Part shown: positions 1 to 57,275 of the stretch, piece by piece
How positions within the stretch are numbered: position 1 is the first letter of the stretch
Layout of the letters: each line of letters starts with the position of its first letter
DNA from: a virus
Taxonomy: Duplodnaviria > Caudoviricetes
Virus record (IMG/VR): IMGVR_UViG_3300020463_002067
Location: 1 to 57,275 of that record
DNA length: 57,275 bases
Strand: one strand, 5' to 3'
Translations under genes and position numbers: made by a program
The notes under the pieces: generated by a model
Told to the model about the DNA's origin: nothing
The model's input: the letters and a program-made list of their open reading frames with translations, nothing else
Database searches by the model: none

Positions 1-1
1 A

Positions 2-1882
2 CTAAAAACTAGAACTGGACATCAGATATTATTACATAATACTGAAGATTTAATTTATATAGGTAATGCACAAGGTAGTGCATGGATTGAACTTACAGGT
101 AATGGTAAGATAGATATTTACGCTAATGATAGTATAAACATTAGAACTGAAACAGACCTCAACATAACAGCTGACAGAGATATCAACATTAGGTCAGGAA
201 GAGACTTTAACTTGACTACTGGTAGAGATAAAAAAGTTCATGTTGGTAACAACAATGATGTCATTATCGCAAACAATGACACAAAAAATATTGGAGTGAA
301 TCAGGACCTTAGAGTAAGTGGTGCTAGACAAAAAGCAATAGGAGCCGACGAAGACGTTCAAATTGCTGGAACACAAAGATCAACTATATCTGGAGATTAT
401 AATTTACAAGTCAGCCAAGATGGACACATTGCTATAAACGCAAACTTCCACAGTAAAGTAGTTGGCGATTATAGGCAGACTGTAAATGGTGCGTTTAATT
501 TAAACACACTCGGTGAAAACAAACTTACTAGTTATCAAAGCACACAAATTAGAAGTTTTCTAAATAATAAATTTGATGCTAATACAGGAAATACAGAAAT
601 TAAATCTGGAGTCAATCATCTTGAAACAGCAGGTAATCATATACACATGAATAGTACAATACCAGCAACATCAGCAGACACAGCAGATGTAATTGGCGAT
701 ACATTTACTAAACCAGCAACTAATAATTCGTTAGACGATGCTGACGAAGTACGCGACAAGGATAATCAAGTTATTAATGATGCTGACGGAAACCCATTAA
801 AAGTAACAGCAGATGCAACAAGAGCAGGCGAAGCCGCAGAAGCGGCCACTCCAAGACGTGTTCCGTTGCATGAACCTTGGGCAGGACACGAAAGTTACAA
901 TCCATCAGGACATACTCCGGGATCTACAGAAAGTATTATTCAATCATCTCCTTCTTTAAGGCAATCATCTCCAACGTTGGAGAAAGAATCAGACATGCCT
1001 GAACGTAACAGTACCTCTGGTGTGTATAGAGCAGGAGATTCAGATCCGTCAGTTGTTGAAATAGACAAAGTATTCAAAAGCAACGATGATGGTGAAGTTG
1101 GAAAACAACCTTTAGAACCGGTATCAAGACGAGAGTCACAAAGATTTTTCTTAAGTGAACTTATAAAAGCCTTAGGGCTAGATCCTGTTAAAGCATTGCA
1201 AAGCGGAGCAGTAGAAGGAGGAGCAGGAGAAGCATTAGCTATGGCTATTGCCCAAATTAAAGCAGAAAGTAATTATGAACCTCAAAGCGAAAATTTAAAT
1301 TACAGTGCCCAAGGATTAAGGGCAACTTTTAAAATGTTTAGAAAACCAGGCGGTCGTGCATTGTCAGAGCAGTTACATAGAAAGCCTGTAGAAATAGGTA
1401 GTGTTGTTTATGGTAGTAGAATGGGCAACGGCGGACCTGAAACTGGTGATGGCTGGAGATATAGAGGACGTGGACTAATCCAATTAACCGGTACAGACAA
1501 TTATAAATTATACGGAGGATTTGCTGGAGTAGATATTTACAAAAATCCAGAATTAGCAAATGATCCTAAAGTTGCTTGTAAACTGGCAGTTGCTTATTTG
1601 ACCAAAGGACCAAAGGCAAGGTTTATTACTTGGACTGATACTAATTTTACTAGTTTAGGAAAACAATTTCAAAATGCAGTTGGTTACGCTAACCCTTCAA
1701 AAAAGACACCAGAGAGAATATTAATAGGTAAAGGACTTTGGCAACAAATTAAAAATGGTGATCTAACACCATTGGCTGATGTGACACCACCAACAGCAAT
1801 TGATACAGGTGAAGGAACAGCATCGGTGCAAACAGAGGAACAATCAAATAATGAAAACGCAGGATTGGATGGACCATTTTAA
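2..1882 (+). CDS. gp5/VgrG-like baseplate central spike with C-terminal GH19 (chitinase-class) peptidoglycan hydrolase; 5'-partial
   Basis: The frame is open from base 2 (LKTRTGHQILLHNTEDLIYIGN...), so the track start at 212 is internal. Beta-helix-like repeats (VHVGNNNDVII, IAGTQRSTISGDYNLQV) are followed by a linker and GH19 motifs AQIKAES, ENLNYS, GDGWRYRGRGLIQLTG..NY. PAAR and gp25 genes follow. Confidence 0.85.
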   Translation, partial: LKTRTGHQILLHNTEDLIYIGNAQGSAWIELTGNGKIDIYANDSINIRTETDLNITADRDINIRSGRDFNLTTGRDKKVHVGNNNDVIIANNDTKNIGVNQDLRVSGARQKAIGADEDVQIAGTQRSTISGDYNLQVSQDGHIAINANFHSKVVGDYRQTVNGAFNLNTLGENKLTSYQSTQIRSFLNNKFDANTGNTEIKSGVNHLETAGNHIHMNSTIPATSADTADVIGDTFTKPATNNSLDDADEVRDKDNQVINDADGNPLKVTADATRAGEAAEAATPRRVPLHEPWAGHESYNPSGHTPGSTESIIQSSPSLRQSSPTLEKESDMPERNSTSGVYRAGDSDPSVVEIDKVFKSNDDGEVGKQPLEPVSRRESQRFFLSELIKALGLDPVKALQSGAVEGGAGEALAMAIAQIKAESNYEPQSENLNYSAQGLRATFKMFRKPGGRALSEQLHRKPVEIGSVVYGSRMGNGGPETGDGWRYRGRGLIQLTGTDNYKLYGGFAGVDIYKNPELANDPKVACKLAVAYLTKGPKARFITWTDTNFTSLGKQFQNAVGYANPSKKTPERILIGKGLWQQIKNGDLTPLADVTPPTAIDTGEGTASVQTEEQSNNENAGLDGPF

Positions 1883-2085
1883 TGCATAAATTTGTAGTAA
1901 TGAAAAATAATGAATTGCAAACATATACAGACTATGATGCAATACCTAACGACTTTGATCATGTAATAGAGTTTTTACCAGAAGTTCCTGAAGGTCCACA
2001 CACTGAAGAACAACACGAAGAAATAGAACAATGGAATGGAAAATTACAAAAATTAATGGAGATCGAACGTGCCGGCAGTATGTAG
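1882..2085 (+). CDS. small acidic hypothetical phage protein
   Basis: 67 aa; TAATG coupling to the spike gene; lies between spike and PAAR genes. Confidence 0.65.
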   Translation: MHKFVVMKNNELQTYTDYDAIPNDFDHVIEFLPEVPEGPHTEEQHEEIEQWNGKLQKLMEIERAGSM

Positions 2086-2365
2086 AGGTGATAGTGTAGA
2101 TTCTGATGTAGCACACTGTTCTACACCTAAAAGAGACCAATGTAGTGGTGATGTTTTTCTTAACGGAACCGGAGTATCTCGTCAAGATGATAACAACACT
2201 TCTCATTTACTACCAGCTCCTATTTGTCCTAGTCATGCAAAACCTATTACAACAGGTAGTACAGAAGTATTTGCTAATGGTAAAGGCGTAGGAAGAGTTG
2301 GTGATGCTATTACGGACTGCACAAGTGTTGCAACAGGAAGTCCTACAGTTTTCGCTGGTCCTTAG
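2069..2365 (+). CDS. PAAR-repeat spike-tip protein (T4 gp5.4-like)
   Basis: 98 aa with PAAR-type segments MPAVCRGD, GSTEVFANGKGVGRVGD, GSPTVFAG and Cys/His candidate metal ligands; GTG start after GGAG. Confidence 0.9.
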   Translation: MPAVCRGDSVDSDVAHCSTPKRDQCSGDVFLNGTGVSRQDDNNTSHLLPAPICPSHAKPITTGSTEVFANGKGVGRVGDAITDCTSVATGSPTVFAGP

Positions 2366-2371
2366 AATAGG

Positions 2372-2377
2372 TAAATA
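2372..2377 (+). promoter_or_regulatory. T4-late-like promoter core TAAATA
   Basis: GGTAAATA in a 17-bp intergenic gap, 5 nt before the ATG at 2383. Confidence 0.5.
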
Positions 2378-2382
2378 TTAAT

Positions 2383-2817
2383 ATGGCAACAGATTTATAT
2401 AAACAAATTAAAATTACACCTAAGAAAGAGAAGAAAAATCCTATTAGGTCAAAAACATATAGGGGTTTCAGCACAGTTAATCCTGAAAATAGCTCCTTTC
2501 AGCAGTATGACATTGCTTTGATTAAACAGAATTTGCTTAATCATCTTCATATTAGACAAGGAGAAAAGTTATCTGATCCTACGTTTGGTTGTATTATCTG
2601 GGAAGCACTATACGAACCATTAACAACAAGATTAAAAGAAGCTATTACAGCTAACGTTACAAATATTGTTAATTATGACCCAAGAACAAGAGCATCAGGC
2701 GTTCAAGTTTCAGAATTTGAAAGCGGACTTCAAGTTGAATGTACATTAACATACTTAGACTACAATATTAGTGAACAACTAAAAATGCAGTTTGATAAGA
2801 ATGTTGGGTTAGCGTGA
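2383..2817 (+). CDS. gp25: baseplate wedge subunit, gp25-like
   Basis: D..LIKQNLLNHLHIRQGEKLSDPTFGC.IW..LYEP and YDPR motifs typical of the gp25/GPW family; position between PAAR and gp6. Confidence 0.9.
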   Translation: MATDLYKQIKITPKKEKKNPIRSKTYRGFSTVNPENSSFQQYDIALIKQNLLNHLHIRQGEKLSDPTFGCIIWEALYEPLTTRLKEAITANVTNIVNYDPRTRASGVQVSEFESGLQVECTLTYLDYNISEQLKMQFDKNVGLA

Positions 2818-2846
2818 CACAATTAACTACTAGTATTATTGTTTAT

Positions 2847-2854
2847 AATAAATA
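2847..2854 (+). promoter_or_regulatory. T4-late-like promoter AATAAATA
   Basis: 7/8 match to TATAAATA in the intergenic gap, upstream of an AAGGA RBS and the ATG at 2882. Confidence 0.6.
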
Positions 2855-2881
2855 CTGTAAGCGTTAAAAGAAGGATAACCA

Positions 2882-5800
2882 ATGTCATCAACCGACAGAC
2901 AAAATAGACTGCTACTTGCAGAAGATTGGCAGAAAGTATATCAAAGCTACCGTAATGCGGAGTTCCGTAGTTACGACTTTGACACACTTAGACGGGCAAT
3001 GATCACCTATCTAAGACAAAATTACCCAGAAGATTTTAACGACTATGTAGATACATCAGAGTATATCGCTCTTATTGATATGATTGCTTTCTTGGGGCAA
3101 AATATTAGTTATAGAGTTGACTTAAACGCAAGAGAAAACTTTTTAGAATTAGCTGAACGTAGAGAATCAGTTCTCCGTTTAGCACGTATGCTATCCTACA
3201 ATCCTAAACGTAATCAATGTGCAAATGGATTAATAAAATTTGAGACAGTAAGTACTACAGAATCATTAGTAGATAGTAACGGTAGTAATCTATCAGGACA
3301 AACAATTATTTGGAACGATCCTAGTAACGCAAATTGGGCAGAGCAGTTTAGACGTGTTCTTAATGCGGCACTACCTCAAAATGGAACAATAGGTAAGCCA
3401 GCTAAGACAGTAGTAATTAATGGCGTGTCAACGCAACAGTATAGGTTCAATAGTGAAGGAGCAGATGTTCCTGTTTTTGCTTTTACTAAAGCAGTAGGCG
3501 GACAGCCAACACAATTTGAAATGGTGTCAACTGGTATTGACGAAGATAGAAAAGTAATTAAAGAAGAAAATCCTGTACCAGGAACAAGTTTAGCATTTTT
3601 GTATAGGGAAGACGGCAGAGGTTCAGGAAGTGCAAACACAGGATATTTTTTACATTTTAGACAAGGAAGTTTAAAGTCCAATGTATTCAATGTTAATAGT
3701 CCTAGTGCAAATCAAAAAATTGCAATTGAAGCACAAAATATCAACGATACAGATGTATGGTTATATTCTTTAGACGATCTTGGAATACCAGATAGAATTT
3801 GGTCTAAGGTTGATTCTTTAGAAGGCAACAATGCAATTTATAATAGTTTGAATAAACGTATTAGAGATTTTTATGCTGTACAGACTAGAGCAGATGACGA
3901 AGTCAGTTTAGTATTTGCAGATGGAACTTTTGGTAATACACCAGCAGGACAGTTTAGAGTATATTATAGAACTAGTGCTAATAGACTAATGTCTATTGCA
4001 CCAAGCGAATTAACTAGTATTACATTTTCGTTACCTTATGTAAGTCAATCAGGTACAACTGAAACAATGACTATTGGAGTTGAGCTTAAAACAGCAGTAA
4101 CTAACGCTACAACTAGCGAATCATCTGCAGACATTAGACAGAATGCTCCTCAAACTTATTACACACAAAACAGAATGATTACTGGGGAGGATTATAATAT
4201 TGTTCCTCTAACTAGCAACCAAGAAATTATAAAAGTAAAATCAACAAATAGAACAACAAGTGGTATTAGTAGATATTTTGATCTAAAAGATGCTACTGGA
4301 AAATATTCAAGCACAAATTTATATGGCTCAGATGGTGTGTTATACAGAGAACCATATGAAAGCAAAACATCATTTACTTTTAACACACAAACAGATATTG
4401 AAGGCGCCATAGAAAATACTATATTACCTATTATACAAAGTAGAGCAATAAGTAATTTTTACTTTGGTAACTATGCTAAAATTATTGTTAGTGATCTAAA
4501 TGCTAGATGGAAGCAGTCAACAAAAACTACAAATAGTTCAACAGGCTTACTACAAAATATTAGTGATGTTCCATATCAAGTTGGCACATTTACTGGTGGT
4601 TCTTTAAAATATGTAGAAGCCGGCGCTTTGCTTAAATTCAAATCACCACTAGGTTTTTATTTTATTGGTGATGGAGAACTTACAAGCGATGCAACAGCAA
4701 AAGGTGCTAGTGATTATAAATGGGTAAAAGTTATTAGTGTCAATGGTGCAGGTACAAGTGTTGATAGTGTTACAGGTGTCGGACCTATTGTGTTTAATGA
4801 AATCCTTCCTGCTAACAGTGTCCTTGAAGAAGTTAAACCTAAGATAGTAAAAGACATTACTCCTGATATTAGATCACAAATTATTGATCAAGTGTTTGCA
4901 TATAAAACATTTGGACTACGTTACGACCAAGTTAATCGTAATTGGAGAGTGATTATTAATGAAAACTTGAATACAGTAGATGTGTTTAGTAATGGTAAAA
5001 CGGGTGATGTAACTAAAAATCAACTTGACTCAAGTTGGATTGTTCTTTTTGAAACTAATGGAGAAAAGTATACTGTTACAAATAGAGGATTAAGATATGT
5101 TTTTGAAAGTGATACAGAATTAAGTTTTTACTTTGATGGACAAAATAAAATTTACGATTCACAAACAGGACAATTAGTAAAAGACAAAATTGGAATCATG
5201 AATTTTAATACTAAGCCTGATTCGTTAAATGCTTTTAACAATGATGTTAATTGGGAAATTGTTAATGAGTTTAGAAATACAGACGGATATATTAATAGTA
5301 AAAAAGTTGAAGTAAGTTTCTTTGATCTAAATGATGACGGAAGCGTAGACGATCCGGATATTTTTGACAACGTTGTTGCTCCGTTAACTAACCCATCTAC
5401 AAAATATATATTCTTAAAGAAACAATCTACAGATGAAGGATTTAGCAAATACAATTATTATAGCCAAGGTAATACAATTAACGTTGTTACTACAGAAACA
5501 GAAATTGGAGCATACAGTCAATATAGTGAAGGACAAGTATTTTATATTATTGATACTAATAACTTTAAAGTTTTAATCGGCAACATACTTACAGTAACAG
5601 CAGATTACAAAGCACACATTGGAAGATCAAATCTTAAATTCCAATATGTACATAGTGCAGACGAAGGAAATAGAATTGATCCTAGTGCAAGTAATATTAT
5701 TGACATTTATATGTTAACTAAAACTTACGACACAAACTTTAGAAGATACCTTTCAGGTGCTACAAGTGTTATGCCTTTACCACCAAGCACTGATGAGTTA

Positions 5801-6448
5801 TTTCAAAACTATGGTTCGTCTATAGCATTATACAAATCAATAAGTGACGAAGTAATATATCATCCGGTTAGTTATAAACCTTTGTTTGGAGTACATGCAC
5901 AAGAAAATTTACAAGCAACTATTAAAATTGTAAAAAATGACGGAGAAGTAGTTAATAATAACGAAATAAAAGTTAATGTTATTGGTGCTATAAACAGATT
6001 CTTTGCATTACAAAATTGGGACTTCGGAGACTCATTCCACTTTACTGAACTAGCAACTTACGTAATGAATGAAGTAGCACCAGATGTTGTTAATATACTT
6101 CTTGTACCTAAGCAAGCCACACAGGGCTTTGGTAGTTTATACGAAGTAAAAGCAGAGAACAATGAAATCTTTGTTAATGATGCAACAGTTGATGATGTTG
6201 AAATTATCGATTCTATTACAGCATCGAGAATACAAGCATCAGGCAAAATTGTTACTTCAACAGGTACAACTAATGCTGGCATTAGAAGCCAACCATTATC
6301 AACAGTAAGTGCATCAAATACAACTACTACTAGCACAACAACTAGTACGTCGAGTTCAAGTAGCTCAAGTAGCTCAAGTAGTTCAAGTAGCTCAGGTAGC
6401 TCAGGTAGCTCGGGCGGTTCAGGATCAAGTGGAGGCTATGGGTACTAA
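2882..6448 (+). CDS. gp6: baseplate wedge protein, gp6-like (extended, 1188 aa)
   Basis: gp6/baseplate-J-type motifs YDFDTLR, ENFLELAERRESVLRLARMLSYNPKR, VFADGTFGNTP, ESSADIRQNAP, QNRMITGEDY; follows gp25. Confidence 0.85.
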   Translation: MSSTDRQNRLLLAEDWQKVYQSYRNAEFRSYDFDTLRRAMITYLRQNYPEDFNDYVDTSEYIALIDMIAFLGQNISYRVDLNARENFLELAERRESVLRLARMLSYNPKRNQCANGLIKFETVSTTESLVDSNGSNLSGQTIIWNDPSNANWAEQFRRVLNAALPQNGTIGKPAKTVVINGVSTQQYRFNSEGADVPVFAFTKAVGGQPTQFEMVSTGIDEDRKVIKEENPVPGTSLAFLYREDGRGSGSANTGYFLHFRQGSLKSNVFNVNSPSANQKIAIEAQNINDTDVWLYSLDDLGIPDRIWSKVDSLEGNNAIYNSLNKRIRDFYAVQTRADDEVSLVFADGTFGNTPAGQFRVYYRTSANRLMSIAPSELTSITFSLPYVSQSGTTETMTIGVELKTAVTNATTSESSADIRQNAPQTYYTQNRMITGEDYNIVPLTSNQEIIKVKSTNRTTSGISRYFDLKDATGKYSSTNLYGSDGVLYREPYESKTSFTFNTQTDIEGAIENTILPIIQSRAISNFYFGNYAKIIVSDLNARWKQSTKTTNSSTGLLQNISDVPYQVGTFTGGSLKYVEAGALLKFKSPLGFYFIGDGELTSDATAKGASDYKWVKVISVNGAGTSVDSVTGVGPIVFNEILPANSVLEEVKPKIVKDITPDIRSQIIDQVFAYKTFGLRYDQVNRNWRVIINENLNTVDVFSNGKTGDVTKNQLDSSWIVLFETNGEKYTVTNRGLRYVFESDTELSFYFDGQNKIYDSQTGQLVKDKIGIMNFNTKPDSLNAFNNDVNWEIVNEFRNTDGYINSKKVEVSFFDLNDDGSVDDPDIFDNVVAPLTNPSTKYIFLKKQSTDEGFSKYNYYSQGNTINVVTTETEIGAYSQYSEGQVFYIIDTNNFKVLIGNILTVTADYKAHIGRSNLKFQYVHSADEGNRIDPSASNIIDIYMLTKTYDTNFRRYLSGATSVMPLPPSTDELFQNYGSSIALYKSISDEVIYHPVSYKPLFGVHAQENLQATIKIVKNDGEVVNNNEIKVNVIGAINRFFALQNWDFGDSFHFTELATYVMNEVAPDVVNILLVPKQATQGFGSLYEVKAENNEIFVNDATVDDVEIIDSITASRIQASGKIVTSTGTTNAGIRSQPLSTVSASNTTTTSTTTSTSSSSSSSSSSSSSSSGSSGSSGGSGSSGGYGY
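6359..6412 (+). repeat. 9-bp tandem repeat (A/G)GTAG(C/T)TC(A/G) x6 encoding a Ser/Gly tract
   Basis: agtagctca agtagctca agtagttca agtagctca ggtagctca ggtagctcg within the gp6 C-terminus. Confidence 0.9.
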
Positions 6449-9400
6449 TGGCGCAAGATGAAAGTCCAATTCCAGTAGAAGGTGATACTTCAAAAAGGAA
6501 ATCAGCAAATTTACTTCCGAAGTACTTTAGAACAACAGCAAATAAAAAGTTTCTAAGTAGTACAATTGATCAGTTAATGCAACCTGGCGTTATTGAAAAG
6601 GTTGACGGATTTATTGGACGAAAAGATTCAAAAGCATTTAAAGCCTCTGATAATTATTTGTCAGATGTAACGCCCGACAGAGAAAACTATCAATTAGAGC
6701 CTGTTGCAACAATCACAGACGATTTAGGTAATACAACTTTTTATAGAGATTACAGGGATTATGTAAATGCATCTAAAATTAGAAATACAGATAATGTAGA
6801 TCACAGTCTGTATAATTCACAAGAGTATTACGCATGGCAACCTCATATTGACTGGGATAAGTTTGTAAACTTTAGAGAATACTATTGGCTACCAGCAGGC
6901 CCAGACGAGATTCCAGTTTTTGGAACTGCAAGAGAAGTTAAAAGTACGTTCAATGTAAAGCGTCAAGATAACATTGATAACAACAGTTATATTTTTAGCG
7001 AAGAAAATAAAGTAAGCAATCCTACATTAACACTCTACAGAGGACAAGAATATACATTTGATATTGATTGTATAGATATGCCTTTTAGTATTAGAACTAG
7101 CAACAGTATAGATGACGATTCAAACTTATACAACGTAGATGTAAGTCAACAAAAAGTTGAACAAGGTTCTATTACTTGGAAAATTAGTTTAGAATCACCA
7201 GATACATTATATTACACAAACGGAAATGATATAGAAGCATCTGGACTTATTATTATAAAAGATATTAGAGACAATACACAGTTACACGTTGGTAATGAAA
7301 TACTTGGTAAGAAAAGTTATACTATGCAAAATGGTTATCAATTAACCAATGGCATGAAAGTAAAGTTTTACGGACAAATTACACCAGAGAAGTACGGAGA
7401 AGGCAATTGGTATGTTGAAGGCGTTGGTGAATCAATTAATTTAATTGCAGAAAGTGACTTAGTTATTACTGCTGACTATTTGTCAGATGTATCTACAGAA
7501 TTTGATGCTCAAGGATTTGCTACATTGCCGTTTGATGACGCTACTTCTTATGCTACTTTAAAAGATTATATTGTTATTAACAGAGCTTCTAAAGATGGAA
7601 ATCAATGGTCGCGTTATAATAAATGGACGCATAAAAGTGTAATTGAGAATGTTGCTAAAATAAACAATGTACCTGTTGTATTAGATCAAACATATAGAGC
7701 AACAAGACCAATTATTGAATTTGAAGCAGGAATTAAACTTTATCAATTTGGAACTGAATCAAAAACAGCAGTTGATTTAGTCGACACTGTCACTAACGAT
7801 GTATTTTCAAATATTGAAGGACAAGTAGGTTATTTTGTTGATGGAGTTGAACTAGTTAGCGGTATGCGTGTGTTGTTTACAGCAGACCCAGATAGCTTTG
7901 TAGCAGGAAAAATTTATGAAGTAGGTTTTATTAATCAAAACGGAACATTACAAATTGCATTAAAAGAAACAACTGATACAGCACCATTAGAGAATGAAAC
8001 AGTATTAGTTAAATCAGGTAATAACTTCAAAGGTAAAATATTTTATTACGATGGTATTACTTGGAAACAAACACAAGATAAAACAAAAGTTAATCAACAA
8101 CCATTATTTGATTTATATAACGACACTGGTGTACAGTTATCTACTTTAGATTCTAGTACTTTCGCAGGAAACAAAATTTTTAGTTACAAGGTTGGTACAG
8201 GTGCTAATGATACAGAACTAGGATTTCCATTAAGTTATAGAACTATTGAAAATAGTGGTGATATTGTTTTTGATTTTAATTTATTGTTAGACACTTATCA
8301 ATATGACGATATAGCAGATGTACTTAATGTAAGCACAGACACTGCATTATTAAGAAAGTATACTAGTAGAACTTCCTTTACAAATGTGTCAGGTTGGACT
8401 AAAGCACTAGCAAAATCTACACAGCCTGTTGTTAAACAAATAACAGTTGGTGCTAGAACAAATAATTTTATTGTTGATGTTTATATTAACAGTGGAGATT
8501 TAAACGATTTAGAAATTAAGGCTTATGTAAACAGTGTTCGTAAGCGTGAGAATGTTGATTATGTAATTAACAGAATTAACAATTATGCATATGTAACATT
8601 TAATGAAGAATTAACTAAAGACGATAAATTAGTTTTAAAAACAAAGTCTAGTGCTAAAAAAAGAGCAGGTGTTGGATTTTACGAATTCCCAATTAACTTT
8701 GAAAAAAATCCTCAAAACGAAAATGTTACAACATTTACTTTAGGTGAAGTATTAGATCACGTTGAAAGTATTGTTGATAATGTACAAGGTTTCGAAGGAG
8801 TATTCCCCGGAGTCAGTAATTTACGTGATTTAGGAAATGGGTCAAAATATGGTTTAAAATTTGTACAACATAGTGGTCCAGTTAACCTTGCATTATATAA
8901 TTTAACAGATAAAGATTTCAATAGTATCGAAGCTATGAAATATTCTGCATTTGCTTATATTAAATTCAAAAGAGAATTTTTAAGAACAGCAGACGAACTT
9001 GGGTTTGAAGGATATGACAAAGTACATGTAGATAGAATTTTATCAAAACTACATGAAAATAATACAAACAAAGATCCATTTTATTTTAGTGATATGATTC
9101 CACATGGTGGAGACACTAAGGTTAGACATGAAATTGAAGATCAATCACAAACTATTTTTAGTTTAACACGTGGTATTGATTATACAACTTTATCTGAAAC
9201 AGCAGTATTAGCATATCTAAATGAAAAACAATTATTAATCAACAAAGACTACACAGTTAGTACAGATGGATTTTTAACATTATTAAATCCCCCAACAGGC
9301 GGAGATGTGTTAGATGTTTATGAATACATTACAACAGACGGATGCTGGGTACCGCCAACACCTACTAAGTTAGGATTGTATCCTAAGTTTACTCCTGAAG

Positions 9401-12400
9401 TAATATTAGACGATACCTATATCACACAACCAACAGATATAACAGGTCCGTGGAAAGTATACGGCAGAGACGAAAAAACAACAAAGTCTTACAAAGGTAA
9501 ACTTGGTTGGTTCTATCCTTTGTATACAGATGAATTATCAGCACAACAAGCAGACACAGTAAACGGCGGCTCTGGTAAAGCACATACACACATATTTGCA
9601 GGTACTAATAAAGTATTTTACATGCCAGATAGCAAAATGAATCATGCTACTAACGACAGTCAGTTGCACGAAGAATATCCAAACGCTTATCCAGTGTTAC
9701 AAGGACACGATGGTAGTTTGTGGAGATGTTTTGGAGACTTTAGAGATAATCTTTTATTAGATATTGAAAAAAGAATTTATAATAACCTTAAGTTACCATA
9801 TGATGAAAACATTGTAAACATTGCTGATTATATTCCTAGCAAAAATAGAAACACAGGATTTACAAGAAAGCAAATTTCAAAAACAATGATTTCAGAATTT
9901 AACAGTTGGTTAGAAACTGTTGGAACACCTGATTACGTAACTAACAATGTTTACAAAGCTGGCAACGGATTTACGTATAATTATTCATCCGCTGGAGATC
10001 CTAACAACCTAGCACTAACAGGTTTTTGGAGATCAATATACAAAGACTTTTATAATACTGATAGACCACATAGTCATCCTTGGGAAATATTAGGATTAAA
10101 AGAAAAACCAGAATGGTTTGATACTGAGTATGGTTCATCACCTTATACAAGAAATAACTTGTTACTTTGGGAAGATATTAGTAAAGGTATTGTTAGAGGT
10201 GCAGAAGGATCAAAAGTTACATATAGAAATAAATTTAAGAATGAAGACATTTACAAATTTATTCCAGTTGACGATGAAGGTAATTTGTTACCACCTAATG
10301 AAACAGGTTATGCTTTAGGAAATGTTCCTACTACAAATGCTAACGAGTTTGCATTTGGTGACGAAGGACCTGTAGAAACTGCCTGGCGTAGAAGTTCACA
10401 CTATCCATTTAGTTTGATGATATCTTGGGCACTAAATCAACCAGCACAGTTTTTTGGATTAGCGTTTGACAGAAGTAGGATTGTACGTAACGGCGCAGAC
10501 CAATTAGTTTACAAAGATACAAGTAAACGTATTGAATTAAATCAGTTACAATTTCCTAACAGTGCTACAGATGACAATAGAGTATTTACTGCTGGAGTAG
10601 TTAACTACATGCAAGGTTATCTTGCAGATAATGATACCGTTAGATTCACTGATTACAAAACAAATATAACATCTATTGAAAATAAGTTAGGATCTAAAAT
10701 TGGAGGCTTTACACAAAAGTCTAAGTTTAGATTAATTTTAGATTCAAGAACACCAACTAACGAAGGCAATGTTTTTGTTCCTGAAGAAAACTATAAAATA
10801 CAATTAACTAAAAGTGTTCCTACACAAGTATATTCTTATAGCGGAATGATTATTGAAGTTGCTCCGTCAGGGTATATTGTAAAAGGTTACGATAAAGACA
10901 ATCCTGTATTTAAATACTATCCTGTTAGAAGAAAAAATAGTGATCAAGTAATTAATGTAGGTGGAATTAGTGAAAACTTTTTAACTTGGACCGAAGGCAA
11001 AACTTATGAAGCAGGACAGATTGTTGAATTGTCTGATAATTATTACAGAGTTAAGATATCACATACATCAGGCGACGGGTTTATTCAAGATAACTTTCAA
11101 AAACTAGCAGAGCTTCCTGAAGAAGGCGGAGCATCAGCATATATTTCTACCAACCACAATGCATCACTTGCAGAACTTCCGTACGGTACATTGTTTAGAG
11201 AAAAACAAGATGTAGTTGATCTTATGATGGGCTACCAAAAGTATCTTACTTCAGTAGGATTTAGTTTTGAAAATTTTAACAAAGACATTGAAGAAATTGA
11301 AAACTGGAGATTAAGTGCAAAAGAATTTTTATTCTGGACTACACAGAATTGGGAAGCTGGTACAATTTTAACAGTTAGTCCAAGTGCAAGAGAAATTACA
11401 TTTTCGCAAGAATATTCTGTTATTGACGACATATATGATAACTTTTATGATTATAGTTTACTTAAAGCTGATGGAAAACGTTTGCTTGCAGATTTTGCAA
11501 CAACTGAAAGAGATAATACAAACGATTTTGGTATATTTGTTAAGAATACTGAAGATGGAATATTCCATCTCAAAATGCCGTTAATACAACACGAACATGC
11601 AATTATTATTGATAATAAAACTGTATTCGGCGATGTAATTTATAATAGAGCCCAGGGTTATAGGCAAGAAAGAATTAAAGTAAAAGGATATCGTTCAGAC
11701 GAATGGAACGGATCATATAACATTCCAGGATTTATTTTCGACGATGCAAAACCAACAGAGTGGATTGCTTGGCAAGATTATAGTATAGGTGCATTAGTAA
11801 AGCATAAACAATATTTTTATGTTGCTAAATCTAACGTTACCGGATCTAGTATTTTTCAAGATAAAAAGTTTTTAAGACTTAATGAAAAGCCTGAGCAACA
11901 GATGTTACCTAACTTTGATTATAAAGCAAAACAGTTTGCAGACTTTTATGACCTAGATTCAGATAACTTTGATATAGAGCAACAGAAGTTAGCTCAACAT
12001 GCAACAGGATATCAAAAACGTAAATATCTTGAAAATATTATTAATGACGAAGTAAGTCAATATAAATTCTTTCAAGGTGCTATACAAGATAAAGGAACAA
12101 AAAATGTTCTTACTAAATTGTTTGATAAGTTAGGAAGTGCTAACAAAGATAGTTTAGAATTTTTTGAAGAATGGGCAGTACGTGTCGGACGTTATGGTGC
12201 AACTGAGGGCGATGATCAATTTGATGTTATTTTAGATGAAACAAAATATAGACAAGAACCACAGCAAATTGAATTAGTTAACGAAATTAATCCGCAGGAT
12301 ACTAGTTTAATTTATAGACTATCAAGAAATGATATCTATGTTAAGAGTAAAAACTATAATCATAAACCGTTCCCAACGAAATATTTTAACGAAGACAATA

Positions 12401-15400
12401 GTTATACTAAATCCGCAGGATATGTAAATCCATCAGACGTTAGTTTATCTTTATTAACTTACAATGATCTTTTACAACAAACAAATATTGCAACAAACAG
12501 TTATATTTGGACAGCTTCAGATAAAAGTCAACAAACTTGGGGAGTTTACAAATTAGAATCAACAGATTTTAGAATCTCAGGAGTAACAGCAAGCGAGTCA
12601 GATAAGTTTACAATAACATTAGATAAAGCACCAAATTATACAAAAGGTGATATTATTGGAATTAATGACATTTCAGATGCAACTGATGGATACTATAAAG
12701 TAGACAGTGTTTCTTTAAATGTTATTACTTTAGAAAACCTTGAAGGTGAAGAAGTAGAAGCAACAGATGATGATGCGGTAGTAAATGGATATATTACAGA
12801 ATTTAAAATTGCTAGATTACCGACACTATCTAAAGCAAATGACAGTTTTATAAACACTAATATATTAAACAATAGGCTTTGGGTTGATGATGACGATACT
12901 GGCAAATGGTTAGTATTACAAAACAAAGAAGTATTTGAACTAAAACCTAATATTATTAATACTTCTGCTGGACTACTTGACTCTACAGAAAAAGATTTTG
13001 GTAGTGCATTTAGCGTATCAAGTAACAATAATCGTATTGCAATTACTGCACCTAAAGATTTAAACGGTAGTGTTTATATTTTCCAAAGACCTAGTGACAA
13101 TACAGATTTTGGATTTTTACAACAAATAGACGAGCAGTTGTTCTTGTTCGATTCAAATGGAGGATTTGGACAAAGCGTTGCAATGAGTCCAGACGGAAAG
13201 TATCTTGCAATTGGTTCTCCGCATGCTTCAAATGTAAAGAGTAGATTAAGAGGAGATTTTAATCCTAGAGAACCATATGCTATAGGAGATATTGTTTTAT
13301 ATTCTGAACAGTTATGGAAAGCAGATAGAGTTATTGAAGCAGATGCATTGCAAGTGTACAGTAATCATTCATCTAACCAACAAGCAAAAGAAAACGATTA
13401 TGATTCAACTACTCAAACTTATCCAGAAATTGAGTATATAGTTAGAGGAGATTATACATTAGGTGCAGATGAGTCAACTGATCATATTTTAGTTAGAGCT
13501 GAGAAAGAACAGTTTGAAGGAACTAAGTCAGGCGATATATTAACTCTTAAATGGAACAAGTATACAACAACAGCTTCAGCTGGAGTATTACCTTTTAACG
13601 GTGATAGTACATTAACTGAATCTTTAATTAATGGCAGTCATACTATCATTGATAAGGTTCAGCATATTATTCATATTCAAAGTGCTTTAAGTGTACCTGA
13701 TGCTGGTACTGAAATTACAACAGACACTTGTAGAGCAGTAATACAATATAGAAAAGTAAACAATGAAAATGAAATGACTGTTTACATTAAAGATGTAAAT
13801 GGCTCATTCCAAGGCACAGGAAAAATTTATGCAGACGGCATCCTAGTTGGTGACTATGTAGAATCATTACAAATTACTGATGATTATCATACAGGTTGGT
13901 GGCACGTAGGAGTAGGAAGTTCGTTTTTGTCAAGCAATTTAGTAGAAACAAAAGCAAATCTTGTTATACAAAATATTACAGTTGAAGGCGACACAGTTAA
14001 TGATCCTTTCTTTAGTAATATTTTAGATACTAAGCAGGTACAAAATGTACTTGAACCAACTAAAGTAAGTGAAATAGGAATACTTTCTCATACTCAAGGA
14101 CAGAGTAATATTGAAGTCTTAGATAGTAAGTGGTGGGTTAGAACACCATTAGCTCACGGAAGCAGTATTACAGTAGGCGATAAAACAAGACTTTGGCTAA
14201 ACACCATACGTGTAAACGGATTAGTTCAAGATCCTTCAGCTATAGGATTAGCATCAACTTATATTAATAATACCGAACATACAGTTGCAGATATATGGAA
14301 TGGTTATGTAGAAGTTAGATTAACAAACTTTGATCTTAACGGAGATCCTTTTATTCCAAATGTTGGAGATACATTAACAGATACTGCAACAGGCTCAACA
14401 GGTGAGATTGCATTTATTGAGAGAGCATTTTCTACAGCAAAAATTTACATAAAAAATAGAAGTGGTACTTGGGCTGTAGGATCAGATTTTGGTGTTAATT
14501 CAAATGCAACATTTGTTGAAAATGTTCCAGGTCTTGGACCTGCTACAAGAACTATTGGACCTATTAATTCTGCACATATGGAAAATACTATTTCAGGACC
14601 TATTATAGTTATTGACAGTTCTGTTAATATTCCTGTTGTAGTTGGCGGTGCAAACTATTTACGAGATTTAGAATACTGGATTTATTCAGATAATACAATC
14701 GAAGGTATCACAGATGTTGCTAATCCTCCGTCTAGTATTAACTTAGATTGGAAAAGAGTTTATAACATACCAGCAATAGCAGAAGGTTATGGAACAGCAT
14801 TAGAAGAACAAGGTACGTTTGCAATTTACGAAATGAGAGGTACAACATACCAATTAATTAATTATTATACTGTTCCTAATAGTGCAGACTATCGTAAGCT
14901 AGGAACAAAACTAAAATTTGTGCAACCAACAACTGATAGTTACAAATTGTATATTCATGCTGAAGGTGATGGCACAGAACATAATCAAGGTAGAATTTAT
15001 TTTGTTAATAAAAATGCTGAAGATGATTGGGCATTGTCTGTACAGAAAAATTACAGAGGAGACTTTAGAGTTTCAGCAACTTATTTTGAAGGTGAATTTA
15101 TTAGGTTCGGCGAAACAATTTATAAAGCTAACACTAACTTAGTCCCAGGAGTGTTTAATGTAAGTCAATGGACTGCACAAACTAATGGATTAGATCTTTT
15201 AGGATATGTACCCAATGATACAAACTTCTCTTTAGTTGAAAGCACATTAGAGCAAAGAAATTTAGAAGCATTTGGATCTGATTTTGATGTAAGTTTAAAA
15301 GGCGAAGTATTAATTTCTAATTCTATGTATACTAGTGTTTACGAAATTGAATCAGGTGACACAGTATTAGGATTAGATAGTAGTATTGCAAATAGAAAAG

Positions 15401-18400
15401 TTGTAGTTTACAGACAAAACGGATCAAACTATGAATACTCACAAATACTAGAACCGTTTAATGAAATCGAAGACTTTGGATTATCTATTGCAGTATCTAA
15501 TGATGGTAAAAAGATTGCTGTAGGTGCACCTAATAATAGTGACGTATCAAAAAATGGCGGAGCAGTTTACATTTACATACAAAGTGGAAACACATTTGTT
15601 TACAATCAAACATTACGTCCAATAGATAAATCAGTAAACATACAATTTGGTACTAAGATTGATTTTGACGGAAATACACTTGCAGTTGCATCACGTGGCG
15701 GCAGTATGATTGAAAGTGCTACTTTTGATACCTTTAGAGATAGAAAAAATGCAGATATAAAAACTGTTGATAGATATATTTTAGATAATAAATCACAGGT
15801 TAATCCAGTTGCAACTTCTTTTGATAATAATTCAACAGTATTCCAAACAATAGACCAAGGTAGTGGTGTTGTAAGTTTATATGAAACTGTTAATAACACA
15901 TTATTATACAGTCAAAACTTTGCATATGATTTAGATACACAAGACTTTGGTAATAGAATGGCTGTAAACACCAATCATGTTTACATAGGACTACCTAAAC
16001 AGCAAGTACCAAACAGTAGTATACTTGATAAAGGGTTAGTTGCAGAATTTAGAAAACCAATGAATACAACATCTTGGTCAATTACAAGAGAACCTGTAAT
16101 ACCAGTAGATACTAGTAAGTTTAAAGGTGTTTATTTGTACAATAGGAAAACTAACGGATTACGCACATATCTCGACTACATTGATCCTATCCAAGGAAAG
16201 ATTGCAGGACCGGCAGAACAAGAAATATCTTTCAAAACAAGTTATGATCCAGCAAAGTATTCAAATTCAACAGATGCTACTATTACAGCAGATACATTAG
16301 ATTATACAAGCGATGAATGGATTGGTAAGTTATGGTGGGATATTGACAGTGCTAGATTTATTAATTATCATCAAGGTGATATATCAGAATCAACAGCAAA
16401 CTTTAATACATTGTTTGCAGGAACTAATGTACAAGTTCACGAATGGGTAGAATCAAAATTACTACCAAGTGAATGGGACGAACAATCAGCTACAGCTGAT
16501 GGCGTAGAAAACGGCATATCAGGAACATCACTATACGGAGATAGTGTATACAGTTCTAGAAGAGCATATGATGAAGCATCACAAACATTTGAAACTTATT
16601 ATTACTATTGGGTAACAAATAAAACAACATTACCGGAAATAGCAAACAGATCAACAACAGCATTTGATGTAGCTCGCTATATTGCAAATCCTGCATCAAT
16701 GGGTTACAGATTTGTTTCAATGTTAGGCGATAATAGATTTGCATTATTTAATTGTACTCCGTTTATTACAGATACAGATACAGCAATAAGTTTCAATTGG
16801 TGGACTATTGAAAATCAAGAGCAACCTACACATATCCAATATCAATTAATAAGTGATGGTTTAGAAACAAGTGTACCTAATAGAGAAATAGAACAAAAAT
16901 GGTTTGATAGTTTAGTTGGCTTTGATAAAAATGATAGGCCTGTTCCAGATATTAGCTTACCAATTAAGAATCGCTATGGTGCATTAAATGATCCAAGACA
17001 GAGTTGGTTTATTAATAGAACAGAAGCACGTAAACAATTTATTGAAAGAACAAATAGTACATTAAGCAAGAATTTAATTGTTGATGAATTTGATTTAACT
17101 AAACTAACAGGTTTTGATCCAAGTCCTACAGTAGCAACAGGACTCTACGATACAACTAGTGATAGTAATGCTGAACTAAGATTTGTTAGTGTTGCTAGAG
17201 TTAAGCCGGCTTCTTTAACATTAGAAGTTGAGAATGGTGTTATTATCAATGTAATAGTTAATGATCCTGGACAAGGATATATTAATACTCCTACATACAG
17301 AATTACAGATACTGAAGGTAGCGGAGCAGAATTAAAATTTGAACTTGATGCTAACGGTAAAATATCAACTGTTGAAATTGTTAACGGCGGTAGAGATTAT
17401 ACAAACAGTGTAGCAATTACAGTTAGAAAATTTGCAGTTCTAGTTAAGAGTGACGAAACTGTTAGTGGTAAGTGGAGTGTTTATGAATGGGATGGTACAG
17501 AGTACTTAAGAACGCTTACACAAAGTTATGATATAAATCTTTACTGGCAATATAGAGATTGGTACGCAACAGGTTATAATAAATTTACATTTATAAATCA
17601 TACTGTAGATGCAAGTTACCAAATTTATGCATTAGATGATGAAATTGGTGATATTGTTAAAATTAACAGCGTTGGTACAGGCGGTTGGTTATTACTAAGA
17701 AAGATTTCTAACTTAGATACACAAGACTACACATTGAGCTACGAAACTATAGGTAGAGAAAACGGAACAATAGAATTTAAAAACAGCCTATACGATACTA
17801 GTGCAAGTAATAGTGCGTTTGACGGTGCAAGTTTTGATAAAATATTCTATGATACAGAACCAGATACAGAATTTAGAAAAATACTTGAAATTTTAAAATC
17901 CGATATCTTCATTGATAACCTTGCAGTGTATTGGAATGAATTGTTCTTTGCAAGTGTGCGTTATGTATTAAGTGAGCAACCTAATGTTGATTGGGTATTT
18001 AAAACTAGTTTTGTAAAAGCAAAACATAATATTGGTGAACTACAACAAAAAGTAACTTTCCAAAACGATAGTCTTCCAAGTTACCAAGATTATGTTACAG
18101 AAATGAAACCTTATAAAACTAAGATTAGAGAATATCTAAGTGCTTATGAAAAAATAGATCCTGCAAGTAATGTAATTACTGATTTTGATCTTGCTCCTTA
18201 TTATAACGAAGATGAAGGAAAGATTGTTCCACAAAGTGTTCAAGTTATTGGCAATGAAGTAATACCTGGAGTTTCAGATGTACAAAATTATCCTAGTAGA
18301 CATTGGTTAGACAATTTAGGTTTTGAAGTTCTATCGTTTAGTATTGCTGATCCGGGTTCAGGGTATCAAGTTCCACCTAAGATTATTATTAGCGGCGGCG

Positions 18401-21400
18401 GCGGCTCAGGCGCAACAGCAGAAGCATTTATTGGTACAGGTGGTAAAGTAACAAGTGTTACAGTTACAAATGCAGGTAGCGGATATATAACAAGACCTAC
18501 TATACAAGTTGTTGGATCTTTTGGCGACACAGGATCTGTTGCTAGACTAAGTCCTATCTTAGGAAGAGGCAAAGCACGATCTGCACATATTAGATGTAAG
18601 TTTGACAGAGTAACAGGAACATATTTGTTCCAAACACTTAATGAAACGCAAACATTTACATCTGGCGTTGATCAACAAATATTTAATTTAAAATGGCCAA
18701 TGCAGTTAGTGTCAACACAGATTACTGTAACAGTTGACGGACTAGAATCATTACGTAGTGAATACACATTTGATAATATTATAGACACTTCAAAAGAATA
18801 TACTAGAAGCTACGGACGTATTACGTTTAGTAATGCACTTTCTGTGAATAGAACAATAACTATTACATATAATAAAGCACCAGAGTTATTACAAGCACAA
18901 GATAGAATTAATCTTTATTACAATCCAACTACTGGTATGTATGGAAATGACCTTGCACAGTTAATGGACGGTATTGATTATGGCGGAGTTGAAGTAAGTA
19001 GTTTTGACTTTGGTACAGGTACTGGTTGGGATTCCGATGGTTGGTTTACAACAACTTATGATACATTTGATACTACATTTGAAGATGAAATTTTCCAAAT
19101 TGGTGACGATAGTACACGGGTTTTAAATTTTGCTACTCCGTTAGTAGCAAACACAGTTTATAATGTTTATAAAAACGGTGTTAGATTAGACGATCCAAAT
19201 TTTGGCACAGCAAATCCTGTAACTAATACAAATGCAGTAATGCAAAGTGTTACTGGCGCAGGACAAACAGGTGTTGCATTGTATGGCGCTGATGATTTAG
19301 GAACCAGTATAATTTTACTTAACGAAGAAGTTATTCCAACAGGATCAGGAGATATACTTGTATTTAGAAAAAGTACTTCCGACGGAGCATTTTTGCCTGA
19401 TCCAAGATCTTATGATACTGTATTAACAGGTGGCGACTTAGCATTTAGTACAGCAAGAGGTATCAATCCAGAAGAAATTATTGTTGACGGTGATGACTTT
19501 ATAAGTCCAACAACATCAAAAGGTCCTGAAGAACAAGTACCAGGGCAAGTATTAGATGCAGTAAACATTAGAGTATTCCATAGACCTAAAGAAGGAGGTA
19601 GTTTACTGTCAAGTAACTCTTATAGATCAGATGGTATTTCAGGAGTATACGAGTTTGGTATTCAACCACAGAATAAAGAAGGTTTGATTGTTAAACTTAA
19701 TGATGTAATATTAGCACAATCTTTATATAAAGTAGATTACAGATTGAAAACAGTAACATTCAATACAGTACCTAACGCAAACCAAGAAGTTAATATTGTA
19801 TCAATTAGTGGTAACGGTAAAAACTCATTAGAACAAAGTGAATTTGTAGGTGATGGCAGTACTTTAGCATATGTTACAAAAGTTCATTACGATACTAACT
19901 TAGATTATTATGCAACAGTAAACGGTAAACCAGTAGAAAGTGTACTTACATCAAGCGGTGATAGTACTAACAAAGATCCAAAAGCAATGATTGTATTTGG
20001 TAGTCCACCACCAGACAACAGTATAATTAATTTTGCAGTTTATACAGGAATAGATAACTTTAGTAAAATTGAAACAACAGAATTTATAGGTGACGGAAGT
20101 ACTAAGTTATTCACACTTGATAAAACACCGTATAGTGCTTTACCTAACAGTCATAATGTAATTGTTAAACAAGGAAATAAAATTTTAAATCCTGGATACA
20201 ATCAATCATTTAATTGTACCCTAGCACAGAGAGAATATTTCTTAGAACCATGGCAAGCACCAATTGGAAGTTTCCAATCTAAAGACATTCAAATATTACT
20301 AAATGGTAAAGAACTTACTATTGCAGTTGAATATAATCTTCGTCCTGCAAATAGTAGTGTTATACTTGAGCCGGGGATCGGCCGCGAAGGTGATATATTA
20401 GAAGTTTATATAAGAACAGATGGAGAGTATGCGTTTGGCGATGTACAAAATATTAACTCTAATCTTACTTGGGTAGATAGTGGCGCACTTTTACAGCTAA
20501 ACACAGCACCACCAGATGGCGAAAAACTTACAGTTTATACATTTAATAAACATGATAGTATGGATTTTGAAAGACAGAATTTTGATGTTGTTGCAAGAAG
20601 TGTAATTGCTGTAGGAACAGAAGACCATATACAGTTTAATCATATTAAAGCAGGATTAGTAAAACTTAGATACCCTGCTATTGATGCACAGTATGTTTGG
20701 TTAACAATTAACGGTATATTACAAACACCTAGTGTTGATTATAAATTAACTGAAGATAGGAACTTTATAAAACACAACGGCTCTTTTGCAGATGATGATG
20801 TAATTGAAGTAATACAATTTAGTGCCCAAGGCGAAATTTCACCTAAGTTTGGATTTAGCCAGTTTAAAGATATACTAAACAGAAATATTTACAAACGTCT
20901 TGGAGATGTTGCACCACTTAAACTTGCTCAAGATTTAGCAACGTTTGATAAAGAGATACTTTTAGATGATGCATCAGCACTAAGTACACCTGATAAAAAT
21001 AGCAGTCAACCAGGAATATTGTTTGTAAATGGTGAGCGTATTGAATATTTAATTAAGCAAGGTAACGTATTACGACAAATACAAAGAGGAACACTAGGAA
21101 CAGGTGTTGCAAGTCTACACGAAGCAGGTAGTGATGTATACAATCAAGGACCTAACCAAACAGCACCTTATGCAGATCAAACTATTATAGACGAGCAAAT
21201 AGGTGATGGTTCTACAGCAGTATTTCCTCTAGCATTTACGCCTACAAGCGTAAATGAGTTTGAAATATTCGTTGCAGGCAAAAGATTACGTAAAAATGCT
21301 GTACAGATGTTTAATCCAGCACTGGATCAAGACTCTCCAGAAGCAGATGAGACTGCACTAGCTGAATTTTCAGTAGATGGTACAACAGCAAACGTAACTT

Positions 21401-21546
21401 TGTTAAATACACCAGTAGTCGGTGCAAAGATAAAAATTGTCAGAAGACAAGGAAAACGCTGGGCAGATCCAGGAATTTCACTTAATGATGCGGAAAGTTT
21501 GGTAGCACGTTTCTTTAAGGCGGAAAAGGTGGAGCTACCCAAATAA
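6448..21546 (+). CDS. giant multidomain virion baseplate protein (gp7-position), 5032 aa
   Basis: Uninterrupted 15.1-kb ORF coupled to gp6 by TAATG. Contains FG-GAP-like blades, CBM5/12-like W/F..Y..G..V....Y repeats, GSGY..P..ISGGGGSGATA repeats and (F/I)xGDGST repeats seen in myovirus structural proteins. Confidence 0.8.
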   Translation: MAQDESPIPVEGDTSKRKSANLLPKYFRTTANKKFLSSTIDQLMQPGVIEKVDGFIGRKDSKAFKASDNYLSDVTPDRENYQLEPVATITDDLGNTTFYRDYRDYVNASKIRNTDNVDHSLYNSQEYYAWQPHIDWDKFVNFREYYWLPAGPDEIPVFGTAREVKSTFNVKRQDNIDNNSYIFSEENKVSNPTLTLYRGQEYTFDIDCIDMPFSIRTSNSIDDDSNLYNVDVSQQKVEQGSITWKISLESPDTLYYTNGNDIEASGLIIIKDIRDNTQLHVGNEILGKKSYTMQNGYQLTNGMKVKFYGQITPEKYGEGNWYVEGVGESINLIAESDLVITADYLSDVSTEFDAQGFATLPFDDATSYATLKDYIVINRASKDGNQWSRYNKWTHKSVIENVAKINNVPVVLDQTYRATRPIIEFEAGIKLYQFGTESKTAVDLVDTVTNDVFSNIEGQVGYFVDGVELVSGMRVLFTADPDSFVAGKIYEVGFINQNGTLQIALKETTDTAPLENETVLVKSGNNFKGKIFYYDGITWKQTQDKTKVNQQPLFDLYNDTGVQLSTLDSSTFAGNKIFSYKVGTGANDTELGFPLSYRTIENSGDIVFDFNLLLDTYQYDDIADVLNVSTDTALLRKYTSRTSFTNVSGWTKALAKSTQPVVKQITVGARTNNFIVDVYINSGDLNDLEIKAYVNSVRKRENVDYVINRINNYAYVTFNEELTKDDKLVLKTKSSAKKRAGVGFYEFPINFEKNPQNENVTTFTLGEVLDHVESIVDNVQGFEGVFPGVSNLRDLGNGSKYGLKFVQHSGPVNLALYNLTDKDFNSIEAMKYSAFAYIKFKREFLRTADELGFEGYDKVHVDRILSKLHENNTNKDPFYFSDMIPHGGDTKVRHEIEDQSQTIFSLTRGIDYTTLSETAVLAYLNEKQLLINKDYTVSTDGFLTLLNPPTGGDVLDVYEYITTDGCWVPPTPTKLGLYPKFTPEVILDDTYITQPTDITGPWKVYGRDEKTTKSYKGKLGWFYPLYTDELSAQQADTVNGGSGKAHTHIFAGTNKVFYMPDSKMNHATNDSQLHEEYPNAYPVLQGHDGSLWRCFGDFRDNLLLDIEKRIYNNLKLPYDENIVNIADYIPSKNRNTGFTRKQISKTMISEFNSWLETVGTPDYVTNNVYKAGNGFTYNYSSAGDPNNLALTGFWRSIYKDFYNTDRPHSHPWEILGLKEKPEWFDTEYGSSPYTRNNLLLWEDISKGIVRGAEGSKVTYRNKFKNEDIYKFIPVDDEGNLLPPNETGYALGNVPTTNANEFAFGDEGPVETAWRRSSHYPFSLMISWALNQPAQFFGLAFDRSRIVRNGADQLVYKDTSKRIELNQLQFPNSATDDNRVFTAGVVNYMQGYLADNDTVRFTDYKTNITSIENKLGSKIGGFTQKSKFRLILDSRTPTNEGNVFVPEENYKIQLTKSVPTQVYSYSGMIIEVAPSGYIVKGYDKDNPVFKYYPVRRKNSDQVINVGGISENFLTWTEGKTYEAGQIVELSDNYYRVKISHTSGDGFIQDNFQKLAELPEEGGASAYISTNHNASLAELPYGTLFREKQDVVDLMMGYQKYLTSVGFSFENFNKDIEEIENWRLSAKEFLFWTTQNWEAGTILTVSPSAREITFSQEYSVIDDIYDNFYDYSLLKADGKRLLADFATTERDNTNDFGIFVKNTEDGIFHLKMPLIQHEHAIIIDNKTVFGDVIYNRAQGYRQERIKVKGYRSDEWNGSYNIPGFIFDDAKPTEWIAWQDYSIGALVKHKQYFYVAKSNVTGSSIFQDKKFLRLNEKPEQQMLPNFDYKAKQFADFYDLDSDNFDIEQQKLAQHATGYQKRKYLENIINDEVSQYKFFQGAIQDKGTKNVLTKLFDKLGSANKDSLEFFEEWAVRVGRYGATEGDDQFDVILDETKYRQEPQQIELVNEINPQDTSLIYRLSRNDIYVKSKNYNHKPFPTKYFNEDNSYTKSAGYVNPSDVSLSLLTYNDLLQQTNIATNSYIWTASDKSQQTWGVYKLESTDFRISGVTASESDKFTITLDKAPNYTKGDIIGINDISDATDGYYKVDSVSLNVITLENLEGEEVEATDDDAVVNGYITEFKIARLPTLSKANDSFINTNILNNRLWVDDDDTGKWLVLQNKEVFELKPNIINTSAGLLDSTEKDFGSAFSVSSNNNRIAITAPKDLNGSVYIFQRPSDNTDFGFLQQIDEQLFLFDSNGGFGQSVAMSPDGKYLAIGSPHASNVKSRLRGDFNPREPYAIGDIVLYSEQLWKADRVIEADALQVYSNHSSNQQAKENDYDSTTQTYPEIEYIVRGDYTLGADESTDHILVRAEKEQFEGTKSGDILTLKWNKYTTTASAGVLPFNGDSTLTESLINGSHTIIDKVQHIIHIQSALSVPDAGTEITTDTCRAVIQYRKVNNENEMTVYIKDVNGSFQGTGKIYADGILVGDYVESLQITDDYHTGWWHVGVGSSFLSSNLVETKANLVIQNITVEGDTVNDPFFSNILDTKQVQNVLEPTKVSEIGILSHTQGQSNIEVLDSKWWVRTPLAHGSSITVGDKTRLWLNTIRVNGLVQDPSAIGLASTYINNTEHTVADIWNGYVEVRLTNFDLNGDPFIPNVGDTLTDTATGSTGEIAFIERAFSTAKIYIKNRSGTWAVGSDFGVNSNATFVENVPGLGPATRTIGPINSAHMENTISGPIIVIDSSVNIPVVVGGANYLRDLEYWIYSDNTIEGITDVANPPSSINLDWKRVYNIPAIAEGYGTALEEQGTFAIYEMRGTTYQLINYYTVPNSADYRKLGTKLKFVQPTTDSYKLYIHAEGDGTEHNQGRIYFVNKNAEDDWALSVQKNYRGDFRVSATYFEGEFIRFGETIYKANTNLVPGVFNVSQWTAQTNGLDLLGYVPNDTNFSLVESTLEQRNLEAFGSDFDVSLKGEVLISNSMYTSVYEIESGDTVLGLDSSIANRKVVVYRQNGSNYEYSQILEPFNEIEDFGLSIAVSNDGKKIAVGAPNNSDVSKNGGAVYIYIQSGNTFVYNQTLRPIDKSVNIQFGTKIDFDGNTLAVASRGGSMIESATFDTFRDRKNADIKTVDRYILDNKSQVNPVATSFDNNSTVFQTIDQGSGVVSLYETVNNTLLYSQNFAYDLDTQDFGNRMAVNTNHVYIGLPKQQVPNSSILDKGLVAEFRKPMNTTSWSITREPVIPVDTSKFKGVYLYNRKTNGLRTYLDYIDPIQGKIAGPAEQEISFKTSYDPAKYSNSTDATITADTLDYTSDEWIGKLWWDIDSARFINYHQGDISESTANFNTLFAGTNVQVHEWVESKLLPSEWDEQSATADGVENGISGTSLYGDSVYSSRRAYDEASQTFETYYYYWVTNKTTLPEIANRSTTAFDVARYIANPASMGYRFVSMLGDNRFALFNCTPFITDTDTAISFNWWTIENQEQPTHIQYQLISDGLETSVPNREIEQKWFDSLVGFDKNDRPVPDISLPIKNRYGALNDPRQSWFINRTEARKQFIERTNSTLSKNLIVDEFDLTKLTGFDPSPTVATGLYDTTSDSNAELRFVSVARVKPASLTLEVENGVIINVIVNDPGQGYINTPTYRITDTEGSGAELKFELDANGKISTVEIVNGGRDYTNSVAITVRKFAVLVKSDETVSGKWSVYEWDGTEYLRTLTQSYDINLYWQYRDWYATGYNKFTFINHTVDASYQIYALDDEIGDIVKINSVGTGGWLLLRKISNLDTQDYTLSYETIGRENGTIEFKNSLYDTSASNSAFDGASFDKIFYDTEPDTEFRKILEILKSDIFIDNLAVYWNELFFASVRYVLSEQPNVDWVFKTSFVKAKHNIGELQQKVTFQNDSLPSYQDYVTEMKPYKTKIREYLSAYEKIDPASNVITDFDLAPYYNEDEGKIVPQSVQVIGNEVIPGVSDVQNYPSRHWLDNLGFEVLSFSIADPGSGYQVPPKIIISGGGGSGATAEAFIGTGGKVTSVTVTNAGSGYITRPTIQVVGSFGDTGSVARLSPILGRGKARSAHIRCKFDRVTGTYLFQTLNETQTFTSGVDQQIFNLKWPMQLVSTQITVTVDGLESLRSEYTFDNIIDTSKEYTRSYGRITFSNALSVNRTITITYNKAPELLQAQDRINLYYNPTTGMYGNDLAQLMDGIDYGGVEVSSFDFGTGTGWDSDGWFTTTYDTFDTTFEDEIFQIGDDSTRVLNFATPLVANTVYNVYKNGVRLDDPNFGTANPVTNTNAVMQSVTGAGQTGVALYGADDLGTSIILLNEEVIPTGSGDILVFRKSTSDGAFLPDPRSYDTVLTGGDLAFSTARGINPEEIIVDGDDFISPTTSKGPEEQVPGQVLDAVNIRVFHRPKEGGSLLSSNSYRSDGISGVYEFGIQPQNKEGLIVKLNDVILAQSLYKVDYRLKTVTFNTVPNANQEVNIVSISGNGKNSLEQSEFVGDGSTLAYVTKVHYDTNLDYYATVNGKPVESVLTSSGDSTNKDPKAMIVFGSPPPDNSIINFAVYTGIDNFSKIETTEFIGDGSTKLFTLDKTPYSALPNSHNVIVKQGNKILNPGYNQSFNCTLAQREYFLEPWQAPIGSFQSKDIQILLNGKELTIAVEYNLRPANSSVILEPGIGREGDILEVYIRTDGEYAFGDVQNINSNLTWVDSGALLQLNTAPPDGEKLTVYTFNKHDSMDFERQNFDVVARSVIAVGTEDHIQFNHIKAGLVKLRYPAIDAQYVWLTINGILQTPSVDYKLTEDRNFIKHNGSFADDDVIEVIQFSAQGEISPKFGFSQFKDILNRNIYKRLGDVAPLKLAQDLATFDKEILLDDASALSTPDKNSSQPGILFVNGERIEYLIKQGNVLRQIQRGTLGTGVASLHEAGSDVYNQGPNQTAPYADQTIIDEQIGDGSTAVFPLAFTPTSVNEFEIFVAGKRLRKNAVQMFNPALDQDSPEADETALAEFSVDGTTANVTLLNTPVVGAKIKIVRRQGKRWADPGISLNDAESLVARFFKAEKVELPK

Positions 21547-21549
21547 ATA
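21542..21549 (+). promoter_or_regulatory. T4-late-like promoter AATAAATA
   Basis: Overlaps the stop codon of the giant ORF, 17 nt before the ATG at 21567. Confidence 0.5.
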
Positions 21550-21566
21550 CAGTATAGGACAAAGGT

Positions 21567-22178
21567 ATGATTGACAACATAAAAGAAGAAAACGGAGTAA
21601 TGCTCCAAGGACATATTAAAATTTCTAACCCTGAAACGGGCGAAATTATAGTCGATAAACGTAATGCTATCCACTATGAGAACATGAGTATTTCACTTGC
21701 AGAAAGTTTAGCTAATGCAGGACAAGGTACTATCTATGAAATGGCGTTTGGCAACGGAGGAACTAGTATTGACCCAACTGGAATTATTACATACCTAACA
21801 CCTAACAGTACAGGTACTAATGCTAGTCTTTATAACCAAACATTTATTAAAGTTGTTGACGATAGAAGTGTTAATAACACAGACCCAGCAAGAAACAAAA
21901 TTGAATCAAGACATGTAAGTGGTACTAACTATACAGATATTGTTGTTAGTTGCTTACTTGATTACGGTGAACCTTCAGGTCAAGATGCTGTTGATAACGC
22001 AACCAACGCTGATAGTTTATATGTATTTGATGAATTAGGCTTAGTAAGTTATAGTCCATCGGGACAAGGTAGACTGTTAACACATGTAATTTTCCACCCA
22101 GTACAAAAGAGTTTGAATAGACTTATTCAAATTGATTATACTGTGCGTGTACAAAGTTTATCAGGATTTAGTGAATAA
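21567..22178 (+). CDS. putative baseplate/fibre-attachment structural protein
   Basis: 203 aa between baseplate and fibre genes; MAFGNGG and FDELGL..LLTHVIF..K...IDYTVRV resemble tail-collar/fibre-base proteins. Confidence 0.6.
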   Translation: MIDNIKEENGVMLQGHIKISNPETGEIIVDKRNAIHYENMSISLAESLANAGQGTIYEMAFGNGGTSIDPTGIITYLTPNSTGTNASLYNQTFIKVVDDRSVNNTDPARNKIESRHVSGTNYTDIVVSCLLDYGEPSGQDAVDNATNADSLYVFDELGLVSYSPSGQGRLLTHVIFHPVQKSLNRLIQIDYTVRVQSLSGFSE

Positions 22179-24259
22179 TGGCTTATACAATTAACTACTC
22201 AGACACTAACAAGGGAACTATCTCTATTGAAGATAGTACAATTAATCAGCAAACAAGTCTAGATATTCCTGGACGTAACACTACTAGTTATGGGTCAGTT
22301 ATTGCAAACAGTTTTTTAAATTTACTAGAAAATTTTGCTAATACGTCAGCACCAAGAAATCCAATTCAAGGACAGCTATGGTATGATAGTTCAACAGGTA
22401 TTGATACTTTAAAACTATATGACGGAACAGGCTGGGTAAATGCTAGTGGACTTAAAAAAGGAACTACAGCACCAGACGTGGCTAATGCACTACAAGGAGA
22501 CCTTTGGTCAGATACAGACAACAATCAGTTGTATATTTTTACAGGTAGTGGTTGGACACTAGTTGGACCTGAATACAGTGATGGTTTGCTAACAGGTGCA
22601 AAGCCAGTTGTTGTTACAGGTAAAGACGAAGTACTTTATACTATCCTACAACTTGAAGTAGGTGGTTCGCCAATAGCAATTTATTCAACAAGAACATTCC
22701 AACCTAAAACAACAATCCCAGGATTTACACTTATCCAACCTGGCTTAAACTTATCTACAGCAAACATTGGCGGTGACGGTATTGGCAAATATTTTGGTAC
22801 AAGTGAGAAAGCAGAAAGTTTAGTTGTTTCAGGAGCGGCAGTTAGAGCATCTAACTTTTTAAGAAGTGACGTTGCAAGTACATCTTCAGAAAAATTAACA
22901 ATTAGTAATAACTCAGGTCTACAAGTTGGACAAGATGCTATTGTTACATTTGATGTTCAAGGTACATCAGGTGTTGTTACTAACTTAACATCAGGTGCAC
23001 CAATTGACTTTAAAGTTAATAACTTAGGTGTACAGAAAAACGTTATTAGAATTGACTCAACCGAAAAAGTTGGTATTAATACACTATCACCTGCAGAAGC
23101 ATTAGACGTAGCAGGATCAATACAAACAAGTGCAAACTTAATTGTACAAGGTACAACAGACAGTGCAAGTATTGGAACTGGTGCTGTTAAAATTAGTGGC
23201 GGTGTTGGTATTGCTAAGAAACTATTTGTAGGCACAGATTTAAGTGTTGCAGGATCAAGCATAGTGGGTGCAGTTGCACCTATATCTACACAACAATATT
23301 CATTAGGAACAAGCGACAAACGTTGGTCAGCTGTACATGCTGTAGAATTTAGAGGTAATTTAATTGGTAATATTACAGGTACAGTTACAGGTGGTTCAAC
23401 AAACGCAAACAAACTAACAAGTGCAAGTACGTTTGAAATTACAGGAGATGTAAGTTCCAATCAAATTACTTTTGATGGACAAGTTGGTGGTACAACTAAA
23501 GTATTTACAACAGCAATTAGTAATACATTTATTGCAAACAAAACACTTGCTACACAACCTAACAATGATGATGAAATTATTATTAATAGAATCTCAGGCG
23601 ATGACACAGGTGTGTTTAAAATTTCACAAGCGGCACTTGTAAGTAGTGTACCGGTAATTCCAATTGGTACTATTGTGCCATTTGGCGGTGTTAACACTCC
23701 AGCAGGTTGGATATTATGTGATGGTACAGAAGTTAGAATTGCTGATTACTTAGATTTATACAATGCTATTCAATATCAATTTAAAGACCAAAGTCAAGTT
23801 TCGTCAGGATTTTTTGGACTACCAGACTTTAGAGGTAGATTCCCACTAGGTGCAGATAATATGGGCGGTTCAAGTGCTAACAGAGTTTCAGATGTTAACG
23901 CTGATACAGTTGGACTAGCATCAGGTGTTGAAAGTAGAGCAATTGATGTTAAAAACTTACCAGAACACGAGCATGATTTAAGATCACCAAAAGGTGCTCA
24001 GTTCTATGTTATACTAGATGATAGTGGTACACAGCAAGATGCTGATACTATTCCATATGACGCTCCAACAGGATCAGGTGCAGGTCAGGCAAGAACTTCA
24101 TCAGGTGGTGTGTTGAATAGAAGAAATATTGCTTACAACACTAACACAGGGTTAGAAGAATATGAAACATTTGATATTACAGAACTAGGCACACCATATA
24201 ATGTTATGAATCCGTTCTTAACAGTCAAATACATTATCTACACAGGAGTCGGGGGCTAA
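22178..24259 (+). CDS. tail fibre protein with tail-collar domain
   Basis: C-terminal collar motif PIGTIVPFGG..PAGWILCDG...LPDFRGRFPLG, LPEHEH and NVMNPFLTVKYII; N-terminal module shared with the next two genes. Confidence 0.85.
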   Translation: MAYTINYSDTNKGTISIEDSTINQQTSLDIPGRNTTSYGSVIANSFLNLLENFANTSAPRNPIQGQLWYDSSTGIDTLKLYDGTGWVNASGLKKGTTAPDVANALQGDLWSDTDNNQLYIFTGSGWTLVGPEYSDGLLTGAKPVVVTGKDEVLYTILQLEVGGSPIAIYSTRTFQPKTTIPGFTLIQPGLNLSTANIGGDGIGKYFGTSEKAESLVVSGAAVRASNFLRSDVASTSSEKLTISNNSGLQVGQDAIVTFDVQGTSGVVTNLTSGAPIDFKVNNLGVQKNVIRIDSTEKVGINTLSPAEALDVAGSIQTSANLIVQGTTDSASIGTGAVKISGGVGIAKKLFVGTDLSVAGSSIVGAVAPISTQQYSLGTSDKRWSAVHAVEFRGNLIGNITGTVTGGSTNANKLTSASTFEITGDVSSNQITFDGQVGGTTKVFTTAISNTFIANKTLATQPNNDDEIIINRISGDDTGVFKISQAALVSSVPVIPIGTIVPFGGVNTPAGWILCDGTEVRIADYLDLYNAIQYQFKDQSQVSSGFFGLPDFRGRFPLGADNMGGSSANRVSDVNADTVGLASGVESRAIDVKNLPEHEHDLRSPKGAQFYVILDDSGTQQDADTIPYDAPTGSGAGQARTSSGGVLNRRNIAYNTNTGLEEYETFDITELGTPYNVMNPFLTVKYIIYTGVGG

Positions 24260-24260
24260 T

Positions 24261-26102
24261 ATGGCATATCAAATTAATAAGACTAGTGGTGCATTACTTG
24301 TAAACCTAGCAGATGGACAAATTGACGTAGCAAGTACTGATCTTACACTTATTGGTAAAAACTATACAGGATTTGGTGAAGCAATTAACGAAAACTTTGT
24401 TAAGGTTCTTGAAAACTTTGCAAATGCATCATCACCGGCTAATCCATTAGCAGGACAAATTTGGTGGGATACATCAGCATCTAGATTAAAAGTTTATACA
24501 GGTACTGATTGGACAACAGGCGGCGGACCTATTGTACAACCTACAGAGCCTGGAATGGTTGCAGGTGACATGTGGATTAACAATGATGCAAACCAACTTT
24601 ACTTTTTTGATGGTACTGATTTAGAATTAGCAGGCCCAATTTACAATGCGTTCCAAGGTAAGTCAGGACCTGAAGTTGTAACAGTACTAGACAACACAGG
24701 TACAAGTAGAACTATTGTAAAATATTGGGTAGGTGGTACGTTTGTAGGCTTATGGAGTAAAGTTGCATTCACTCCGCAAAACGTAGATACTATTCCAGGA
24801 TTTACAGGAGATGTTGTAAAAGGATTTAATGTTGTTGACGCAGACTTTGTTTTTGCTGGTACAGCCGCTAGAACATCAGCACTAGTTGACAGTAATAACG
24901 TTGCAAGAACAGCGGCACAGTTCCTTGCAAGTGACTCTGATGATGCAACATCAGGTGCATTAACAGTTAGAAACAACCTAGGACTTACTATTGGACTTAC
25001 AGATAACAATGTTGTAAAAGTAACAGTAGACGGTGTTGTAAACGAAAACAATGTTAGTAACCAGAACTATACATTTAGAATGACAACTAGCACTGGTAAG
25101 CAAGATGCAATGACTATTGATTCTGGAAATAACAGAATTGGTATTTACAATACAACGCCATCAGAAACATTAGACGTTGGCGGTAATATGCGTGTTGCAG
25201 GAAACTTAATTGTTGACGGAGAGACAACAGAACTTGATATACAGAAATTATTAGTAAGAGATAAAAGTATTGAACTAGCAAAAGGTGACGATAGTACACT
25301 ACTAGATGACGTTGGAGTAGACGAAGCAGGTATTATAGTAGCATCATCTAATGGTAATAAAGAACTTTTATGGCGTAACGGAACAAACGCATGGACATCT
25401 AACGTAAGTCTTAACTTAACAGGTGCAAGTTCACTTAAATTTAATGGTGTAGACATTATTACTGGATCAGCAGGTGTTGGTCTTACAAGTGTTGGTGCAT
25501 TAACATCAGCTAATATTGGTAGTTTTAGCTTTACAGGCGGTAATAATTTAACTACAAATACAGTTGACGGCAGTGGAAATGGTATGAATATTACCGCGGC
25601 TGGTAATATTAACTTAGTTACACCAAGACAAATTAGAAATGTAAGTGATCCAACAGCAGATCAAGACGTAGCAACAAAAGCATATGTTGATAGTAGCATT
25701 GATTTAGAAGTTTTAGCACTAGCATTAGATGTAACAGGGCTTGGAACAGCAGATTCTGCACAACAGCATACAAATATTGCTACTATTGTGAATGATATTG
25801 CTCCAGCAAGTACGAAACGAGACGGAACACAGGCTAGAATACACTGTACAACTACTACAGGTGCTACAGCAACACTAACTGGCTCTGCCTTAAACACAGC
25901 ATTTAACGAAAGTACAATACTTGTACAACAAAAAGACAACAGCGGCAATGATGACGGATCTGTAAGCGTAATTCAAAGTGCAACATTTAACGATGCAACT
26001 GGTAATATTACATCTACAGTATCTAGAACATTGAAACTATTTAGAGTTACTGGCGGAGCGTGGGTCTACGTTCAAAACTTAACTCCGGGCAGTCTTGTAT
26101 AA
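24261..26102 (+). CDS. tail fibre protein (paralog 2)
   Basis: Shared N-terminus (GKNYTGFGEAINENFVKVLENFA..P.NP..GQIWWD); RIGIYNTTPSETLDVGG; stalk-like motif SDPTADQDVATKAYVD. Confidence 0.8.
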   Translation: MAYQINKTSGALLVNLADGQIDVASTDLTLIGKNYTGFGEAINENFVKVLENFANASSPANPLAGQIWWDTSASRLKVYTGTDWTTGGGPIVQPTEPGMVAGDMWINNDANQLYFFDGTDLELAGPIYNAFQGKSGPEVVTVLDNTGTSRTIVKYWVGGTFVGLWSKVAFTPQNVDTIPGFTGDVVKGFNVVDADFVFAGTAARTSALVDSNNVARTAAQFLASDSDDATSGALTVRNNLGLTIGLTDNNVVKVTVDGVVNENNVSNQNYTFRMTTSTGKQDAMTIDSGNNRIGIYNTTPSETLDVGGNMRVAGNLIVDGETTELDIQKLLVRDKSIELAKGDDSTLLDDVGVDEAGIIVASSNGNKELLWRNGTNAWTSNVSLNLTGASSLKFNGVDIITGSAGVGLTSVGALTSANIGSFSFTGGNNLTTNTVDGSGNGMNITAAGNINLVTPRQIRNVSDPTADQDVATKAYVDSSIDLEVLALALDVTGLGTADSAQQHTNIATIVNDIAPASTKRDGTQARIHCTTTTGATATLTGSALNTAFNESTILVQQKDNSGNDDGSVSVIQSATFNDATGNITSTVSRTLKLFRVTGGAWVYVQNLTPGSLV

Positions 26103-26105
26103 ATA
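26098..26105 (+). promoter_or_regulatory. T4 late promoter consensus TATAAATA
   Basis: Perfect match overlapping the stop at 26100-26102, upstream of an AGGGG RBS and the ATG at 26132. Confidence 0.7.
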
Positions 26106-26131
26106 CATATAACACAATTAGGGGTTAATAA

Positions 26132-27610
26132 ATGGCATACGTAATAAATTTAACAAATGGAGGATCGTTAGTTACAGTCGAGGACGGTACCATTGACCAG
26201 AGTACTTCACTTAAATTAGTAGGTAAGAATTATGCTGGTTATGGTGAAATCCAAAACGAAAACTTTATCCATTTACTAGAAAACTTTTCTAGTGCAAATC
26301 AACCAGCTGGCCCACTTAATGGACAGATTTGGTTTGATAATTCGCAAAAAAAATTAAAGTTCTATGACGGAACTAAGTTTAGAACAACAGGTGGAGCTGA
26401 AATTTCCACAACACAACCAGTTGGATTAACAACAGGTGATTTTTGGTGGGATACTAGCAATAACCAACTATATGCACAGAACTCCGATGGTGGATTTGTC
26501 CTAATTGGTCCACAATCAATTGGTGAAACAGTTAGTGCTATGGTTACTGCACAGGTACGTGATAGCAATCAAGTAAACAGAACTATTATTAAAGGTACTG
26601 TTGATGACGGTGTTGTGTTTATTGTTAGTAATGCAGAATTTACAATAGATACTACTGATGCGGCAAACGCTATCACTGGTTTTGACGTAGTACGTCAAGG
26701 ACTTACACTAAGAAATACAACTAGTGCGGCAAGTGGTGTTACAAGTTCGGCACATAGGTTCCATGGTACAGCAACAAACGCTGAAAAACTTGGCGGAGTG
26801 GCGGCGGCAGACTATGCTCTTGCAGGCGCGGCTAACTTTAGTAGTGTTGTAAGATTTGCAGACGCAGGATTTACAGTTGGTGCGGCAAATGACCTAGCAG
26901 TGTTTATTGATGAGTCAGGATCAGGTAATGAAGGTGTTATTGACAACACAGTTGGACAGAAAATTAGATTTAAGGTTAAGTCAAGTGGTGGTGTAACAAC
27001 AGAACCATTCCATATTCAATCAGGTGGACTTATACCTACAACTACAACAACGTATGATATCGGTGATTCAAACTATAAATGGAGAAATATGTATGCAACT
27101 TCATTTAATGGATTGGCAACACAAGCGATTGCATTACAAGTTGGTTCAAATTATAGAACAGGTGACGTAAACCCAACAAACAATACAGTTGCAGTACGTG
27201 ACTCGAGCGGTAATATTGCCGCAAACGTGTTTAATGGTATTTCAACAAGTGCAAGATATGCTGACTTGGCAGAAAAATACTCCACTGATCAAAATTATCC
27301 AGTAGGAACATTAATGACTATAGGCGGAGATGCAGAATCTACAGCATGTGAAGGCGACGATACTTGCATTGGTGTTATTAGTACAAAACCTGCTTATTTA
27401 ATGAATTCAGATGCAGACGGTCAAGCAATAGCACTAGTCGGAAGAGTGCCTGTAAGGATTACTGGCCCGGTAAATAAAGGGGATAAGGTTTATATTTCTC
27501 AAAACGGAACAGCAAGTGCAGTTACAGTATTAGGCGATATGATAGGTATTGCATTGGAAACAAACGATAGACACGAAGAAACTTTGGTTGAATGTATTTT
27601 GAAGTTATAA
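26132..27610 (+). CDS. tail fibre protein (paralog 3) with C-terminal peptidase-G2/intramolecular-chaperone-like domain
   Basis: Shared N-terminal module; C-terminal YADLAEKY...IGVISTKPAYLMN...IALVGRVPV...GPVNKGD. Confidence 0.75.
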   Translation: MAYVINLTNGGSLVTVEDGTIDQSTSLKLVGKNYAGYGEIQNENFIHLLENFSSANQPAGPLNGQIWFDNSQKKLKFYDGTKFRTTGGAEISTTQPVGLTTGDFWWDTSNNQLYAQNSDGGFVLIGPQSIGETVSAMVTAQVRDSNQVNRTIIKGTVDDGVVFIVSNAEFTIDTTDAANAITGFDVVRQGLTLRNTTSAASGVTSSAHRFHGTATNAEKLGGVAAADYALAGAANFSSVVRFADAGFTVGAANDLAVFIDESGSGNEGVIDNTVGQKIRFKVKSSGGVTTEPFHIQSGGLIPTTTTTYDIGDSNYKWRNMYATSFNGLATQAIALQVGSNYRTGDVNPTNNTVAVRDSSGNIAANVFNGISTSARYADLAEKYSTDQNYPVGTLMTIGGDAESTACEGDDTCIGVISTKPAYLMNSDADGQAIALVGRVPVRITGPVNKGDKVYISQNGTASAVTVLGDMIGIALETNDRHEETLVECILKL

Positions 27611-27624
27611 GATAAGGAAGTACT

Positions 27625-28539
27625 ATGGCAGTAGGCGATATAATTACCGCGGCGCGGTATAACATTATTCAAGCAAGAGTAGCGGCAGTCATTGGACTAG
27701 GGTCTGGTGATGAAGGCTATGGACAATCTAGAACTAGTAGTACAGTTGCAGTAGGAGCAACAATTACAGCTCAAGATATGCAAAACTTGTTTACTGACAT
27801 GACAAAAATTAGATTACACCAAACAGGTTCGGTGCCTGCAGAAATAGCAGTACCAAGTGTAGGTGATACAGTATTAGATTCAAACACAACTAACAAAGAA
27901 GGTTATGCACAATACGAATCATTAAGTACAACATGTCAAAGTGCAAGATTAAGTGCGGCCGCAAACCAACTAGGCTTACAATCAGGAACATCAAGCGTAA
28001 GAAATTCAAGTTGGTCAACTGATATTAACCATACATTTACAGTTACATTTGGCGGATACTCAGTAACTAACGGAGACGGAACAACAACTACAGTTAACGG
28101 TGAAAATCATATGCGTGTATTTTTTAATGCAGGCGGAACAATTAATCTAAGCGGATCAATTGGTAGTGGTAACTCGACTATTAATAATGACTGGCGTAAT
28201 TTAATGAGTAGTGTTGGTACAGTTGTATTTGGTAGAAGTACTACAAGTAATGGATCTACTGGTACTAACTATGGTTATGTAAATTTACCTACAGGTTTTA
28301 CAACAATTTTTAATAAAAATGCATCAGCATATTCAGCAAACGATTACTTAGTTCAAGCAAAAAAGAACGGCAATGTCCTAACTTTTACAGTAACATTTAA
28401 TGAAGACAAAGTAGCAAATCCAAACTTTGACGAAGCAGTTACAGCAACAACAACTAGTACTGCACAGTTAAAACGTCCTAATAATTCAAGTAGCGTTAAT
28501 ATTACAGCGCCAACTTTCAACAATACAGATAACCTATAA
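27625..28539 (+). CDS. putative virion structural protein (Thr/Ser/Asn/Gly-rich)
   Basis: 304 aa, beta-rich composition, repeated AVGDIITA/AVGATITA/SVGDTV; AAGGAAG RBS; ends the fibre block. Confidence 0.6.
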   Translation: MAVGDIITAARYNIIQARVAAVIGLGSGDEGYGQSRTSSTVAVGATITAQDMQNLFTDMTKIRLHQTGSVPAEIAVPSVGDTVLDSNTTNKEGYAQYESLSTTCQSARLSAAANQLGLQSGTSSVRNSSWSTDINHTFTVTFGGYSVTNGDGTTTTVNGENHMRVFFNAGGTINLSGSIGSGNSTINNDWRNLMSSVGTVVFGRSTTSNGSTGTNYGYVNLPTGFTTIFNKNASAYSANDYLVQAKKNGNVLTFTVTFNEDKVANPNFDEAVTATTTSTAQLKRPNNSSSVNITAPTFNNTDNL

Positions 28540-28542
28540 GAG

Positions 28543-28577
28543 TAAATAGTTATACTATAAAGTAGGAGTATAACTAT
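28543..28577 (+). promoter_or_regulatory. late-promoter core TAAATA overlapping an 11-bp hairpin that sequesters the RBS/start codon
   Basis: TAAATA 28543-28548; arms ATAGTTATACT (28546-28556) and AGTATAACTAT (28567-28577) are exact reverse complements; GGAG at 28565-28568, ATG at 28576. Confidence 0.65.
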
Positions 28578-28923
28578 GGACGAAGCACTCAAGAAAGCGT
28601 TAGATTTTTCTAATTTCACCTCTACTCTTAATGCTCAGAAGGCGATCCTTAAAAATAAATGTAAAGATGACTCTGCATTGTACTTCGGCGGAGGAAAGTT
28701 TACAGTTACTATGACACTTTTTTCTTTTGTGTCTAGTTTAGTCCTTCACAAAATTGAATCAACAATACTAGTTGATGACAACAATACACCTATTCAAGTA
28801 GACAACGTTATAGAATTTTTTGATCTTGTAAAAAACAAATACGGAACAGCAACAAACATTTATCTTAACGACTATAAAAAGTTAGCATCTAAACGAAGTA
28901 TAGAAGGTTTAGTAGATGAGTAA
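28576..28923 (+). CDS. hypothetical protein
   Basis: 115 aa, AGGAG RBS, overlaps the next gene; no family recognised. Confidence 0.7.
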   Translation: MDEALKKALDFSNFTSTLNAQKAILKNKCKDDSALYFGGGKFTVTMTLFSFVSSLVLHKIESTILVDDNNTPIQVDNVIEFFDLVKNKYGTATNIYLNDYKKLASKRSIEGLVDE

Positions 28924-29737
28924 TGGAGTTCTTTGTTTTGCAAATAACAATGGTAAGATAAACTATATTCTGCAAGCACAAGAATTAGCTAAACGTGTAC
29001 GCAAATATTTAGACTTACCTACATCAATTGTTACTTCTACACCTTGCCAAGTAGATGAATCATGTTTTGATAAAGTAATTCATTCTGAACACCCTATGGG
29101 AAATTTTAAAAGGTACTATGATGGTGCAAGTACCCATGTTAATATTCCTTTTAATAATGCAGGACGAATAAGCAGTTATGATATTTCACCTTATGATCAG
29201 ACACTAGTATTAGATACTGATGTTATAATATGTAACAGCGATCTAAAAAATGCTTTTGATAGTATACATGACTTTCAAATTTATAAAGATTGTATAGATT
29301 TAACAACTTGGAGAACACATAAAGAATTTAATTACATTAATGACAAAGGTATTCCTTTTTATTGGGCAACAGTTTTTTGTTTTAGGAAAACAAAGCAAAC
29401 AAAAATATTTTTTGAGTTAATGAAACATATAAAGCAAGAATGGACACATTATAGTAATGTATTTGAATTAGGATCGAGAAATTTTCGTAATGATCATATT
29501 TTTAGTATTGCTATTCATATAATGAATGGATTTTTAGATAGTGATTGGGCAAAGACTTTACCAGGGTCTCTTTACTATACATTAGATAGAGATATATTAC
29601 ACAAGATTAATAAATCTAAACTTGTATTTTTGTTAGAAAAAGAAAATTTACACGATGAGTATATTTTGTCTGCAACTAATAATATGAATGTACATGTAAT
29701 GAATAAGTTTAGTTTAGAGAGATTGTTAAATGTCTAA
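28916..29737 (+). CDS. GT-A fold glycosyltransferase-like protein (GT8-like)
   Basis: SPYDQTLVLDTD (DxD); GVLCFA N-terminal strand; RND..FSIA; paralog of the next gene. Confidence 0.7.
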   Translation: MSNGVLCFANNNGKINYILQAQELAKRVRKYLDLPTSIVTSTPCQVDESCFDKVIHSEHPMGNFKRYYDGASTHVNIPFNNAGRISSYDISPYDQTLVLDTDVIICNSDLKNAFDSIHDFQIYKDCIDLTTWRTHKEFNYINDKGIPFYWATVFCFRKTKQTKIFFELMKHIKQEWTHYSNVFELGSRNFRNDHIFSIAIHIMNGFLDSDWAKTLPGSLYYTLDRDILHKINKSKLVFLLEKENLHDEYILSATNNMNVHVMNKFSLERLLNV

Positions 29738-30530
29738 AGGTTATCTATTAGTAGCAATGGGCGATGATTATATTAAGCAAGCATGCTTATGTGCCCTTAG
29801 TATTAAAAAGACACAAACATTATCTAATGTTTCTATTATGACAAGTGATGTTGTTCCTGATAATTATAAACATTTGTTTGATCAAATAATTGAAATACCT
29901 TGGTGGAGTCCTGATAGAAGTTTTTACGGACCAGAGCATCGCTGGAAAGTTTTCCATATTACTCCTTATGAAGAAACTATTGTGTTAGATACAGATACAA
30001 TATTTTTAAATAATGTAGATTATATTTGGAATAGTTTACAAGGTTATAGTGTTGGCTTTTTAACTGATGTAAAAACATATAGAGGAACTACAGTAATAGA
30101 TAATTTTTATAGGCAAGTATTTGTTAAAAACAACCTGCCAAATATTTACAATGCTTTTCATTATTTTAAAAAAGATGATATTGCATTAGATTACTATAAA
30201 CATTTAGAATTAGTTTGTAAGAATAGCAAAGAATTTTATAATATACATTTGAAAAAATTAAAACCTAAAGTTACAAGTATGGATGTTAATCATGCCATTG
30301 CTATTTTAAATAGTAATTTACAAACATACGAAATAAATTCTTTGAACTTCGTACATATGAAGTCAAAAGTTCAAGGGTGGGAAGAATCAAACGTATCCTG
30401 GGTGCATGATATTCCTTTTTATTTTGATAACGAACACAATCTTAAAATAGGTAACTTCCAACAATCAGGCGTATTCCATTATGTTGACCACAAGTTTTGT
30501 AATGAAGTTATAGGAAAATACCATGCATAG
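29730..30530 (+). CDS. GT-A fold glycosyltransferase-like protein (GT8-like)
   Basis: YIKQACLCALSIK, FDQIIEI, TPYEETIVLDTD (DxD), FVHMK, FHY. Confidence 0.75.
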   Translation: MSKGYLLVAMGDDYIKQACLCALSIKKTQTLSNVSIMTSDVVPDNYKHLFDQIIEIPWWSPDRSFYGPEHRWKVFHITPYEETIVLDTDTIFLNNVDYIWNSLQGYSVGFLTDVKTYRGTTVIDNFYRQVFVKNNLPNIYNAFHYFKKDDIALDYYKHLELVCKNSKEFYNIHLKKLKPKVTSMDVNHAIAILNSNLQTYEINSLNFVHMKSKVQGWEESNVSWVHDIPFYFDNEHNLKIGNFQQSGVFHYVDHKFCNEVIGKYHA

Positions 30531-31050
30531 TATAAAAGTTGAAACAAAACAGTATGTGTGCTTTGATTCTAAAACAGGAGAAATTTTTTCTATAGGGCCA
30601 AGCCAAGAATCGGAATACGAACATATAGAAGTTACTGAAGAAGAAATAGAGCCTATACAAACATACAAAGAAAGAATGGAAGATTACAAAGTTATTTTCA
30701 ATTCTGTTTCTAAAAAGTTTGAATTAAGAAAGCTGGCAAATTTAGAAATAGAAAGTAATTTTGCACTACAACAAATCCAAGAAAAAACTAAAGATCCCTA
30801 CTATGACATAGTATTTACGGTTGATAAACAAAAAGATTTATGTTATATAAGTACAATCGATAGTCTTTCTAACGTAAAGTTTGATACGAACATTATGTTT
30901 AGTATCACTAAAAAAGATGATCCGCACTTTCTAATCAAATCCGTAGATTACAAAGTTGGAGAAGAAATAGAATTTAGTATGAAGGCAGATAGCTCATACA
31001 GTATATACACAAATAGTAATTCACTAAGATGTGTATACGAGGAGATATAA
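30523..31050 (+). CDS. hypothetical protein
   Basis: 175 aa, AGGA RBS, overlaps both neighbours; N-terminal FDSKTGEIFSI. Confidence 0.7.
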   Translation: MHSIKVETKQYVCFDSKTGEIFSIGPSQESEYEHIEVTEEEIEPIQTYKERMEDYKVIFNSVSKKFELRKLANLEIESNFALQQIQEKTKDPYYDIVFTVDKQKDLCYISTIDSLSNVKFDTNIMFSITKKDDPHFLIKSVDYKVGEEIEFSMKADSSYSIYTNSNSLRCVYEEI

Positions 31051-31958
31051 TGAAGTTAAAAATTGCAGAACTTGATATAATTTATTTAAGTTATGACGAA
31101 CCAAATGCTGATAAAAATTATGCAGATCTATTAACAAAAGTACCTTGGGCAAAACGTGTACACGGAATAAAAGGTTCGGATGCCGCACACAAGGCGTGTG
31201 CTGAATTAAGTGAAACTGATAGATTTATTACAGTAGATGGTGACAATACTATACGTCAAGATTTTATTAACCAAGTATTAGACTTTGACGAATCCAAAGA
31301 TCTTAAAAATTGTGTTATTAGTTGGTGCGGAAAAAATACTATTAATGGACTAGTATACGGTAACGGCGGACTTAAATGTTGGCCGAAAGAATATGTTTTA
31401 CGTATGAAAACGCATGAAAACGCAGAAGATAATAATGTCCATGCAAAGATTGATTTTTGTTGGGACGCACAGTATATACAACAGAATAGTTGTTATTCAG
31501 ATGTACATAATAATGAAACTCCGCAACAAGCCTGGCGAGCAGGCTTTAGAGAAGGTGTAAAACTAGCTACTGACCGAGGAGCTAAAATTGCTAAAGAAGA
31601 ATTTATCAAAGGACATGCGAAAAATTTAAACATGTTGTATATCTGGATGATGGTTGGTTCAGATATTACAAACGGAAATTGGGCAATATTAGGTGCTAGA
31701 GAAGGACTGGCCATGACTATGTTAACTGATTGGGATTATGTAAACGTAAGAGATTTTGAACATTTAAATGAAATGTGGGCTGGTAGAGATGAAATGCCTG
31801 CCGATGTATTGCACGATGAAATTTTTAATTATGGAAGCGACTTAGTTAACCAATTAGAGATACCTATTGCAGTACAGCCTCTTAACGAAGAACAAAGTGA
31901 GTTTTTTAAAACAGTAAACAATAACTATGGTAGGAATAATGCGTCCTCAAACAGTTGA
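31050..31958 (+). CDS. GT-A-like (nucleotide-diphospho-sugar transferase) protein
   Basis: DIIYLSYDEPNA, AHKACA, FITVDGD (DxD), YGNGGLK, WRAGFREGVKL. Start moved from 31029 to 31050 because of the GAGGAG RBS and TAATG coupling. Confidence 0.65.
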   Translation: MKLKIAELDIIYLSYDEPNADKNYADLLTKVPWAKRVHGIKGSDAAHKACAELSETDRFITVDGDNTIRQDFINQVLDFDESKDLKNCVISWCGKNTINGLVYGNGGLKCWPKEYVLRMKTHENAEDNNVHAKIDFCWDAQYIQQNSCYSDVHNNETPQQAWRAGFREGVKLATDRGAKIAKEEFIKGHAKNLNMLYIWMMVGSDITNGNWAILGAREGLAMTMLTDWDYVNVRDFEHLNEMWAGRDEMPADVLHDEIFNYGSDLVNQLEIPIAVQPLNEEQSEFFKTVNNNYGRNNASSNS

Positions 31959-33297
31959 AGTTAAGAAAAAACTAGATGCTGTTGGTTGTGGCTTTTGTCT
32001 TGCTAAGTGGACTCAAGTTACAATACACTTAGGGTCGGGACTTACACAAAGTTGTCATCATGTAAAAGCACATCCTATAGATATAAATGATCTTGCAACA
32101 AATCCAAGTGTATTGCATAATACAGGATTCAAAAAAAATATAAGAAAAGAGATGCTTGAAAATAAACGTCCAAACGAGTGTAGTTACTGTTGGCGTATTG
32201 AAGATAATACTGGTATGACTAGTGATAGAGTTTTTAAAAGTTCTGATTCGTTCAGTTGGCCGCACTATGATACTATTAAAAATCTTACAGGATCAGAAGA
32301 CTTTTATCCTACATATGTTGAAGTAAGTTTTAGTAATGTATGTAATTTTAAATGCGGATATTGTGGTCCTCAGTTTAGTAGTAAATGGGGAGATGAGATT
32401 AATAAGCATGGTGCATATCAGTTTAAATCAACAAATTGGTCATATAATAAAATTGATGAATATCAAAAACAGATTCCGGAAAGAGAAACCAATCCTTATA
32501 TAGAAGCATTTTGGAAATGGTTTCCGGACGCAGTACAACACATGCATACGTTTAGGATTACAGGTGGCGAACCATTAATGTCTAAACATACAAACAAAGT
32601 TATTGATCACTTGTTAAATAATCCACAACCTAACTTAGAATTTTCGATAAATTCAAATGCTTGTCCTCCAGGAGACCTATGGAAACAGTTTGTAGATAAG
32701 GTTAAAGTCTTAGAAGATAATAAGTGTATTAAGAAATTTGTGTTATTTGTTAGTGCAGAAGGTGTTGGAGCTCAACAAGAATATAACAGATTTGGTATGG
32801 ATTGGAATATGTTTACAAGTAATGTAGAATATTACTTAGATAATACAAAAGGTGTTTGTAGTTTTATGAGTGCGTTTAATGTTTTAAGTATTCCTAGCTT
32901 TTATAATTTTTTACAATATGTAGCAGGTTTAAAACAAAAATATTTTACAAAAGAATATCAAAGGACTTTGGTAGATATACCTTATGTAAAAAGTCCTGCA
33001 TTCTTAGATGCTAAAATAGCAACACATGATTTAGTTAAACATTATTTGTATCCTTGTGTTTCTTTTATGAAAGAAAACGAGTTCGATGACAGAGAAATAG
33101 AAAAAATGGAAAGAATTATTGCTGATTTAGATGTAAGGAAAGACAAACCAGAACAGTTTGGAATAGAAGGCACTGAAGGTCGGCGTATGTTTTATGAATG
33201 GGTACAAGAATACGACAAAAGACGAGGCACTGACTTTGTAAAGACTTTTCCACAAATGAATAAATTTTTAGAGGACTGTAAAGCATGTATGATATAG
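31939..33297 (+). CDS. radical SAM protein with N-terminal Twitch/SPASM-like Cys cluster
   Basis: CNFKCGYC and ITGGEP; N-terminal CLAKW...SCHH...CSYC. ATG 31939 follows AGGA (track start is 31927). Confidence 0.9.
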   Translation: MRPQTVEVKKKLDAVGCGFCLAKWTQVTIHLGSGLTQSCHHVKAHPIDINDLATNPSVLHNTGFKKNIRKEMLENKRPNECSYCWRIEDNTGMTSDRVFKSSDSFSWPHYDTIKNLTGSEDFYPTYVEVSFSNVCNFKCGYCGPQFSSKWGDEINKHGAYQFKSTNWSYNKIDEYQKQIPERETNPYIEAFWKWFPDAVQHMHTFRITGGEPLMSKHTNKVIDHLLNNPQPNLEFSINSNACPPGDLWKQFVDKVKVLEDNKCIKKFVLFVSAEGVGAQQEYNRFGMDWNMFTSNVEYYLDNTKGVCSFMSAFNVLSIPSFYNFLQYVAGLKQKYFTKEYQRTLVDIPYVKSPAFLDAKIATHDLVKHYLYPCVSFMKENEFDDREIEKMERIIADLDVRKDKPEQFGIEGTEGRRMFYEWVQEYDKRRGTDFVKTFPQMNKFLEDCKACMI

Positions 33298-33968
33298 TCT
33301 TTATAAGCTACAACGAACCAAATGCCCGTCAAAATTTTGACGATTTGTACAGTAGATTTAATACTATTGGTGTATTTGGTGATAGAGTAAAGCATGTTTC
33401 TAATGTAAAAGGCATACATAATGCACACATTGAAGCGGCTAAACTAGTAAACACAGATTACTTTTTTGTAGTAGATGGAGATGCACAAATTTTAGACAGT
33501 TTTGTTTTTGATTATACTGTTTCTAATCTTGTTGATGATGTTGTGCATGTTTATCATAGTAAGAATCCTATTAACGATTTAACATATGGTTATGGTGGTG
33601 TAAAATTATTACCAACTAAACTTACACAGAACATGGATATAACAACTACTGACATGACTACAAGTATTAGTAATAAATTTAAAGTAATAAATGAAGTAAG
33701 TAACATTACGGCATTTGATACAGACGAATTTAGCACATGGAAAAGTGCATTTAGAGAATGTGCAAAATTAAGCAGTAAAGTAATTGATAGACAAGATGAA
33801 GGAGAAACAAATGAAAGACTCAAAATATGGACTACTAAGGCTAATGGAAGATTTTGTGAGTATGCGATTCGAGGTGCTAGGGCTGGTATGGAGTTTGGCC
33901 TTTCTAGCGGGACTGACCTTCGGCTAATAAATGACTTTGATTGGTTAAAGGAAAAATTCAATGCTTAA
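33285..33968 (+). CDS. GT-A-like protein, paralog of 31050..31958
   Basis: DIVFISYNEPNA, GIHNAHIEAA, FFVVDGD, YGYGGVK, WKSAFRECAKL; GAGGA RBS. Confidence 0.65.
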   Translation: MYDIVFISYNEPNARQNFDDLYSRFNTIGVFGDRVKHVSNVKGIHNAHIEAAKLVNTDYFFVVDGDAQILDSFVFDYTVSNLVDDVVHVYHSKNPINDLTYGYGGVKLLPTKLTQNMDITTTDMTTSISNKFKVINEVSNITAFDTDEFSTWKSAFRECAKLSSKVIDRQDEGETNERLKIWTTKANGRFCEYAIRGARAGMEFGLSSGTDLRLINDFDWLKEKFNA

Positions 33969-34812
33969 TATTGTTGTTACAAGTAAACCTGTAGATGGAC
34001 TTTTTTATTATAGTTATGAATACTGTTCTCTTTTAAATAGTCTAGGAATAAAAGCAAGAGTAATTGTAATTACACATAGGAACTTTACTCAACAAGATTA
34101 CCTAGATGTTTTAAAGTACAAATACATACATCAACATAATGTTTTGTTTAACTCATTAGACGGTTGGACAGGTGATGCTACATTAGTTATGGGCAGAAGT
34201 ATGATAACATTAAGCTATCAAGATTTTGATAGTTATACAATGCAACAGCAAATGATCTTACGTACTTTGTTTGCAGGTAACGTAATTAGTGTATACTCAG
34301 AAAATCATCCTGCGAAATATCCACTAGCAGTTGAATTTTACCAACCTGAGAAAATTGTGGACTTATGTGATACAGAAGTATATCCTAATGGTGTAGGAAT
34401 ACATTTTGAGAAAACAATTAATTTTGACATATACAAAAAACACAAAGACAATATACAATTCAAGCATTTATTTTTAGGCACTAATGACAAGTATTATGCA
34501 ACAATAGAAAAAGTAATTGATCAATATCCAGATCATGGTATTTTAACATATGATGCTGATTACATAAATCCTAAAAATAATAACATATTTGTTCCTGTAA
34601 AAAATCTAATGAGTTTGTTTGAAACGTATGTATATACAAAAGATACATTCGATCCAGCACCAAGGATTTTTCAAGAGTGTAAATACTTTGATAAAGAAGT
34701 AATTTATGCAAGGGACAAAAATATGAATGATGGTGGAAATGTTTATTGGGATAGACAACCAAGCACACCAGATATAAAGCCTATTGAACAAGCACTAGGA
34801 GAGTTTAAATGA
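33961..34812 (+). CDS. hypothetical protein (possible divergent glycosyltransferase)
   Basis: 283 aa, coupled ORF; C-terminal YVYT..FDPAPRIFQEC is loosely reminiscent of a GT-B nucleotide-binding segment. Confidence 0.5.
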   Translation: MLNIVVTSKPVDGLFYYSYEYCSLLNSLGIKARVIVITHRNFTQQDYLDVLKYKYIHQHNVLFNSLDGWTGDATLVMGRSMITLSYQDFDSYTMQQQMILRTLFAGNVISVYSENHPAKYPLAVEFYQPEKIVDLCDTEVYPNGVGIHFEKTINFDIYKKHKDNIQFKHLFLGTNDKYYATIEKVIDQYPDHGILTYDADYINPKNNNIFVPVKNLMSLFETYVYTKDTFDPAPRIFQECKYFDKEVIYARDKNMNDGGNVYWDRQPSTPDIKPIEQALGEFK

Positions 34813-35882
34813 TATCATACGATGGATGGGATAGAGAATACCAAGAAAATAGATCAGCATACCTTGACATATTTGAAAGTTTTATGAAACAAACTAATTA
34901 TGAAAATAATGAAAAGTTTGAAGAAAATTTTGCAATGCGTGTTGGAAGAGAATATTGTGTAAGTGTAGCAAGTGCAACAGATGCCCTACATTTTATTTTA
35001 TTAGCTCATAATATTAATGCAGATGATGAAGTATTAGTTACTGACTTTAGTTGGATAAGCAGTTCAGCAGTAGTTAGTATGGTAGGTGCTACTCCTGTAT
35101 TTTGCGATATCGATTTAGATAGTTATCATATGAGCTTAGAAAGTATCAAGCGTATGTATTCTAATAAAGTAAAAGCAATTATATATCCGCATTTGTTTGG
35201 CAACATGACCGACACAACAGAGATACAGCAGTTTTGTAAAGATAGAGGTATATTGTTTATTGAAGATGCCGCACAGAGTTTAGGTAGTAGTTTAAATGGA
35301 ATAAAAGCAGGCACTATAGGAGACTGTAGTGTGTACAGTTTTAACAGCAACAAAGTTATTGCAGGTATAAACGGCGGCGGCGTTGTGCTTACTGATGACG
35401 ACAAAGTTGCTAAACGTATTAAAATGATTAGACGTCATGGTAAAGATAAAGATTTTAGTATGGTTGGATACAACAGTAGAATGTATGTACTAAATGCAGA
35501 AATTATTAATCAACGTCTTAAATTTGCAGAACGTAATCAGTTTCATAGGCAAAAAATTGCTAGAAGGTATAACGAAGCATTTGCTGGTTTGCCTATTGCA
35601 GTACAACAAATGTCTAATGGTTTGAATCATAACTATCACAAATATGTTGTACGCTTTTTAGATAAGGATACAAGGAAGCGTGTAAAGAATGCTTTAAATG
35701 CTAGTATACATTACGAAACACCTTTGAGTGCAAATAGTATGTATGAATCATTAAACAGCAGACGTGACGCTTGTACGCAGTCTAAGACGGCATCAGACAC
35801 TGTTTTGTCTTTACCTATACATGCATATCTTAAAGAAGAAGAAATTGAAGAAATTATAAAAATAGTTAAAGAAAGTTTTTAA
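34809..35882 (+). CDS. DegT/DnrJ/EryC1/StrS family PLP-dependent sugar aminotransferase
   Basis: SATDALH, GATPVFCDID, IEDAAQSLG, YSFNSNKVI (PLP lysine), GGVVLTDD, GYNSRM, LSLPIH. Confidence 0.93.
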   Translation: MISYDGWDREYQENRSAYLDIFESFMKQTNYENNEKFEENFAMRVGREYCVSVASATDALHFILLAHNINADDEVLVTDFSWISSSAVVSMVGATPVFCDIDLDSYHMSLESIKRMYSNKVKAIIYPHLFGNMTDTTEIQQFCKDRGILFIEDAAQSLGSSLNGIKAGTIGDCSVYSFNSNKVIAGINGGGVVLTDDDKVAKRIKMIRRHGKDKDFSMVGYNSRMYVLNAEIINQRLKFAERNQFHRQKIARRYNEAFAGLPIAVQQMSNGLNHNYHKYVVRFLDKDTRKRVKNALNASIHYETPLSANSMYESLNSRRDACTQSKTASDTVLSLPIHAYLKEEEIEEIIKIVKESF

Positions 35883-36529
35883 TGGCCTGGCTGACTAATA
35901 GAAAACATGTAGATGCCTATGACAATAGTGTTGACATTGAAAAAGATGTTATTAAGTCATTTAAAGAGGCTTGGAGAGTAACTCCCTCTAAACAAAACTT
36001 TATGCCCTATAAAATACATGTAATAGGTCCAGATGCTCAAGAATGGAAAAATAAACTATACGCTCACTGTCTTAGAAACGAAGGAACTGTTGATAATTTG
36101 TCAGATGAACAATTGGTTAGTAGATATGAGCATCGTCCTCCTAGTTACCATAGTATTACTAATTGCTCTTTTGCTTTAATTATTACACAACGGTTAGTTA
36201 CAAAACCTAATGTGCGACAACAGAAAAGATTAGAAAAAGGTCATGTAGCAGAACAAATGGATGTCAAACAACAGCATGCACTTAACTCTATAGTAAGTTT
36301 TGAAGTTGGGTTATTTTGTAACGCTTTACAGTATTATCTTTTACAAAAAAATATTGATTCCTGTTATACAGGATGTTTTCAAAATGATTTAAACACATGG
36401 AGAACATTACCTTTTGTTAATGAAACTCCTATAATGATAATGACTATCGGTAAAGGTATAAGATTTGCTGAGAGAGATCCTGAGAATGACCGACCAGACC
36501 TCGATGAAATCGTCAATATCGTAAAGTAA
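35882..36529 (+). CDS. nitroreductase-superfamily flavoprotein
   Basis: RKHVDAYD...AWRVTPSKQNFMPY (cf. R.S.R.F and APS..N.QPW), IDSCYTGCF, IMTIGK. Confidence 0.7.
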   Translation: MAWLTNRKHVDAYDNSVDIEKDVIKSFKEAWRVTPSKQNFMPYKIHVIGPDAQEWKNKLYAHCLRNEGTVDNLSDEQLVSRYEHRPPSYHSITNCSFALIITQRLVTKPNVRQQKRLEKGHVAEQMDVKQQHALNSIVSFEVGLFCNALQYYLLQKNIDSCYTGCFQNDLNTWRTLPFVNETPIMIMTIGKGIRFAERDPENDRPDLDEIVNIVK

Positions 36530-36532
36530 ATA
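36527..36532 (+). promoter_or_regulatory. T4-late-like promoter core TAAATA
   Basis: AGTAAATA overlapping the upstream stop, 5 nt before the ATG at 36538; no SD. Confidence 0.45.
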
Positions 36533-36537
36533 CTAGT

Positions 36538-37377
36538 ATGAAAAAGATCAATACTCTAGCTGACTTAAAAAATTCAGATTACCTTACTGTAGACTTTTAC
36601 TTGTCAAAGTCTTGCAATAAGTCTTGTCATTATTGTACTGCCTGGACATTAGAAATGCGTTACTTAACTGTAGATATGGACTTTCTTCGTAGAACATGTG
36701 AATACCTTAGTCCCTACAAAACAAGGATTTGTTTATTAGGCGGAGAACCTGGACTGATAAAAAACTTAGACGAAGTTATTGCAGAAATTAAAAAGTACGA
36801 AAATTTACAAATACAAGTTCTGTCTAATTCTCTTGTTAGAAAGTTTTATCCACACATACTAGAAGATCCTGAAATTATATACATAGAGCATTTGATATTA
36901 GATTTTTATGATGATAGGATTGAAAAACTAGGAGACTATGATTGGTTTGAACCTAATGAATTAAACAATTATAATCTTATTATTGAAACTCCAGGATATT
37001 TTGCATATAGAGATAAGCATGATTTAAGTATTATAGATCATAAGAATACTGAATTTAAAGAATACAATTCAAGATCTCCTGACTTTTTCGGCGATCATGA
37101 AATGCAACAAGCACCAGAATTAGATAGAAGAGTGTGTGCAAAGTTTCCTTTGGTTCCTGTAATCGACTTTGAAATACAAAAGATAAGGCACTGTAGTAGA
37201 AAAGTTATCAATGGATCACGTGCATTTGATGTAACAAAAGAAAATATTAATGATATGATGACTTTTAATTTATTTAAGTTTGAAAGTTATTGTAAGATAT
37301 GCATGGACATTATTCCACCAAGACCTACAAAGCGTAGGTTAGAAATTTTAGAAAAGATAGCGTTAGAAGAAGCATGA
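36538..37377 (+). CDS. radical SAM protein
   Basis: CNKSCHYC, LGGEP, C-terminal C...HC...CKIC auxiliary cysteines. Confidence 0.88.
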   Translation: MKKINTLADLKNSDYLTVDFYLSKSCNKSCHYCTAWTLEMRYLTVDMDFLRRTCEYLSPYKTRICLLGGEPGLIKNLDEVIAEIKKYENLQIQVLSNSLVRKFYPHILEDPEIIYIEHLILDFYDDRIEKLGDYDWFEPNELNNYNLIIETPGYFAYRDKHDLSIIDHKNTEFKEYNSRSPDFFGDHEMQQAPELDRRVCAKFPLVPVIDFEIQKIRHCSRKVINGSRAFDVTKENINDMMTFNLFKFESYCKICMDIIPPRPTKRRLEILEKIALEEA

Positions 37378-38852
37378 ACATTTATTCAGTAGCACTAAAC
37401 ATACACGATCATAATTGGTATGACGGAGAGTTTCATAATCAAATTGAACGGCATAACAGACGTAAGCACAATTTAAATTACGATTGGCCACACGATCCTA
37501 GTCCAAGCAAAGAATTTTTTATAGAGCATGTATTACCTAAATACAAAGCAAGAGATGAAGACAATCAATTTGCATTTACTATTTCTAATTTAGGATACCA
37601 ATTTGTTGAAGAACTTATCCAAGAACATTTTGATGATAAAAATTTTATAAATTTTAAACCTAGAAATATTTGGGAACCGTATCACAAAGATAATATGTAT
37701 TATATCGATCACCATCAGTCACATGGTACATATGCATTATTAAGCAGTGGATTTTCAGAGTCAGACATATTAGCTATTGATGGCAGAGGATGGAAATTTA
37801 ATTGTATATTTGTTAATTCGCAAGGTACAATTATAGATCTTAGTAACAAAATTCCAATTGGCGGTCTTTGGAATAGGCTAGCACAGGATATTGGCTTTAA
37901 ATATTTGGATGCTGGTAAGGTTATGGGTCTAGCGGGATATGGAAAATATAACTATCAAGCACATGCTATGATTGACGCATACCTACTAGATCCTAATCAT
38001 ACTTTACCAAAGTTTGCACCTGCTGTTATTAGCAAAGTATCTAAAGAAGATATTGCGTTTACATTACAACAAGTAACCATAGAACTTGTCAAAAAATATG
38101 TATATCCATTAAAGTCAAGCGAAAATTTATGTGTAGCAGGCGGAGTAGCATATAACGGATATATGAATGAAGAATTAACTAAACAATATACTAACGTACA
38201 TATTCCTCCTGCTGTTGGTGATGAAGGACAAGCATTAGGTACATATATGCATGCCAAATATTTTATAGAAGGCGAAATACATATTCCTAGTGTATATGCA
38301 GGTAGAGATTATGACTACAAAGGCACAGACAAATTAGATATCAAAAAAGTAGCACAGGCTATTGCTGATGGAGAAATAGTAGGATGGTTTCAAGGCAAAT
38401 CAGAAAGTGGCAACAGAGCATTAGGTAATAGAAGCATACTTGCTGATCCAAGAAATCCTAATATTAAAGATATCATTAATAGTAAGATAAAAATGCGTGA
38501 AGACTTTAGACCTTTTGCTCCTAGTGTTTTAATTGAACACTACCAAGAGTATTTTGATACTAATCAACCAAGTCCGTACATGTCAAGGATTATGCCAGTA
38601 AAAAAAGATACTATACCTGGTGTTACACACGTTGACGGTACAGCTAGAATTCAAACTGTAGATAGATCTGATAATGAACGTTACTATGATCTAATTAATG
38701 AATTTTATAAAATTACAGGAATACCTATGTTGTTGAATACAAGTTTTAATTGCCAAGAGCCTATAGTGGAAACTCCAGAAGATGCAATCAAAACATTTAA
38801 CAAAACTAAATTAGATATGTTGGTAATAAATGATTGGAGCATAACAAGATGA
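37374..38852 (+). CDS. carbamoyltransferase, NodU/CmcH family
   Basis: DHHQSH, IDGRG, GKVMGLAGYG, AGGVAYN, GDEGQALG, RALGNRSILADP, RPFAP, HVDGTARIQTV, LNTSFN..EPIVETP. Confidence 0.95.
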   Translation: MNIYSVALNIHDHNWYDGEFHNQIERHNRRKHNLNYDWPHDPSPSKEFFIEHVLPKYKARDEDNQFAFTISNLGYQFVEELIQEHFDDKNFINFKPRNIWEPYHKDNMYYIDHHQSHGTYALLSSGFSESDILAIDGRGWKFNCIFVNSQGTIIDLSNKIPIGGLWNRLAQDIGFKYLDAGKVMGLAGYGKYNYQAHAMIDAYLLDPNHTLPKFAPAVISKVSKEDIAFTLQQVTIELVKKYVYPLKSSENLCVAGGVAYNGYMNEELTKQYTNVHIPPAVGDEGQALGTYMHAKYFIEGEIHIPSVYAGRDYDYKGTDKLDIKKVAQAIADGEIVGWFQGKSESGNRALGNRSILADPRNPNIKDIINSKIKMREDFRPFAPSVLIEHYQEYFDTNQPSPYMSRIMPVKKDTIPGVTHVDGTARIQTVDRSDNERYYDLINEFYKITGIPMLLNTSFNCQEPIVETPEDAIKTFNKTKLDMLVINDWSITR

Positions 38853-39574
38853 CTAAGAAGCGAAATATATTTGATACACTAGAAGACCGACATCATGTTC
38901 TTAGGTACAAAGATAAAAACATTGACGATGATTTGTTAGCAAAATTACTTTTTAAAGCATGGAAAATTAGCCCATCAAAGAATAACTTTATGCCGTATAC
39001 TGTAAATGTTTTAGGTCCTGGTGATAAGAAGAAAAGATTAATATATGACAAGGTAGTAAGTAACCACAAATATTATGACGAAAAGGGATTACGTACAGAC
39101 AGTAAAGCTAACCCAAAAATGAAAGTAGAATATAATTTTAAATCTAATCCTTCATATAGGCATGTACTAGAAAATTCACATTTATTAATATTTGCATCAA
39201 GAGTTTGTCCAGAGCCTAATGTTTTTTATCGAGATAAAGTAAAACGAGAAGGACATTATGCTGAACAATGTGAAAAAAGTATGGTGCGAGATATAGCAGA
39301 AAGCACAAGTTTTGAAGTAGGATTATTTGCTCAAGCACTAACTGCACTTTGTATAGAACAAGGAATTGATGTATCTTATTGTGCATGTCTTCCAAAGAAC
39401 GAAACACGATGGATGGATACACCTTGGTTATGGTATGATGAAGGGTTAGCTAAGGTACATGTTATTATGTCTTTAGGATACGGCGATTACTATAGACATG
39501 AGTGGCTTAAGGAACAAGGCAATTTCACTAGAGATCGTAAGCCACCTGCACAGGATATAGTTAAATGGCGATAG
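38849..39574 (+). CDS. nitroreductase-superfamily flavoprotein (paralog of 35882..36529)
   Basis: RHHVLRY, AWKISPSKNNFMPY, GHYAEQ, SFEVGLF, IMSLGYG. ATG 38849 chosen for its GGAG RBS and ATGA overlap. Confidence 0.7.
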   Translation: MTKKRNIFDTLEDRHHVLRYKDKNIDDDLLAKLLFKAWKISPSKNNFMPYTVNVLGPGDKKKRLIYDKVVSNHKYYDEKGLRTDSKANPKMKVEYNFKSNPSYRHVLENSHLLIFASRVCPEPNVFYRDKVKREGHYAEQCEKSMVRDIAESTSFEVGLFAQALTALCIEQGIDVSYCACLPKNETRWMDTPWLWYDEGLAKVHVIMSLGYGDYYRHEWLKEQGNFTRDRKPPAQDIVKWR

Positions 39575-40284
39575 ATGTAAAACAGTTACAAACAATAATT
39601 GATAATCTAGTTACGCAAGAAATGCGTGACTTTGCAAACACACCTGATGCAGATAAAAACAGACTAAGACAGTTACGACAAAAAGATGTGTTGGATAGTT
39701 TTAGTTCAAATCAGTTTTTATCAAAGTTAAATTTAATTGATCATATTAAAAGTTTAAATTTTTTAGACAAAGATTCAGAAATAGTTATTATGGGAAGTTG
39801 GTATGGAAGTATTCTTATTCCTGCCTTTTATAATGAAGTCAAAAAAATTACTTGCATTGATGTTGATTCTGACGTAATATACAGAGCCAAATACGAATTG
39901 TTTAAAGGCTTTGATGTAGATTTTATAACAGATGATGTTTTTGAAACTTATAGAGATCAATACAAAGATACTACTTTGTTTATTAATACTTCTTGTGAAC
40001 ACATGCGACCTATGAAAGAATGGGGTCCTGAAGGACCTAGGTCAAAATTTAAAGATAATAAGTTCGGAGTACCTCAAACTTATAAGACTGCTTGGTGGAA
40101 AAAAGTATCACCTGCTTACTTTGCGTTTCAATCAAATGCAATGTTTGATATACCAACACATATAAATTGTGTAAACACAATACAAGAATTTAAAGATCAA
40201 TTACCTGAAAACTCTGAAATATTAATAGAAGATGAAATACCAGATGAAAGAGGTACAAGATTTACTTTGATTGGCAAATTATAG
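39565..40284 (+). CDS. class I SAM-dependent methyltransferase-like protein
   Basis: IVIMGSWYG (motif I variant), ITCIDVD, FINTSCEHM. Confidence 0.65.
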   Translation: MAIDVKQLQTIIDNLVTQEMRDFANTPDADKNRLRQLRQKDVLDSFSSNQFLSKLNLIDHIKSLNFLDKDSEIVIMGSWYGSILIPAFYNEVKKITCIDVDSDVIYRAKYELFKGFDVDFITDDVFETYRDQYKDTTLFINTSCEHMRPMKEWGPEGPRSKFKDNKFGVPQTYKTAWWKKVSPAYFAFQSNAMFDIPTHINCVNTIQEFKDQLPENSEILIEDEIPDERGTRFTLIGKL

Positions 40285-40924
40285 TATGTATTTTATTACT
40301 TAATATTTCGTTTGCTTTTTCGCCTGGATGTTTATTATCTTCTGCAAGCGGCAAGTCATAGCGTAATTTTATAGGATGTAGTTTTACTTGATTCCATTCC
40401 GGAATAGCTTCTTGTTTAATACTAGTGTTAATTAGTAGATGATAATTTTTTACATTAATATTATCTAAGTAACTTTTAATATGGTTAATTTGTCCTACGC
40501 TTTCTACAATAGCATTGTAATCATAATAATAATTTTCATAAAAAGTTTCTGCTAATGATCTTTCTTGTTCTGGCCTTTCTGGATTGTTAATATCACTTAC
40601 CATAATTCTTTGATACCTATTTTTGTTTTTAAGTATGCAAGTACGATTATGGTATGTCCATAAAATTACTACAATATCTTTATTAGTGAGATGAGTGTTT
40701 AGTATGTTATGCCAAATAAACTTATTTGAAGTTCCAGGTAAACCTAAATTACAGCATTCTATATTTAATTTATCTGCAAGCAGTTGAGGCCAAGCGTATT
40801 TGCTTGGAAATTTTCCTGCATCAGGCCCTTCAATACCATCTATATTTTCTCCCTCAGGTACCCAACAATCTTTTAAGCCTTCTCCATAAGTATGGCTACA
40901 ACCAAAGGCTACTAATCTGCTCAT
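40262..40924 (-). CDS. SGNH/GDSL-like hydrolase or acyltransferase
   Basis: AFGCSHTYG (block I), NLGLPGTSN (block II), DNKHPG (block V DxxH). Confidence 0.75.
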   Translation of the reverse strand: MSRLVAFGCSHTYGEGLKDCWVPEGENIDGIEGPDAGKFPSKYAWPQLLADKLNIECCNLGLPGTSNKFIWHNILNTHLTNKDIVVILWTYHNRTCILKNKNRYQRIMVSDINNPERPEQERSLAETFYENYYYDYNAIVESVGQINHIKSYLDNINVKNYHLLINTSIKQEAIPEWNQVKLHPIKLRYDLPLAEDNKHPGEKANEILSNKIHTIICQSK

Positions 40925-41619
40925 GATGATCTCATATGTTCATAAATTGCTTGAGCATATTTCTTGTGTGCTTTTCTACCAGGATGCATTCCGTCTAATG
41001 CTATACCGTGTTCTTTTTTAAATAATAGACATTTACAAACTTTACTATCTACCCATTCAGGAGCAGTATTCCAATTCCACCTCTTATCATTTATAAAGTG
41101 AAAGTTTCTTACTCCTTTAGCATCTAAGTGATATTTTATATGAGATATCTTACAATATGAATCTAGTATAGCATCAGCATCACTATGGTAATCTCCATAC
41201 CAATCTTCAGTCCTATTTCTTTTTTCATCTTTTATTTTTTGTAACGCTATTCCTTTAGACATCCTTATCTTACCTTCTCTATTCTCAATATCATTAGGTA
41301 AAAATCTTTCGTTAGATCCATCTTCATAAAAAATTGAGTATCTATCAAAAAAAGTCCATTGTACAACTACTGTATCTTTTATATGATCTATCGGTGTTTG
41401 TAAAATATTAAGCCATATTTTTTTATTTGATGCACCACCTTCTGCAAGATTAAGCACTGTATCAAAGTGCATAAGTTTTGCCAATTCTCTCGGCCAAGCA
41501 TAACGACTTGGTTCGCCTTTATTAAATCCAAACTTATGATTTGGATCATGATGCCAAATATCATCTAAACCTTCGCCGAATGTATTACTACACCCATAGG
41601 CTAGTAATCTAGTTTGCAT
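40921..41619 (-). CDS. SGNH/GDSL-like hydrolase or acyltransferase (paralog)
   Basis: AYGCSNTFG, NLAEGGASN, DGMHPG; ATGA coupling. Confidence 0.75.
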   Translation of the reverse strand: MQTRLLAYGCSNTFGEGLDDIWHHDPNHKFGFNKGEPSRYAWPRELAKLMHFDTVLNLAEGGASNKKIWLNILQTPIDHIKDTVVVQWTFFDRYSIFYEDGSNERFLPNDIENREGKIRMSKGIALQKIKDEKRNRTEDWYGDYHSDADAILDSYCKISHIKYHLDAKGVRNFHFINDKRWNWNTAPEWVDSKVCKCLLFKKEHGIALDGMHPGRKAHKKYAQAIYEHMRSS

Positions 41620-42578
41620 TACTTTATTTCCGTTACGTTAATTGTTCTCTTTCTTATAGTGTTTACTTTAATAGAAGATTCATTAGGTATTATGTGTTCT
41701 ACACCATAAGGATCAGTTGCTTTGTTAGTTGTTCTAATATCTACAATTTTAATTTTGTTAAACTTTTTATCCCAAGGTTCAGGTAGTTGACGCCTTTCGG
41801 TCCAGTCAGAATGGCTTTCATCTAGTGTAGTAAGATGACTGCCGTTTCCAGAACCAATTGCTAATTCATAATCATCAGTTTCCCATCTAGCTCTATTTTT
41901 TTGTGGAGTGCCTATACCAATACCATAAGCAATTTTTTTCTTACCATCTAAAACATCTTGTAATATTCCTAGTTTCTTTTCCCAGAACATATTACCATTA
42001 AGGTCTCCGTGACTTTTATTACAGCCTGTTGCAAGTCCTAAACTATTTGCGGCTCTCATAACAAGGCCCATAGCAATACCTATGCTCACATAAGAGTTTT
42101 CCCAACGTGCATGATGGTTGTTATCTTTTAATGTTCCGTCACTATTACAGTTTTGTTGTGTTTCAGGTTGCTTTGCTACAAATAATATATATAGGCTTGC
42201 ATTAGCTTGTGTATTACGCCATGTTGAAGGCGGAGTTCTAGTGTGTGTTGACCCCCAGGTATACTTTGAACATTCTTCAATTACTTTTCTATCTGCGGTC
42301 CAGTATACATCATAGTATGCTTCGTGTTGTTTAGATGGAGAGTTTTCTGCGTGCCATAATAAGAAGTCAACTGTTTCAGGATGTACAGGTTCGCTATAAT
42401 CCCAATTACGCTGACATTTTTGCATATTGCGTATAATTTCCATTTCTTGATCCCAGTTGTAGAACATGTGTTTTATATGCATATCTCTTTCTTGGCTTCG
42501 AACATTAAAACCGTAAGCAATTCTTGCTTGCCTATTTGCTTCACTTTCACCAAATTTTCTACTAAATTTCTTACCCAC
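41619..42578 (-). CDS. nitroreductase-superfamily flavoprotein (third, more divergent)
   Basis: CQRNWDYSEPV, NSPSKQHEAYY, SIGIAMGLVMRAANSLGLATGC, GIGIG; GTG start with AAGGAG RBS. Confidence 0.7.
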   Translation of the reverse strand: MGKKFSRKFGESEANRQARIAYGFNVRSQERDMHIKHMFYNWDQEMEIIRNMQKCQRNWDYSEPVHPETVDFLLWHAENSPSKQHEAYYDVYWTADRKVIEECSKYTWGSTHTRTPPSTWRNTQANASLYILFVAKQPETQQNCNSDGTLKDNNHHARWENSYVSIGIAMGLVMRAANSLGLATGCNKSHGDLNGNMFWEKKLGILQDVLDGKKKIAYGIGIGTPQKNRARWETDDYELAIGSGNGSHLTTLDESHSDWTERRQLPEPWDKKFNKIKIVDIRTTNKATDPYGVEHIIPNESSIKVNTIRKRTINVTEIK

Positions 42579-42603
42579 AATGGTCTCCTTAATTAGTTAT
42601 ACA

Positions 42604-42611
42604 TATTTATT
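42604..42611 (-). promoter_or_regulatory. T4-late-like promoter AATAAATA
   Basis: TATTTATT on + strand in the divergent intergenic region, 25 nt upstream of the 42578 start. Confidence 0.55.
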
Positions 42612-42646
42612 ACATGCCATATTGCTTAAATGCAATGCTGATGTAA

Positions 42647-42654
42647 AATAAGTA
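42647..42654 (+). promoter_or_regulatory. possible variant late promoter AATAAGTA
   Basis: 6/8 match, upstream of an AGGAG RBS and the ATG at 42677; the divergent + strand operon needs its own promoter. Confidence 0.3.
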
Positions 42655-42676
42655 ATATAGTAGCAGGAGAACAAGA

Positions 42677-43297
42677 ATGTTAGAATATGTGACCTTATGT
42701 ACCTATGGCGATTTTATAGAATTAGACATTACATTAAAAGAACCAAAGAATATTGTAAAATGGTCTGAGGAAAACTTTACATATGTGAAGTATAATCCTC
42801 GCAAAAATATTAATCGTTGGGGACTAAGTATTACAAGTTTAGACGGAGGTTTATCAGGACGTCCTGACCTTGATTCCTTTTACGCAGAAGATCCTGCATC
42901 TATGCCAACAGAGATGGATATTAATGTACCTACGCCTGTTTACGAGCATCCTGAAATTAAAAAGTTATGCGAACATTGGCAACCTTATGTAGGACGTTCA
43001 CACTTCTTAAAAATACCTCCAGGAGGATTTTTCCCACCACACAGAGATTTCAAATCTACTGACTTACATTCTTTTAGAATAATTGTGCCTATGAGAAATA
43101 TGGAATATCCTAAGTTTACATTTATGCTAGAAGATAAAATTTTACCTTGGAAAAACGGCTCTGCATATTTTCTTAATACTGCAAAACAACATCATTTGTT
43201 TAATGCTGGGAGCGAAGATGCTTATATGATTGTACTTAATGTAGGAACTAATCCTAAAACAGTTATGACAGTTATTGAGCGTATGCGAGCAAAATGA
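42677..43297 (+). CDS. 2OG-Fe(II) oxygenase, aspartyl/asparaginyl beta-hydroxylase-like
   Basis: IPPGGFFPPHRD (HxD), RIIVP, YFLNTAKQHHLFNAG (distal His). Confidence 0.8.
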   Translation: MLEYVTLCTYGDFIELDITLKEPKNIVKWSEENFTYVKYNPRKNINRWGLSITSLDGGLSGRPDLDSFYAEDPASMPTEMDINVPTPVYEHPEIKKLCEHWQPYVGRSHFLKIPPGGFFPPHRDFKSTDLHSFRIIVPMRNMEYPKFTFMLEDKILPWKNGSAYFLNTAKQHHLFNAGSEDAYMIVLNVGTNPKTVMTVIERMRAK

Positions 43298-43818
43298 ATT
43301 ATTACACTGAAGAACTAACACAGGTCACGCCTGCTTTAGAAGACTTTATAGCACAGTGCAAATTGTTTGGTTGGAAAAACAATAGCAGTCTCAAAGAACT
43401 ACGTTGGGATTGGTGCTTAGAAAAAGGTATGTGGTATGCTACATACACAGATAATACAATAGTAAGCCTTACAGGTATACATCCTTTTAAGGACGGCTAT
43501 AGAGCTTTATATAGAGGAGCTCAGTTATGGCCACGACGTGTAAAAGGACTGAACAGATATCAAATGCAAAGTTGGGGTATATATGCACACCTTCCTCTAC
43601 AGATAGAATTTGCAAAAGGCAAGCCTTTATACATCACAACAAATACAGATAGAGATAACAGTGGGAGAATGAATAGGATACACAATAGTTTTTCTGCTAT
43701 GGCTAGAGGTAAAATGGTTGAATGGATTTGTAACGAACAAGTTTTTAATTCTGTACAAAGTATTTGGAAATTAAATAATGACAAATATTTTGAAATAAGG
43801 AAACGTTATGAAGATTAA
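43294..43818 (+). CDS. hypothetical protein, possible GNAT-like fold
   Basis: 174 aa, ATGA coupling; WYATYTDNTIVSLTGIH...YRALYRGAQL resembles GNAT beta strands, weakly. Confidence 0.45.
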   Translation: MNYYTEELTQVTPALEDFIAQCKLFGWKNNSSLKELRWDWCLEKGMWYATYTDNTIVSLTGIHPFKDGYRALYRGAQLWPRRVKGLNRYQMQSWGIYAHLPLQIEFAKGKPLYITTNTDRDNSGRMNRIHNSFSAMARGKMVEWICNEQVFNSVQSIWKLNNDKYFEIRKRYED

Positions 43819-44974
43819 CATAATCGGCGGAGGAACAAGTGGTTGGTGGACTGCTGGTTATCTACGTAAAAATCATCCTGATATTGAGATAACACTTATT
43901 GAATCACCTAACATAGCAACAGTTGGCGTGGGCGAAAGTACTATGCCTAATGTAAGAGCATTCTTTGAAGAATTAGAAATACCAGAAGAAGCATGGATCA
44001 AAAGTTGTAGTGGAGTACGTAAAGAAGGAAATGTAAAAACAAATTTTAATTATGTAGGTGACGAGCCTTTAAATTTTATGTTTATTCATAGCGGGTTTGA
44101 TGAATGGTATGAGAAATATAAAAACAAGGAAGTAACCAAATACAGTTTATATGATTTATATAATCCAGATGATTGGAGAGGATTCGCATATCACATTGAT
44201 GCCGCTCAAGCATGGCAAATTGTAAAAGAATACACAAAAGATATTAACCACGTGCTTTCTACTGTTACGAGAGAAGAATTACCACAAGCAGATTTAAATA
44301 TAGATTGTACAGGATTAGGTAAGCATCTAATGAAAGATAAAACTATGCATACCTATCCAGATACATTAGTTGATACTTGTATTGTAAGACGTATACAAGA
44401 AGATACAAAAAATTATTCGGAAACTATAGGTAGAGATTATGGTTGGGACTTTAATGTCTATCTGAGTGATAGACGTGTGGGTTGTGGATATGTTTTTGAT
44501 AGTAGTAAAATTAGTATTGAAGATGCTAAAAAAGAATATATGCAAAACAACGGACACAGAGAATTTTTAACAGATTTTCGTGTGCTTGAATGGGAGCCAG
44601 GAAGATTAAAAACACCATGGCAAGGAGATACTGTCGCCGTGGGATTAAGTGCAGGATTTATAGAGCCAATGGAAGCAAATGGATTAAGTTTACTAATACA
44701 TCATATTAAAACACTATCCAGAGTGCTCGGAAAGCCCAGAGCAGATGTTATATATAATAGAGCAGTTGCTAAGGTTTTTGATCAAGTTGCAGATTTTATA
44801 TGGCATCATTATGCGTGTACTACACGACAAGAAACAAGTTTTTGGCAACACTATGCTAAGTTAGATGGAAAAACTACATTAATGAAACGTATTCAAGATA
44901 ACACAAATTTAAAGACTAATTTGTATCCGTCGTATGTATATGCATACCTAGCAATTTATTATGGGAGTGTATAA
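43808..44974 (+). CDS. flavin-dependent tryptophan-halogenase family protein
   Basis: IIGGGTSGW (FAD), TVGVGEST, Lys in GVRKEG at the PrnA catalytic-Lys-equivalent position, YHIDA, IDCTG, VGLSAGFIEPMEANG. Confidence 0.88.
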   Translation: MKINIIGGGTSGWWTAGYLRKNHPDIEITLIESPNIATVGVGESTMPNVRAFFEELEIPEEAWIKSCSGVRKEGNVKTNFNYVGDEPLNFMFIHSGFDEWYEKYKNKEVTKYSLYDLYNPDDWRGFAYHIDAAQAWQIVKEYTKDINHVLSTVTREELPQADLNIDCTGLGKHLMKDKTMHTYPDTLVDTCIVRRIQEDTKNYSETIGRDYGWDFNVYLSDRRVGCGYVFDSSKISIEDAKKEYMQNNGHREFLTDFRVLEWEPGRLKTPWQGDTVAVGLSAGFIEPMEANGLSLLIHHIKTLSRVLGKPRADVIYNRAVAKVFDQVADFIWHHYACTTRQETSFWQHYAKLDGKTTLMKRIQDNTNLKTNLYPSYVYAYLAIYYGSV

Positions 44975-45177
44975 TGGATTGGAATCACTTAAAAAAGATT
45001 AAAACAGGATACTTTAAGCACTTTTTTTATGCTATGTACTTTAACATACTAGCTCTATTAGTGTTTATAACTGGTACAATACATGCCATATTTCCTCCTT
45101 TATTTGCATTTACGCCATACAAATTAGCCAAGAAGATTACAGATGGAACTGAAAAACATTTTAAAAAACGGAACTAG
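44974..45177 (+). CDS. small membrane protein, DUF6356-like
   Basis: HL....GYFKHF..A, hydrophobic helix, IHAIFPPLF; TAATG coupling. Confidence 0.6.
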   Translation: MDWNHLKKIKTGYFKHFFYAMYFNILALLVFITGTIHAIFPPLFAFTPYKLAKKITDGTEKHFKKRN

Positions 45178-45826
45178 TATAAGTTCTAGTGGCACAACAG
45201 GACCTGCAAAACAAATATATCAAAGCCCTGATAAAATTAAACATGCAAATCAATCGGCACGTGACGTACAAAAGATTACAAGTACAAGCAAAATTTATAC
45301 TGTTTGCAAATTAGATCATGCAGGCGGATTGCTTGCACAAACATTGCCAGCTATAGAAATAGATGCTGAGGTACATATAGAACAGTTCAATCCCTTTAAG
45401 TGGGTTAGAAGTATAAAATATTTTACTCACAGTCATTTAACACCCGGAATGTGTCTTGCTATATCAAAGACTAAAGGATGGAACAATTTAGATTTAGAAG
45501 GTAAGATTATTGCTTGTGGTAGCGATAGAGTACCTGCAGAATGTATTAATAGATTTGTAGCCAAAGGTGCTACTTTTATTGCTAATTGGGGAATGAGTGA
45601 AATAGGTCCAATGGCAATAAACAAAACATATACGCCACAAGATGCAGAAGCATATGATTTGCCAGGATATACTATAATGGGTGATACAGCGTTCTGTGAT
45701 ATACAAATATCTGAACGGAATGAATTAATTGTTAAAGGTGATATTTGTGTATACGATGATTGGTTTGCTACAGGCGATATTGTAAAATTTGACAAAGGAA
45801 GTTATTGGTACTATGGTAGAAAGTAA
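45143..45826 (+). CDS. minimal adenylate-forming (AMP-binding) enzyme
   Basis: SSSGTTGPAK (A3), WGMSE (A5), ELIVKG (A6), WFATGD (A7), ends YYGRK (A8); only 227 aa. Confidence 0.8.
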   Translation: MELKNILKNGTSISSSGTTGPAKQIYQSPDKIKHANQSARDVQKITSTSKIYTVCKLDHAGGLLAQTLPAIEIDAEVHIEQFNPFKWVRSIKYFTHSHLTPGMCLAISKTKGWNNLDLEGKIIACGSDRVPAECINRFVAKGATFIANWGMSEIGPMAINKTYTPQDAEAYDLPGYTIMGDTAFCDIQISERNELIVKGDICVYDDWFATGDIVKFDKGSYWYYGRK

Positions 45827-46541
45827 TTGTATAACATTAAATTTTCCACAAGGAAGTGGAGGTCACATGCTAGGACGTATGATAGCATGTTGCGAAAATG
45901 TTGCCTGGTACGATCATGAACAAAATAATGATCATCCTTGGTTACCTTATATGGGCAAAGATAAAGATTTTAGTAAAATGCACTTCAACAAAAGATTTAA
46001 AGGAGCAAAGCCTAAAGGACTAGATCCCGAATTTACTATACCTCCAGTATTAAGTTTTGCACGATCAAGAGGAATAACAACTACTCCTGCAGATATACAA
46101 GCATGGAAGAAAAAATTATATCCCAATCACTTTATATACACACTGCATGATGACTTAGATGAAACTAAAAAGTTTTTTGATCCTGCACAGTATATTGTTG
46201 TAATACCAGATGATATCGAATTATTAATTGAAAGATGGATGCGATCAAGTTATTATTATTTTGTTGATCCTAAAAACAAAGAATATTTGTACAAAGATTT
46301 ATATGAAGATAGAGCTAAAGAACAAGGTATTACTATGAAGCAAGTACTTGCTAATGAGTTTGAAATACAAATTGAAAATTATAAAACACACTCAACTGAA
46401 GATGATGTTGTTATTACAGAAATAAATGATATCTTAAAGTATGATGTATATGAAGAAGTATGCAATAAATTGCAACTTATAATTAATAAAGAAAACTATG
46501 ATAAATGTAAAGTACTGTTTGAAAACAGATCACATCTTTAA
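45813..46541 (+). CDS. hypothetical protein, possible sulfotransferase-like P-loop fold
   Basis: N-terminal LNFPQGSGGHMLGRMI resembles the PAPS-binding loop region. ATG 45813 preferred to the TTG at 45789. Confidence 0.45.
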   Translation: MVESNCITLNFPQGSGGHMLGRMIACCENVAWYDHEQNNDHPWLPYMGKDKDFSKMHFNKRFKGAKPKGLDPEFTIPPVLSFARSRGITTTPADIQAWKKKLYPNHFIYTLHDDLDETKKFFDPAQYIVVIPDDIELLIERWMRSSYYYFVDPKNKEYLYKDLYEDRAKEQGITMKQVLANEFEIQIENYKTHSTEDDVVITEINDILKYDVYEEVCNKLQLIINKENYDKCKVLFENRSHL

Positions 46542-47267
46542 TATTTCAAAATAGAAACGTTTTCTATCTTTTTTGTATTGCTCTAACTTACAGTTATATT
46601 CTTTTGCAAGTGCATATGCAAATTCGAAACTCCACGGAAATATATCTACGTAAGGTCCTTTAGGCCAAAGTATCCCTGGATTGACTCTAAAATACATTCT
46701 TCCACCTACGTCTAGTAAAGAATGTAACTTTGTAAAACGAGTACGAATATCAGCTTCGTCACCAAAGTTCAAACTACCAAACACAATCATATGGTCATAC
46801 TTTTCATCTACATTAAAGTCTAATATATCTACCATATAATCTGCATTTTCGTTGAAAGGATCTATTCCTGTAAGATTCTTAATACGTGGTTTAAATTGAT
46901 TATAACCACAACCAAAGTCTAAAACATTCTTTGGATCACGCTCATTTATTCTATCAACAATACTCCAACCACTGTAGGTATGTTCATCTGTATTAGGCTT
47001 CCATATTTCTCCAAAGAACCTTTTCATATAAAATGTATCTAATGATTGTACAAATTGTTCTACTGTACCAGTCAAATCTAATTGTTCAATATCTAATTCA
47101 TGCATTAAACTTTGACAGAACTTTTCTTTACGTGCAGGTGTAAATGGCATATCGTCAATAATACTATGCTTATCTAATTGCAAGTCACCGTATTTAGGCA
47201 AGCTAAACGCTTGTTCTAAATTTTGCATAACTAACGAAAAAATTCGTGTATTCATAATTTTTTTCAC
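46530..47267 (-). CDS. class I SAM-dependent methyltransferase with an N-terminal helical (ACP-like?) domain
   Basis: VLDFGCG, TGIDP, YDHMIVFGSLNF, LDVGGRMY; about 80 aa N-terminal extension. Confidence 0.8.
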   Translation of the reverse strand: MKKIMNTRIFSLVMQNLEQAFSLPKYGDLQLDKHSIIDDMPFTPARKEKFCQSLMHELDIEQLDLTGTVEQFVQSLDTFYMKRFFGEIWKPNTDEHTYSGWSIVDRINERDPKNVLDFGCGYNQFKPRIKNLTGIDPFNENADYMVDILDFNVDEKYDHMIVFGSLNFGDEADIRTRFTKLHSLLDVGGRMYFRVNPGILWPKGPYVDIFPWSFEFAYALAKEYNCKLEQYKKDRKRFYFEILKM

Positions 47268-47312
47268 TTTCTATTAAAAAAATTCCACTATTCTTCAAAA
47301 AAGTTTGTTCCT

Positions 47313-47330
47313 TATATAATTAATTATATA
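47313..47330. promoter_or_regulatory. perfect 18-bp palindrome TATATAATTAATTATATA; candidate bidirectional promoter or operator
   Basis: Lies in the divergent gap 47268-47343; gives TATAATTA (7/8 to TATAAATA) on both strands, each followed by AGGAA. Confidence 0.5.
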
Positions 47331-47343
47331 GAAGGAAAAAAGC

Positions 47344-48777
47344 ATGGCTTCAGTATTGGCATTACTTGCAGGAACATTATATGGACTAATAATTGGCATC
47401 CTGCCTGGAGCAGGTGCAACTACAGGTTTAATATTTGTATTTTCATTTATTACATTGTTTCCAGACCCTTACCTAGCAGTAATATTTGTTATGGCAGTTG
47501 TAGCCGCAAGTACAACAGGTGATACTTACACAGGTGTGCTATTAGGCATACCAGGTGCAAACTCTGCCGCGGCAACAATGATAGATGGATTTCCATTAGC
47601 ATTACAAGGTAAAGCAACTTATGCAATCAGTTCAGCAGTTACAACAAGCACACTTAACGGTTTGTTATGGGGATCGTTAACTTTCTTTTTGCTACCATAT
47701 TACACACAACTAATAATGATTTTTGGTGTTCCTGAACTATGGGCATTCACAATGTTAGCATTAGTTTGTGTTACATTTGTTACAAACAAATTTTGGTTTA
47801 GAAGTTTGTTAGCACTATGTATAGGATTGTTTGTAGGATTAATTGGAGTTGATCCTAGCACCAATGCAGATAGATGGACAGGTGGCTGGGAGTATCTGGG
47901 AGACGGCGTACAACTTATGCCTTTGGTTGCTGGACTATTTGCAATACCAGAACTACTTGATGGCCTAAAGCAAAGAACAAACACAAGCATGGTAGCACTT
48001 GCAAATGGCAAACAAACCAAAGAAGGTATATTAGCTGTTTGGCATAATAAGTGGGACGCTATGCGAGGCGGATTCATTGGAGCCTTTATAGGATTACTAC
48101 CAGGACTAGGAGGTGCAGTTGCAGACTGGATGGCTTATAGTTCTACAGTTGCAAGCCACCCTAAAGATAAATTTGGTAATGGTAATATCAAAGGAGTAAT
48201 AGGACCTGAAGGAGCCAACAATGCACAAAAGGCAACCTCTATGATTCCTACAGTATTATTTGGAATACCAGGAGCAAGTTTTGCGGCCATTGTAATTGGA
48301 CTATTTGCATATTTGGACTTTGAATTAGGTACCTTAGAGCTTGCAAATGATGCCAAATTCTTCGATAGTATGTTATACGGGTTTATGCTCGCAACCGTGC
48401 TTGTAGGCGCTATATGCTTGTTTACGACACCAATTATAGCACGAATAGCACAAATACCTTACAAATATTACTTCCCATTATTGTTAGGATTTATAGTACT
48501 TGCATGTGTTCAATACACTGGAGGTTGGGAAGATTATTTCATGCTTTTGGTATGTAGTATAGTAGGACTACTTGCCAAGCGATACAAATTTAGCAGACCT
48601 GCCCTGCTATTTGCATTTATTCTATCTGATAGAATAGAAGCACTTACAGTACAAATGACAGGACTTTATACAGTTGAAAAACTGTTAGACAAACCAATAT
48701 TCCTCGGTTTATGTGTTGCAATAGGTGTAACACTAATATGGGGATTAACATCAAAAAGGAAAATAAACTATGCGTAA
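47344..48777 (+). CDS. tctA: tripartite tricarboxylate transporter large permease TctA
   Basis: Highly hydrophobic; GILPGAG, LLGIPGANSAAATMIDGFPLALQGKA, GLFAIPE, IGLLPGLG, GPEGANNA, PTVLFGIPG. Confidence 0.93.
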   Translation: MASVLALLAGTLYGLIIGILPGAGATTGLIFVFSFITLFPDPYLAVIFVMAVVAASTTGDTYTGVLLGIPGANSAAATMIDGFPLALQGKATYAISSAVTTSTLNGLLWGSLTFFLLPYYTQLIMIFGVPELWAFTMLALVCVTFVTNKFWFRSLLALCIGLFVGLIGVDPSTNADRWTGGWEYLGDGVQLMPLVAGLFAIPELLDGLKQRTNTSMVALANGKQTKEGILAVWHNKWDAMRGGFIGAFIGLLPGLGGAVADWMAYSSTVASHPKDKFGNGNIKGVIGPEGANNAQKATSMIPTVLFGIPGASFAAIVIGLFAYLDFELGTLELANDAKFFDSMLYGFMLATVLVGAICLFTTPIIARIAQIPYKYYFPLLLGFIVLACVQYTGGWEDYFMLLVCSIVGLLAKRYKFSRPALLFAFILSDRIEALTVQMTGLYTVEKLLDKPIFLGLCVAIGVTLIWGLTSKRKINYA

Positions 48778-49816
48778 ATTATTATTAGGACTAGTATTTG
48801 CAATGTTTACTTCGGTAGCATATGCAGATTATACAATGGTTGTACCGCAAAAGCCGGGTGGTGGTACAAGTGTTTGGGCAGAGATTGTTGCTAAAGAACT
48901 TGAAAAGTATCTTGGTGAAAATATCAATATCAAACATATTCCCGGAGCGAGAGATATTCCAGGATTTAACAAATGGCACAACGAAATGCGTGATGACGAT
49001 AAAGTAATTATGGTATCACATGGTGGTAACGGTGTTGCTTTTTTACAAGAAGAAGTTGACTATGATTACCGTCAGTACGAAAGTATCGGACTTATGAATC
49101 TTAACATTATTGCAGGTAAACGTGTCGGTGAAGATATGACAACTCCTAGCTTTGCGGCGGGTAGTGGTCAAACACCAGAAGCGTATGCAATGGCAATGTT
49201 AATTTGTGGTCCAAGCCATTATGGTGTTGCATATTACGCAACATGTTTTAAGAAAAAAGTAAAATGGATTAAAGGTATGGGCGGAAGTGAAAGACGTCTT
49301 GCTTTTAAACGAGGTGAGCTAACCGGTACAAGAGAAAATCCTGCGGCATACAAAAAGCATGTTGAGCCAGACTCAAATGCAGAAATTTGGTTCCATCATG
49401 GTATCCTACAAGCAGACGGATCACATAAAGACGATCCTAACTATCCAGGCTTTCAGTTTGAAGAACTATACAAGCAAAAGTGGGGAGCATATCCTGTAGG
49501 TGAAATGTATGATGCTTACAAACTTGTAAAAAGTTTTAGAGACGGAATGCAAAAAGCATTGTGGGTAAACCAAGGCAATCCTAATGCAAAAAAATTACAA
49601 GATGCATTAACGGAAATGTCTAACAATGCAGAAAGTCGTGCTATTATCGAAAAGAAAGTTGGAAAGTATGAATGGCTAATTGGCGAAGAAGGCAATGCCC
49701 ATAGAGATACATTAATGACTTTTGTTACACCTGAAGCGTTGGAGGATTTAGTTTGGTTTAATATAGAAGCACTTGGTTTAAAAAGTGTATTCAAGATTGA
49801 GCTGGCACTAAAATGA
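48770..49816 (+). CDS. tctC: tripartite tricarboxylate transporter substrate-binding protein TctC/Bug-like
   Basis: Signal peptide (MRKLLLGLVFAMFTSVAYA), MVVPQKPGGGTSVWAEIVAKELEKYLG...IPGA, GGSERRLAFKRGEL; adjacent to tctA. Confidence 0.82.
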   Translation: MRKLLLGLVFAMFTSVAYADYTMVVPQKPGGGTSVWAEIVAKELEKYLGENINIKHIPGARDIPGFNKWHNEMRDDDKVIMVSHGGNGVAFLQEEVDYDYRQYESIGLMNLNIIAGKRVGEDMTTPSFAAGSGQTPEAYAMAMLICGPSHYGVAYYATCFKKKVKWIKGMGGSERRLAFKRGELTGTRENPAAYKKHVEPDSNAEIWFHHGILQADGSHKDDPNYPGFQFEELYKQKWGAYPVGEMYDAYKLVKSFRDGMQKALWVNQGNPNAKKLQDALTEMSNNAESRAIIEKKVGKYEWLIGEEGNAHRDTLMTFVTPEALEDLVWFNIEALGLKSVFKIELALK

Positions 49817-50499
49817 AAATAGTAATATCGCATGGTAGCGGGGGGATCAGCTCTGCTGAAACCTTCGCTCGAGATTTCTTTGAAAGTAAAGGTTACGAAG
49901 TACATCTAATCGATTACTTTACTCCACACGGAATCACAAACCTATGGTGGAGTGATGGTCAGTGGCAAGATGAACATGATTGCACATTTAGTGAAATGTT
50001 CAATGTTAACTTTCCTCAAGGTGATCTTATACATATAGGATTTAGTTTAGGTGCATTCTTAGGTATTGTTCATCACAAAAAGTTTTTGAAAAATTATCTA
50101 TTTTATCCTGGCTGTATTGCTATTTCAGAATCTATGCTTGATGTAGATTACAGCAATGCAGTGGTAATATCTGGTACAGAAGATAATGGACAAAATAAGT
50201 ATAAAATTTTTAGAGACATGTTAAAACATCCACCTTTGAAACATTATGAATTACCTGGAGTACATCATGCATTTATGGTAAGCGATATTGATAGATCATT
50301 TCATATGGTTAGATATGGTAACAAAGGAGAAGTGATGAATCAACAAGAGTTTGATCAACTCAAACCTAATCATAAATATTTAAGTGAACGTTATGGTTAC
50401 ACGATAGAACCTACAACATTGAGATCGCATAATAAATATAGATTACAATATCTAAATATGATTGAAGAGGAAATACGTGAGTATCGTACTAAAGTTTGA
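49813..50499 (+). CDS. alpha/beta hydrolase, dienelactone-hydrolase-like
   Basis: HGSGG, IGFSLGA (GxSxG), FYPG, SGTED, GVHHAF give a plausible Ser-Asp-His triad. Confidence 0.8.
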   Translation: MKIVISHGSGGISSAETFARDFFESKGYEVHLIDYFTPHGITNLWWSDGQWQDEHDCTFSEMFNVNFPQGDLIHIGFSLGAFLGIVHHKKFLKNYLFYPGCIAISESMLDVDYSNAVVISGTEDNGQNKYKIFRDMLKHPPLKHYELPGVHHAFMVSDIDRSFHMVRYGNKGEVMNQQEFDQLKPNHKYLSERYGYTIEPTTLRSHNKYRLQYLNMIEEEIREYRTKV

Positions 50500-51643
50500 A
50501 GACGGAAAGTCGTATACAAAAGAAGAGTTTGATAAAATTTCAAACGTATACGCAGAAGAATTAAAAAACGCAGGATACGACAGAACTTGTCGTATCGGCA
50601 TTTACAGCGACTGGAATAATATTTTTAAAATATTTGGTGCTATGCAAGTATGCAGTCCTGTAATAGTAGATAAAGATTCTAAAACTTTTGAATTAGATTT
50701 TTACGATATAGATATATGGAGCGATAGTATACCAGCACCAAGATTTAATCAGTGCAAAGAAGATGAAGTAGCAGGTATATGTTCTAGTGGTAGTACTGAT
50801 AAACCTCGTATTGTTCCGATTACAAGACAACAATACGATATTGATGGTTTAGATAATAATATTCAACTACATGCAAATCTTACAGATAAAGATAGTACTG
50901 TAAACTTTATTCCTTATTGGGTATGTATAGGATTTCAAACGTTCTGTGCCTGTTATAAATATGGAGCAACATATCATGTACTAAAAGATCCTTGGAAGTA
51001 TTGGCCTAAAGTACGGCCTACATTTGTTATAGGTAGTCCTAATGTGTTAAGGGGAATGATGGATCCTAGTGTTCCTTACGATAATATGACACTAAGACAC
51101 ATTAGAACTGTAGGTGCTCCAATGTATAAGGATCTAAAAATAAAAGCTCAACAGTTTTTTAATTGCTTAACAACAGATAGTTATGGTGTAAATGAATTAG
51201 GTACAATTAGCATTATGCATTATCCACAAAAATATAATAGTGTTGGTTATTTGTTAGAAGGTATGAATGTTACTTTTGGAGATGACAAAGAAATAATTGT
51301 AAACGGATTTGCTACAGGTGATTTAGGGCATATAGATGAAGATGGATTTTTATTCATTACAGGAAGAAAAAAAGAAATTATAATTAAAGGCGGCTGGAAA
51401 ATTATGCCGTATGAAGTTGAAAAAGCATTGTTAGAGTGCGGTGCTCAAGATGCTATTGTATTTGGTTACGATAATGTATATGCTGAAGTAGTAGGCAAAG
51501 TTGATATAGAAATGTTAAAACAAAAGCTAGTACGGTATAAGATACCTAAAATATTTACTGTTGATACTATTAAAAGAAAAGGTCAAGGTAAAATAAATAG
51601 AAAAGATTTGTATAATGCCTATATCGAAAATAGAAAAATCTGA
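50477..51643 (+). CDS. acyl-CoA synthetase-like adenylate-forming enzyme
   Basis: CSSGSTDKPR, YGVNE, FATGDLGHIDEDGFLFITGRKKEIIIKGG, PYEVE, YKIPK, GKINRK. GTG 50477 follows GAGG. Confidence 0.88.
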   Translation: MSIVLKFEDGKSYTKEEFDKISNVYAEELKNAGYDRTCRIGIYSDWNNIFKIFGAMQVCSPVIVDKDSKTFELDFYDIDIWSDSIPAPRFNQCKEDEVAGICSSGSTDKPRIVPITRQQYDIDGLDNNIQLHANLTDKDSTVNFIPYWVCIGFQTFCACYKYGATYHVLKDPWKYWPKVRPTFVIGSPNVLRGMMDPSVPYDNMTLRHIRTVGAPMYKDLKIKAQQFFNCLTTDSYGVNELGTISIMHYPQKYNSVGYLLEGMNVTFGDDKEIIVNGFATGDLGHIDEDGFLFITGRKKEIIIKGGWKIMPYEVEKALLECGAQDAIVFGYDNVYAEVVGKVDIEMLKQKLVRYKIPKIFTVDTIKRKGQGKINRKDLYNAYIENRKI

Positions 51644-52598
51644 TTGGTACGAAGATTATATCGTACATTGGCGCCCTACTGACATGTGTAATTATGATTG
51701 TAGTTACTGTGAACCTAGTAACCATCTAGCAATTAATAAAGCAAAGTTACCAGATGTAAATGATTTAATTAAAGCATCGAAAAAAATTAGAGATGCTGTT
51801 CCTGCTGACAAATCTGTATTAGTTTATATAACAGGCGGAGAACCGTTTTTAATAAAAGATGTACATAAATGGTTTAACTATATGGGCGAAAACGGAATGC
51901 GTGTTGGTATATTTACAAACGGCAGTTTACCGTTACGTGTATACGATTACAGTAAAGAGTCTTTCCAGAACATTAATATTAAAATAAGTTTCCATCCTGA
52001 AAGTGCTGATATAGATAAAATAGTTAACTTTGTTAACATGATTAAAGACAATAACGGTAATGTTGAAGTAAGGGCAATGTTAGCACAGAGGTTGTTTGAT
52101 AAGATATTTGAACTTGAAAAGAAACTAAAAGATACACCTATATATAAAATTCCTGTTAATCCGTTGTACAATAAAAAAACAAAAGTTACTAATCAAACAT
52201 TTGAGTCCAGTAGAGATTTAAAAGGTTATCATCAGAGATTAGATAATGGTGATTTAAATTATTATACTAAAGAAGAACTAGAATTTATAGAAACACTTGA
52301 TCAAGAAAAACCCGCATACCTAAACTTTACAGTAGACGATACAATACAAACTAATGCTATTGATTTTTTACAAAAAAGAACTAATAAGTTCTTTGGTTGG
52401 AAATGTGGTATTACAAATAAGAAAATTCTAATTCAAGCAAACGGAGACGTTCAGTACGGAACATGTGCAAATACAGGTATTGTGGGAAATATATTTGAAA
52501 AAGATTTAAAACTTTTTAATGAAGAATGGACTATCTGTGGTAAAGAAGTTTGTACTACACTTGATGAAATAATGATTACTAAGTTTAAATTAAGTTAA
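51615..52598 (+). CDS. radical SAM protein with C-terminal SPASM/Twitch-like domain
   Basis: CNYDCSYC, ITGGEP, FTNG, ISFHP; C-terminal C...GDV..TC...GNI...C....C. Confidence 0.9.
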   Translation: MPISKIEKSDWYEDYIVHWRPTDMCNYDCSYCEPSNHLAINKAKLPDVNDLIKASKKIRDAVPADKSVLVYITGGEPFLIKDVHKWFNYMGENGMRVGIFTNGSLPLRVYDYSKESFQNINIKISFHPESADIDKIVNFVNMIKDNNGNVEVRAMLAQRLFDKIFELEKKLKDTPIYKIPVNPLYNKKTKVTNQTFESSRDLKGYHQRLDNGDLNYYTKEELEFIETLDQEKPAYLNFTVDDTIQTNAIDFLQKRTNKFFGWKCGITNKKILIQANGDVQYGTCANTGIVGNIFEKDLKLFNEEWTICGKEVCTTLDEIMITKFKLS

Positions 52599-53712
52599 CC
52601 CAACCGCCGTTTTCATAACCTTGGAATTTGTTATCTGAAGTATTGTAGATAACCATACCATTTGCGGCTGTAAGTGCATCACGTTCAGTAGTAGTTAAAG
52701 AACCAAACTGAATAAATCCAGTTGCTCTTGCATTACCATTTACATGTAATTTTTCAAGTGGTCTAGGTAATCCAATACCTAAGTTACCTGAACTATTAAA
52801 TGTCATTAAGTTATTTAAATTACCTGAACTGTTTGCTGTAATTAAATTAATTCTTCCTGGAACTACGTTTGATGCCACTGTAGCATCTAGATCAACTGCA
52901 ACTCTTATCATACCTGCAAGTTTATAATCTGAGCCATCATGGCCCATACCGTGCAAGTCCATAAGTCCGTCACCTGTTGTGCTACCAACACTTGCTGTTG
53001 GAGCCGCCGCTGTACCATTGGAAGACTTAACAATAATTTTAGGTCCTGTTGATGCTCCTCCTGCTATACCAATAAGAACCAATCCTGAGTTATCGCTTGC
53101 CGCTGTTACTTTAATTTCTTTTGTAGTCGTAATAGCGTCAGCAACTATAGATGGAGATTCAATATTAGCAAGTACTCTTTTGCCTACTGAATCAATCATC
53201 ACACTTGAATCATCTGAAAATACACTACCTAGCATATCGCCAAGTAAGTTACCAGTTACATTACCAAAGTGTGTTCCTGTAGTATTTCCTACTACGTTAC
53301 CTGTTACTGAACCAACTACATCACCTGTTAAGTTACCAACTAGGTTAGTTGCTGTTACTGAGCTTGTTTCTACAGGGCCTACAATTTTGCCATTGATTGC
53401 GTCAACTAGGAGCGTTGAATCGTCTGCATAAATGTTACCTCTTACGTCTACTGCTGGGTTATCTGTTGCGGCCCAGTTTGATCCATTGTATACTAGGATC
53501 TGATCGTTCTGTGCGGCTAACGCTTGTACGTTGCCTAAATCTTCTAAATTCTGTGTTGATACAGATACTGGAGTTCCGCCTGTCGTAGCGCCATCTCCTA
53601 CAAATACTTCTTTGCTGTCTGTTGTGTAAACAAGCTCACCTTCAGCTGGTACATAACCTGGACTGGTTTGTAATGCTGTTTTAGTGCCTCGTTTGATTCG
53701 TAAAGTACCCAT
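52585..53712 (-). CDS. virion fibre/spike-like protein with an Mtd-N-like N-terminal domain
   Basis: LRIKRGT...GELVYTTDSKEVFVGDG.T.GG N-terminus; GNLTGDVVGSVTGNVVG repeats; GNLGIG..P.EKLHVNG; C-terminal LTTTERDAL..NGMVIYNT...FQGY..GW. Confidence 0.72.
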   Translation of the reverse strand: MGTLRIKRGTKTALQTSPGYVPAEGELVYTTDSKEVFVGDGATTGGTPVSVSTQNLEDLGNVQALAAQNDQILVYNGSNWAATDNPAVDVRGNIYADDSTLLVDAINGKIVGPVETSSVTATNLVGNLTGDVVGSVTGNVVGNTTGTHFGNVTGNLLGDMLGSVFSDDSSVMIDSVGKRVLANIESPSIVADAITTTKEIKVTAASDNSGLVLIGIAGGASTGPKIIVKSSNGTAAAPTASVGSTTGDGLMDLHGMGHDGSDYKLAGMIRVAVDLDATVASNVVPGRINLITANSSGNLNNLMTFNSSGNLGIGLPRPLEKLHVNGNARATGFIQFGSLTTTERDALTAANGMVIYNTSDNKFQGYENGGWVNLI

Positions 53713-53739
53713 GTAATGCTCCTAATTCATTGTTACATG

Positions 53740-53747
53740 TATTTATA
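53740..53747 (-). promoter_or_regulatory. T4 late promoter consensus TATAAATA
   Basis: TATTTATA on + strand; perfect match upstream of an AGGAG RBS and the start at 53712. Confidence 0.7.
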
Positions 53748-53764
53748 TCAAAACAACGATATCC

Positions 53765-54079
53765 TTACTTTTTCTTTTTAGTAGGATTCTTCAAAAAAGC
53801 TCTAGTTTGCTTTTGAACATCGCGTTTTACTTTTGTTGTATTAAGCCTAAAGTCTACATGTATAATATCATCGCCGTATTCGTTAAATAAATCGGCGATA
53901 GTATCGTCTAAATTAGCACCTGTGCTACGTTTAGCATTACAATCTATTTCCCATATTTTACCTTTTTTAAACTCGATACGTATCGAATGAAGATAATTTA
54001 TAGGTATAGTCTGTATATCTATATCTTTAAAAACTTCAGGCCAGTGTCTAATTACATCATCAGGTAGTGGCTTTGGCAC
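53765..54079 (-). CDS. hypothetical phage protein
   Basis: 104 aa, WPEVF motif, basic C-terminus; overlaps the upstream gene. Confidence 0.7.
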   Translation of the reverse strand: MPKPLPDDVIRHWPEVFKDIDIQTIPINYLHSIRIEFKKGKIWEIDCNAKRSTGANLDDTIADLFNEYGDDIIHVDFRLNTTKVKRDVQKQTRAFLKNPTKKKK

Positions 54080-54719
54080 TGGTTTTCTTCTTTACAGTCG
54101 GAACAAGCTCTTCTGCCTGTGCTCTAAGTGCCTTTGCTTCTTTGTACAACCTGTCAGCATCGCTACGATATTTTGCGGCTAAGTCTGCATCAGTTAGCAC
54201 ACCATCTGTTGGTGCTTGTAAATTAGCGGCCTTTGCTTCAGCAACTACGTTTGGATTTGTAGTCTTTGGCATTTCGCTAACACTACCAGCTTCGGTCATT
54301 GTTGTACCTGCAGGTAATTCGTTAGGATCCTTCATTGCTAAGTCAGCAATAGTAACACCTTTTTGCTCGGCGATAATTTTATTAAGTTCATCTAAACCGA
54401 TTGTAGTTGCAGTGTTAGGAGTCATTTCAACTTCAGACATTGGCATTGATTGCAATTTGCCTGTAGAATGAAATCTTGCTAACATATTAGCACCATCACT
54501 AAGTTGTGTTCTTGCCATAACTTCAGCAAATTCAAATGCTGTCTGTGCTGAGTTACCTTCAACAGTTTTAATTAAAGTATCATGATCGGCATCAGATAAT
54601 GTAGCAGTATCAATTACTAAAGAATTTGCAGGAGGATTTTCTCCTGGAATTACTCTGTATGCTACTACAACCTTACGGTTATTTTTCTTAAGTCTGCCTA
54701 CGTGTTTAATTTCGGCCAT
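54060..54719 (-). CDS. hypothetical phage protein
   Basis: 219 aa, KHVGRLK N-terminus, helical C-terminus; AGGAG RBS, TAATG coupling. Confidence 0.75.
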   Translation of the reverse strand: MAEIKHVGRLKKNNRKVVVAYRVIPGENPPANSLVIDTATLSDADHDTLIKTVEGNSAQTAFEFAEVMARTQLSDGANMLARFHSTGKLQSMPMSEVEMTPNTATTIGLDELNKIIAEQKGVTIADLAMKDPNELPAGTTMTEAGSVSEMPKTTNPNVVAEAKAANLQAPTDGVLTDADLAAKYRSDADRLYKEAKALRAQAEELVPTVKKKTSAKATT

Positions 54720-55015
54720 TACTTGTCTCCTTTAGGTGCTTCTGCTGGAGTTCCTTCTTTTTTGGCATCTTCTTCTGCCTTCTGAACTGTTTGCAAGAAA
54801 GCATCTAGTTTGTTAAATGTTTTACCAACTGCTTCCATTTCGTTGGCCTTGAATGCGCCTCTTTGCGATGCAACATCAATAATAGATCTTAGTACTCCAA
54901 GATCTTGTACAGTAAGTTCAACCGGTGCAGTTGATACACCTGCGTTTGGTGTTTGACCTGCCGGTGCCGCTGTCGGCGCCGCTTGAGCTCCTGCTGTTTT
55001 AGTTTCTTCTGACAT
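54719..55015 (-). CDS. small hypothetical phage protein
   Basis: 98 aa; core LTVQDL...IIDVASQRGAFKANEMEAVG..FNKL with Ala/Pro-rich ends; AAGGAG RBS. Confidence 0.75.
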   Translation of the reverse strand: MSEETKTAGAQAAPTAAPAGQTPNAGVSTAPVELTVQDLGVLRSIIDVASQRGAFKANEMEAVGKTFNKLDAFLQTVQKAEEDAKKEGTPAEAPKGDK

Positions 55016-55052
55016 ATTCTTTACTCCTTGTATGTATTATATATGCACTTAA

Positions 55053-55060
55053 TATTTATT
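55053..55060 (-). promoter_or_regulatory. T4-late-like promoter AATAAATA
   Basis: TATTTATT on + strand overlapping the upstream stop codon; upstream of the 55015 start. Confidence 0.45.
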
Positions 55061-55337
55061 TGTACTTCAAAAGTGGACACGCCAAAACGAAATATGAAAG
55101 TTCTTTTGGGTCTTCAAACCCAGCTCTAAGTACGGTTTCTATCTTGTTTTCTTTGGTTAGTCCTATTACTTTCTTTAAAAAGTATCTCTTTTTTAGATTT
55201 GTATCTATCCATTTAGAGATAGCAGTCTCCATATTGTAGGTATGTGATAGATCAATTGTAGCGAGATGTGAAGGCTCATAAGATAGCCTTCTTATTTCAA
55301 AAAAGTCTTGAGCTGAAACTCTATCTTTAACGATCAA
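55056..55337 (-). CDS. hypothetical phage protein
   Basis: 93 aa, TTG start with GAGGAGG RBS; GFEDPKELSYFVL C-terminal motif. Confidence 0.7.
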   Translation of the reverse strand: MIVKDRVSAQDFFEIRRLSYEPSHLATIDLSHTYNMETAISKWIDTNLKKRYFLKKVIGLTKENKIETVLRAGFEDPKELSYFVLACPLLKYK

Positions 55338-56629
55338 CGTGCCTCCTCATAGTGAGCAGTTACACCAAATGGTGCTTTAGTATTCTTATCGTGATGACCA
55401 TGTATAATGAATACTGTTTCACAGTAGTCTTCGTCACCCCAACTACCAAATGGATAACCATCTGTAAACATAATAAACTTTTTAGGAGTAATGTTATTTT
55501 CTTTCATATACTCCCAATTACAATCAAAGTCAGTACCGCCGCCGCCTTGTACATCATAATCTAAAAGATTCTCGCCACCGTCACCAGTAAAGTCTGCTTC
55601 GTTGTATACGGCAGTATCAAAACACCATAACTTAATATTATAGTCTTTGTATTCGTCCATAATACCTTTTATTTCTGACAGGAATACTTTTGCTTGACTA
55701 TCGCCAATACTACCACTCATATCAATTCCTATAGACACATCAATAGTATCCATAAAGTTCATACCTGGAAGAACTGCACCAGTATGCCAACCTTTACGTG
55801 AAGGACGACTAAATGTATAATCGTTTCTAATTGTAGATTGTATTTGTTGACGTAACAGTTCACGCCAGTTCATTTTAGGTTCGGTTAATTCTTTAATAAT
55901 ACGTTGCACTTCTTTAGGTGTGTTACCAGCACCAGCCGCCTGTGCAGAACTTATCATATTTTCTTTGATCTCATCTCTAATTTTTTTAAGTTCTTCTTTA
56001 GTGTATGTAGGACGACCTTCACCTTTTCCTTCTTTTTTGCCTTTAGCACCTTTAGATCCTTTAGTTTCACCTTCTGGTGCTTGTTCCCAATCCACATGTT
56101 CATCAAGCAATTCACCAAGTGCTTCTAAATACTCTTGTCCATTCTTTTCGGCTTGATCAAATAGGTCATCGTATACAGCCTCTGACATCCAACCGTCGTA
56201 TTTGAAGTCTTGATAACATTTAACAATCTTAACCATCTCACCAATACGATCACGTACCAGTGTATTGTTTACGATGTAATCACATGCGATGTTGTGTAAT
56301 ATTGGAATACGATCTTCTCTACGTGTAATATGATCAAAAACACAATGTAAAATCTCGTGTGCGATTACAAATTCTATTTCCTTATTGCTCATAGCATTAA
56401 AGAATTGTGTATTATAAAATAAATGTCTTCCGTCTGTTGCGGCAGTAGGACACCAGTCATCACAGTTTTTAACAATAAGTCTAGTAGCCATATTACCAAA
56501 GAATGGATGTCTAAGCAGTAAACCAACACGAGCAACAATAATTCTATCAGCTACATCTACTCGCATTGCCGCAAGTTCTTCTGGTGTAATGTCTGGATTT
56601 GGTTGAAAACCTTTTGTATCTATGCCCAT
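55334..56629 (-). CDS. VWA-like domain putative metallopeptidase (DUF2201-like)
   Basis: TAATDG, AHEILH (HExxH), NIACDYIVN, WRELL, IDMSGS (MIDAS), GGGGTDF, FTDGY. Confidence 0.9.
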   Translation of the reverse strand: MGIDTKGFQPNPDITPEELAAMRVDVADRIIVARVGLLLRHPFFGNMATRLIVKNCDDWCPTAATDGRHLFYNTQFFNAMSNKEIEFVIAHEILHCVFDHITRREDRIPILHNIACDYIVNNTLVRDRIGEMVKIVKCYQDFKYDGWMSEAVYDDLFDQAEKNGQEYLEALGELLDEHVDWEQAPEGETKGSKGAKGKKEGKGEGRPTYTKEELKKIRDEIKENMISSAQAAGAGNTPKEVQRIIKELTEPKMNWRELLRQQIQSTIRNDYTFSRPSRKGWHTGAVLPGMNFMDTIDVSIGIDMSGSIGDSQAKVFLSEIKGIMDEYKDYNIKLWCFDTAVYNEADFTGDGGENLLDYDVQGGGGTDFDCNWEYMKENNITPKKFIMFTDGYPFGSWGDEDYCETVFIIHGHHDKNTKAPFGVTAHYEEAR

Positions 56630-56663
56630 ATTGTGTACTCCTTCAGTGCCTTATTGTTCTTAC

Positions 56664-56692
56664 AGTATACTATATTTAATATCATATGTCAA
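56664..56692 (-). promoter_or_regulatory. sigma70-type promoter TTGACA-N17-TATACT
   Basis: -35 TTGACA (56692-56687), 17-bp spacer, -10 TATACT (56669-56664), upstream of an AAGGAG RBS. Confidence 0.85.
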
Positions 56693-56702
56693 CAGTTTTG
56701 GT

Positions 56703-56741
56703 AAAATATTGGGCAAGGTCTTATGCATGCCTTGCCCAATA
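56703..56741 (-). terminator. probable intrinsic terminator
   Basis: 12-bp perfect stem TATTGGGCAAGG/CCTTGCCCAATA (56707-56718, 56730-56741), 11-nt loop, short U-run on the - strand, 12 nt after the ATPase stop. Confidence 0.7.
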
Positions 56742-56753
56742 CTACCGTGCCTA

Positions 56754-57275
56754 TTAGGCACTCTGTGCGGCTTGAATATACTTACCAAAACGCTCATGGA
56801 ACTCATCAAAACACTCTACTTCATCTGGATCGATTGGAAGTGAGTATTGTGTAAGAGCAAGTTTGATACCCATAACTACAAGTTCAGTATCAAAGTTATC
56901 CATTGCAAACCTTAAGAAGTTATTAACTTTCGAATCAAACTTCTTATCGTTTTTATCGCAGGCGTCTTTAAGTTCATAGCAAAGTGAAACAGTCAAGGAA
57001 TACATGGCACTGATTTCTTTAGTTTCACACTCCTTAACCTTACCTTCAAGTATGTCAGTAGGGTCAGGAAGTTTTGAAGCAACCTTACGATGCGCCATAA
57101 ACTTAACGGCAAGTCCTTCGCCGACAGAACCACTTACCAAATCGGTAGTGGTGTTCTCATCATCGTCTTCGTCTTCAATAAGCTCGGAGACAAATGACCA
57201 AGAACGAGGTGTAGCAAATGAACGACTTGGGCTTTTTGGATCAAAGTCATACAAGTCCTTCTTGCTAAAAGTCAA
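56754..57275 (-). CDS. MoxR-like AAA+ ATPase, C-terminal part (5'-partial)
   Basis: FATPRSW sensor-2-like motif followed by GSVGEGLAVKF; adjacent to a DUF2201-like VWA gene. Walker motifs would lie outside the window. Confidence 0.75.
   Translation of the reverse strand: MTFSKKDLYDFDPKSPSRSFATPRSWSFVSELIEDEDDDENTTTDLVSGSVGEGLAVKFMAHRKVASKLPDPTDILEGKVKECETKEISAMYSLTVSLCYELKDACDKNDKKFDSKVNNFLRFAMDNFDTELVVMGIKLALTQYSLPIDPDEVECFDEFHERFGKYIQAAQSA

Follow-up and report, generated by a model that had tools for sequence, protein, structure and literature searches.

An enzyme-rich island in a pelagimyophage-like virus, likely a mosaic with a conserved sugar-tailoring core

Gene content of the island

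We analyzed a window of 57,275 nucleotides (the whole stretch of DNA under study, IMG/VR record IMGVR_UViG_3300020463_002067), the source of which is a marine T4-like phage, pelagimyophage-like and related to SAR11-infecting phages. Among cultured phages, Pelagibacter phage Mosig is the nearest relative; it is matched by 10 of the 47 window proteins and has a comparable enzyme block between its fibre genes and VrlC. The block in the window (28,576-52,598) consists of 29 tightly packed ORFs, 25 on the plus and 4 on the minus strand (Table 1), with overlapping start and stop codons that would indicate co-translation; an initial annotation, made from the letters alone, had noted the tight packing but counted about 27 genes. 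The region matches the hypervariable island of pelagimyophages known as the "host recognition cluster", a type already described in 2020 (PMC7029224), and structural variants have been reported within it (PMC12801897). Both block junctions are reproduced in independent contigs and assemblies, and the G+C content (0.28-0.39) matches the flanks; the block is not the chimeric host fragment considered earlier.

Table 1. Features of the island and its flanks (positions in the window)
Feature	Position	Strand	Evidence or remark
Four fibre-type genes, left flank: 693 aa (Phage Tail Collar domain), 613 aa, 492 aa (Peptidase_G2/IMC autoproteolytic domain), 304 aa	22178..28539	+	Pfam
GTAAATA, variant late-type box	28542..28548	+	34 nt before first island gene
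115-aa protein	28576..28923	+	Homologues in 3/56 loci; no family (Pfam, PHROG, NCBIfam)
Two paralogous GT8-like GT-A glycosyltransferases, 273 and 266 aa, LDTD motif	28916..30530 (28916-29737, 29730-30530)	+	Profile vs PDB; homologues in 3/56 and 7/56 loci
175-aa protein	30523..31050	+	In 7/56 loci; no family (Pfam)
309-aa GT-A-fold protein, VDGD motif	31029..31958	+	Paralogue of 33285-33968 (alignments A3/A5)
456-aa radical SAM protein, N-terminal twitch domain	31927..33297	+	NCBIfam NF033640 302.8 bits (cut-off 170)
227-aa GT-A-fold (GT2-like) glycosyltransferase	33285..33968	+	AF2 model, pLDDT 87.8
Core: GT-B-fold protein H283, 283 aa	33961..34812	+	AF2 pLDDT 90.7; no Pfam family
Core: DegT/DnrJ/EryC1-family sugar aminotransferase	34809..35882	+	Pfam 280.8 bits
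Core: nitroreductase-fold protein J, 215 aa	35882..36529	+	Pfam 27.9 bits; profile A8
Core: 279-aa radical SAM enzyme, CxxxCxxC	36538..37377	+	Pfam 35.1 bits
Core: NodU/TobZ-type carbamoyltransferase	37374..38852	+	Pfam Carbam_trans_C 231 bits; PHROG 1601, 368 bits
Core: nitroreductase-fold protein M, 246 aa	38834..39574	+	Pfam E 0.0015; profile A8
Core: class I SAM methyltransferase, 239 aa	39565..40284	+	Profile A7 vs MJ0882 7.8e-7, KsgA/Erm
Two SGNH/GDSL-like proteins, 220 and 232 aa	40262..41619	-	Pfam E 0.002-0.003, below cut-off
Core anchor: nitroreductase-fold protein Q, 319 aa, conserved C-terminal extension	41619..42578	-	Pfam 25.0 bits
ATAAATA, canonical late-type box	42604..42610	-	32 nt before Q gene
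AspH-like (Asp/Asn beta-hydroxylase family) cupin oxygenase	42677..43297	+	Pfam 21.7 bits (cut-off 22.6)
174-aa protein	43294..43818	+	No Pfam family found
Flavin-dependent halogenase family protein, 388 aa	43808..44974	+	Pfam Trp_halogenase 205 bits; PHROG 2928
67-aa DUF6356 membrane protein	44974..45177	+	Pfam; hydrophobic segment
227-aa partial AMP-binding (adenylate-forming) protein	45143..45826	+	Pfam 37.0 bits, profile positions 170-375 only
250-aa protein	45789..46541	+	No Pfam family found
245-aa possible methyltransferase (weak)	46530..47267	-	Methyltransf_23 E 0.0068, below cut-off
TctA, large membrane subunit of tripartite tricarboxylate transporter	47344..48777	+	Pfam 315 bits
348-aa secreted protein, probably (weakly) TctC/Bug-type binding protein	48770..49816	+	Signal-peptide-like N-terminus
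228-aa protein, possible alpha/beta hydrolase	49813..50499	+	GFSLG motif in sequence; no family match (Pfam)
393-aa acyl-CoA-ligase-like adenylating enzyme	50462..51643	+	Pfam 66.2 bits; ATAAATA 30 nt upstream
327-aa radical SAM enzyme	51615..52598	+	Pfam 43.6 bits; ATAAATA 22 nt upstream
Mtd_N-domain fibre protein, right flank	52585..53712	-	Pfam; ATAAATA 34 nt upstream

Pfam matches at E≤0.01 were obtained for 17 of the 29 ORFs, and the gene content named in the initial annotation is largely real. Its four GT-A-like proteins, DegT aminotransferase, carbamoyltransferase, three radical SAM, three nitroreductase-like proteins, halogenase, two adenylating enzymes (both partial by Pfam) and fibre genes on both sides were all recovered. 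Of its two methyltransferases only the core one is firm, TctA is clear where the "TctC" is weak, and the SGNH pair and the 2OG hydroxylase (the AspH-like protein) fall below the Pfam cut-offs. The GT-B-fold protein H283 had been overlooked, and the block thus holds five glycosyltransferase-fold proteins (two GT8-like, two GT2-like GT-A, one GT-B) which, together with DegT, the carbamoyltransferase and the methyltransferase, support its description as rich in glycan-tailoring enzymes. No nucleotide-sugar synthesis gene or dehydratase was found in the window by Pfam and NCBIfam, and among the island proteins only TctA and the 67-aa protein have hydrophobic segments.

Even at E≤10, Pfam gives no match to any of the four GT-A-like proteins, except for Glycos_transf_2 (E 0.092) in 33285-33968. 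Profile A4 of the GT8-like pair matches glycogenin (GT8) in the PDB over the DxD half (E 3.6e-5), and the model of the 227-aa protein matches RmlT (3.3e-4), CgT, TarS, ppGalNAc-T and PBCV-1 A64R by Foldseek; the 309-aa paralogue was assigned the GT-A fold because of this model. In structure comparison, H283 gave Z scores of 14.6 with PimA (rmsd 4.3, 242 aligned), 14.2 with BshA, 13.7 with MnaA, and 12.7 and 11.5 with the alpha (AGT) and beta T4 DNA glucosyltransferases; UDP-GlcNAc 2-epimerases (13.7) and T4 glucosyltransferases (12.7) are nearly as close as GT4 transferases. H283 has relatives in at least 1582 metagenomic clusters, its Mosig orthologue being annotated as "molybdenum cofactor enzyme", and in 26 metagenomic proteins (715-996 aa) the GT-B protein is joined to a twitch-type radical SAM of the 31927-33297 type, with reversed domain order in one of the 10 checked.

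The best NCBIfam match of the DegT protein is PseC (188 bits, under its cut-off of 423.5), and nitroreductase profile A8 matches PDB nitroreductases at E 3.9e-8. Four C-terminal cysteines of the 279-aa radical SAM enzyme (C200, C219, C252, C255) are invariant in 18 sequences and suggest a twitch-like auxiliary cluster; its PDB matches are viperin-like (4e-4) and BtrN (0.04), the latter over the common core only. The SGNH/GDSL-like pair shares an N-terminal G-C-S-x-T-x-G block, and the AspH-like protein is 44% identical to Mosig_00081. In the distal cassette, TctA has nine hydrophobic segments, and its identity to copies from Pelagibacterales does not exceed 35%; it is a host-directed gene sitting in the same block. 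The 348-aa protein has five PDB matches at E 0.2-1.2, three of which are TctC/BugD/Bug27 chains, and the last radical SAM enzyme reaches 49 bits with an STM4011-type NCBIfam model, below cut-off.

Late-type boxes

The T4 late promoter box is of the ATAAATA type. This heptamer is depleted in the window (10 observed against 39.9 ± 6.4 expected), and 8 of these 10 are located 22-44 nt ahead of a start on the same strand, among them the starts of fibre genes and three island genes. By analogy with T4 and given their location before structural genes, these boxes may be taken as late promoters; sigma-70-like matches are rarer than in shuffled sequence. The spacing of the GTAAATA variant before the first island gene matches that of the canonical boxes before 2882, 26132 and 53712 (minus strand), and a second GTAAATA, at 36527, is just 12 nt from a start codon. 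Among the TAAATA-type boxes listed previously, that at 42604 is canonical, those at 28543 and 36527 are these variants, and those at 42647 and 47313 do not match the box; the ATAAATA before 50462 and 51615 had been missed. The boxes recur in relatives, being found within 70 nt of anchor gene Q in 17 of 54 cases, of AspH in 11/18 and of the core radical SAM in 9/34, at a background rate of 0.155 per kb per strand.

Conservation across related loci

We compared 56 related loci, which are not independent and include many near-duplicates; 55 IMG/VR loci carry anchor gene Q, and 18 loci extending at least 9 kb to either side of it were considered full. DegT and the 279-aa radical SAM are present in all 18, the carbamoyltransferase and the methyltransferase in 17 and the GT-B protein in 16, followed by each nitroreductase-like paralogue (13), AspH (10) and the SGNH pair (7). 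DegT, radical SAM, carbamoyltransferase and methyltransferase retain this order, and core content and order persist down to 48-66% anchor protein identity, whereas the flanking cassettes vary. Proximal genes occur in 1-7 of the full loci, and the halogenase, both adenylating enzymes, TctA, the binding protein, the hydrolase-like protein and the last radical SAM in only two, this distal half being limited to three near-identical relatives. A single pathway over 24 kb, as first proposed, does not fit these frequencies (16-18 versus 2 of 18), since its import-activate-tailor-transfer chain would join a conserved core to a cassette found in near-identical relatives only. Relatives add GT8, short SDR epimerase/dehydratase, AspH-family, FA_desaturase and TauD enzymes.

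Nearly all occurrences of the core (33,961-43,297) are in viral DNA. The anchor has no match in 185,579 species genomes, where the GT-B protein is found only on three short MAG contigs, all carrying the same phage core and probably mis-binned; among 50,697 phage records, Mosig alone has either protein. Homologues of the last three left-flank fibre genes sit immediately before the island in one related locus (L017), and the Mtd_N fibre gene adjoins the block in three related records. Because the core-adjacent fibre genes vary among relatives, with homologues of the window fibres in 1 of 56 loci, enzymes and fibres show no fixed pairing.

Proposed function and alternatives

We consider it likely that the island is a mosaic with a sugar-tailoring core, and tentatively read the block, the enzyme-rich part of the hypervariable island, as three parts rather than one pathway; the data show families, folds, co-occurrence and box positions, and from these we infer an order of reactions, a product, a timing and a target. 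In the conserved core, with GT-B, DegT, radical SAM, carbamoyltransferase, methyltransferase, three nitroreductase-fold flavoproteins and often the AspH-like oxygenase, the 279-aa radical SAM (or a short SDR in many relatives) would convert a sugar hydroxyl to a ketone, DegT would then aminate it, and the methyltransferase and carbamoyltransferase would decorate the aminated sugar; the GT-B protein may bind or transfer the nucleotide sugar, and the nitroreductase-like proteins may supply or use flavin-based redox. The four GT-A glycosyltransferases and twitch radical SAM of 28,916-33,968 would lengthen the glycan in some of the relatives. The third part (43,294-52,598: halogenase, two adenylating enzymes, TTT transporter parts, radical SAM) would be a lineage-specific add-on with a probable function of its own.

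The outcome would be the late cytoplasmic making of an amino-, methyl- and carbamoyl-decorated sugar and its transfer, probably onto virion proteins. As the enzymes are soluble and T4-type late promoters appear to drive the block along with the fibre genes, the acceptor is most likely phage-made and cytoplasmic, with virion fibre or baseplate proteins as the most likely candidates; virion proteins as such are a possible glycan target that we put forward with some doubt. The hypervariable-island position is weak evidence for it, because such islands also gather host-directed auxiliary genes. AspH/LpxO-type oxygenases such as LpxO are typical of LPS work and count against a virion target. The same applies to GT8 enzymes, described as typical of LPS work in PMC7029224.

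The main rival, somewhat unlikely in our view, is host-envelope remodelling, in which LPS, capsule or another surface glycan of the infected cell is altered with the use of host lipid carriers, flippases and ligases, for instance to block superinfection or keep progeny off debris. This is the published reading of the island (PMC7029224), restated in PMC12379486 and PMC12801897, and the GT8-like proteins, the enzymes added in relatives and the host-directed TctA favor it. However, the enzymes are all soluble, with no membrane glycosyltransferase, flippase, polymerase or ligase in the window; the core families, unlike captured host LPS genes, are absent from the cellular genomes searched apart from the three probably mis-binned contigs; and with late-type boxes the interval before lysis would be short for surface turnover. 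DNA hypermodification, with the GT-B protein and its partners decorating phage DNA bases, is very improbable, on grounds other than the late timing by which it had been dismissed: phage Mu Mom DNA modification acts late, so late expression is compatible and timing alone is a weak argument. T4 glucosyltransferases are among the H283 matches, and a precedent for the carbamoyltransferase is the known phage enzyme modifying 5hmC in DNA (PMC8670742). Nevertheless, PF00303 (thymidylate-synthase/hydroxymethylase) was found in none of five core-bearing records, Mosig included, all of them incomplete; DNA-modifying carbamoyltransferases adjoin thymidylate-synthase-like and deaminase genes, whereas the present one adjoins glycosyltransferases, as on unmodified contigs (PMC8670742); and five glycosyltransferase-fold proteins among fibre genes suit a glycan better.

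The small-molecule alternative of the initial annotation is improbable; in it the block would make a diffusible compound resembling a secondary metabolite (aminoglycoside-, nucleoside- or Nod-factor-like), TctA/C serving for import and the adenylating enzymes for activation. The twitch-type radical SAM, DegT, carbamoyltransferase, N-methyltransferase-like and GT-B proteins do resemble deoxyaminosugar/aminoglycoside tailoring sets (BtrN/BtrS, TobZ, the desosamine and noviose pathways), and BtrN is a weak PDB match of the core radical SAM. On the other side, no scaffold-forming enzyme (2-deoxy-scyllo-inosose synthase, NRPS/PKS, chitin synthase) was found by Pfam and NCBIfam, nor was any export function found, and transporter, adenylating enzymes and halogenase are missing from 16 of the 18 full relatives that keep the core. 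A little less improbable is that there is no common product, the island gathering unrelated auxiliary genes that lie side by side owing to tolerance of insertions at this site rather than shared function. The rapid turnover outside the core, the hypervariability stated in PMC7029224 and the structural variants (PMC12801897) would fit this, but the core content and order kept among divergent relatives, the overlapping start and stop codons and the fusion of GT-B to radical SAM in 26 proteins argue against it.

Gene content of the block

The block comprises 29 open reading frames (ORFs), 25 on the plus strand and four on the minus strand, with stops and starts that mostly overlap; the tight packing described in the initial annotation was thus borne out, at a count above the approximately 27 genes given there. 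Families were assigned to 17 of the 29 by Pfam and to nine by PHROGs, and NCBIfam added the twitch-domain subfamily of one radical SAM protein (see table). Strong matches were obtained for DegT, the carbamoyltransferase, the halogenase family, TctA, three radical SAM proteins, three nitroreductase-fold proteins and two partial AMP-binding proteins. Support was weak for the two SGNH proteins, the second methyltransferase, the oxygenase of AspH type, the putative TctC and the "hydrolase" of the initial annotation. The methyltransferase of the core belongs to class I (MJ0882, KsgA/Erm-like), and DegT matched the sugar 4-aminotransferase equivalogs PseC, LegC, ArnB and DesI far below their cut-offs.

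Coordinates and main characteristics of features in the window
Feature	Position	Strand	Remarks
T4-type baseplate and fibre module	left 28 kb		gp5 C-terminal domain, PAAR, gp25; includes proteins of 1188 aa and 5032 aa
5032-aa single ORF	6448-21546	+	in the baseplate/fibre module; weak CBM_5_12, FG-GAP and DUF2460 matches
Collar-domain fibre and Peptidase_G2-domain fibre	left of block
Gene block	28576-52598
GT8-like protein 1	28916-29737
GT8-like protein 2	29730-30530
309-aa GT-A protein	31029-31958		predicted fold
Twitch-domain radical SAM protein	31927-33297
227-aa GT-A protein	33285-33968		GT2-like; predicted fold
Conserved core	33961-43297
GT-B protein	33961-34812		283 aa; predicted fold
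Q protein	41619-42578	-	319 aa, nitroreductase-like; anchor for locus retrieval
Distal cassette	43294-52598		halogenase, two truncated adenylating enzymes, TctA, secreted TctC-like protein, possible hydrolase, radical SAM
Last radical SAM gene	51615-52598
Mtd_N-domain fibre	right of block	-
DUF2201 metallopeptidase/VWA gene	right of block		
ATAAATA boxes outside the block	before 2882, 21567, fibre gene 26132, the Mtd_N fibre and 55015
ATAAATA boxes in the block	before 41619-42578, 50462 and 51615
Sigma-70-type match	56692-56664	-	TTGACA-17-TATACT, 11/12

Four GT-A-like glycosyltransferases had been proposed. Two of them match a GT8 enzyme by profile and the other pair has a modelled GT-A fold, Pfam being nearly blind to all four (its sole match was Glycos_transf_2, E 0.092, for the 227-aa protein). 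The joint profile of the two GT8-like proteins (A4) matched glycogenin, a GT8 enzyme, over the first 100 positions (E 3.6e-5), and neither protein matched Pfam Glyco_transf_8 at E<=10. For the 227-aa and 309-aa pair, a confident model predicts a GT-A fold resembling RmlT, CgT, TarS, ppGalNAc-T and chlorovirus A64R. In the ESM Atlas the 227-aa protein fell among unnamed viral clusters, the nearest named one being Glycos_transf_2 at 0.87, which we treat as a lead only. Profile-profile comparison detected no relation between the two GT-A families (probability 0.13). A fifth glycosyltransferase candidate, with a predicted GT-B fold, had been overlooked; it gave no Pfam, NCBIfam or PDB sequence match (best PDB E 1.2). 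Since sequence-profile searches of the PDB likewise returned nothing significant for the 227/309-aa family (best E 0.54) and for the Q protein (E 0.3), the folds of all these proteins were obtained by prediction; in the ESM Atlas, the Q protein led to viral nitroreductase clusters.

Assembly and genomic surroundings

The block is not an assembly artefact. Its G+C content (0.28-0.39) is like that of the flanks, the left junction, from the fibres into the first island gene, was seen again in a related locus (L017), and the right junction, from the last radical SAM gene into the Mtd_N fibre, was seen again in three other records; a chimeric host fragment, which had been raised as a concern, is therefore not what the window contains. 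Fourteen marine DNA runs contained half or more of the words sampled from the core, and some part of the core was present in 20 run rows from nine studies, three of these rows being possible sources of the window DNA. In another marine run (X5), single DNA contigs seem to join window positions 33944/51687 and 40463/46408, which would skip 17.7 kb and 5.9 kb of island sequence. With flanking matches of just 22-24 letters at 90% likeness, the joins are probably spurious, deletion variants being a possible explanation.

Among GenBank phages, the only one with nucleotide similarity was Pelagibacter phage Mosig EXVC030M, at 75% identity in the carbamoyltransferase and methyltransferase genes, which amounts to 4% of the island length; the left 25 kb of the window had no match in the same type of search. 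The window, which is the entire linear record of 57,275 bases, has a CheckV completeness of 16 (G000, 57 kb), and the 146-kb record behind locus L056 (G206) has one of 41. Together, these values imply a reference genome near 350 kb, and the lineage may be a jumbo relative of the pelagimyophages of roughly 140-150 kb.

A conserved core flanked by variable cassettes

Using the Q protein as the anchor, 55 IMG/VR loci were retrieved, and all 47 window proteins were compared with these and with Mosig. In the 18 full loci, defined as those extending at least 9 kb on both sides of the anchor, DegT and the 279-aa radical SAM protein were always present, the carbamoyltransferase and the methyltransferase were each found in 17, and the GT-B protein in 16, both misses being loci that start with DegT at their edge. 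Each small nitroreductase-like paralogue occurred in 13 and AspH in 10. The SGNH pair was present in seven. The proximal genes were found in one to seven of the 18 (both the 227-aa and the 309-aa GT-A protein in seven, the two GT8-like proteins in one and four), and the genes from the halogenase through the last radical SAM in two. The distal half was confined to three near-identical contigs (L003, L004 and L024). Based on these presence counts, the 24 kb consist of a conserved core of about 9 kb and variable cassettes. The initial annotation had taken the whole stretch to suggest one pathway, which is not supported; the co-occurrence it called for among related contigs was found within the core, whereas the flanking cassettes vary.

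A Pfam scan of 118 other ORFs in 10 related loci gave an account of the genes swapped in. These included GT8 (6), short SDR epimerase/dehydratase (6) and further AspH-family proteins (7), FA_desaturase (3), TauD, B12- and SPASM-type radical SAM proteins, an Fe-S assembly protein and methyltransferases. Giant proteins with DUF4815 (VrlC-type) adjoin the island in four of these 10 loci, as VrlC does in Mosig. In the window, none of the large proteins, the 5032-aa one included, had a DUF4815 Pfam match, and no gp14 was found.

The core was seen almost only in viral DNA. Out of 50,697 GenBank phage records, Mosig alone has the Q protein or the GT-B protein. A motif-based scan of 185,579 species, with one genome each, retrieved no cellular copy of the Q protein, which is short of proof of absence. 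The GT-B protein was found in the species genomes only on three short contigs of metagenome-assembled genomes (MAGs), assigned to three different phyla (Rhodobiaceae, Pelagibacter and Planctomycetota; L058, L059 and L060). As all three have the same phage core, they are probably mis-binned virus. In metagenomes, sequences of the GT-B protein form at least 1582 clusters, all of which lack a name.

The GT-B protein and its link to radical SAM chemistry

The GT-B protein is predicted to adopt a compact GT-B fold of two Rossmann-like domains (pLDDT 90.7). In VIA comparisons of the model, the Z scores were 14.6 for PimA, 14.2 for BshA, 13.7 for the epimerase MnaA and 12.7 for T4 alpha-glucosyltransferase, so epimerases score within 1 Z unit of glycosyltransferases. 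It has an invariant D231-x7-E239, which may correspond to the catalytic EX7E-type motif. The Mosig orthologue (Mosig_00083, locus L001, record positions 61562-62428) is annotated as "putative molybdenum cofactor biosynthesis enzyme", a label probably carried over from fused GT-B/radical SAM relatives. Such fusions were found in 26 metagenomic proteins (P0121-P0146, 715-996 aa), 24 of which have PF04055. Ten were checked: eight contain the twitch type of the radical SAM protein encoded just upstream of the 227-aa GT-A gene, and two matched nothing outside the GT-B domain. In one of the ten (P0140) the order is reversed, with the radical SAM domain first. Given these fusions, the two activities very probably act on one substrate.

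The 279-aa radical SAM protein of the core has the CxxxCxxC motif and four C-terminal cysteines that are invariant in 18 sequences, which indicates that its short, twitch-like tail carries an auxiliary cluster. Viperin-like enzymes were its top hits in the PDB; BtrN was matched weakly (E 0.04), over the radical SAM core only. In L007, L023, L025, L036, L044 and Mosig (Mosig_00084/85), the GT-B and DegT genes are separated by an additional small radical SAM gene and, after it, a distinct ORF of 100-120 aa, which in L036 has a SPASM domain; this pair is absent from the window. We also considered whether the radical SAM and nitroreductase-like genes might serve as RiPP or protein maturases and rejected this idea, as no YcaO and no precursor-like gene were found and the 100-120-aa ORFs of the relatives are split SPASM domains.

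Late-type boxes

T4-type late transcripts appear late in infection and need gp55/gp33. The heptamer ATAAATA occurs 10 times in the window versus 39.9 +/- 6.4 times in shuffles, an approximately four-fold depletion, and eight of the 10 copies precede a start on their own strand by 22-44 nt. At the first island gene, this spacing is shared by a variant box, GTAAATA. The full octamer TATAAATA is present in just three copies. As in a T4-type late unit, -10 boxes resembling TATAAATA precede the genes with no -35 element. The depletion, together with the placement at gene starts, suggests selection against stray late promoters. In the relatives, a box within 70 nt was found for 17 of 54 anchor ORFs, 11 of 18 AspH ORFs and nine of 34 core radical SAM ORFs, where the background of 0.155 per kb per strand leads one to expect roughly 1%; these loci are not independent of each other, and several lineages, Mosig included, contribute. 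T4-type boxes lie near both fibre and island genes, in line with the late promoters of the initial annotation, and by analogy with T4 they would mark late transcription.

Sigma-70-like matches are rarer in the window than in shuffles. The sole near-consensus one precedes the DUF2201 metallopeptidase/VWA gene, where there may be an early or middle unit beside the late genes. RNA-library contigs matching the block were found in three runs from two studies; they are short (151-454 nt, depth 2-9) and spread across the core and the distal genes, covering 18, 13 and 13 of 30 bins. They were set aside as evidence of expression or late timing, given that DNA can occur in such libraries and the contigs give no timing.

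Relation to known systems

The block is genuine and soundly assembled, and belongs to an island type that has already been published. According to the accessible text of Zaragoza-Solas et al. 2020 (PMC7029224), pelagimyophages and cyanomyophages have in their structural region a large, non-syntenic and hypervariable island, the host recognition cluster (HRC), which in pelagimyophages averages 44.6 kb and lies between VrlC and gp14; it holds tail fibres, glycosyltransferases (GT8 being the commonest), LPS-type genes, radical SAM cassettes and transport genes. Its enzymes are treated there collectively as O-chain genes and proposed to modify the host O-chain, a reading kept in the accessible text of later papers (PMC12379486 and PMC12801897). 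The window resembles the HRC in having fibre domains on both sides, five glycosyltransferase-fold proteins, hypervariable content in its relatives and a homologous block in cultured Mosig, but VrlC and gp14, the bounds of the published island, were not identified in it. The word "carbamoyltransferase" is absent from the text and two supplementary files of PMC7029224, and those two files hold no mention of the core families; other supplements may list such protein clusters. The conserved core, the predicted GT-B fold of the 283-aa protein and the radical SAM fusions were worked out here. No relevant paper came up when full texts were searched for the combination of radical SAM, glycosyltransferase, aminotransferase and carbamoyltransferase in a phage, and the accessible parts of the "moraphage" and cyanophage S-SCSM2R papers give no data on the cassette.

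Chlorovirus and mimivirus encode glycan machinery, and the rare aminosugars of giant viruses involve an aminotransferase of DegT type. Virus-encoded virion glycosylation, with glycans on capsid and tail tube, has reportedly been described in mycobacteriophage by Freeman et al. in 2023. The block shares with these systems soluble viral glycosyltransferases beside structural genes, and the modelled GT-A protein resembles, among others, PBCV-1 A64R in fold. The radical SAM, nitroreductase-like and carbamoyltransferase partners have, to our knowledge, no counterpart in the mycobacteriophage, chlorovirus or mimivirus systems, and we know of no glycosylated virion protein in any pelagimyophage or cyanomyophage.

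Possible product and target of the core

Between the virion and the host envelope, the support for either target is indirect. We lean towards decoration of the virion, at a probability somewhat short of even, based on the late-type boxes, the co-orientation with fibre genes, families seen almost only in viral DNA and enzymes that appear soluble, as hydrophobic segments occur only in TctA and the 67-aa protein. Modification of the host envelope, the published reading, is the leading alternative and somewhat less likely than the virion reading. It is favoured by the GT8 and LpxO-like families in the island, by host-directed genes such as TctA sharing it and by the lack of a constant fibre partner, the window fibre homologues being found in one of 56 related loci. 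GtrABC-type and Wzy-dependent O-antigen systems differ from the block, among whose proteins Pfam, PHROGs and NCBIfam identified no membrane-embedded flippase, bactoprenol-linked transferase, polymerase or ligase. Modification of the phage DNA is the least probable reading. The T4 DNA glucosyltransferases have the GT-B fold predicted for the 283-aa protein, and the carbamoyltransferase is of the same family as the one that carbamoylates 5hmC in phage DNA according to the accessible text of PMC8670742. However, the gene neighbourhood is of the kind seen there for carbamoyltransferases on unmodified contigs, the boxes are late-type and not early, and the thymidylate-synthase/hydroxymethylase family PF00303 was found in none of five core-bearing records, Mosig included, all five being incomplete (the same search found it in 10 of 14 control genomes).

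Synthesis of a small molecule is very improbable in our estimate. In actinomycetes, deoxyaminosugar and aminoglycoside sets comprise BtrN/BtrS, TobZ, desosamine DesI/II/V/VI/VII and noviose NovM/N/P. The core may be likened to these sets in combining a twitch-type radical SAM protein with DegT, carbamoyltransferase, methyltransferase and GT-B, and its radical SAM protein has the four-cysteine auxiliary pattern and the weak BtrN match; we take this likeness as an analogy, with no claim of membership. The window differs in lacking both a scaffold gene, for an aglycone or a cyclitol, and an NDP-sugar 4,6-dehydratase, in named-equivalog matches far below cut-offs, and in a setting that is viral and, by the T4 analogy, late-expressed. 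For the 2-deoxystreptamine pathway, no 2-deoxy-scyllo-inosose synthase-type family was found in the 29 block proteins. That the genes have no common product at all is improbable.

If the core acts on a sugar, the order of reactions that we infer is as follows. The starting point would be a keto sugar made by a dehydrogenase of the radical SAM type or, in the relatives, by their SDR. DegT would aminate this sugar, and methylation and carbamoylation would follow; the GT-B protein would bind or transfer the nucleotide sugar, and the GT-A enzymes would attach further residues. The nitroreductase-fold proteins may pass electrons to the Fe-S enzymes or run a flavin redox step of their own. The most specific form of the virion reading is that the core is a self-contained glycosylation system of abundant ocean T4-like phages with new first-step chemistry, building an amino-, methyl- and carbamoyl-sugar directly on fibre or baseplate proteins, and we consider it quite unlikely as a whole. 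Here, the first step would be carried out by the compact GT-B-fold protein and the twitch-type radical SAM protein, fused in some phages, dedicated nitroreductase-fold flavoproteins would assist, and the sugar would tune adsorption or shield the particle.

Phages of SAR11, together with related phages, are among the most numerous marine viruses, and the core genes are now filed as "LPS genes" that alter the host surface. Should the core decorate the virion, this would be a first among marine T4-like phages, with consequences for host range, for adsorption and for how well particles survive; should the published host-surface reading hold, the block would add a further example of a known island. 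What merits an experiment is the conserved core, in which a GT-B protein that had gone unrecognised is tied to radical SAM chemistry, and since Mosig, cultured on HTCC1062, carries this core, the question is directly testable.

The distal cassette

We found nothing that ties the distal cassette to the product of the core. TctA matched Pfam with 315 bits and the TctC-like protein weakly; no TctB was identified in the block, the 67-aa DUF6356 membrane protein being left aside. In 201 Pelagibacterales genomes, TctA had a match in 96, at no more than 35% identity, and a recent host copy was rejected on this basis, which has no bearing on the pathway. Flavin-dependent tryptophan halogenases have a catalytic Lys and a WxWxIP motif. 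The halogenase of the cassette matched Pfam with 205 bits and is 388 aa long versus 458 profile positions; its WxWxIP position, with motifs judged by eye, looks degenerate. Two genes of the cassette have ATAAATA boxes of their own.

Follow-up and report, generated by a model that had tools for sequence, protein, structure and literature searches.

A phage-encoded TctA–TctC pair, probably a two-part TTT-type importer, with no detectable TctB in a giant uncultured ocean phage

We describe adjacent tctA and tctC genes in a giant uncultured ocean phage that probably encode a two-part, TTT-type secondary importer, made up of the permease TctA and the binding protein TctC, for which the phage supplies no TctB. 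We put the probability of this reading at about 0.68. The window, meaning the whole stretch of DNA analyzed, comprises 57,275 nt of IMG/VR record IMGVR_UViG_3300020463_002067 (positions 1 to 57,275; Duplodnaviria; Caudoviricetes), a fragment with a CheckV completeness of 16, such that roughly 84% of the genome lies beyond the sequenced part. Features of the locus are listed in Table 1.

Table 1. Features of the tctA–tctC locus, in window positions.
Feature	Positions	Strand	Basis
Methyltransferase-like gene, P0276	46530..47255	-	Weak Pfam Methyltransf_23 match and motifs
A+T-rich intergenic region	47268..47343		Between the divergent methyltransferase gene and tctA; read from sequence
Predicted tctA permease, P0001, 477 aa	47344..48777	+	Full-length PF01970 match
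Predicted TctC/Bug-type binding protein, P0002, 348 aa	48770..49816	+	Family profile and AF2 model
Predicted dienelactone-hydrolase-type alpha/beta serine hydrolase, P0003, 228 aa	49813..50499	+	Fold and invariant triad
Putative short ANL-superfamily adenylate-forming enzyme, P0004	50477..51643	+	PF00501 match
Predicted radical SAM enzyme, P0005, 327 aa	51615..52598	+	PF04055 match and CxxxCxxC

An earlier sequence-only reading of this DNA had described five overlapping plus-strand genes, tctA to the radical SAM gene, all of which are present in the ORF list of the window. The ligase frame in that list opens at a TTG at 50462, while its Atlas record starts at residue 6, a GTG at 50477, which is the more likely start. 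Successive frames overlap by 8, 4, 23 (38 if the ligase opens at 50462), and 29 bases, and GAAGGA sits 8 nt 5' of the tctA ATG. A scan for consensus promoters returned 19 sites, fewer than expected by chance (33.4 in shuffled sequence). Terminator-like sites numbered 7, compared to 3.6 in shuffles, and fell mostly within genes, with no plus-strand site between the five genes beyond coding noise. We read nothing into either count. Contigs from RNA libraries (four runs, two studies) map on tctA, tctC, the hydrolase gene, and the ligase gene, with three bridging the tctA/tctC junction and one bridging tctC and the hydrolase gene. Such libraries may contain DNA, which makes this weak support, and stretches of the block without RNA-library contigs are uninformative. 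All six genes, including the methyltransferase-like gene upstream, are under purifying selection (dN/dS 0.04–0.28), indicating that their function has been retained.

P0001 matches the Pfam TctA model PF01970 with 315.2 bits (cut-off 28.9; E 7.6e-94) over profile positions 2–422 of 423, in agreement with the earlier assignment of the first gene, and a hydrophobicity screen predicts about 11 hydrophobic segments. In its translation, the motif G-x3-G-x3-G-x2-P-G-x-G can be read twice, at residues 10–24 and 242–256; TctA proteins of the TTT family carry G-Hy3-G-Hy3-G-Hy2-P-G-Hy-G in both TM1 and TM7, according to a passage of PMC5812351. Across 25 aligned TctAs, G10, G14, G18, P21, G24, G246, G250, P253, and G254 were invariant, and dN/dS for tctA was 0.04–0.16. 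The protein ends about 40 residues past the TctA domain and has no TctB-like C-terminal module. Seven matches to P0001 in GenBank phage records, at less than 28% identity, were set aside as one Salmonella chromosome record and otherwise short fragments.

The second gene had been read as a TctC with a signal peptide. Searched alone, P0002 had no Pfam match at E<=10, no NCBIfam match at E<=1, and nothing usable in PHROGs, and the TctC model PF03401 missed both P0002 and the rest of the record. That model matched 10 of 56 representatives of the P0002 family (best E 6.8e-08). A profile built from the 56 relatives matched 11 Bug/TctC sequences in the PDB, including 2dvz, 2f5x, 2qpq, 6hke, 7ndr, 8hka, and 5oei, at E 2.6e-22 to 7.2e-11. 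The AF2 model (pLDDT 94.8) gave Foldseek top ranks that were all TctC/Bug proteins (TM of only 0.50–0.67; target-normalised 0.58–0.67). Two glycine-rich loops, PGGGT[D/S] and G-x-G-G, are conserved throughout the 56 family sequences, and P0002 is about 40 residues longer than solved Bug/TctC chains. Thus, the TctC assignment, on which the direct Pfam and NCBIfam scans were silent, was upheld by profile and predicted fold, which mark P0002 as a divergent and extended solute-binding protein of the TctC/Bug type, predicted to be periplasmic; by eye, its N-terminus looks like a Sec signal peptide. The family is common in ocean metagenomes, with P0002 matched by 1581 protein clusters, and a tblastn search of 50,697 GenBank phage records with P0002 returned no match. 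UniProt holds automatically named 'PBP2_Bug_TTT' proteins of uncultured phages.

As judged by three kinds of sequence search, TctB is not detectable at the locus or in a complete relative, consistent with the earlier remark that no TctB-like ORF lies between or beside tctA and tctC. The Pfam TctB model PF07331 had no match at E<=10 in the window record and was also silent in G403, a complete 328-kb relative that has terminal repeats and gp23, a capsid gene of T4 type. Besides tctA, window ORFs with at least two hydrophobic segments were frames of at most 167 aa inside or overlapping larger genes, plus a 67-aa DUF6356 ORF, and no further ORF with at least three such segments came closer than 10 kb to tctA in any of 40 loci. 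A profile made from the TctB-like tails of cellular fusion proteins, described below, reached no better than E 0.058 across the window plus 40 viral loci and found nothing in G403, while recovering 11 of 11 controls at E<=5.6e-44. The sequence-only reading had also proposed looking for tctB in the rest of the genome; the answer is negative for G403 and for the window, with the latter's CheckV completeness of 16. TctB, a small membrane subunit of four to five helices, is described in a passage of a 2018 review (PMC5812351) as a poorly conserved protein of undefined function, so a very divergent TctB in the remaining part of the genome is possible.

The block was found in 38 IMG/VR loci, one of which lies in the complete 328-kb genome, and a search with a single protein gave only 2 MAG loci. 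At least three diverged phage groups are represented, and their TctA is 72–99% identical to that of the window. tctC directly follows tctA in all 34 loci with enough downstream flank, and a methyltransferase-like gene lies upstream of tctA in 34 of the 35 loci with flank there. These counts show that the conserved unit consists of the methyltransferase-like gene, tctA, and tctC; the five-gene unit drawn in the sequence-only reading had omitted the first of these. In the window, P0276 is transcribed divergently from tctA; its ORF extends to a GTG at 47267, whereas its Atlas record opens with an ATG at 47255. Its match to Methyltransf_23 (16.6 bits) and that of its homologue in locus L024 (25.5 bits) are both below the cut-off of 27. 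The VLDxGCG, GID, and AD motifs are invariant in 18 aligned family members, a family profile finds TehB, ToxA, and NodS in the PDB weakly (E 0.001–0.004), and the Atlas neighbours of P0276 are viral clusters named as methyltransferases. These sub-threshold matches and motifs suggest a class I SAM-methyltransferase-like protein, with dN/dS of 0.04–0.18.

The three genes downstream encode enzymes of recognizable type, much as the sequence-only reading had proposed. P0003 had nothing usable in Pfam (E<=10), NCBIfam (E<=1), or PHROGs, one NCBIfam match (15 bits, E 0.012; cut-off 182) being set aside as weak, and its family profile matched no PDB sequence. Its AF2 model (pLDDT 95.5) aligns with the dienelactone hydrolase-family chain 7jiz (VIA-align Z 16.9; rmsd 2.9 A over 186 residues), and HGSGG, GFSxG (Ser78), Asp124, and His152 are invariant in 34 family sequences. 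With this fold and invariant Ser/Asp/His residues, P0003 is a predicted dienelactone-hydrolase-type alpha/beta serine hydrolase, encoded by a lineage-specific accessory gene. The fourth gene, read as an acyl-CoA ligase, encodes a putative adenylating ligase: P0004 matches PF00501 with 66.2 bits (cut-off 29.9) at profile positions 125–359 of 384, about 120 N-terminal positions of the model being unmatched, and its C-terminal residues 275–390 match NCBIfam acyl-CoA synthetase models far under their cut-offs. P0005 matches the radical SAM model PF04055 (43.6 bits; cut-off 29.5) and carries the cluster motif CxxxCxxC at residues 25–32 (Cys25, Cys29, and Cys32), with a Cys-rich C-terminal part; its best NCBIfam match was the STM4011 family (49 bits against a cut-off of 200). 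Together, these three genes form the end of a roughly 24-kb tailoring-enzyme island between tail-fibre genes. No direct repeats of at least 40 nt occur in 40000–57275, so nothing points to a diversity-generating retroelement next to the Mtd_N gene; tRNA genes were looked for, and none was found.

To place the pair among cellular proteins, we used a sample of 401 Pseudomonadota genomes. Among their TctAs, the 11 top-scoring proteins were all 653–679 aa long (33–37% identity; 234–268 bits), compared to at most 180 bits for ordinary TctAs of about 500 aa, and in 10 of the 11 the tail matched TctB just under the cut-off. The nearest cellular TctAs in this sample are TctA-TctB fusions, present in 11 of the 401 genomes; one such fusion is noted for Paraburkholderia caribensis in a passage of PMC5812351. 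At seven loci examined, the adjoining solute-binding protein is 360–395 aa long and 25–29% identical to P0002, making these loci home to the nearest sampled relatives of both phage proteins. PrpF comes next in all five loci whose neighbours were scanned, dehydrogenase genes occur in four of those five, and other ORFs resemble a two-component sensor and regulator by size and placement alone. The setting of the nearest sampled cellular kin, fused permeases beside an extended TctC-like protein and PrpF, is newly seen here; on PrpF together with TctA/TctC, the literature yielded nothing further than the SAR11 paper cited below.

In a TctA tree, the phage proteins formed a clade (SH-aLRT 100) sister to the fused clade (98) and apart from canonical TctAs (99). 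The phage stem was long (1.72, with a long-branch warning), one phylum was sampled, and the root was assumed. The phylogeny that the sequence-only reading had suggested for telling a phage-specific clade from a recent host capture thus favours the former: a sister relation on a long branch points to an old viral lineage, and within the sample the tctA–tctC pair appears to be virus-specific and not recently captured. We considered whether the phage TctA derives from a fusion protein that shed its TctB module; as the phage clade is sister to the fusions and not nested among them, the tree fits either direction of change.

In the importer that we favour, the TctC-like protein would be secreted into the host periplasm during infection, directed by its signal peptide, and would capture there a small solute, probably one bearing a carboxylate. 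It would then dock on the phage TctA in the inner membrane and hand over the solute, which TctA may carry inward by ion symport, with no TctB supplied by the phage. The cargo might also be connected with the enzymes encoded nearby.

Host contamination or chimeric assembly, with bacterial transporter genes joined to a phage contig, is extremely improbable and already contradicted. Two relatives do occur in MAGs labelled Polynucleobacter and Legionellales, but in the 'Legionellales' bin the contig with tctA also carries PhoH and a GH108 lysozyme gene, and two further contigs have T4-type capsid genes. In the window, the block is flanked on the left by baseplate and tail-fibre genes (baseplate wedge phrog_10646 at E 3e-284) and on the right by conserved phage genes, the same phage-gene junctions recur in many independent viral contigs, G+C makes no step at the block edges (0.32–0.39 there; 0.28–0.40 over the whole window), and a close copy is in no other genome among the 401 sampled. 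The pair is thus phage-borne. A different proposal, that of the sequence-only reading, is that all five genes serve one self-contained pathway, whose enzymes would hydrolyse a carboxylate after its import, adenylate it, and modify it by radical chemistry to supply the biosynthetic island next to them. It draws on the overlapping frames, the lack of intervening terminator-like sites, and the one RNA-library contig that spans tctC and the hydrolase gene. ANL enzymes act on carboxylates, and among the 23 loci with at least 5 kb downstream the ligase gene follows the pair in 15, from two diverged groups. Linkage in relatives does not hold up for the five genes as a module, however. The hydrolase and radical SAM genes are each found in 7 of the 23 loci, all five genes are kept in only 7, which form one close group (TctA 94–100% identical), and 8 lack the ligase, hydrolase, and radical SAM genes alike. 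In locus L012, identity to the window changes along the block (methyltransferase 96%, tctA 95%, tctC 82%, hydrolase 49%, ligase 75%, and radical SAM 86%), a mosaic that indicates recombination between modules, and no carrier protein or CoA-using partner was seen. We consider a single pathway doubtful; the hydrolase, ligase, and radical SAM genes are optional, recombining add-ons outside the transporter.

A further alternative to the two-part importer is that the phage pair is incomplete and either borrows a host TctB or has its TctC feed a host TctAB, in the way that a binding protein supplied by a phage can join a host transporter. In the passage of PMC5812351 concerned, TctB is present in all characterised TTT systems, and the analogous small Q subunit of TRAP transporters is essential. 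Moreover, SAR11, which are abundant marine bacteria, carry several TctCBA sets according to a passage of PMC11796062, so a host TctB could be available, and the nearest cellular kin of the phage TctA keep a TctB-like module fused to it. Against this, a permease of the phage's own precedes tctC in every one of the 34 loci with enough downstream flank, which a simple plug-in would not need, and no sampled cellular TctA exceeds 37% identity to that of the phage, whose fit to a foreign TctB is therefore not obvious. Some archaeal TctA homologues, furthermore, have neither a TctB nor a TctC (Winnen et al. 2003, cited in a passage of PMC5812351). On balance, dependence on host TTT components seems quite unlikely, and we retain the two-part importer as the preferred reading.

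Compared to cellular TTT systems, the phage pair shares a TctA with both copies of the glycine-rich motif, an adjacent binding protein of Bug/TctC fold, and a probable carboxylate cargo. It differs in being virus-encoded, in lacking TctB, in its order (A then C), and in a binding protein about 40 residues longer that the Pfam TctC model misses; its constant neighbour is a methyltransferase-like gene, whereas in cellular systems it is usually a two-component regulator. The fused permeases differ in their C-terminal TctB-like module and in lying beside PrpF and dehydrogenase genes. Archaeal TctA homologues, as the review describes them, likewise have no TctB but also no binding protein, which the phage keeps. 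Cyanophages encode PstS, a phosphate-binding protein that uses the host ABC permease. There, too, the phage supplies a periplasmic binding protein to raise solute uptake in infection, but here the permease is also phage-borne, and it belongs to a secondary transporter instead of a host ABC system. The statement in the sequence-only reading that no phage-encoded example has been characterised accords with the literature, in which we found no paper characterising a phage TctA-TctC pair. Viral contigs of marine SUP05 had yielded tctA by itself as a putative auxiliary metabolic gene, given as a 'protein domain hit only' with no role assigned (PMC4164917), in a passage that includes no TctC partner, TctB absence, or linkage; the listing is repeated in a review (PMC6359870).

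By carrying a secondary transporter's permease as well as its binding protein, this virus goes further than the phage-encoded binding proteins already known. As a widespread, selected lineage with TctA and TctC and no TctB, these phages offer a ready-made test case for the role of TctB, an especially apt one because their nearest cellular kin have TctB fused to TctA. Tentatively, the locus may represent a minimal TTT importer of marine jumbo phages, in which TctA and a remodelled TctC work without TctB and a dedicated methyltransferase modifies or traps the acid. This fuller version is possible, though less than probable; if true, nature would here be showing that binding-protein-dependent transport can do without TctB, and the phages would have a virus-specific means of diverting one abundant marine organic acid while they infect a cell. 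Since the family is common in ocean metagenomes, such phages may affect which dissolved organic acid infected cells consume.

The sequence-only reading had treated tctA, tctC, a hydrolase, an acyl-CoA ligase, and a radical SAM gene as a single linked module. All five ORFs are present on the + strand, with successive overlaps of 8, 4, 23-38, and 29 bases in the ORF listing. With the divergent methyltransferase-like gene P0276 they make up a block of six genes, each of which shows purifying selection (dN/dS 0.04-0.28). Linkage was assessed across 40 relatives of this locus, 38 of them on viral contigs and 2 on MAG contigs, with counts restricted to loci with sufficient flanking sequence. Wherever the downstream sequence reaches 1.1 kb or more, tctC comes directly after tctA (34/34 loci), and a P0276 homologue lies upstream of tctA in 34 of the 35 loci with 0.8 kb or more on that side, the sole exception being the IMG/VR contig L007. 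Downstream sequence of 5 kb or more was available for 23 loci; 15 of these carry the ligase, and a single set of 7 accounts for both the hydrolase and the orthologous radical SAM gene. These counts are not independent, as they include near-duplicate loci, and 12 of 37 methyltransferase sequences repeat another. The five genes are thus not kept as one module in relatives. Instead, the fixed unit is the methyltransferase-like gene, tctA, and tctC, with the hydrolase, ligase, and radical SAM gene as add-ons in one sub-lineage. Identity between the window and the related locus L012 is mosaic along the block: 96% for the methyltransferase, 95% for tctA, 82% for tctC, 49% for the hydrolase, 75% for the ligase, and 86% for the radical SAM gene.

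Features of the window in and around the transporter block
Feature	Coordinates	Strand	Evidence or content
Single 5032-aa ORF	6448-21546	+	Between baseplate wedge gene and tail-fibre genes
Tailoring-enzyme island	28576-46541		Three nitroreductase-like, two further radical SAM, DegT-type aminotransferase, carbamoyltransferase, two weak GDSL-like matches, Trp-halogenase-like flavoprotein, cupin hydroxylase-like protein
227-aa ORF	45143-45826	+	AMP-binding model positions 170-375 only
250-aa ORF	45789-46541	+	No match; overlaps preceding ORF
Methyltransferase-like gene (P0276)	46530-47255	-	Invariant motifs
tctA (P0001, 477 aa)	47344-48777	+	Pfam TctA, whole model, 315.2 bits vs cut-off 28.9
TctC-type binding protein (P0002, 348 aa)	48770-49816	+	Family profile, AlphaFold2 model, Foldseek
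Hydrolase (P0003)	49813-50499	+	Invariant residues, model fold
Ligase, adenylate-forming (AMP-binding) enzyme	50462/50477-51643	+	66.2 bits vs 29.9
Radical SAM enzyme	51615-52598	+	43.6 bits vs 29.5; CxxxCxxC, residues 25-32
Mtd_N (major tropism determinant N-terminal) domain gene	52585-53712	-	Convergent with radical SAM gene, 14-base overlap
DUF2201 metallopeptidase with VWA-like domain	55334-56629	-	phrog_1314, E 1e-109
ATPase	56754-57275	-	phrog_1297; adjoins DUF2201 metallopeptidase gene

The P0001 translation contains the duplicated glycine-rich motif of TctA (residues 10-24 and 242-256), as quoted in PMC5812351. In the P0276 alignment, the motifs VLDxGCG, GID, and AD were invariant; Pfam methyltransferase matches fell below threshold, and PDB profile matches to TehB, ToxA, and NodS were weak. 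P0276 is probably a class I SAM methyltransferase. Neither P0002 nor P0003 had a usable match in Pfam (E<=10), NCBIfam (E<=1), or PHROGs. For P0003, 36 relatives were found, and a 34-sequence alignment showed invariant HGSGG, GFSxG with Ser78, Asp124, and His152. Its model (pLDDT 95.5) retrieved alpha/beta serine hydrolases in Foldseek, and VIA-align placed dienelactone-hydrolase-family chains first (Z 16.9, rmsd 2.9 A, 186 residues). The hydrolase label therefore holds, based on the invariant Ser/Asp/His and a dienelactone-hydrolase-type fold.

The N-terminus of P0002 is, judged by eye, a typical signal peptide. Searches of a 90% cluster set returned 1581 relatives at E<=0.001; among the 120 that were listed, none had a precomputed Pfam domain. 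At the 50% identity level, P0002 matched 392 representative clusters. We aligned P0002 with 55 full-length representatives; 10 of these 56 sequences individually reached Pfam TctC. The profile built from the alignment matched 11 solved Bug/TctC sequences (E 2.6e-22 to 7.2e-11), among them BugE 2dvz, BugD 2f5x, Bug27, MatC, TphC, a terephthalate-binding protein, and AdpC. A Foldseek search of the PDB with an AlphaFold2 model from the same alignment (pLDDT 94.8, pTM 0.90) placed only TctC/Bug proteins in the top ranks, with TM 0.58-0.67 on target length. In BFVD, the best matches were proteins of uncultured phages that carry the automatic names PBP2_Bug_TTT or Bordetella uptake protein. Collectively, these profile and model matches show that P0002 is a genuine but very divergent, extended TctC-type binding protein, bearing out the original TctC label without a direct Pfam match.

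None of the searches for a tctB gene found one. Pfam TctB (E<=10) had no match in the window, which covers about one sixth of that phage's genome, in G403 (a complete relative), or in G404; in the two MAGs that contain close copies, it had none at E<=1. A crude hydrophobicity screen of 40 loci, extending at most 10 kb from tctA in either direction, found no ORF other than TctA with at least three membrane segments. Because TctB is poorly conserved, we built a second probe from the nearest cellular kin, described below; across the window plus 40 viral loci its best match had E 0.058, compared with E<=5.6e-44 for 11/11 controls, and it had no match in G403.

Cellular relatives were sought in a sample of 401 Pseudomonadota genomes. 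The phage-bearing bin aside, P0002 had only 25-29% identical full-length relatives, in 15/401 genomes at E<=1e-5. TctA was found in 107/401 genomes, and the 11 best matches to P0001 (33-37% identity, 234-268 bits) were all 653-679 aa long; the next best were ordinary TctAs, roughly 500 aa long and scoring no more than 180 bits. The extra C-terminal 158-208 residues matched Pfam TctB in 10/11 (E 1.4e-6 to 0.013, all just under the 29.1-bit cut-off), which indicates that these long permeases are TctA-TctB fusions, an arrangement called rare in the 2018 review (PMC5812351). The fusion permeases (loci L054-L060 and L062-L072) adjoin an extended solute-binding protein of 360-395 aa in 7/7 loci examined; of four such proteins compared with Pfam, three had no match and one was just over the TctC cut-off (29.1 bits vs 27). 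PrpF follows the permease in 5/5 loci with neighbours scanned, four of which have a 2-hydroxyacid or isocitrate-type dehydrogenase gene, and nearby ORFs resemble a two-component sensor and regulator in size and placement. The fusions form a distinct cellular TTT subfamily, present in 11/401 sampled genomes.

For TctA, 39 rows with their tails removed were used for a quick maximum-likelihood tree. The phage sequences formed one clade (SH-aLRT 100, stem 1.72 changes per site) sister to the fusions (98), with 18 canonical rows (99) apart, in a tree that samples one phylum, is rooted by assumption on the canonical rows, and drew a long-branch warning from the program. In this sample, the phage pair is thus an old lineage specific to viruses rather than a recent capture.

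Host contamination of the window was also considered. The window is the entire IMG/VR virus record (57,275 bases); with a CheckV completeness of 16, it is one piece of a phage that is much larger. Its left part encodes gp5-like, PAAR, gp25, baseplate wedge (phrog_10646, E 3e-284), and tail-fibre genes; on the right, the block is followed by the Mtd_N-domain gene and a gene run conserved across related viral contigs. Among cultured phages, those closest in the wedge protein (32-37% identity) are jumbo myoviruses of 340-490 kb: Atu_ph07, Phosso, SCTP-2, a Vibrio phage, and 350-kb Salmonella phages. The related locus L024 lies in G403, a complete genome of 328,292 bases (CheckV completeness 100) that has terminal repeats and carries a T4-type capsid gene. 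With phage genes on both flanks and a complete phage relative, contamination was rejected and the block is phage-borne, as first proposed. That close copies also occur on two MAG contigs is no argument for a bacterial origin. The 'Legionellales' MAG has T4-type major capsid genes on two contigs other than its tctA contig, which itself carries genes for PhoH, a GH108 lysozyme, DnaJ, and a ClpB-like protein. It seems that binning placed contigs of jumbo phages in this bacterial MAG.

The large tailoring-enzyme island upstream of the transporter has many ORFs without a match, and its content differs among relatives. Its 227-aa and 250-aa ORFs are kept separate in relatives (45-49% identity) and may represent a split or reduced second adenylating enzyme. 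No direct repeats of at least 40 nt were found in 40000-57275, an interval that therefore gives no hint of a diversity-generating retroelement. The DUF2201 metallopeptidase and ATPase pair is kept in nearly all related contigs.

In the portions of the literature seen on TTT/tctA in phage, viral, auxiliary metabolic, and jumbo-phage contexts, we found only two mentions of viral tctA: SUP05 viral contigs, where an excerpt describes a 'protein domain hit only' with the role given as unknown (PMC4164917), and a review table, also seen as an excerpt, that relists it (PMC6359870).

Contigs from RNA libraries (four runs, two studies) matched tctA, tctC, the hydrolase, and the ligase at 90-99% identity; three span the tctA/tctC junction and one spans tctC/hydrolase. 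This is a weak hint of expression, since such libraries can hold DNA and the contigs show neither strand nor level. In Bug structures, the glycine-rich loops take part in carboxylate binding. We infer that the cargo is a carboxylate from the transporter family, from the retention of these loops, and from the acid-metabolising genes that neighbour the cellular kin. In the infected cell, the phage would probably make a secondary importer of two parts that takes up a small acid with the help of its binding protein, with the methyltransferase as its constant enzymatic partner.
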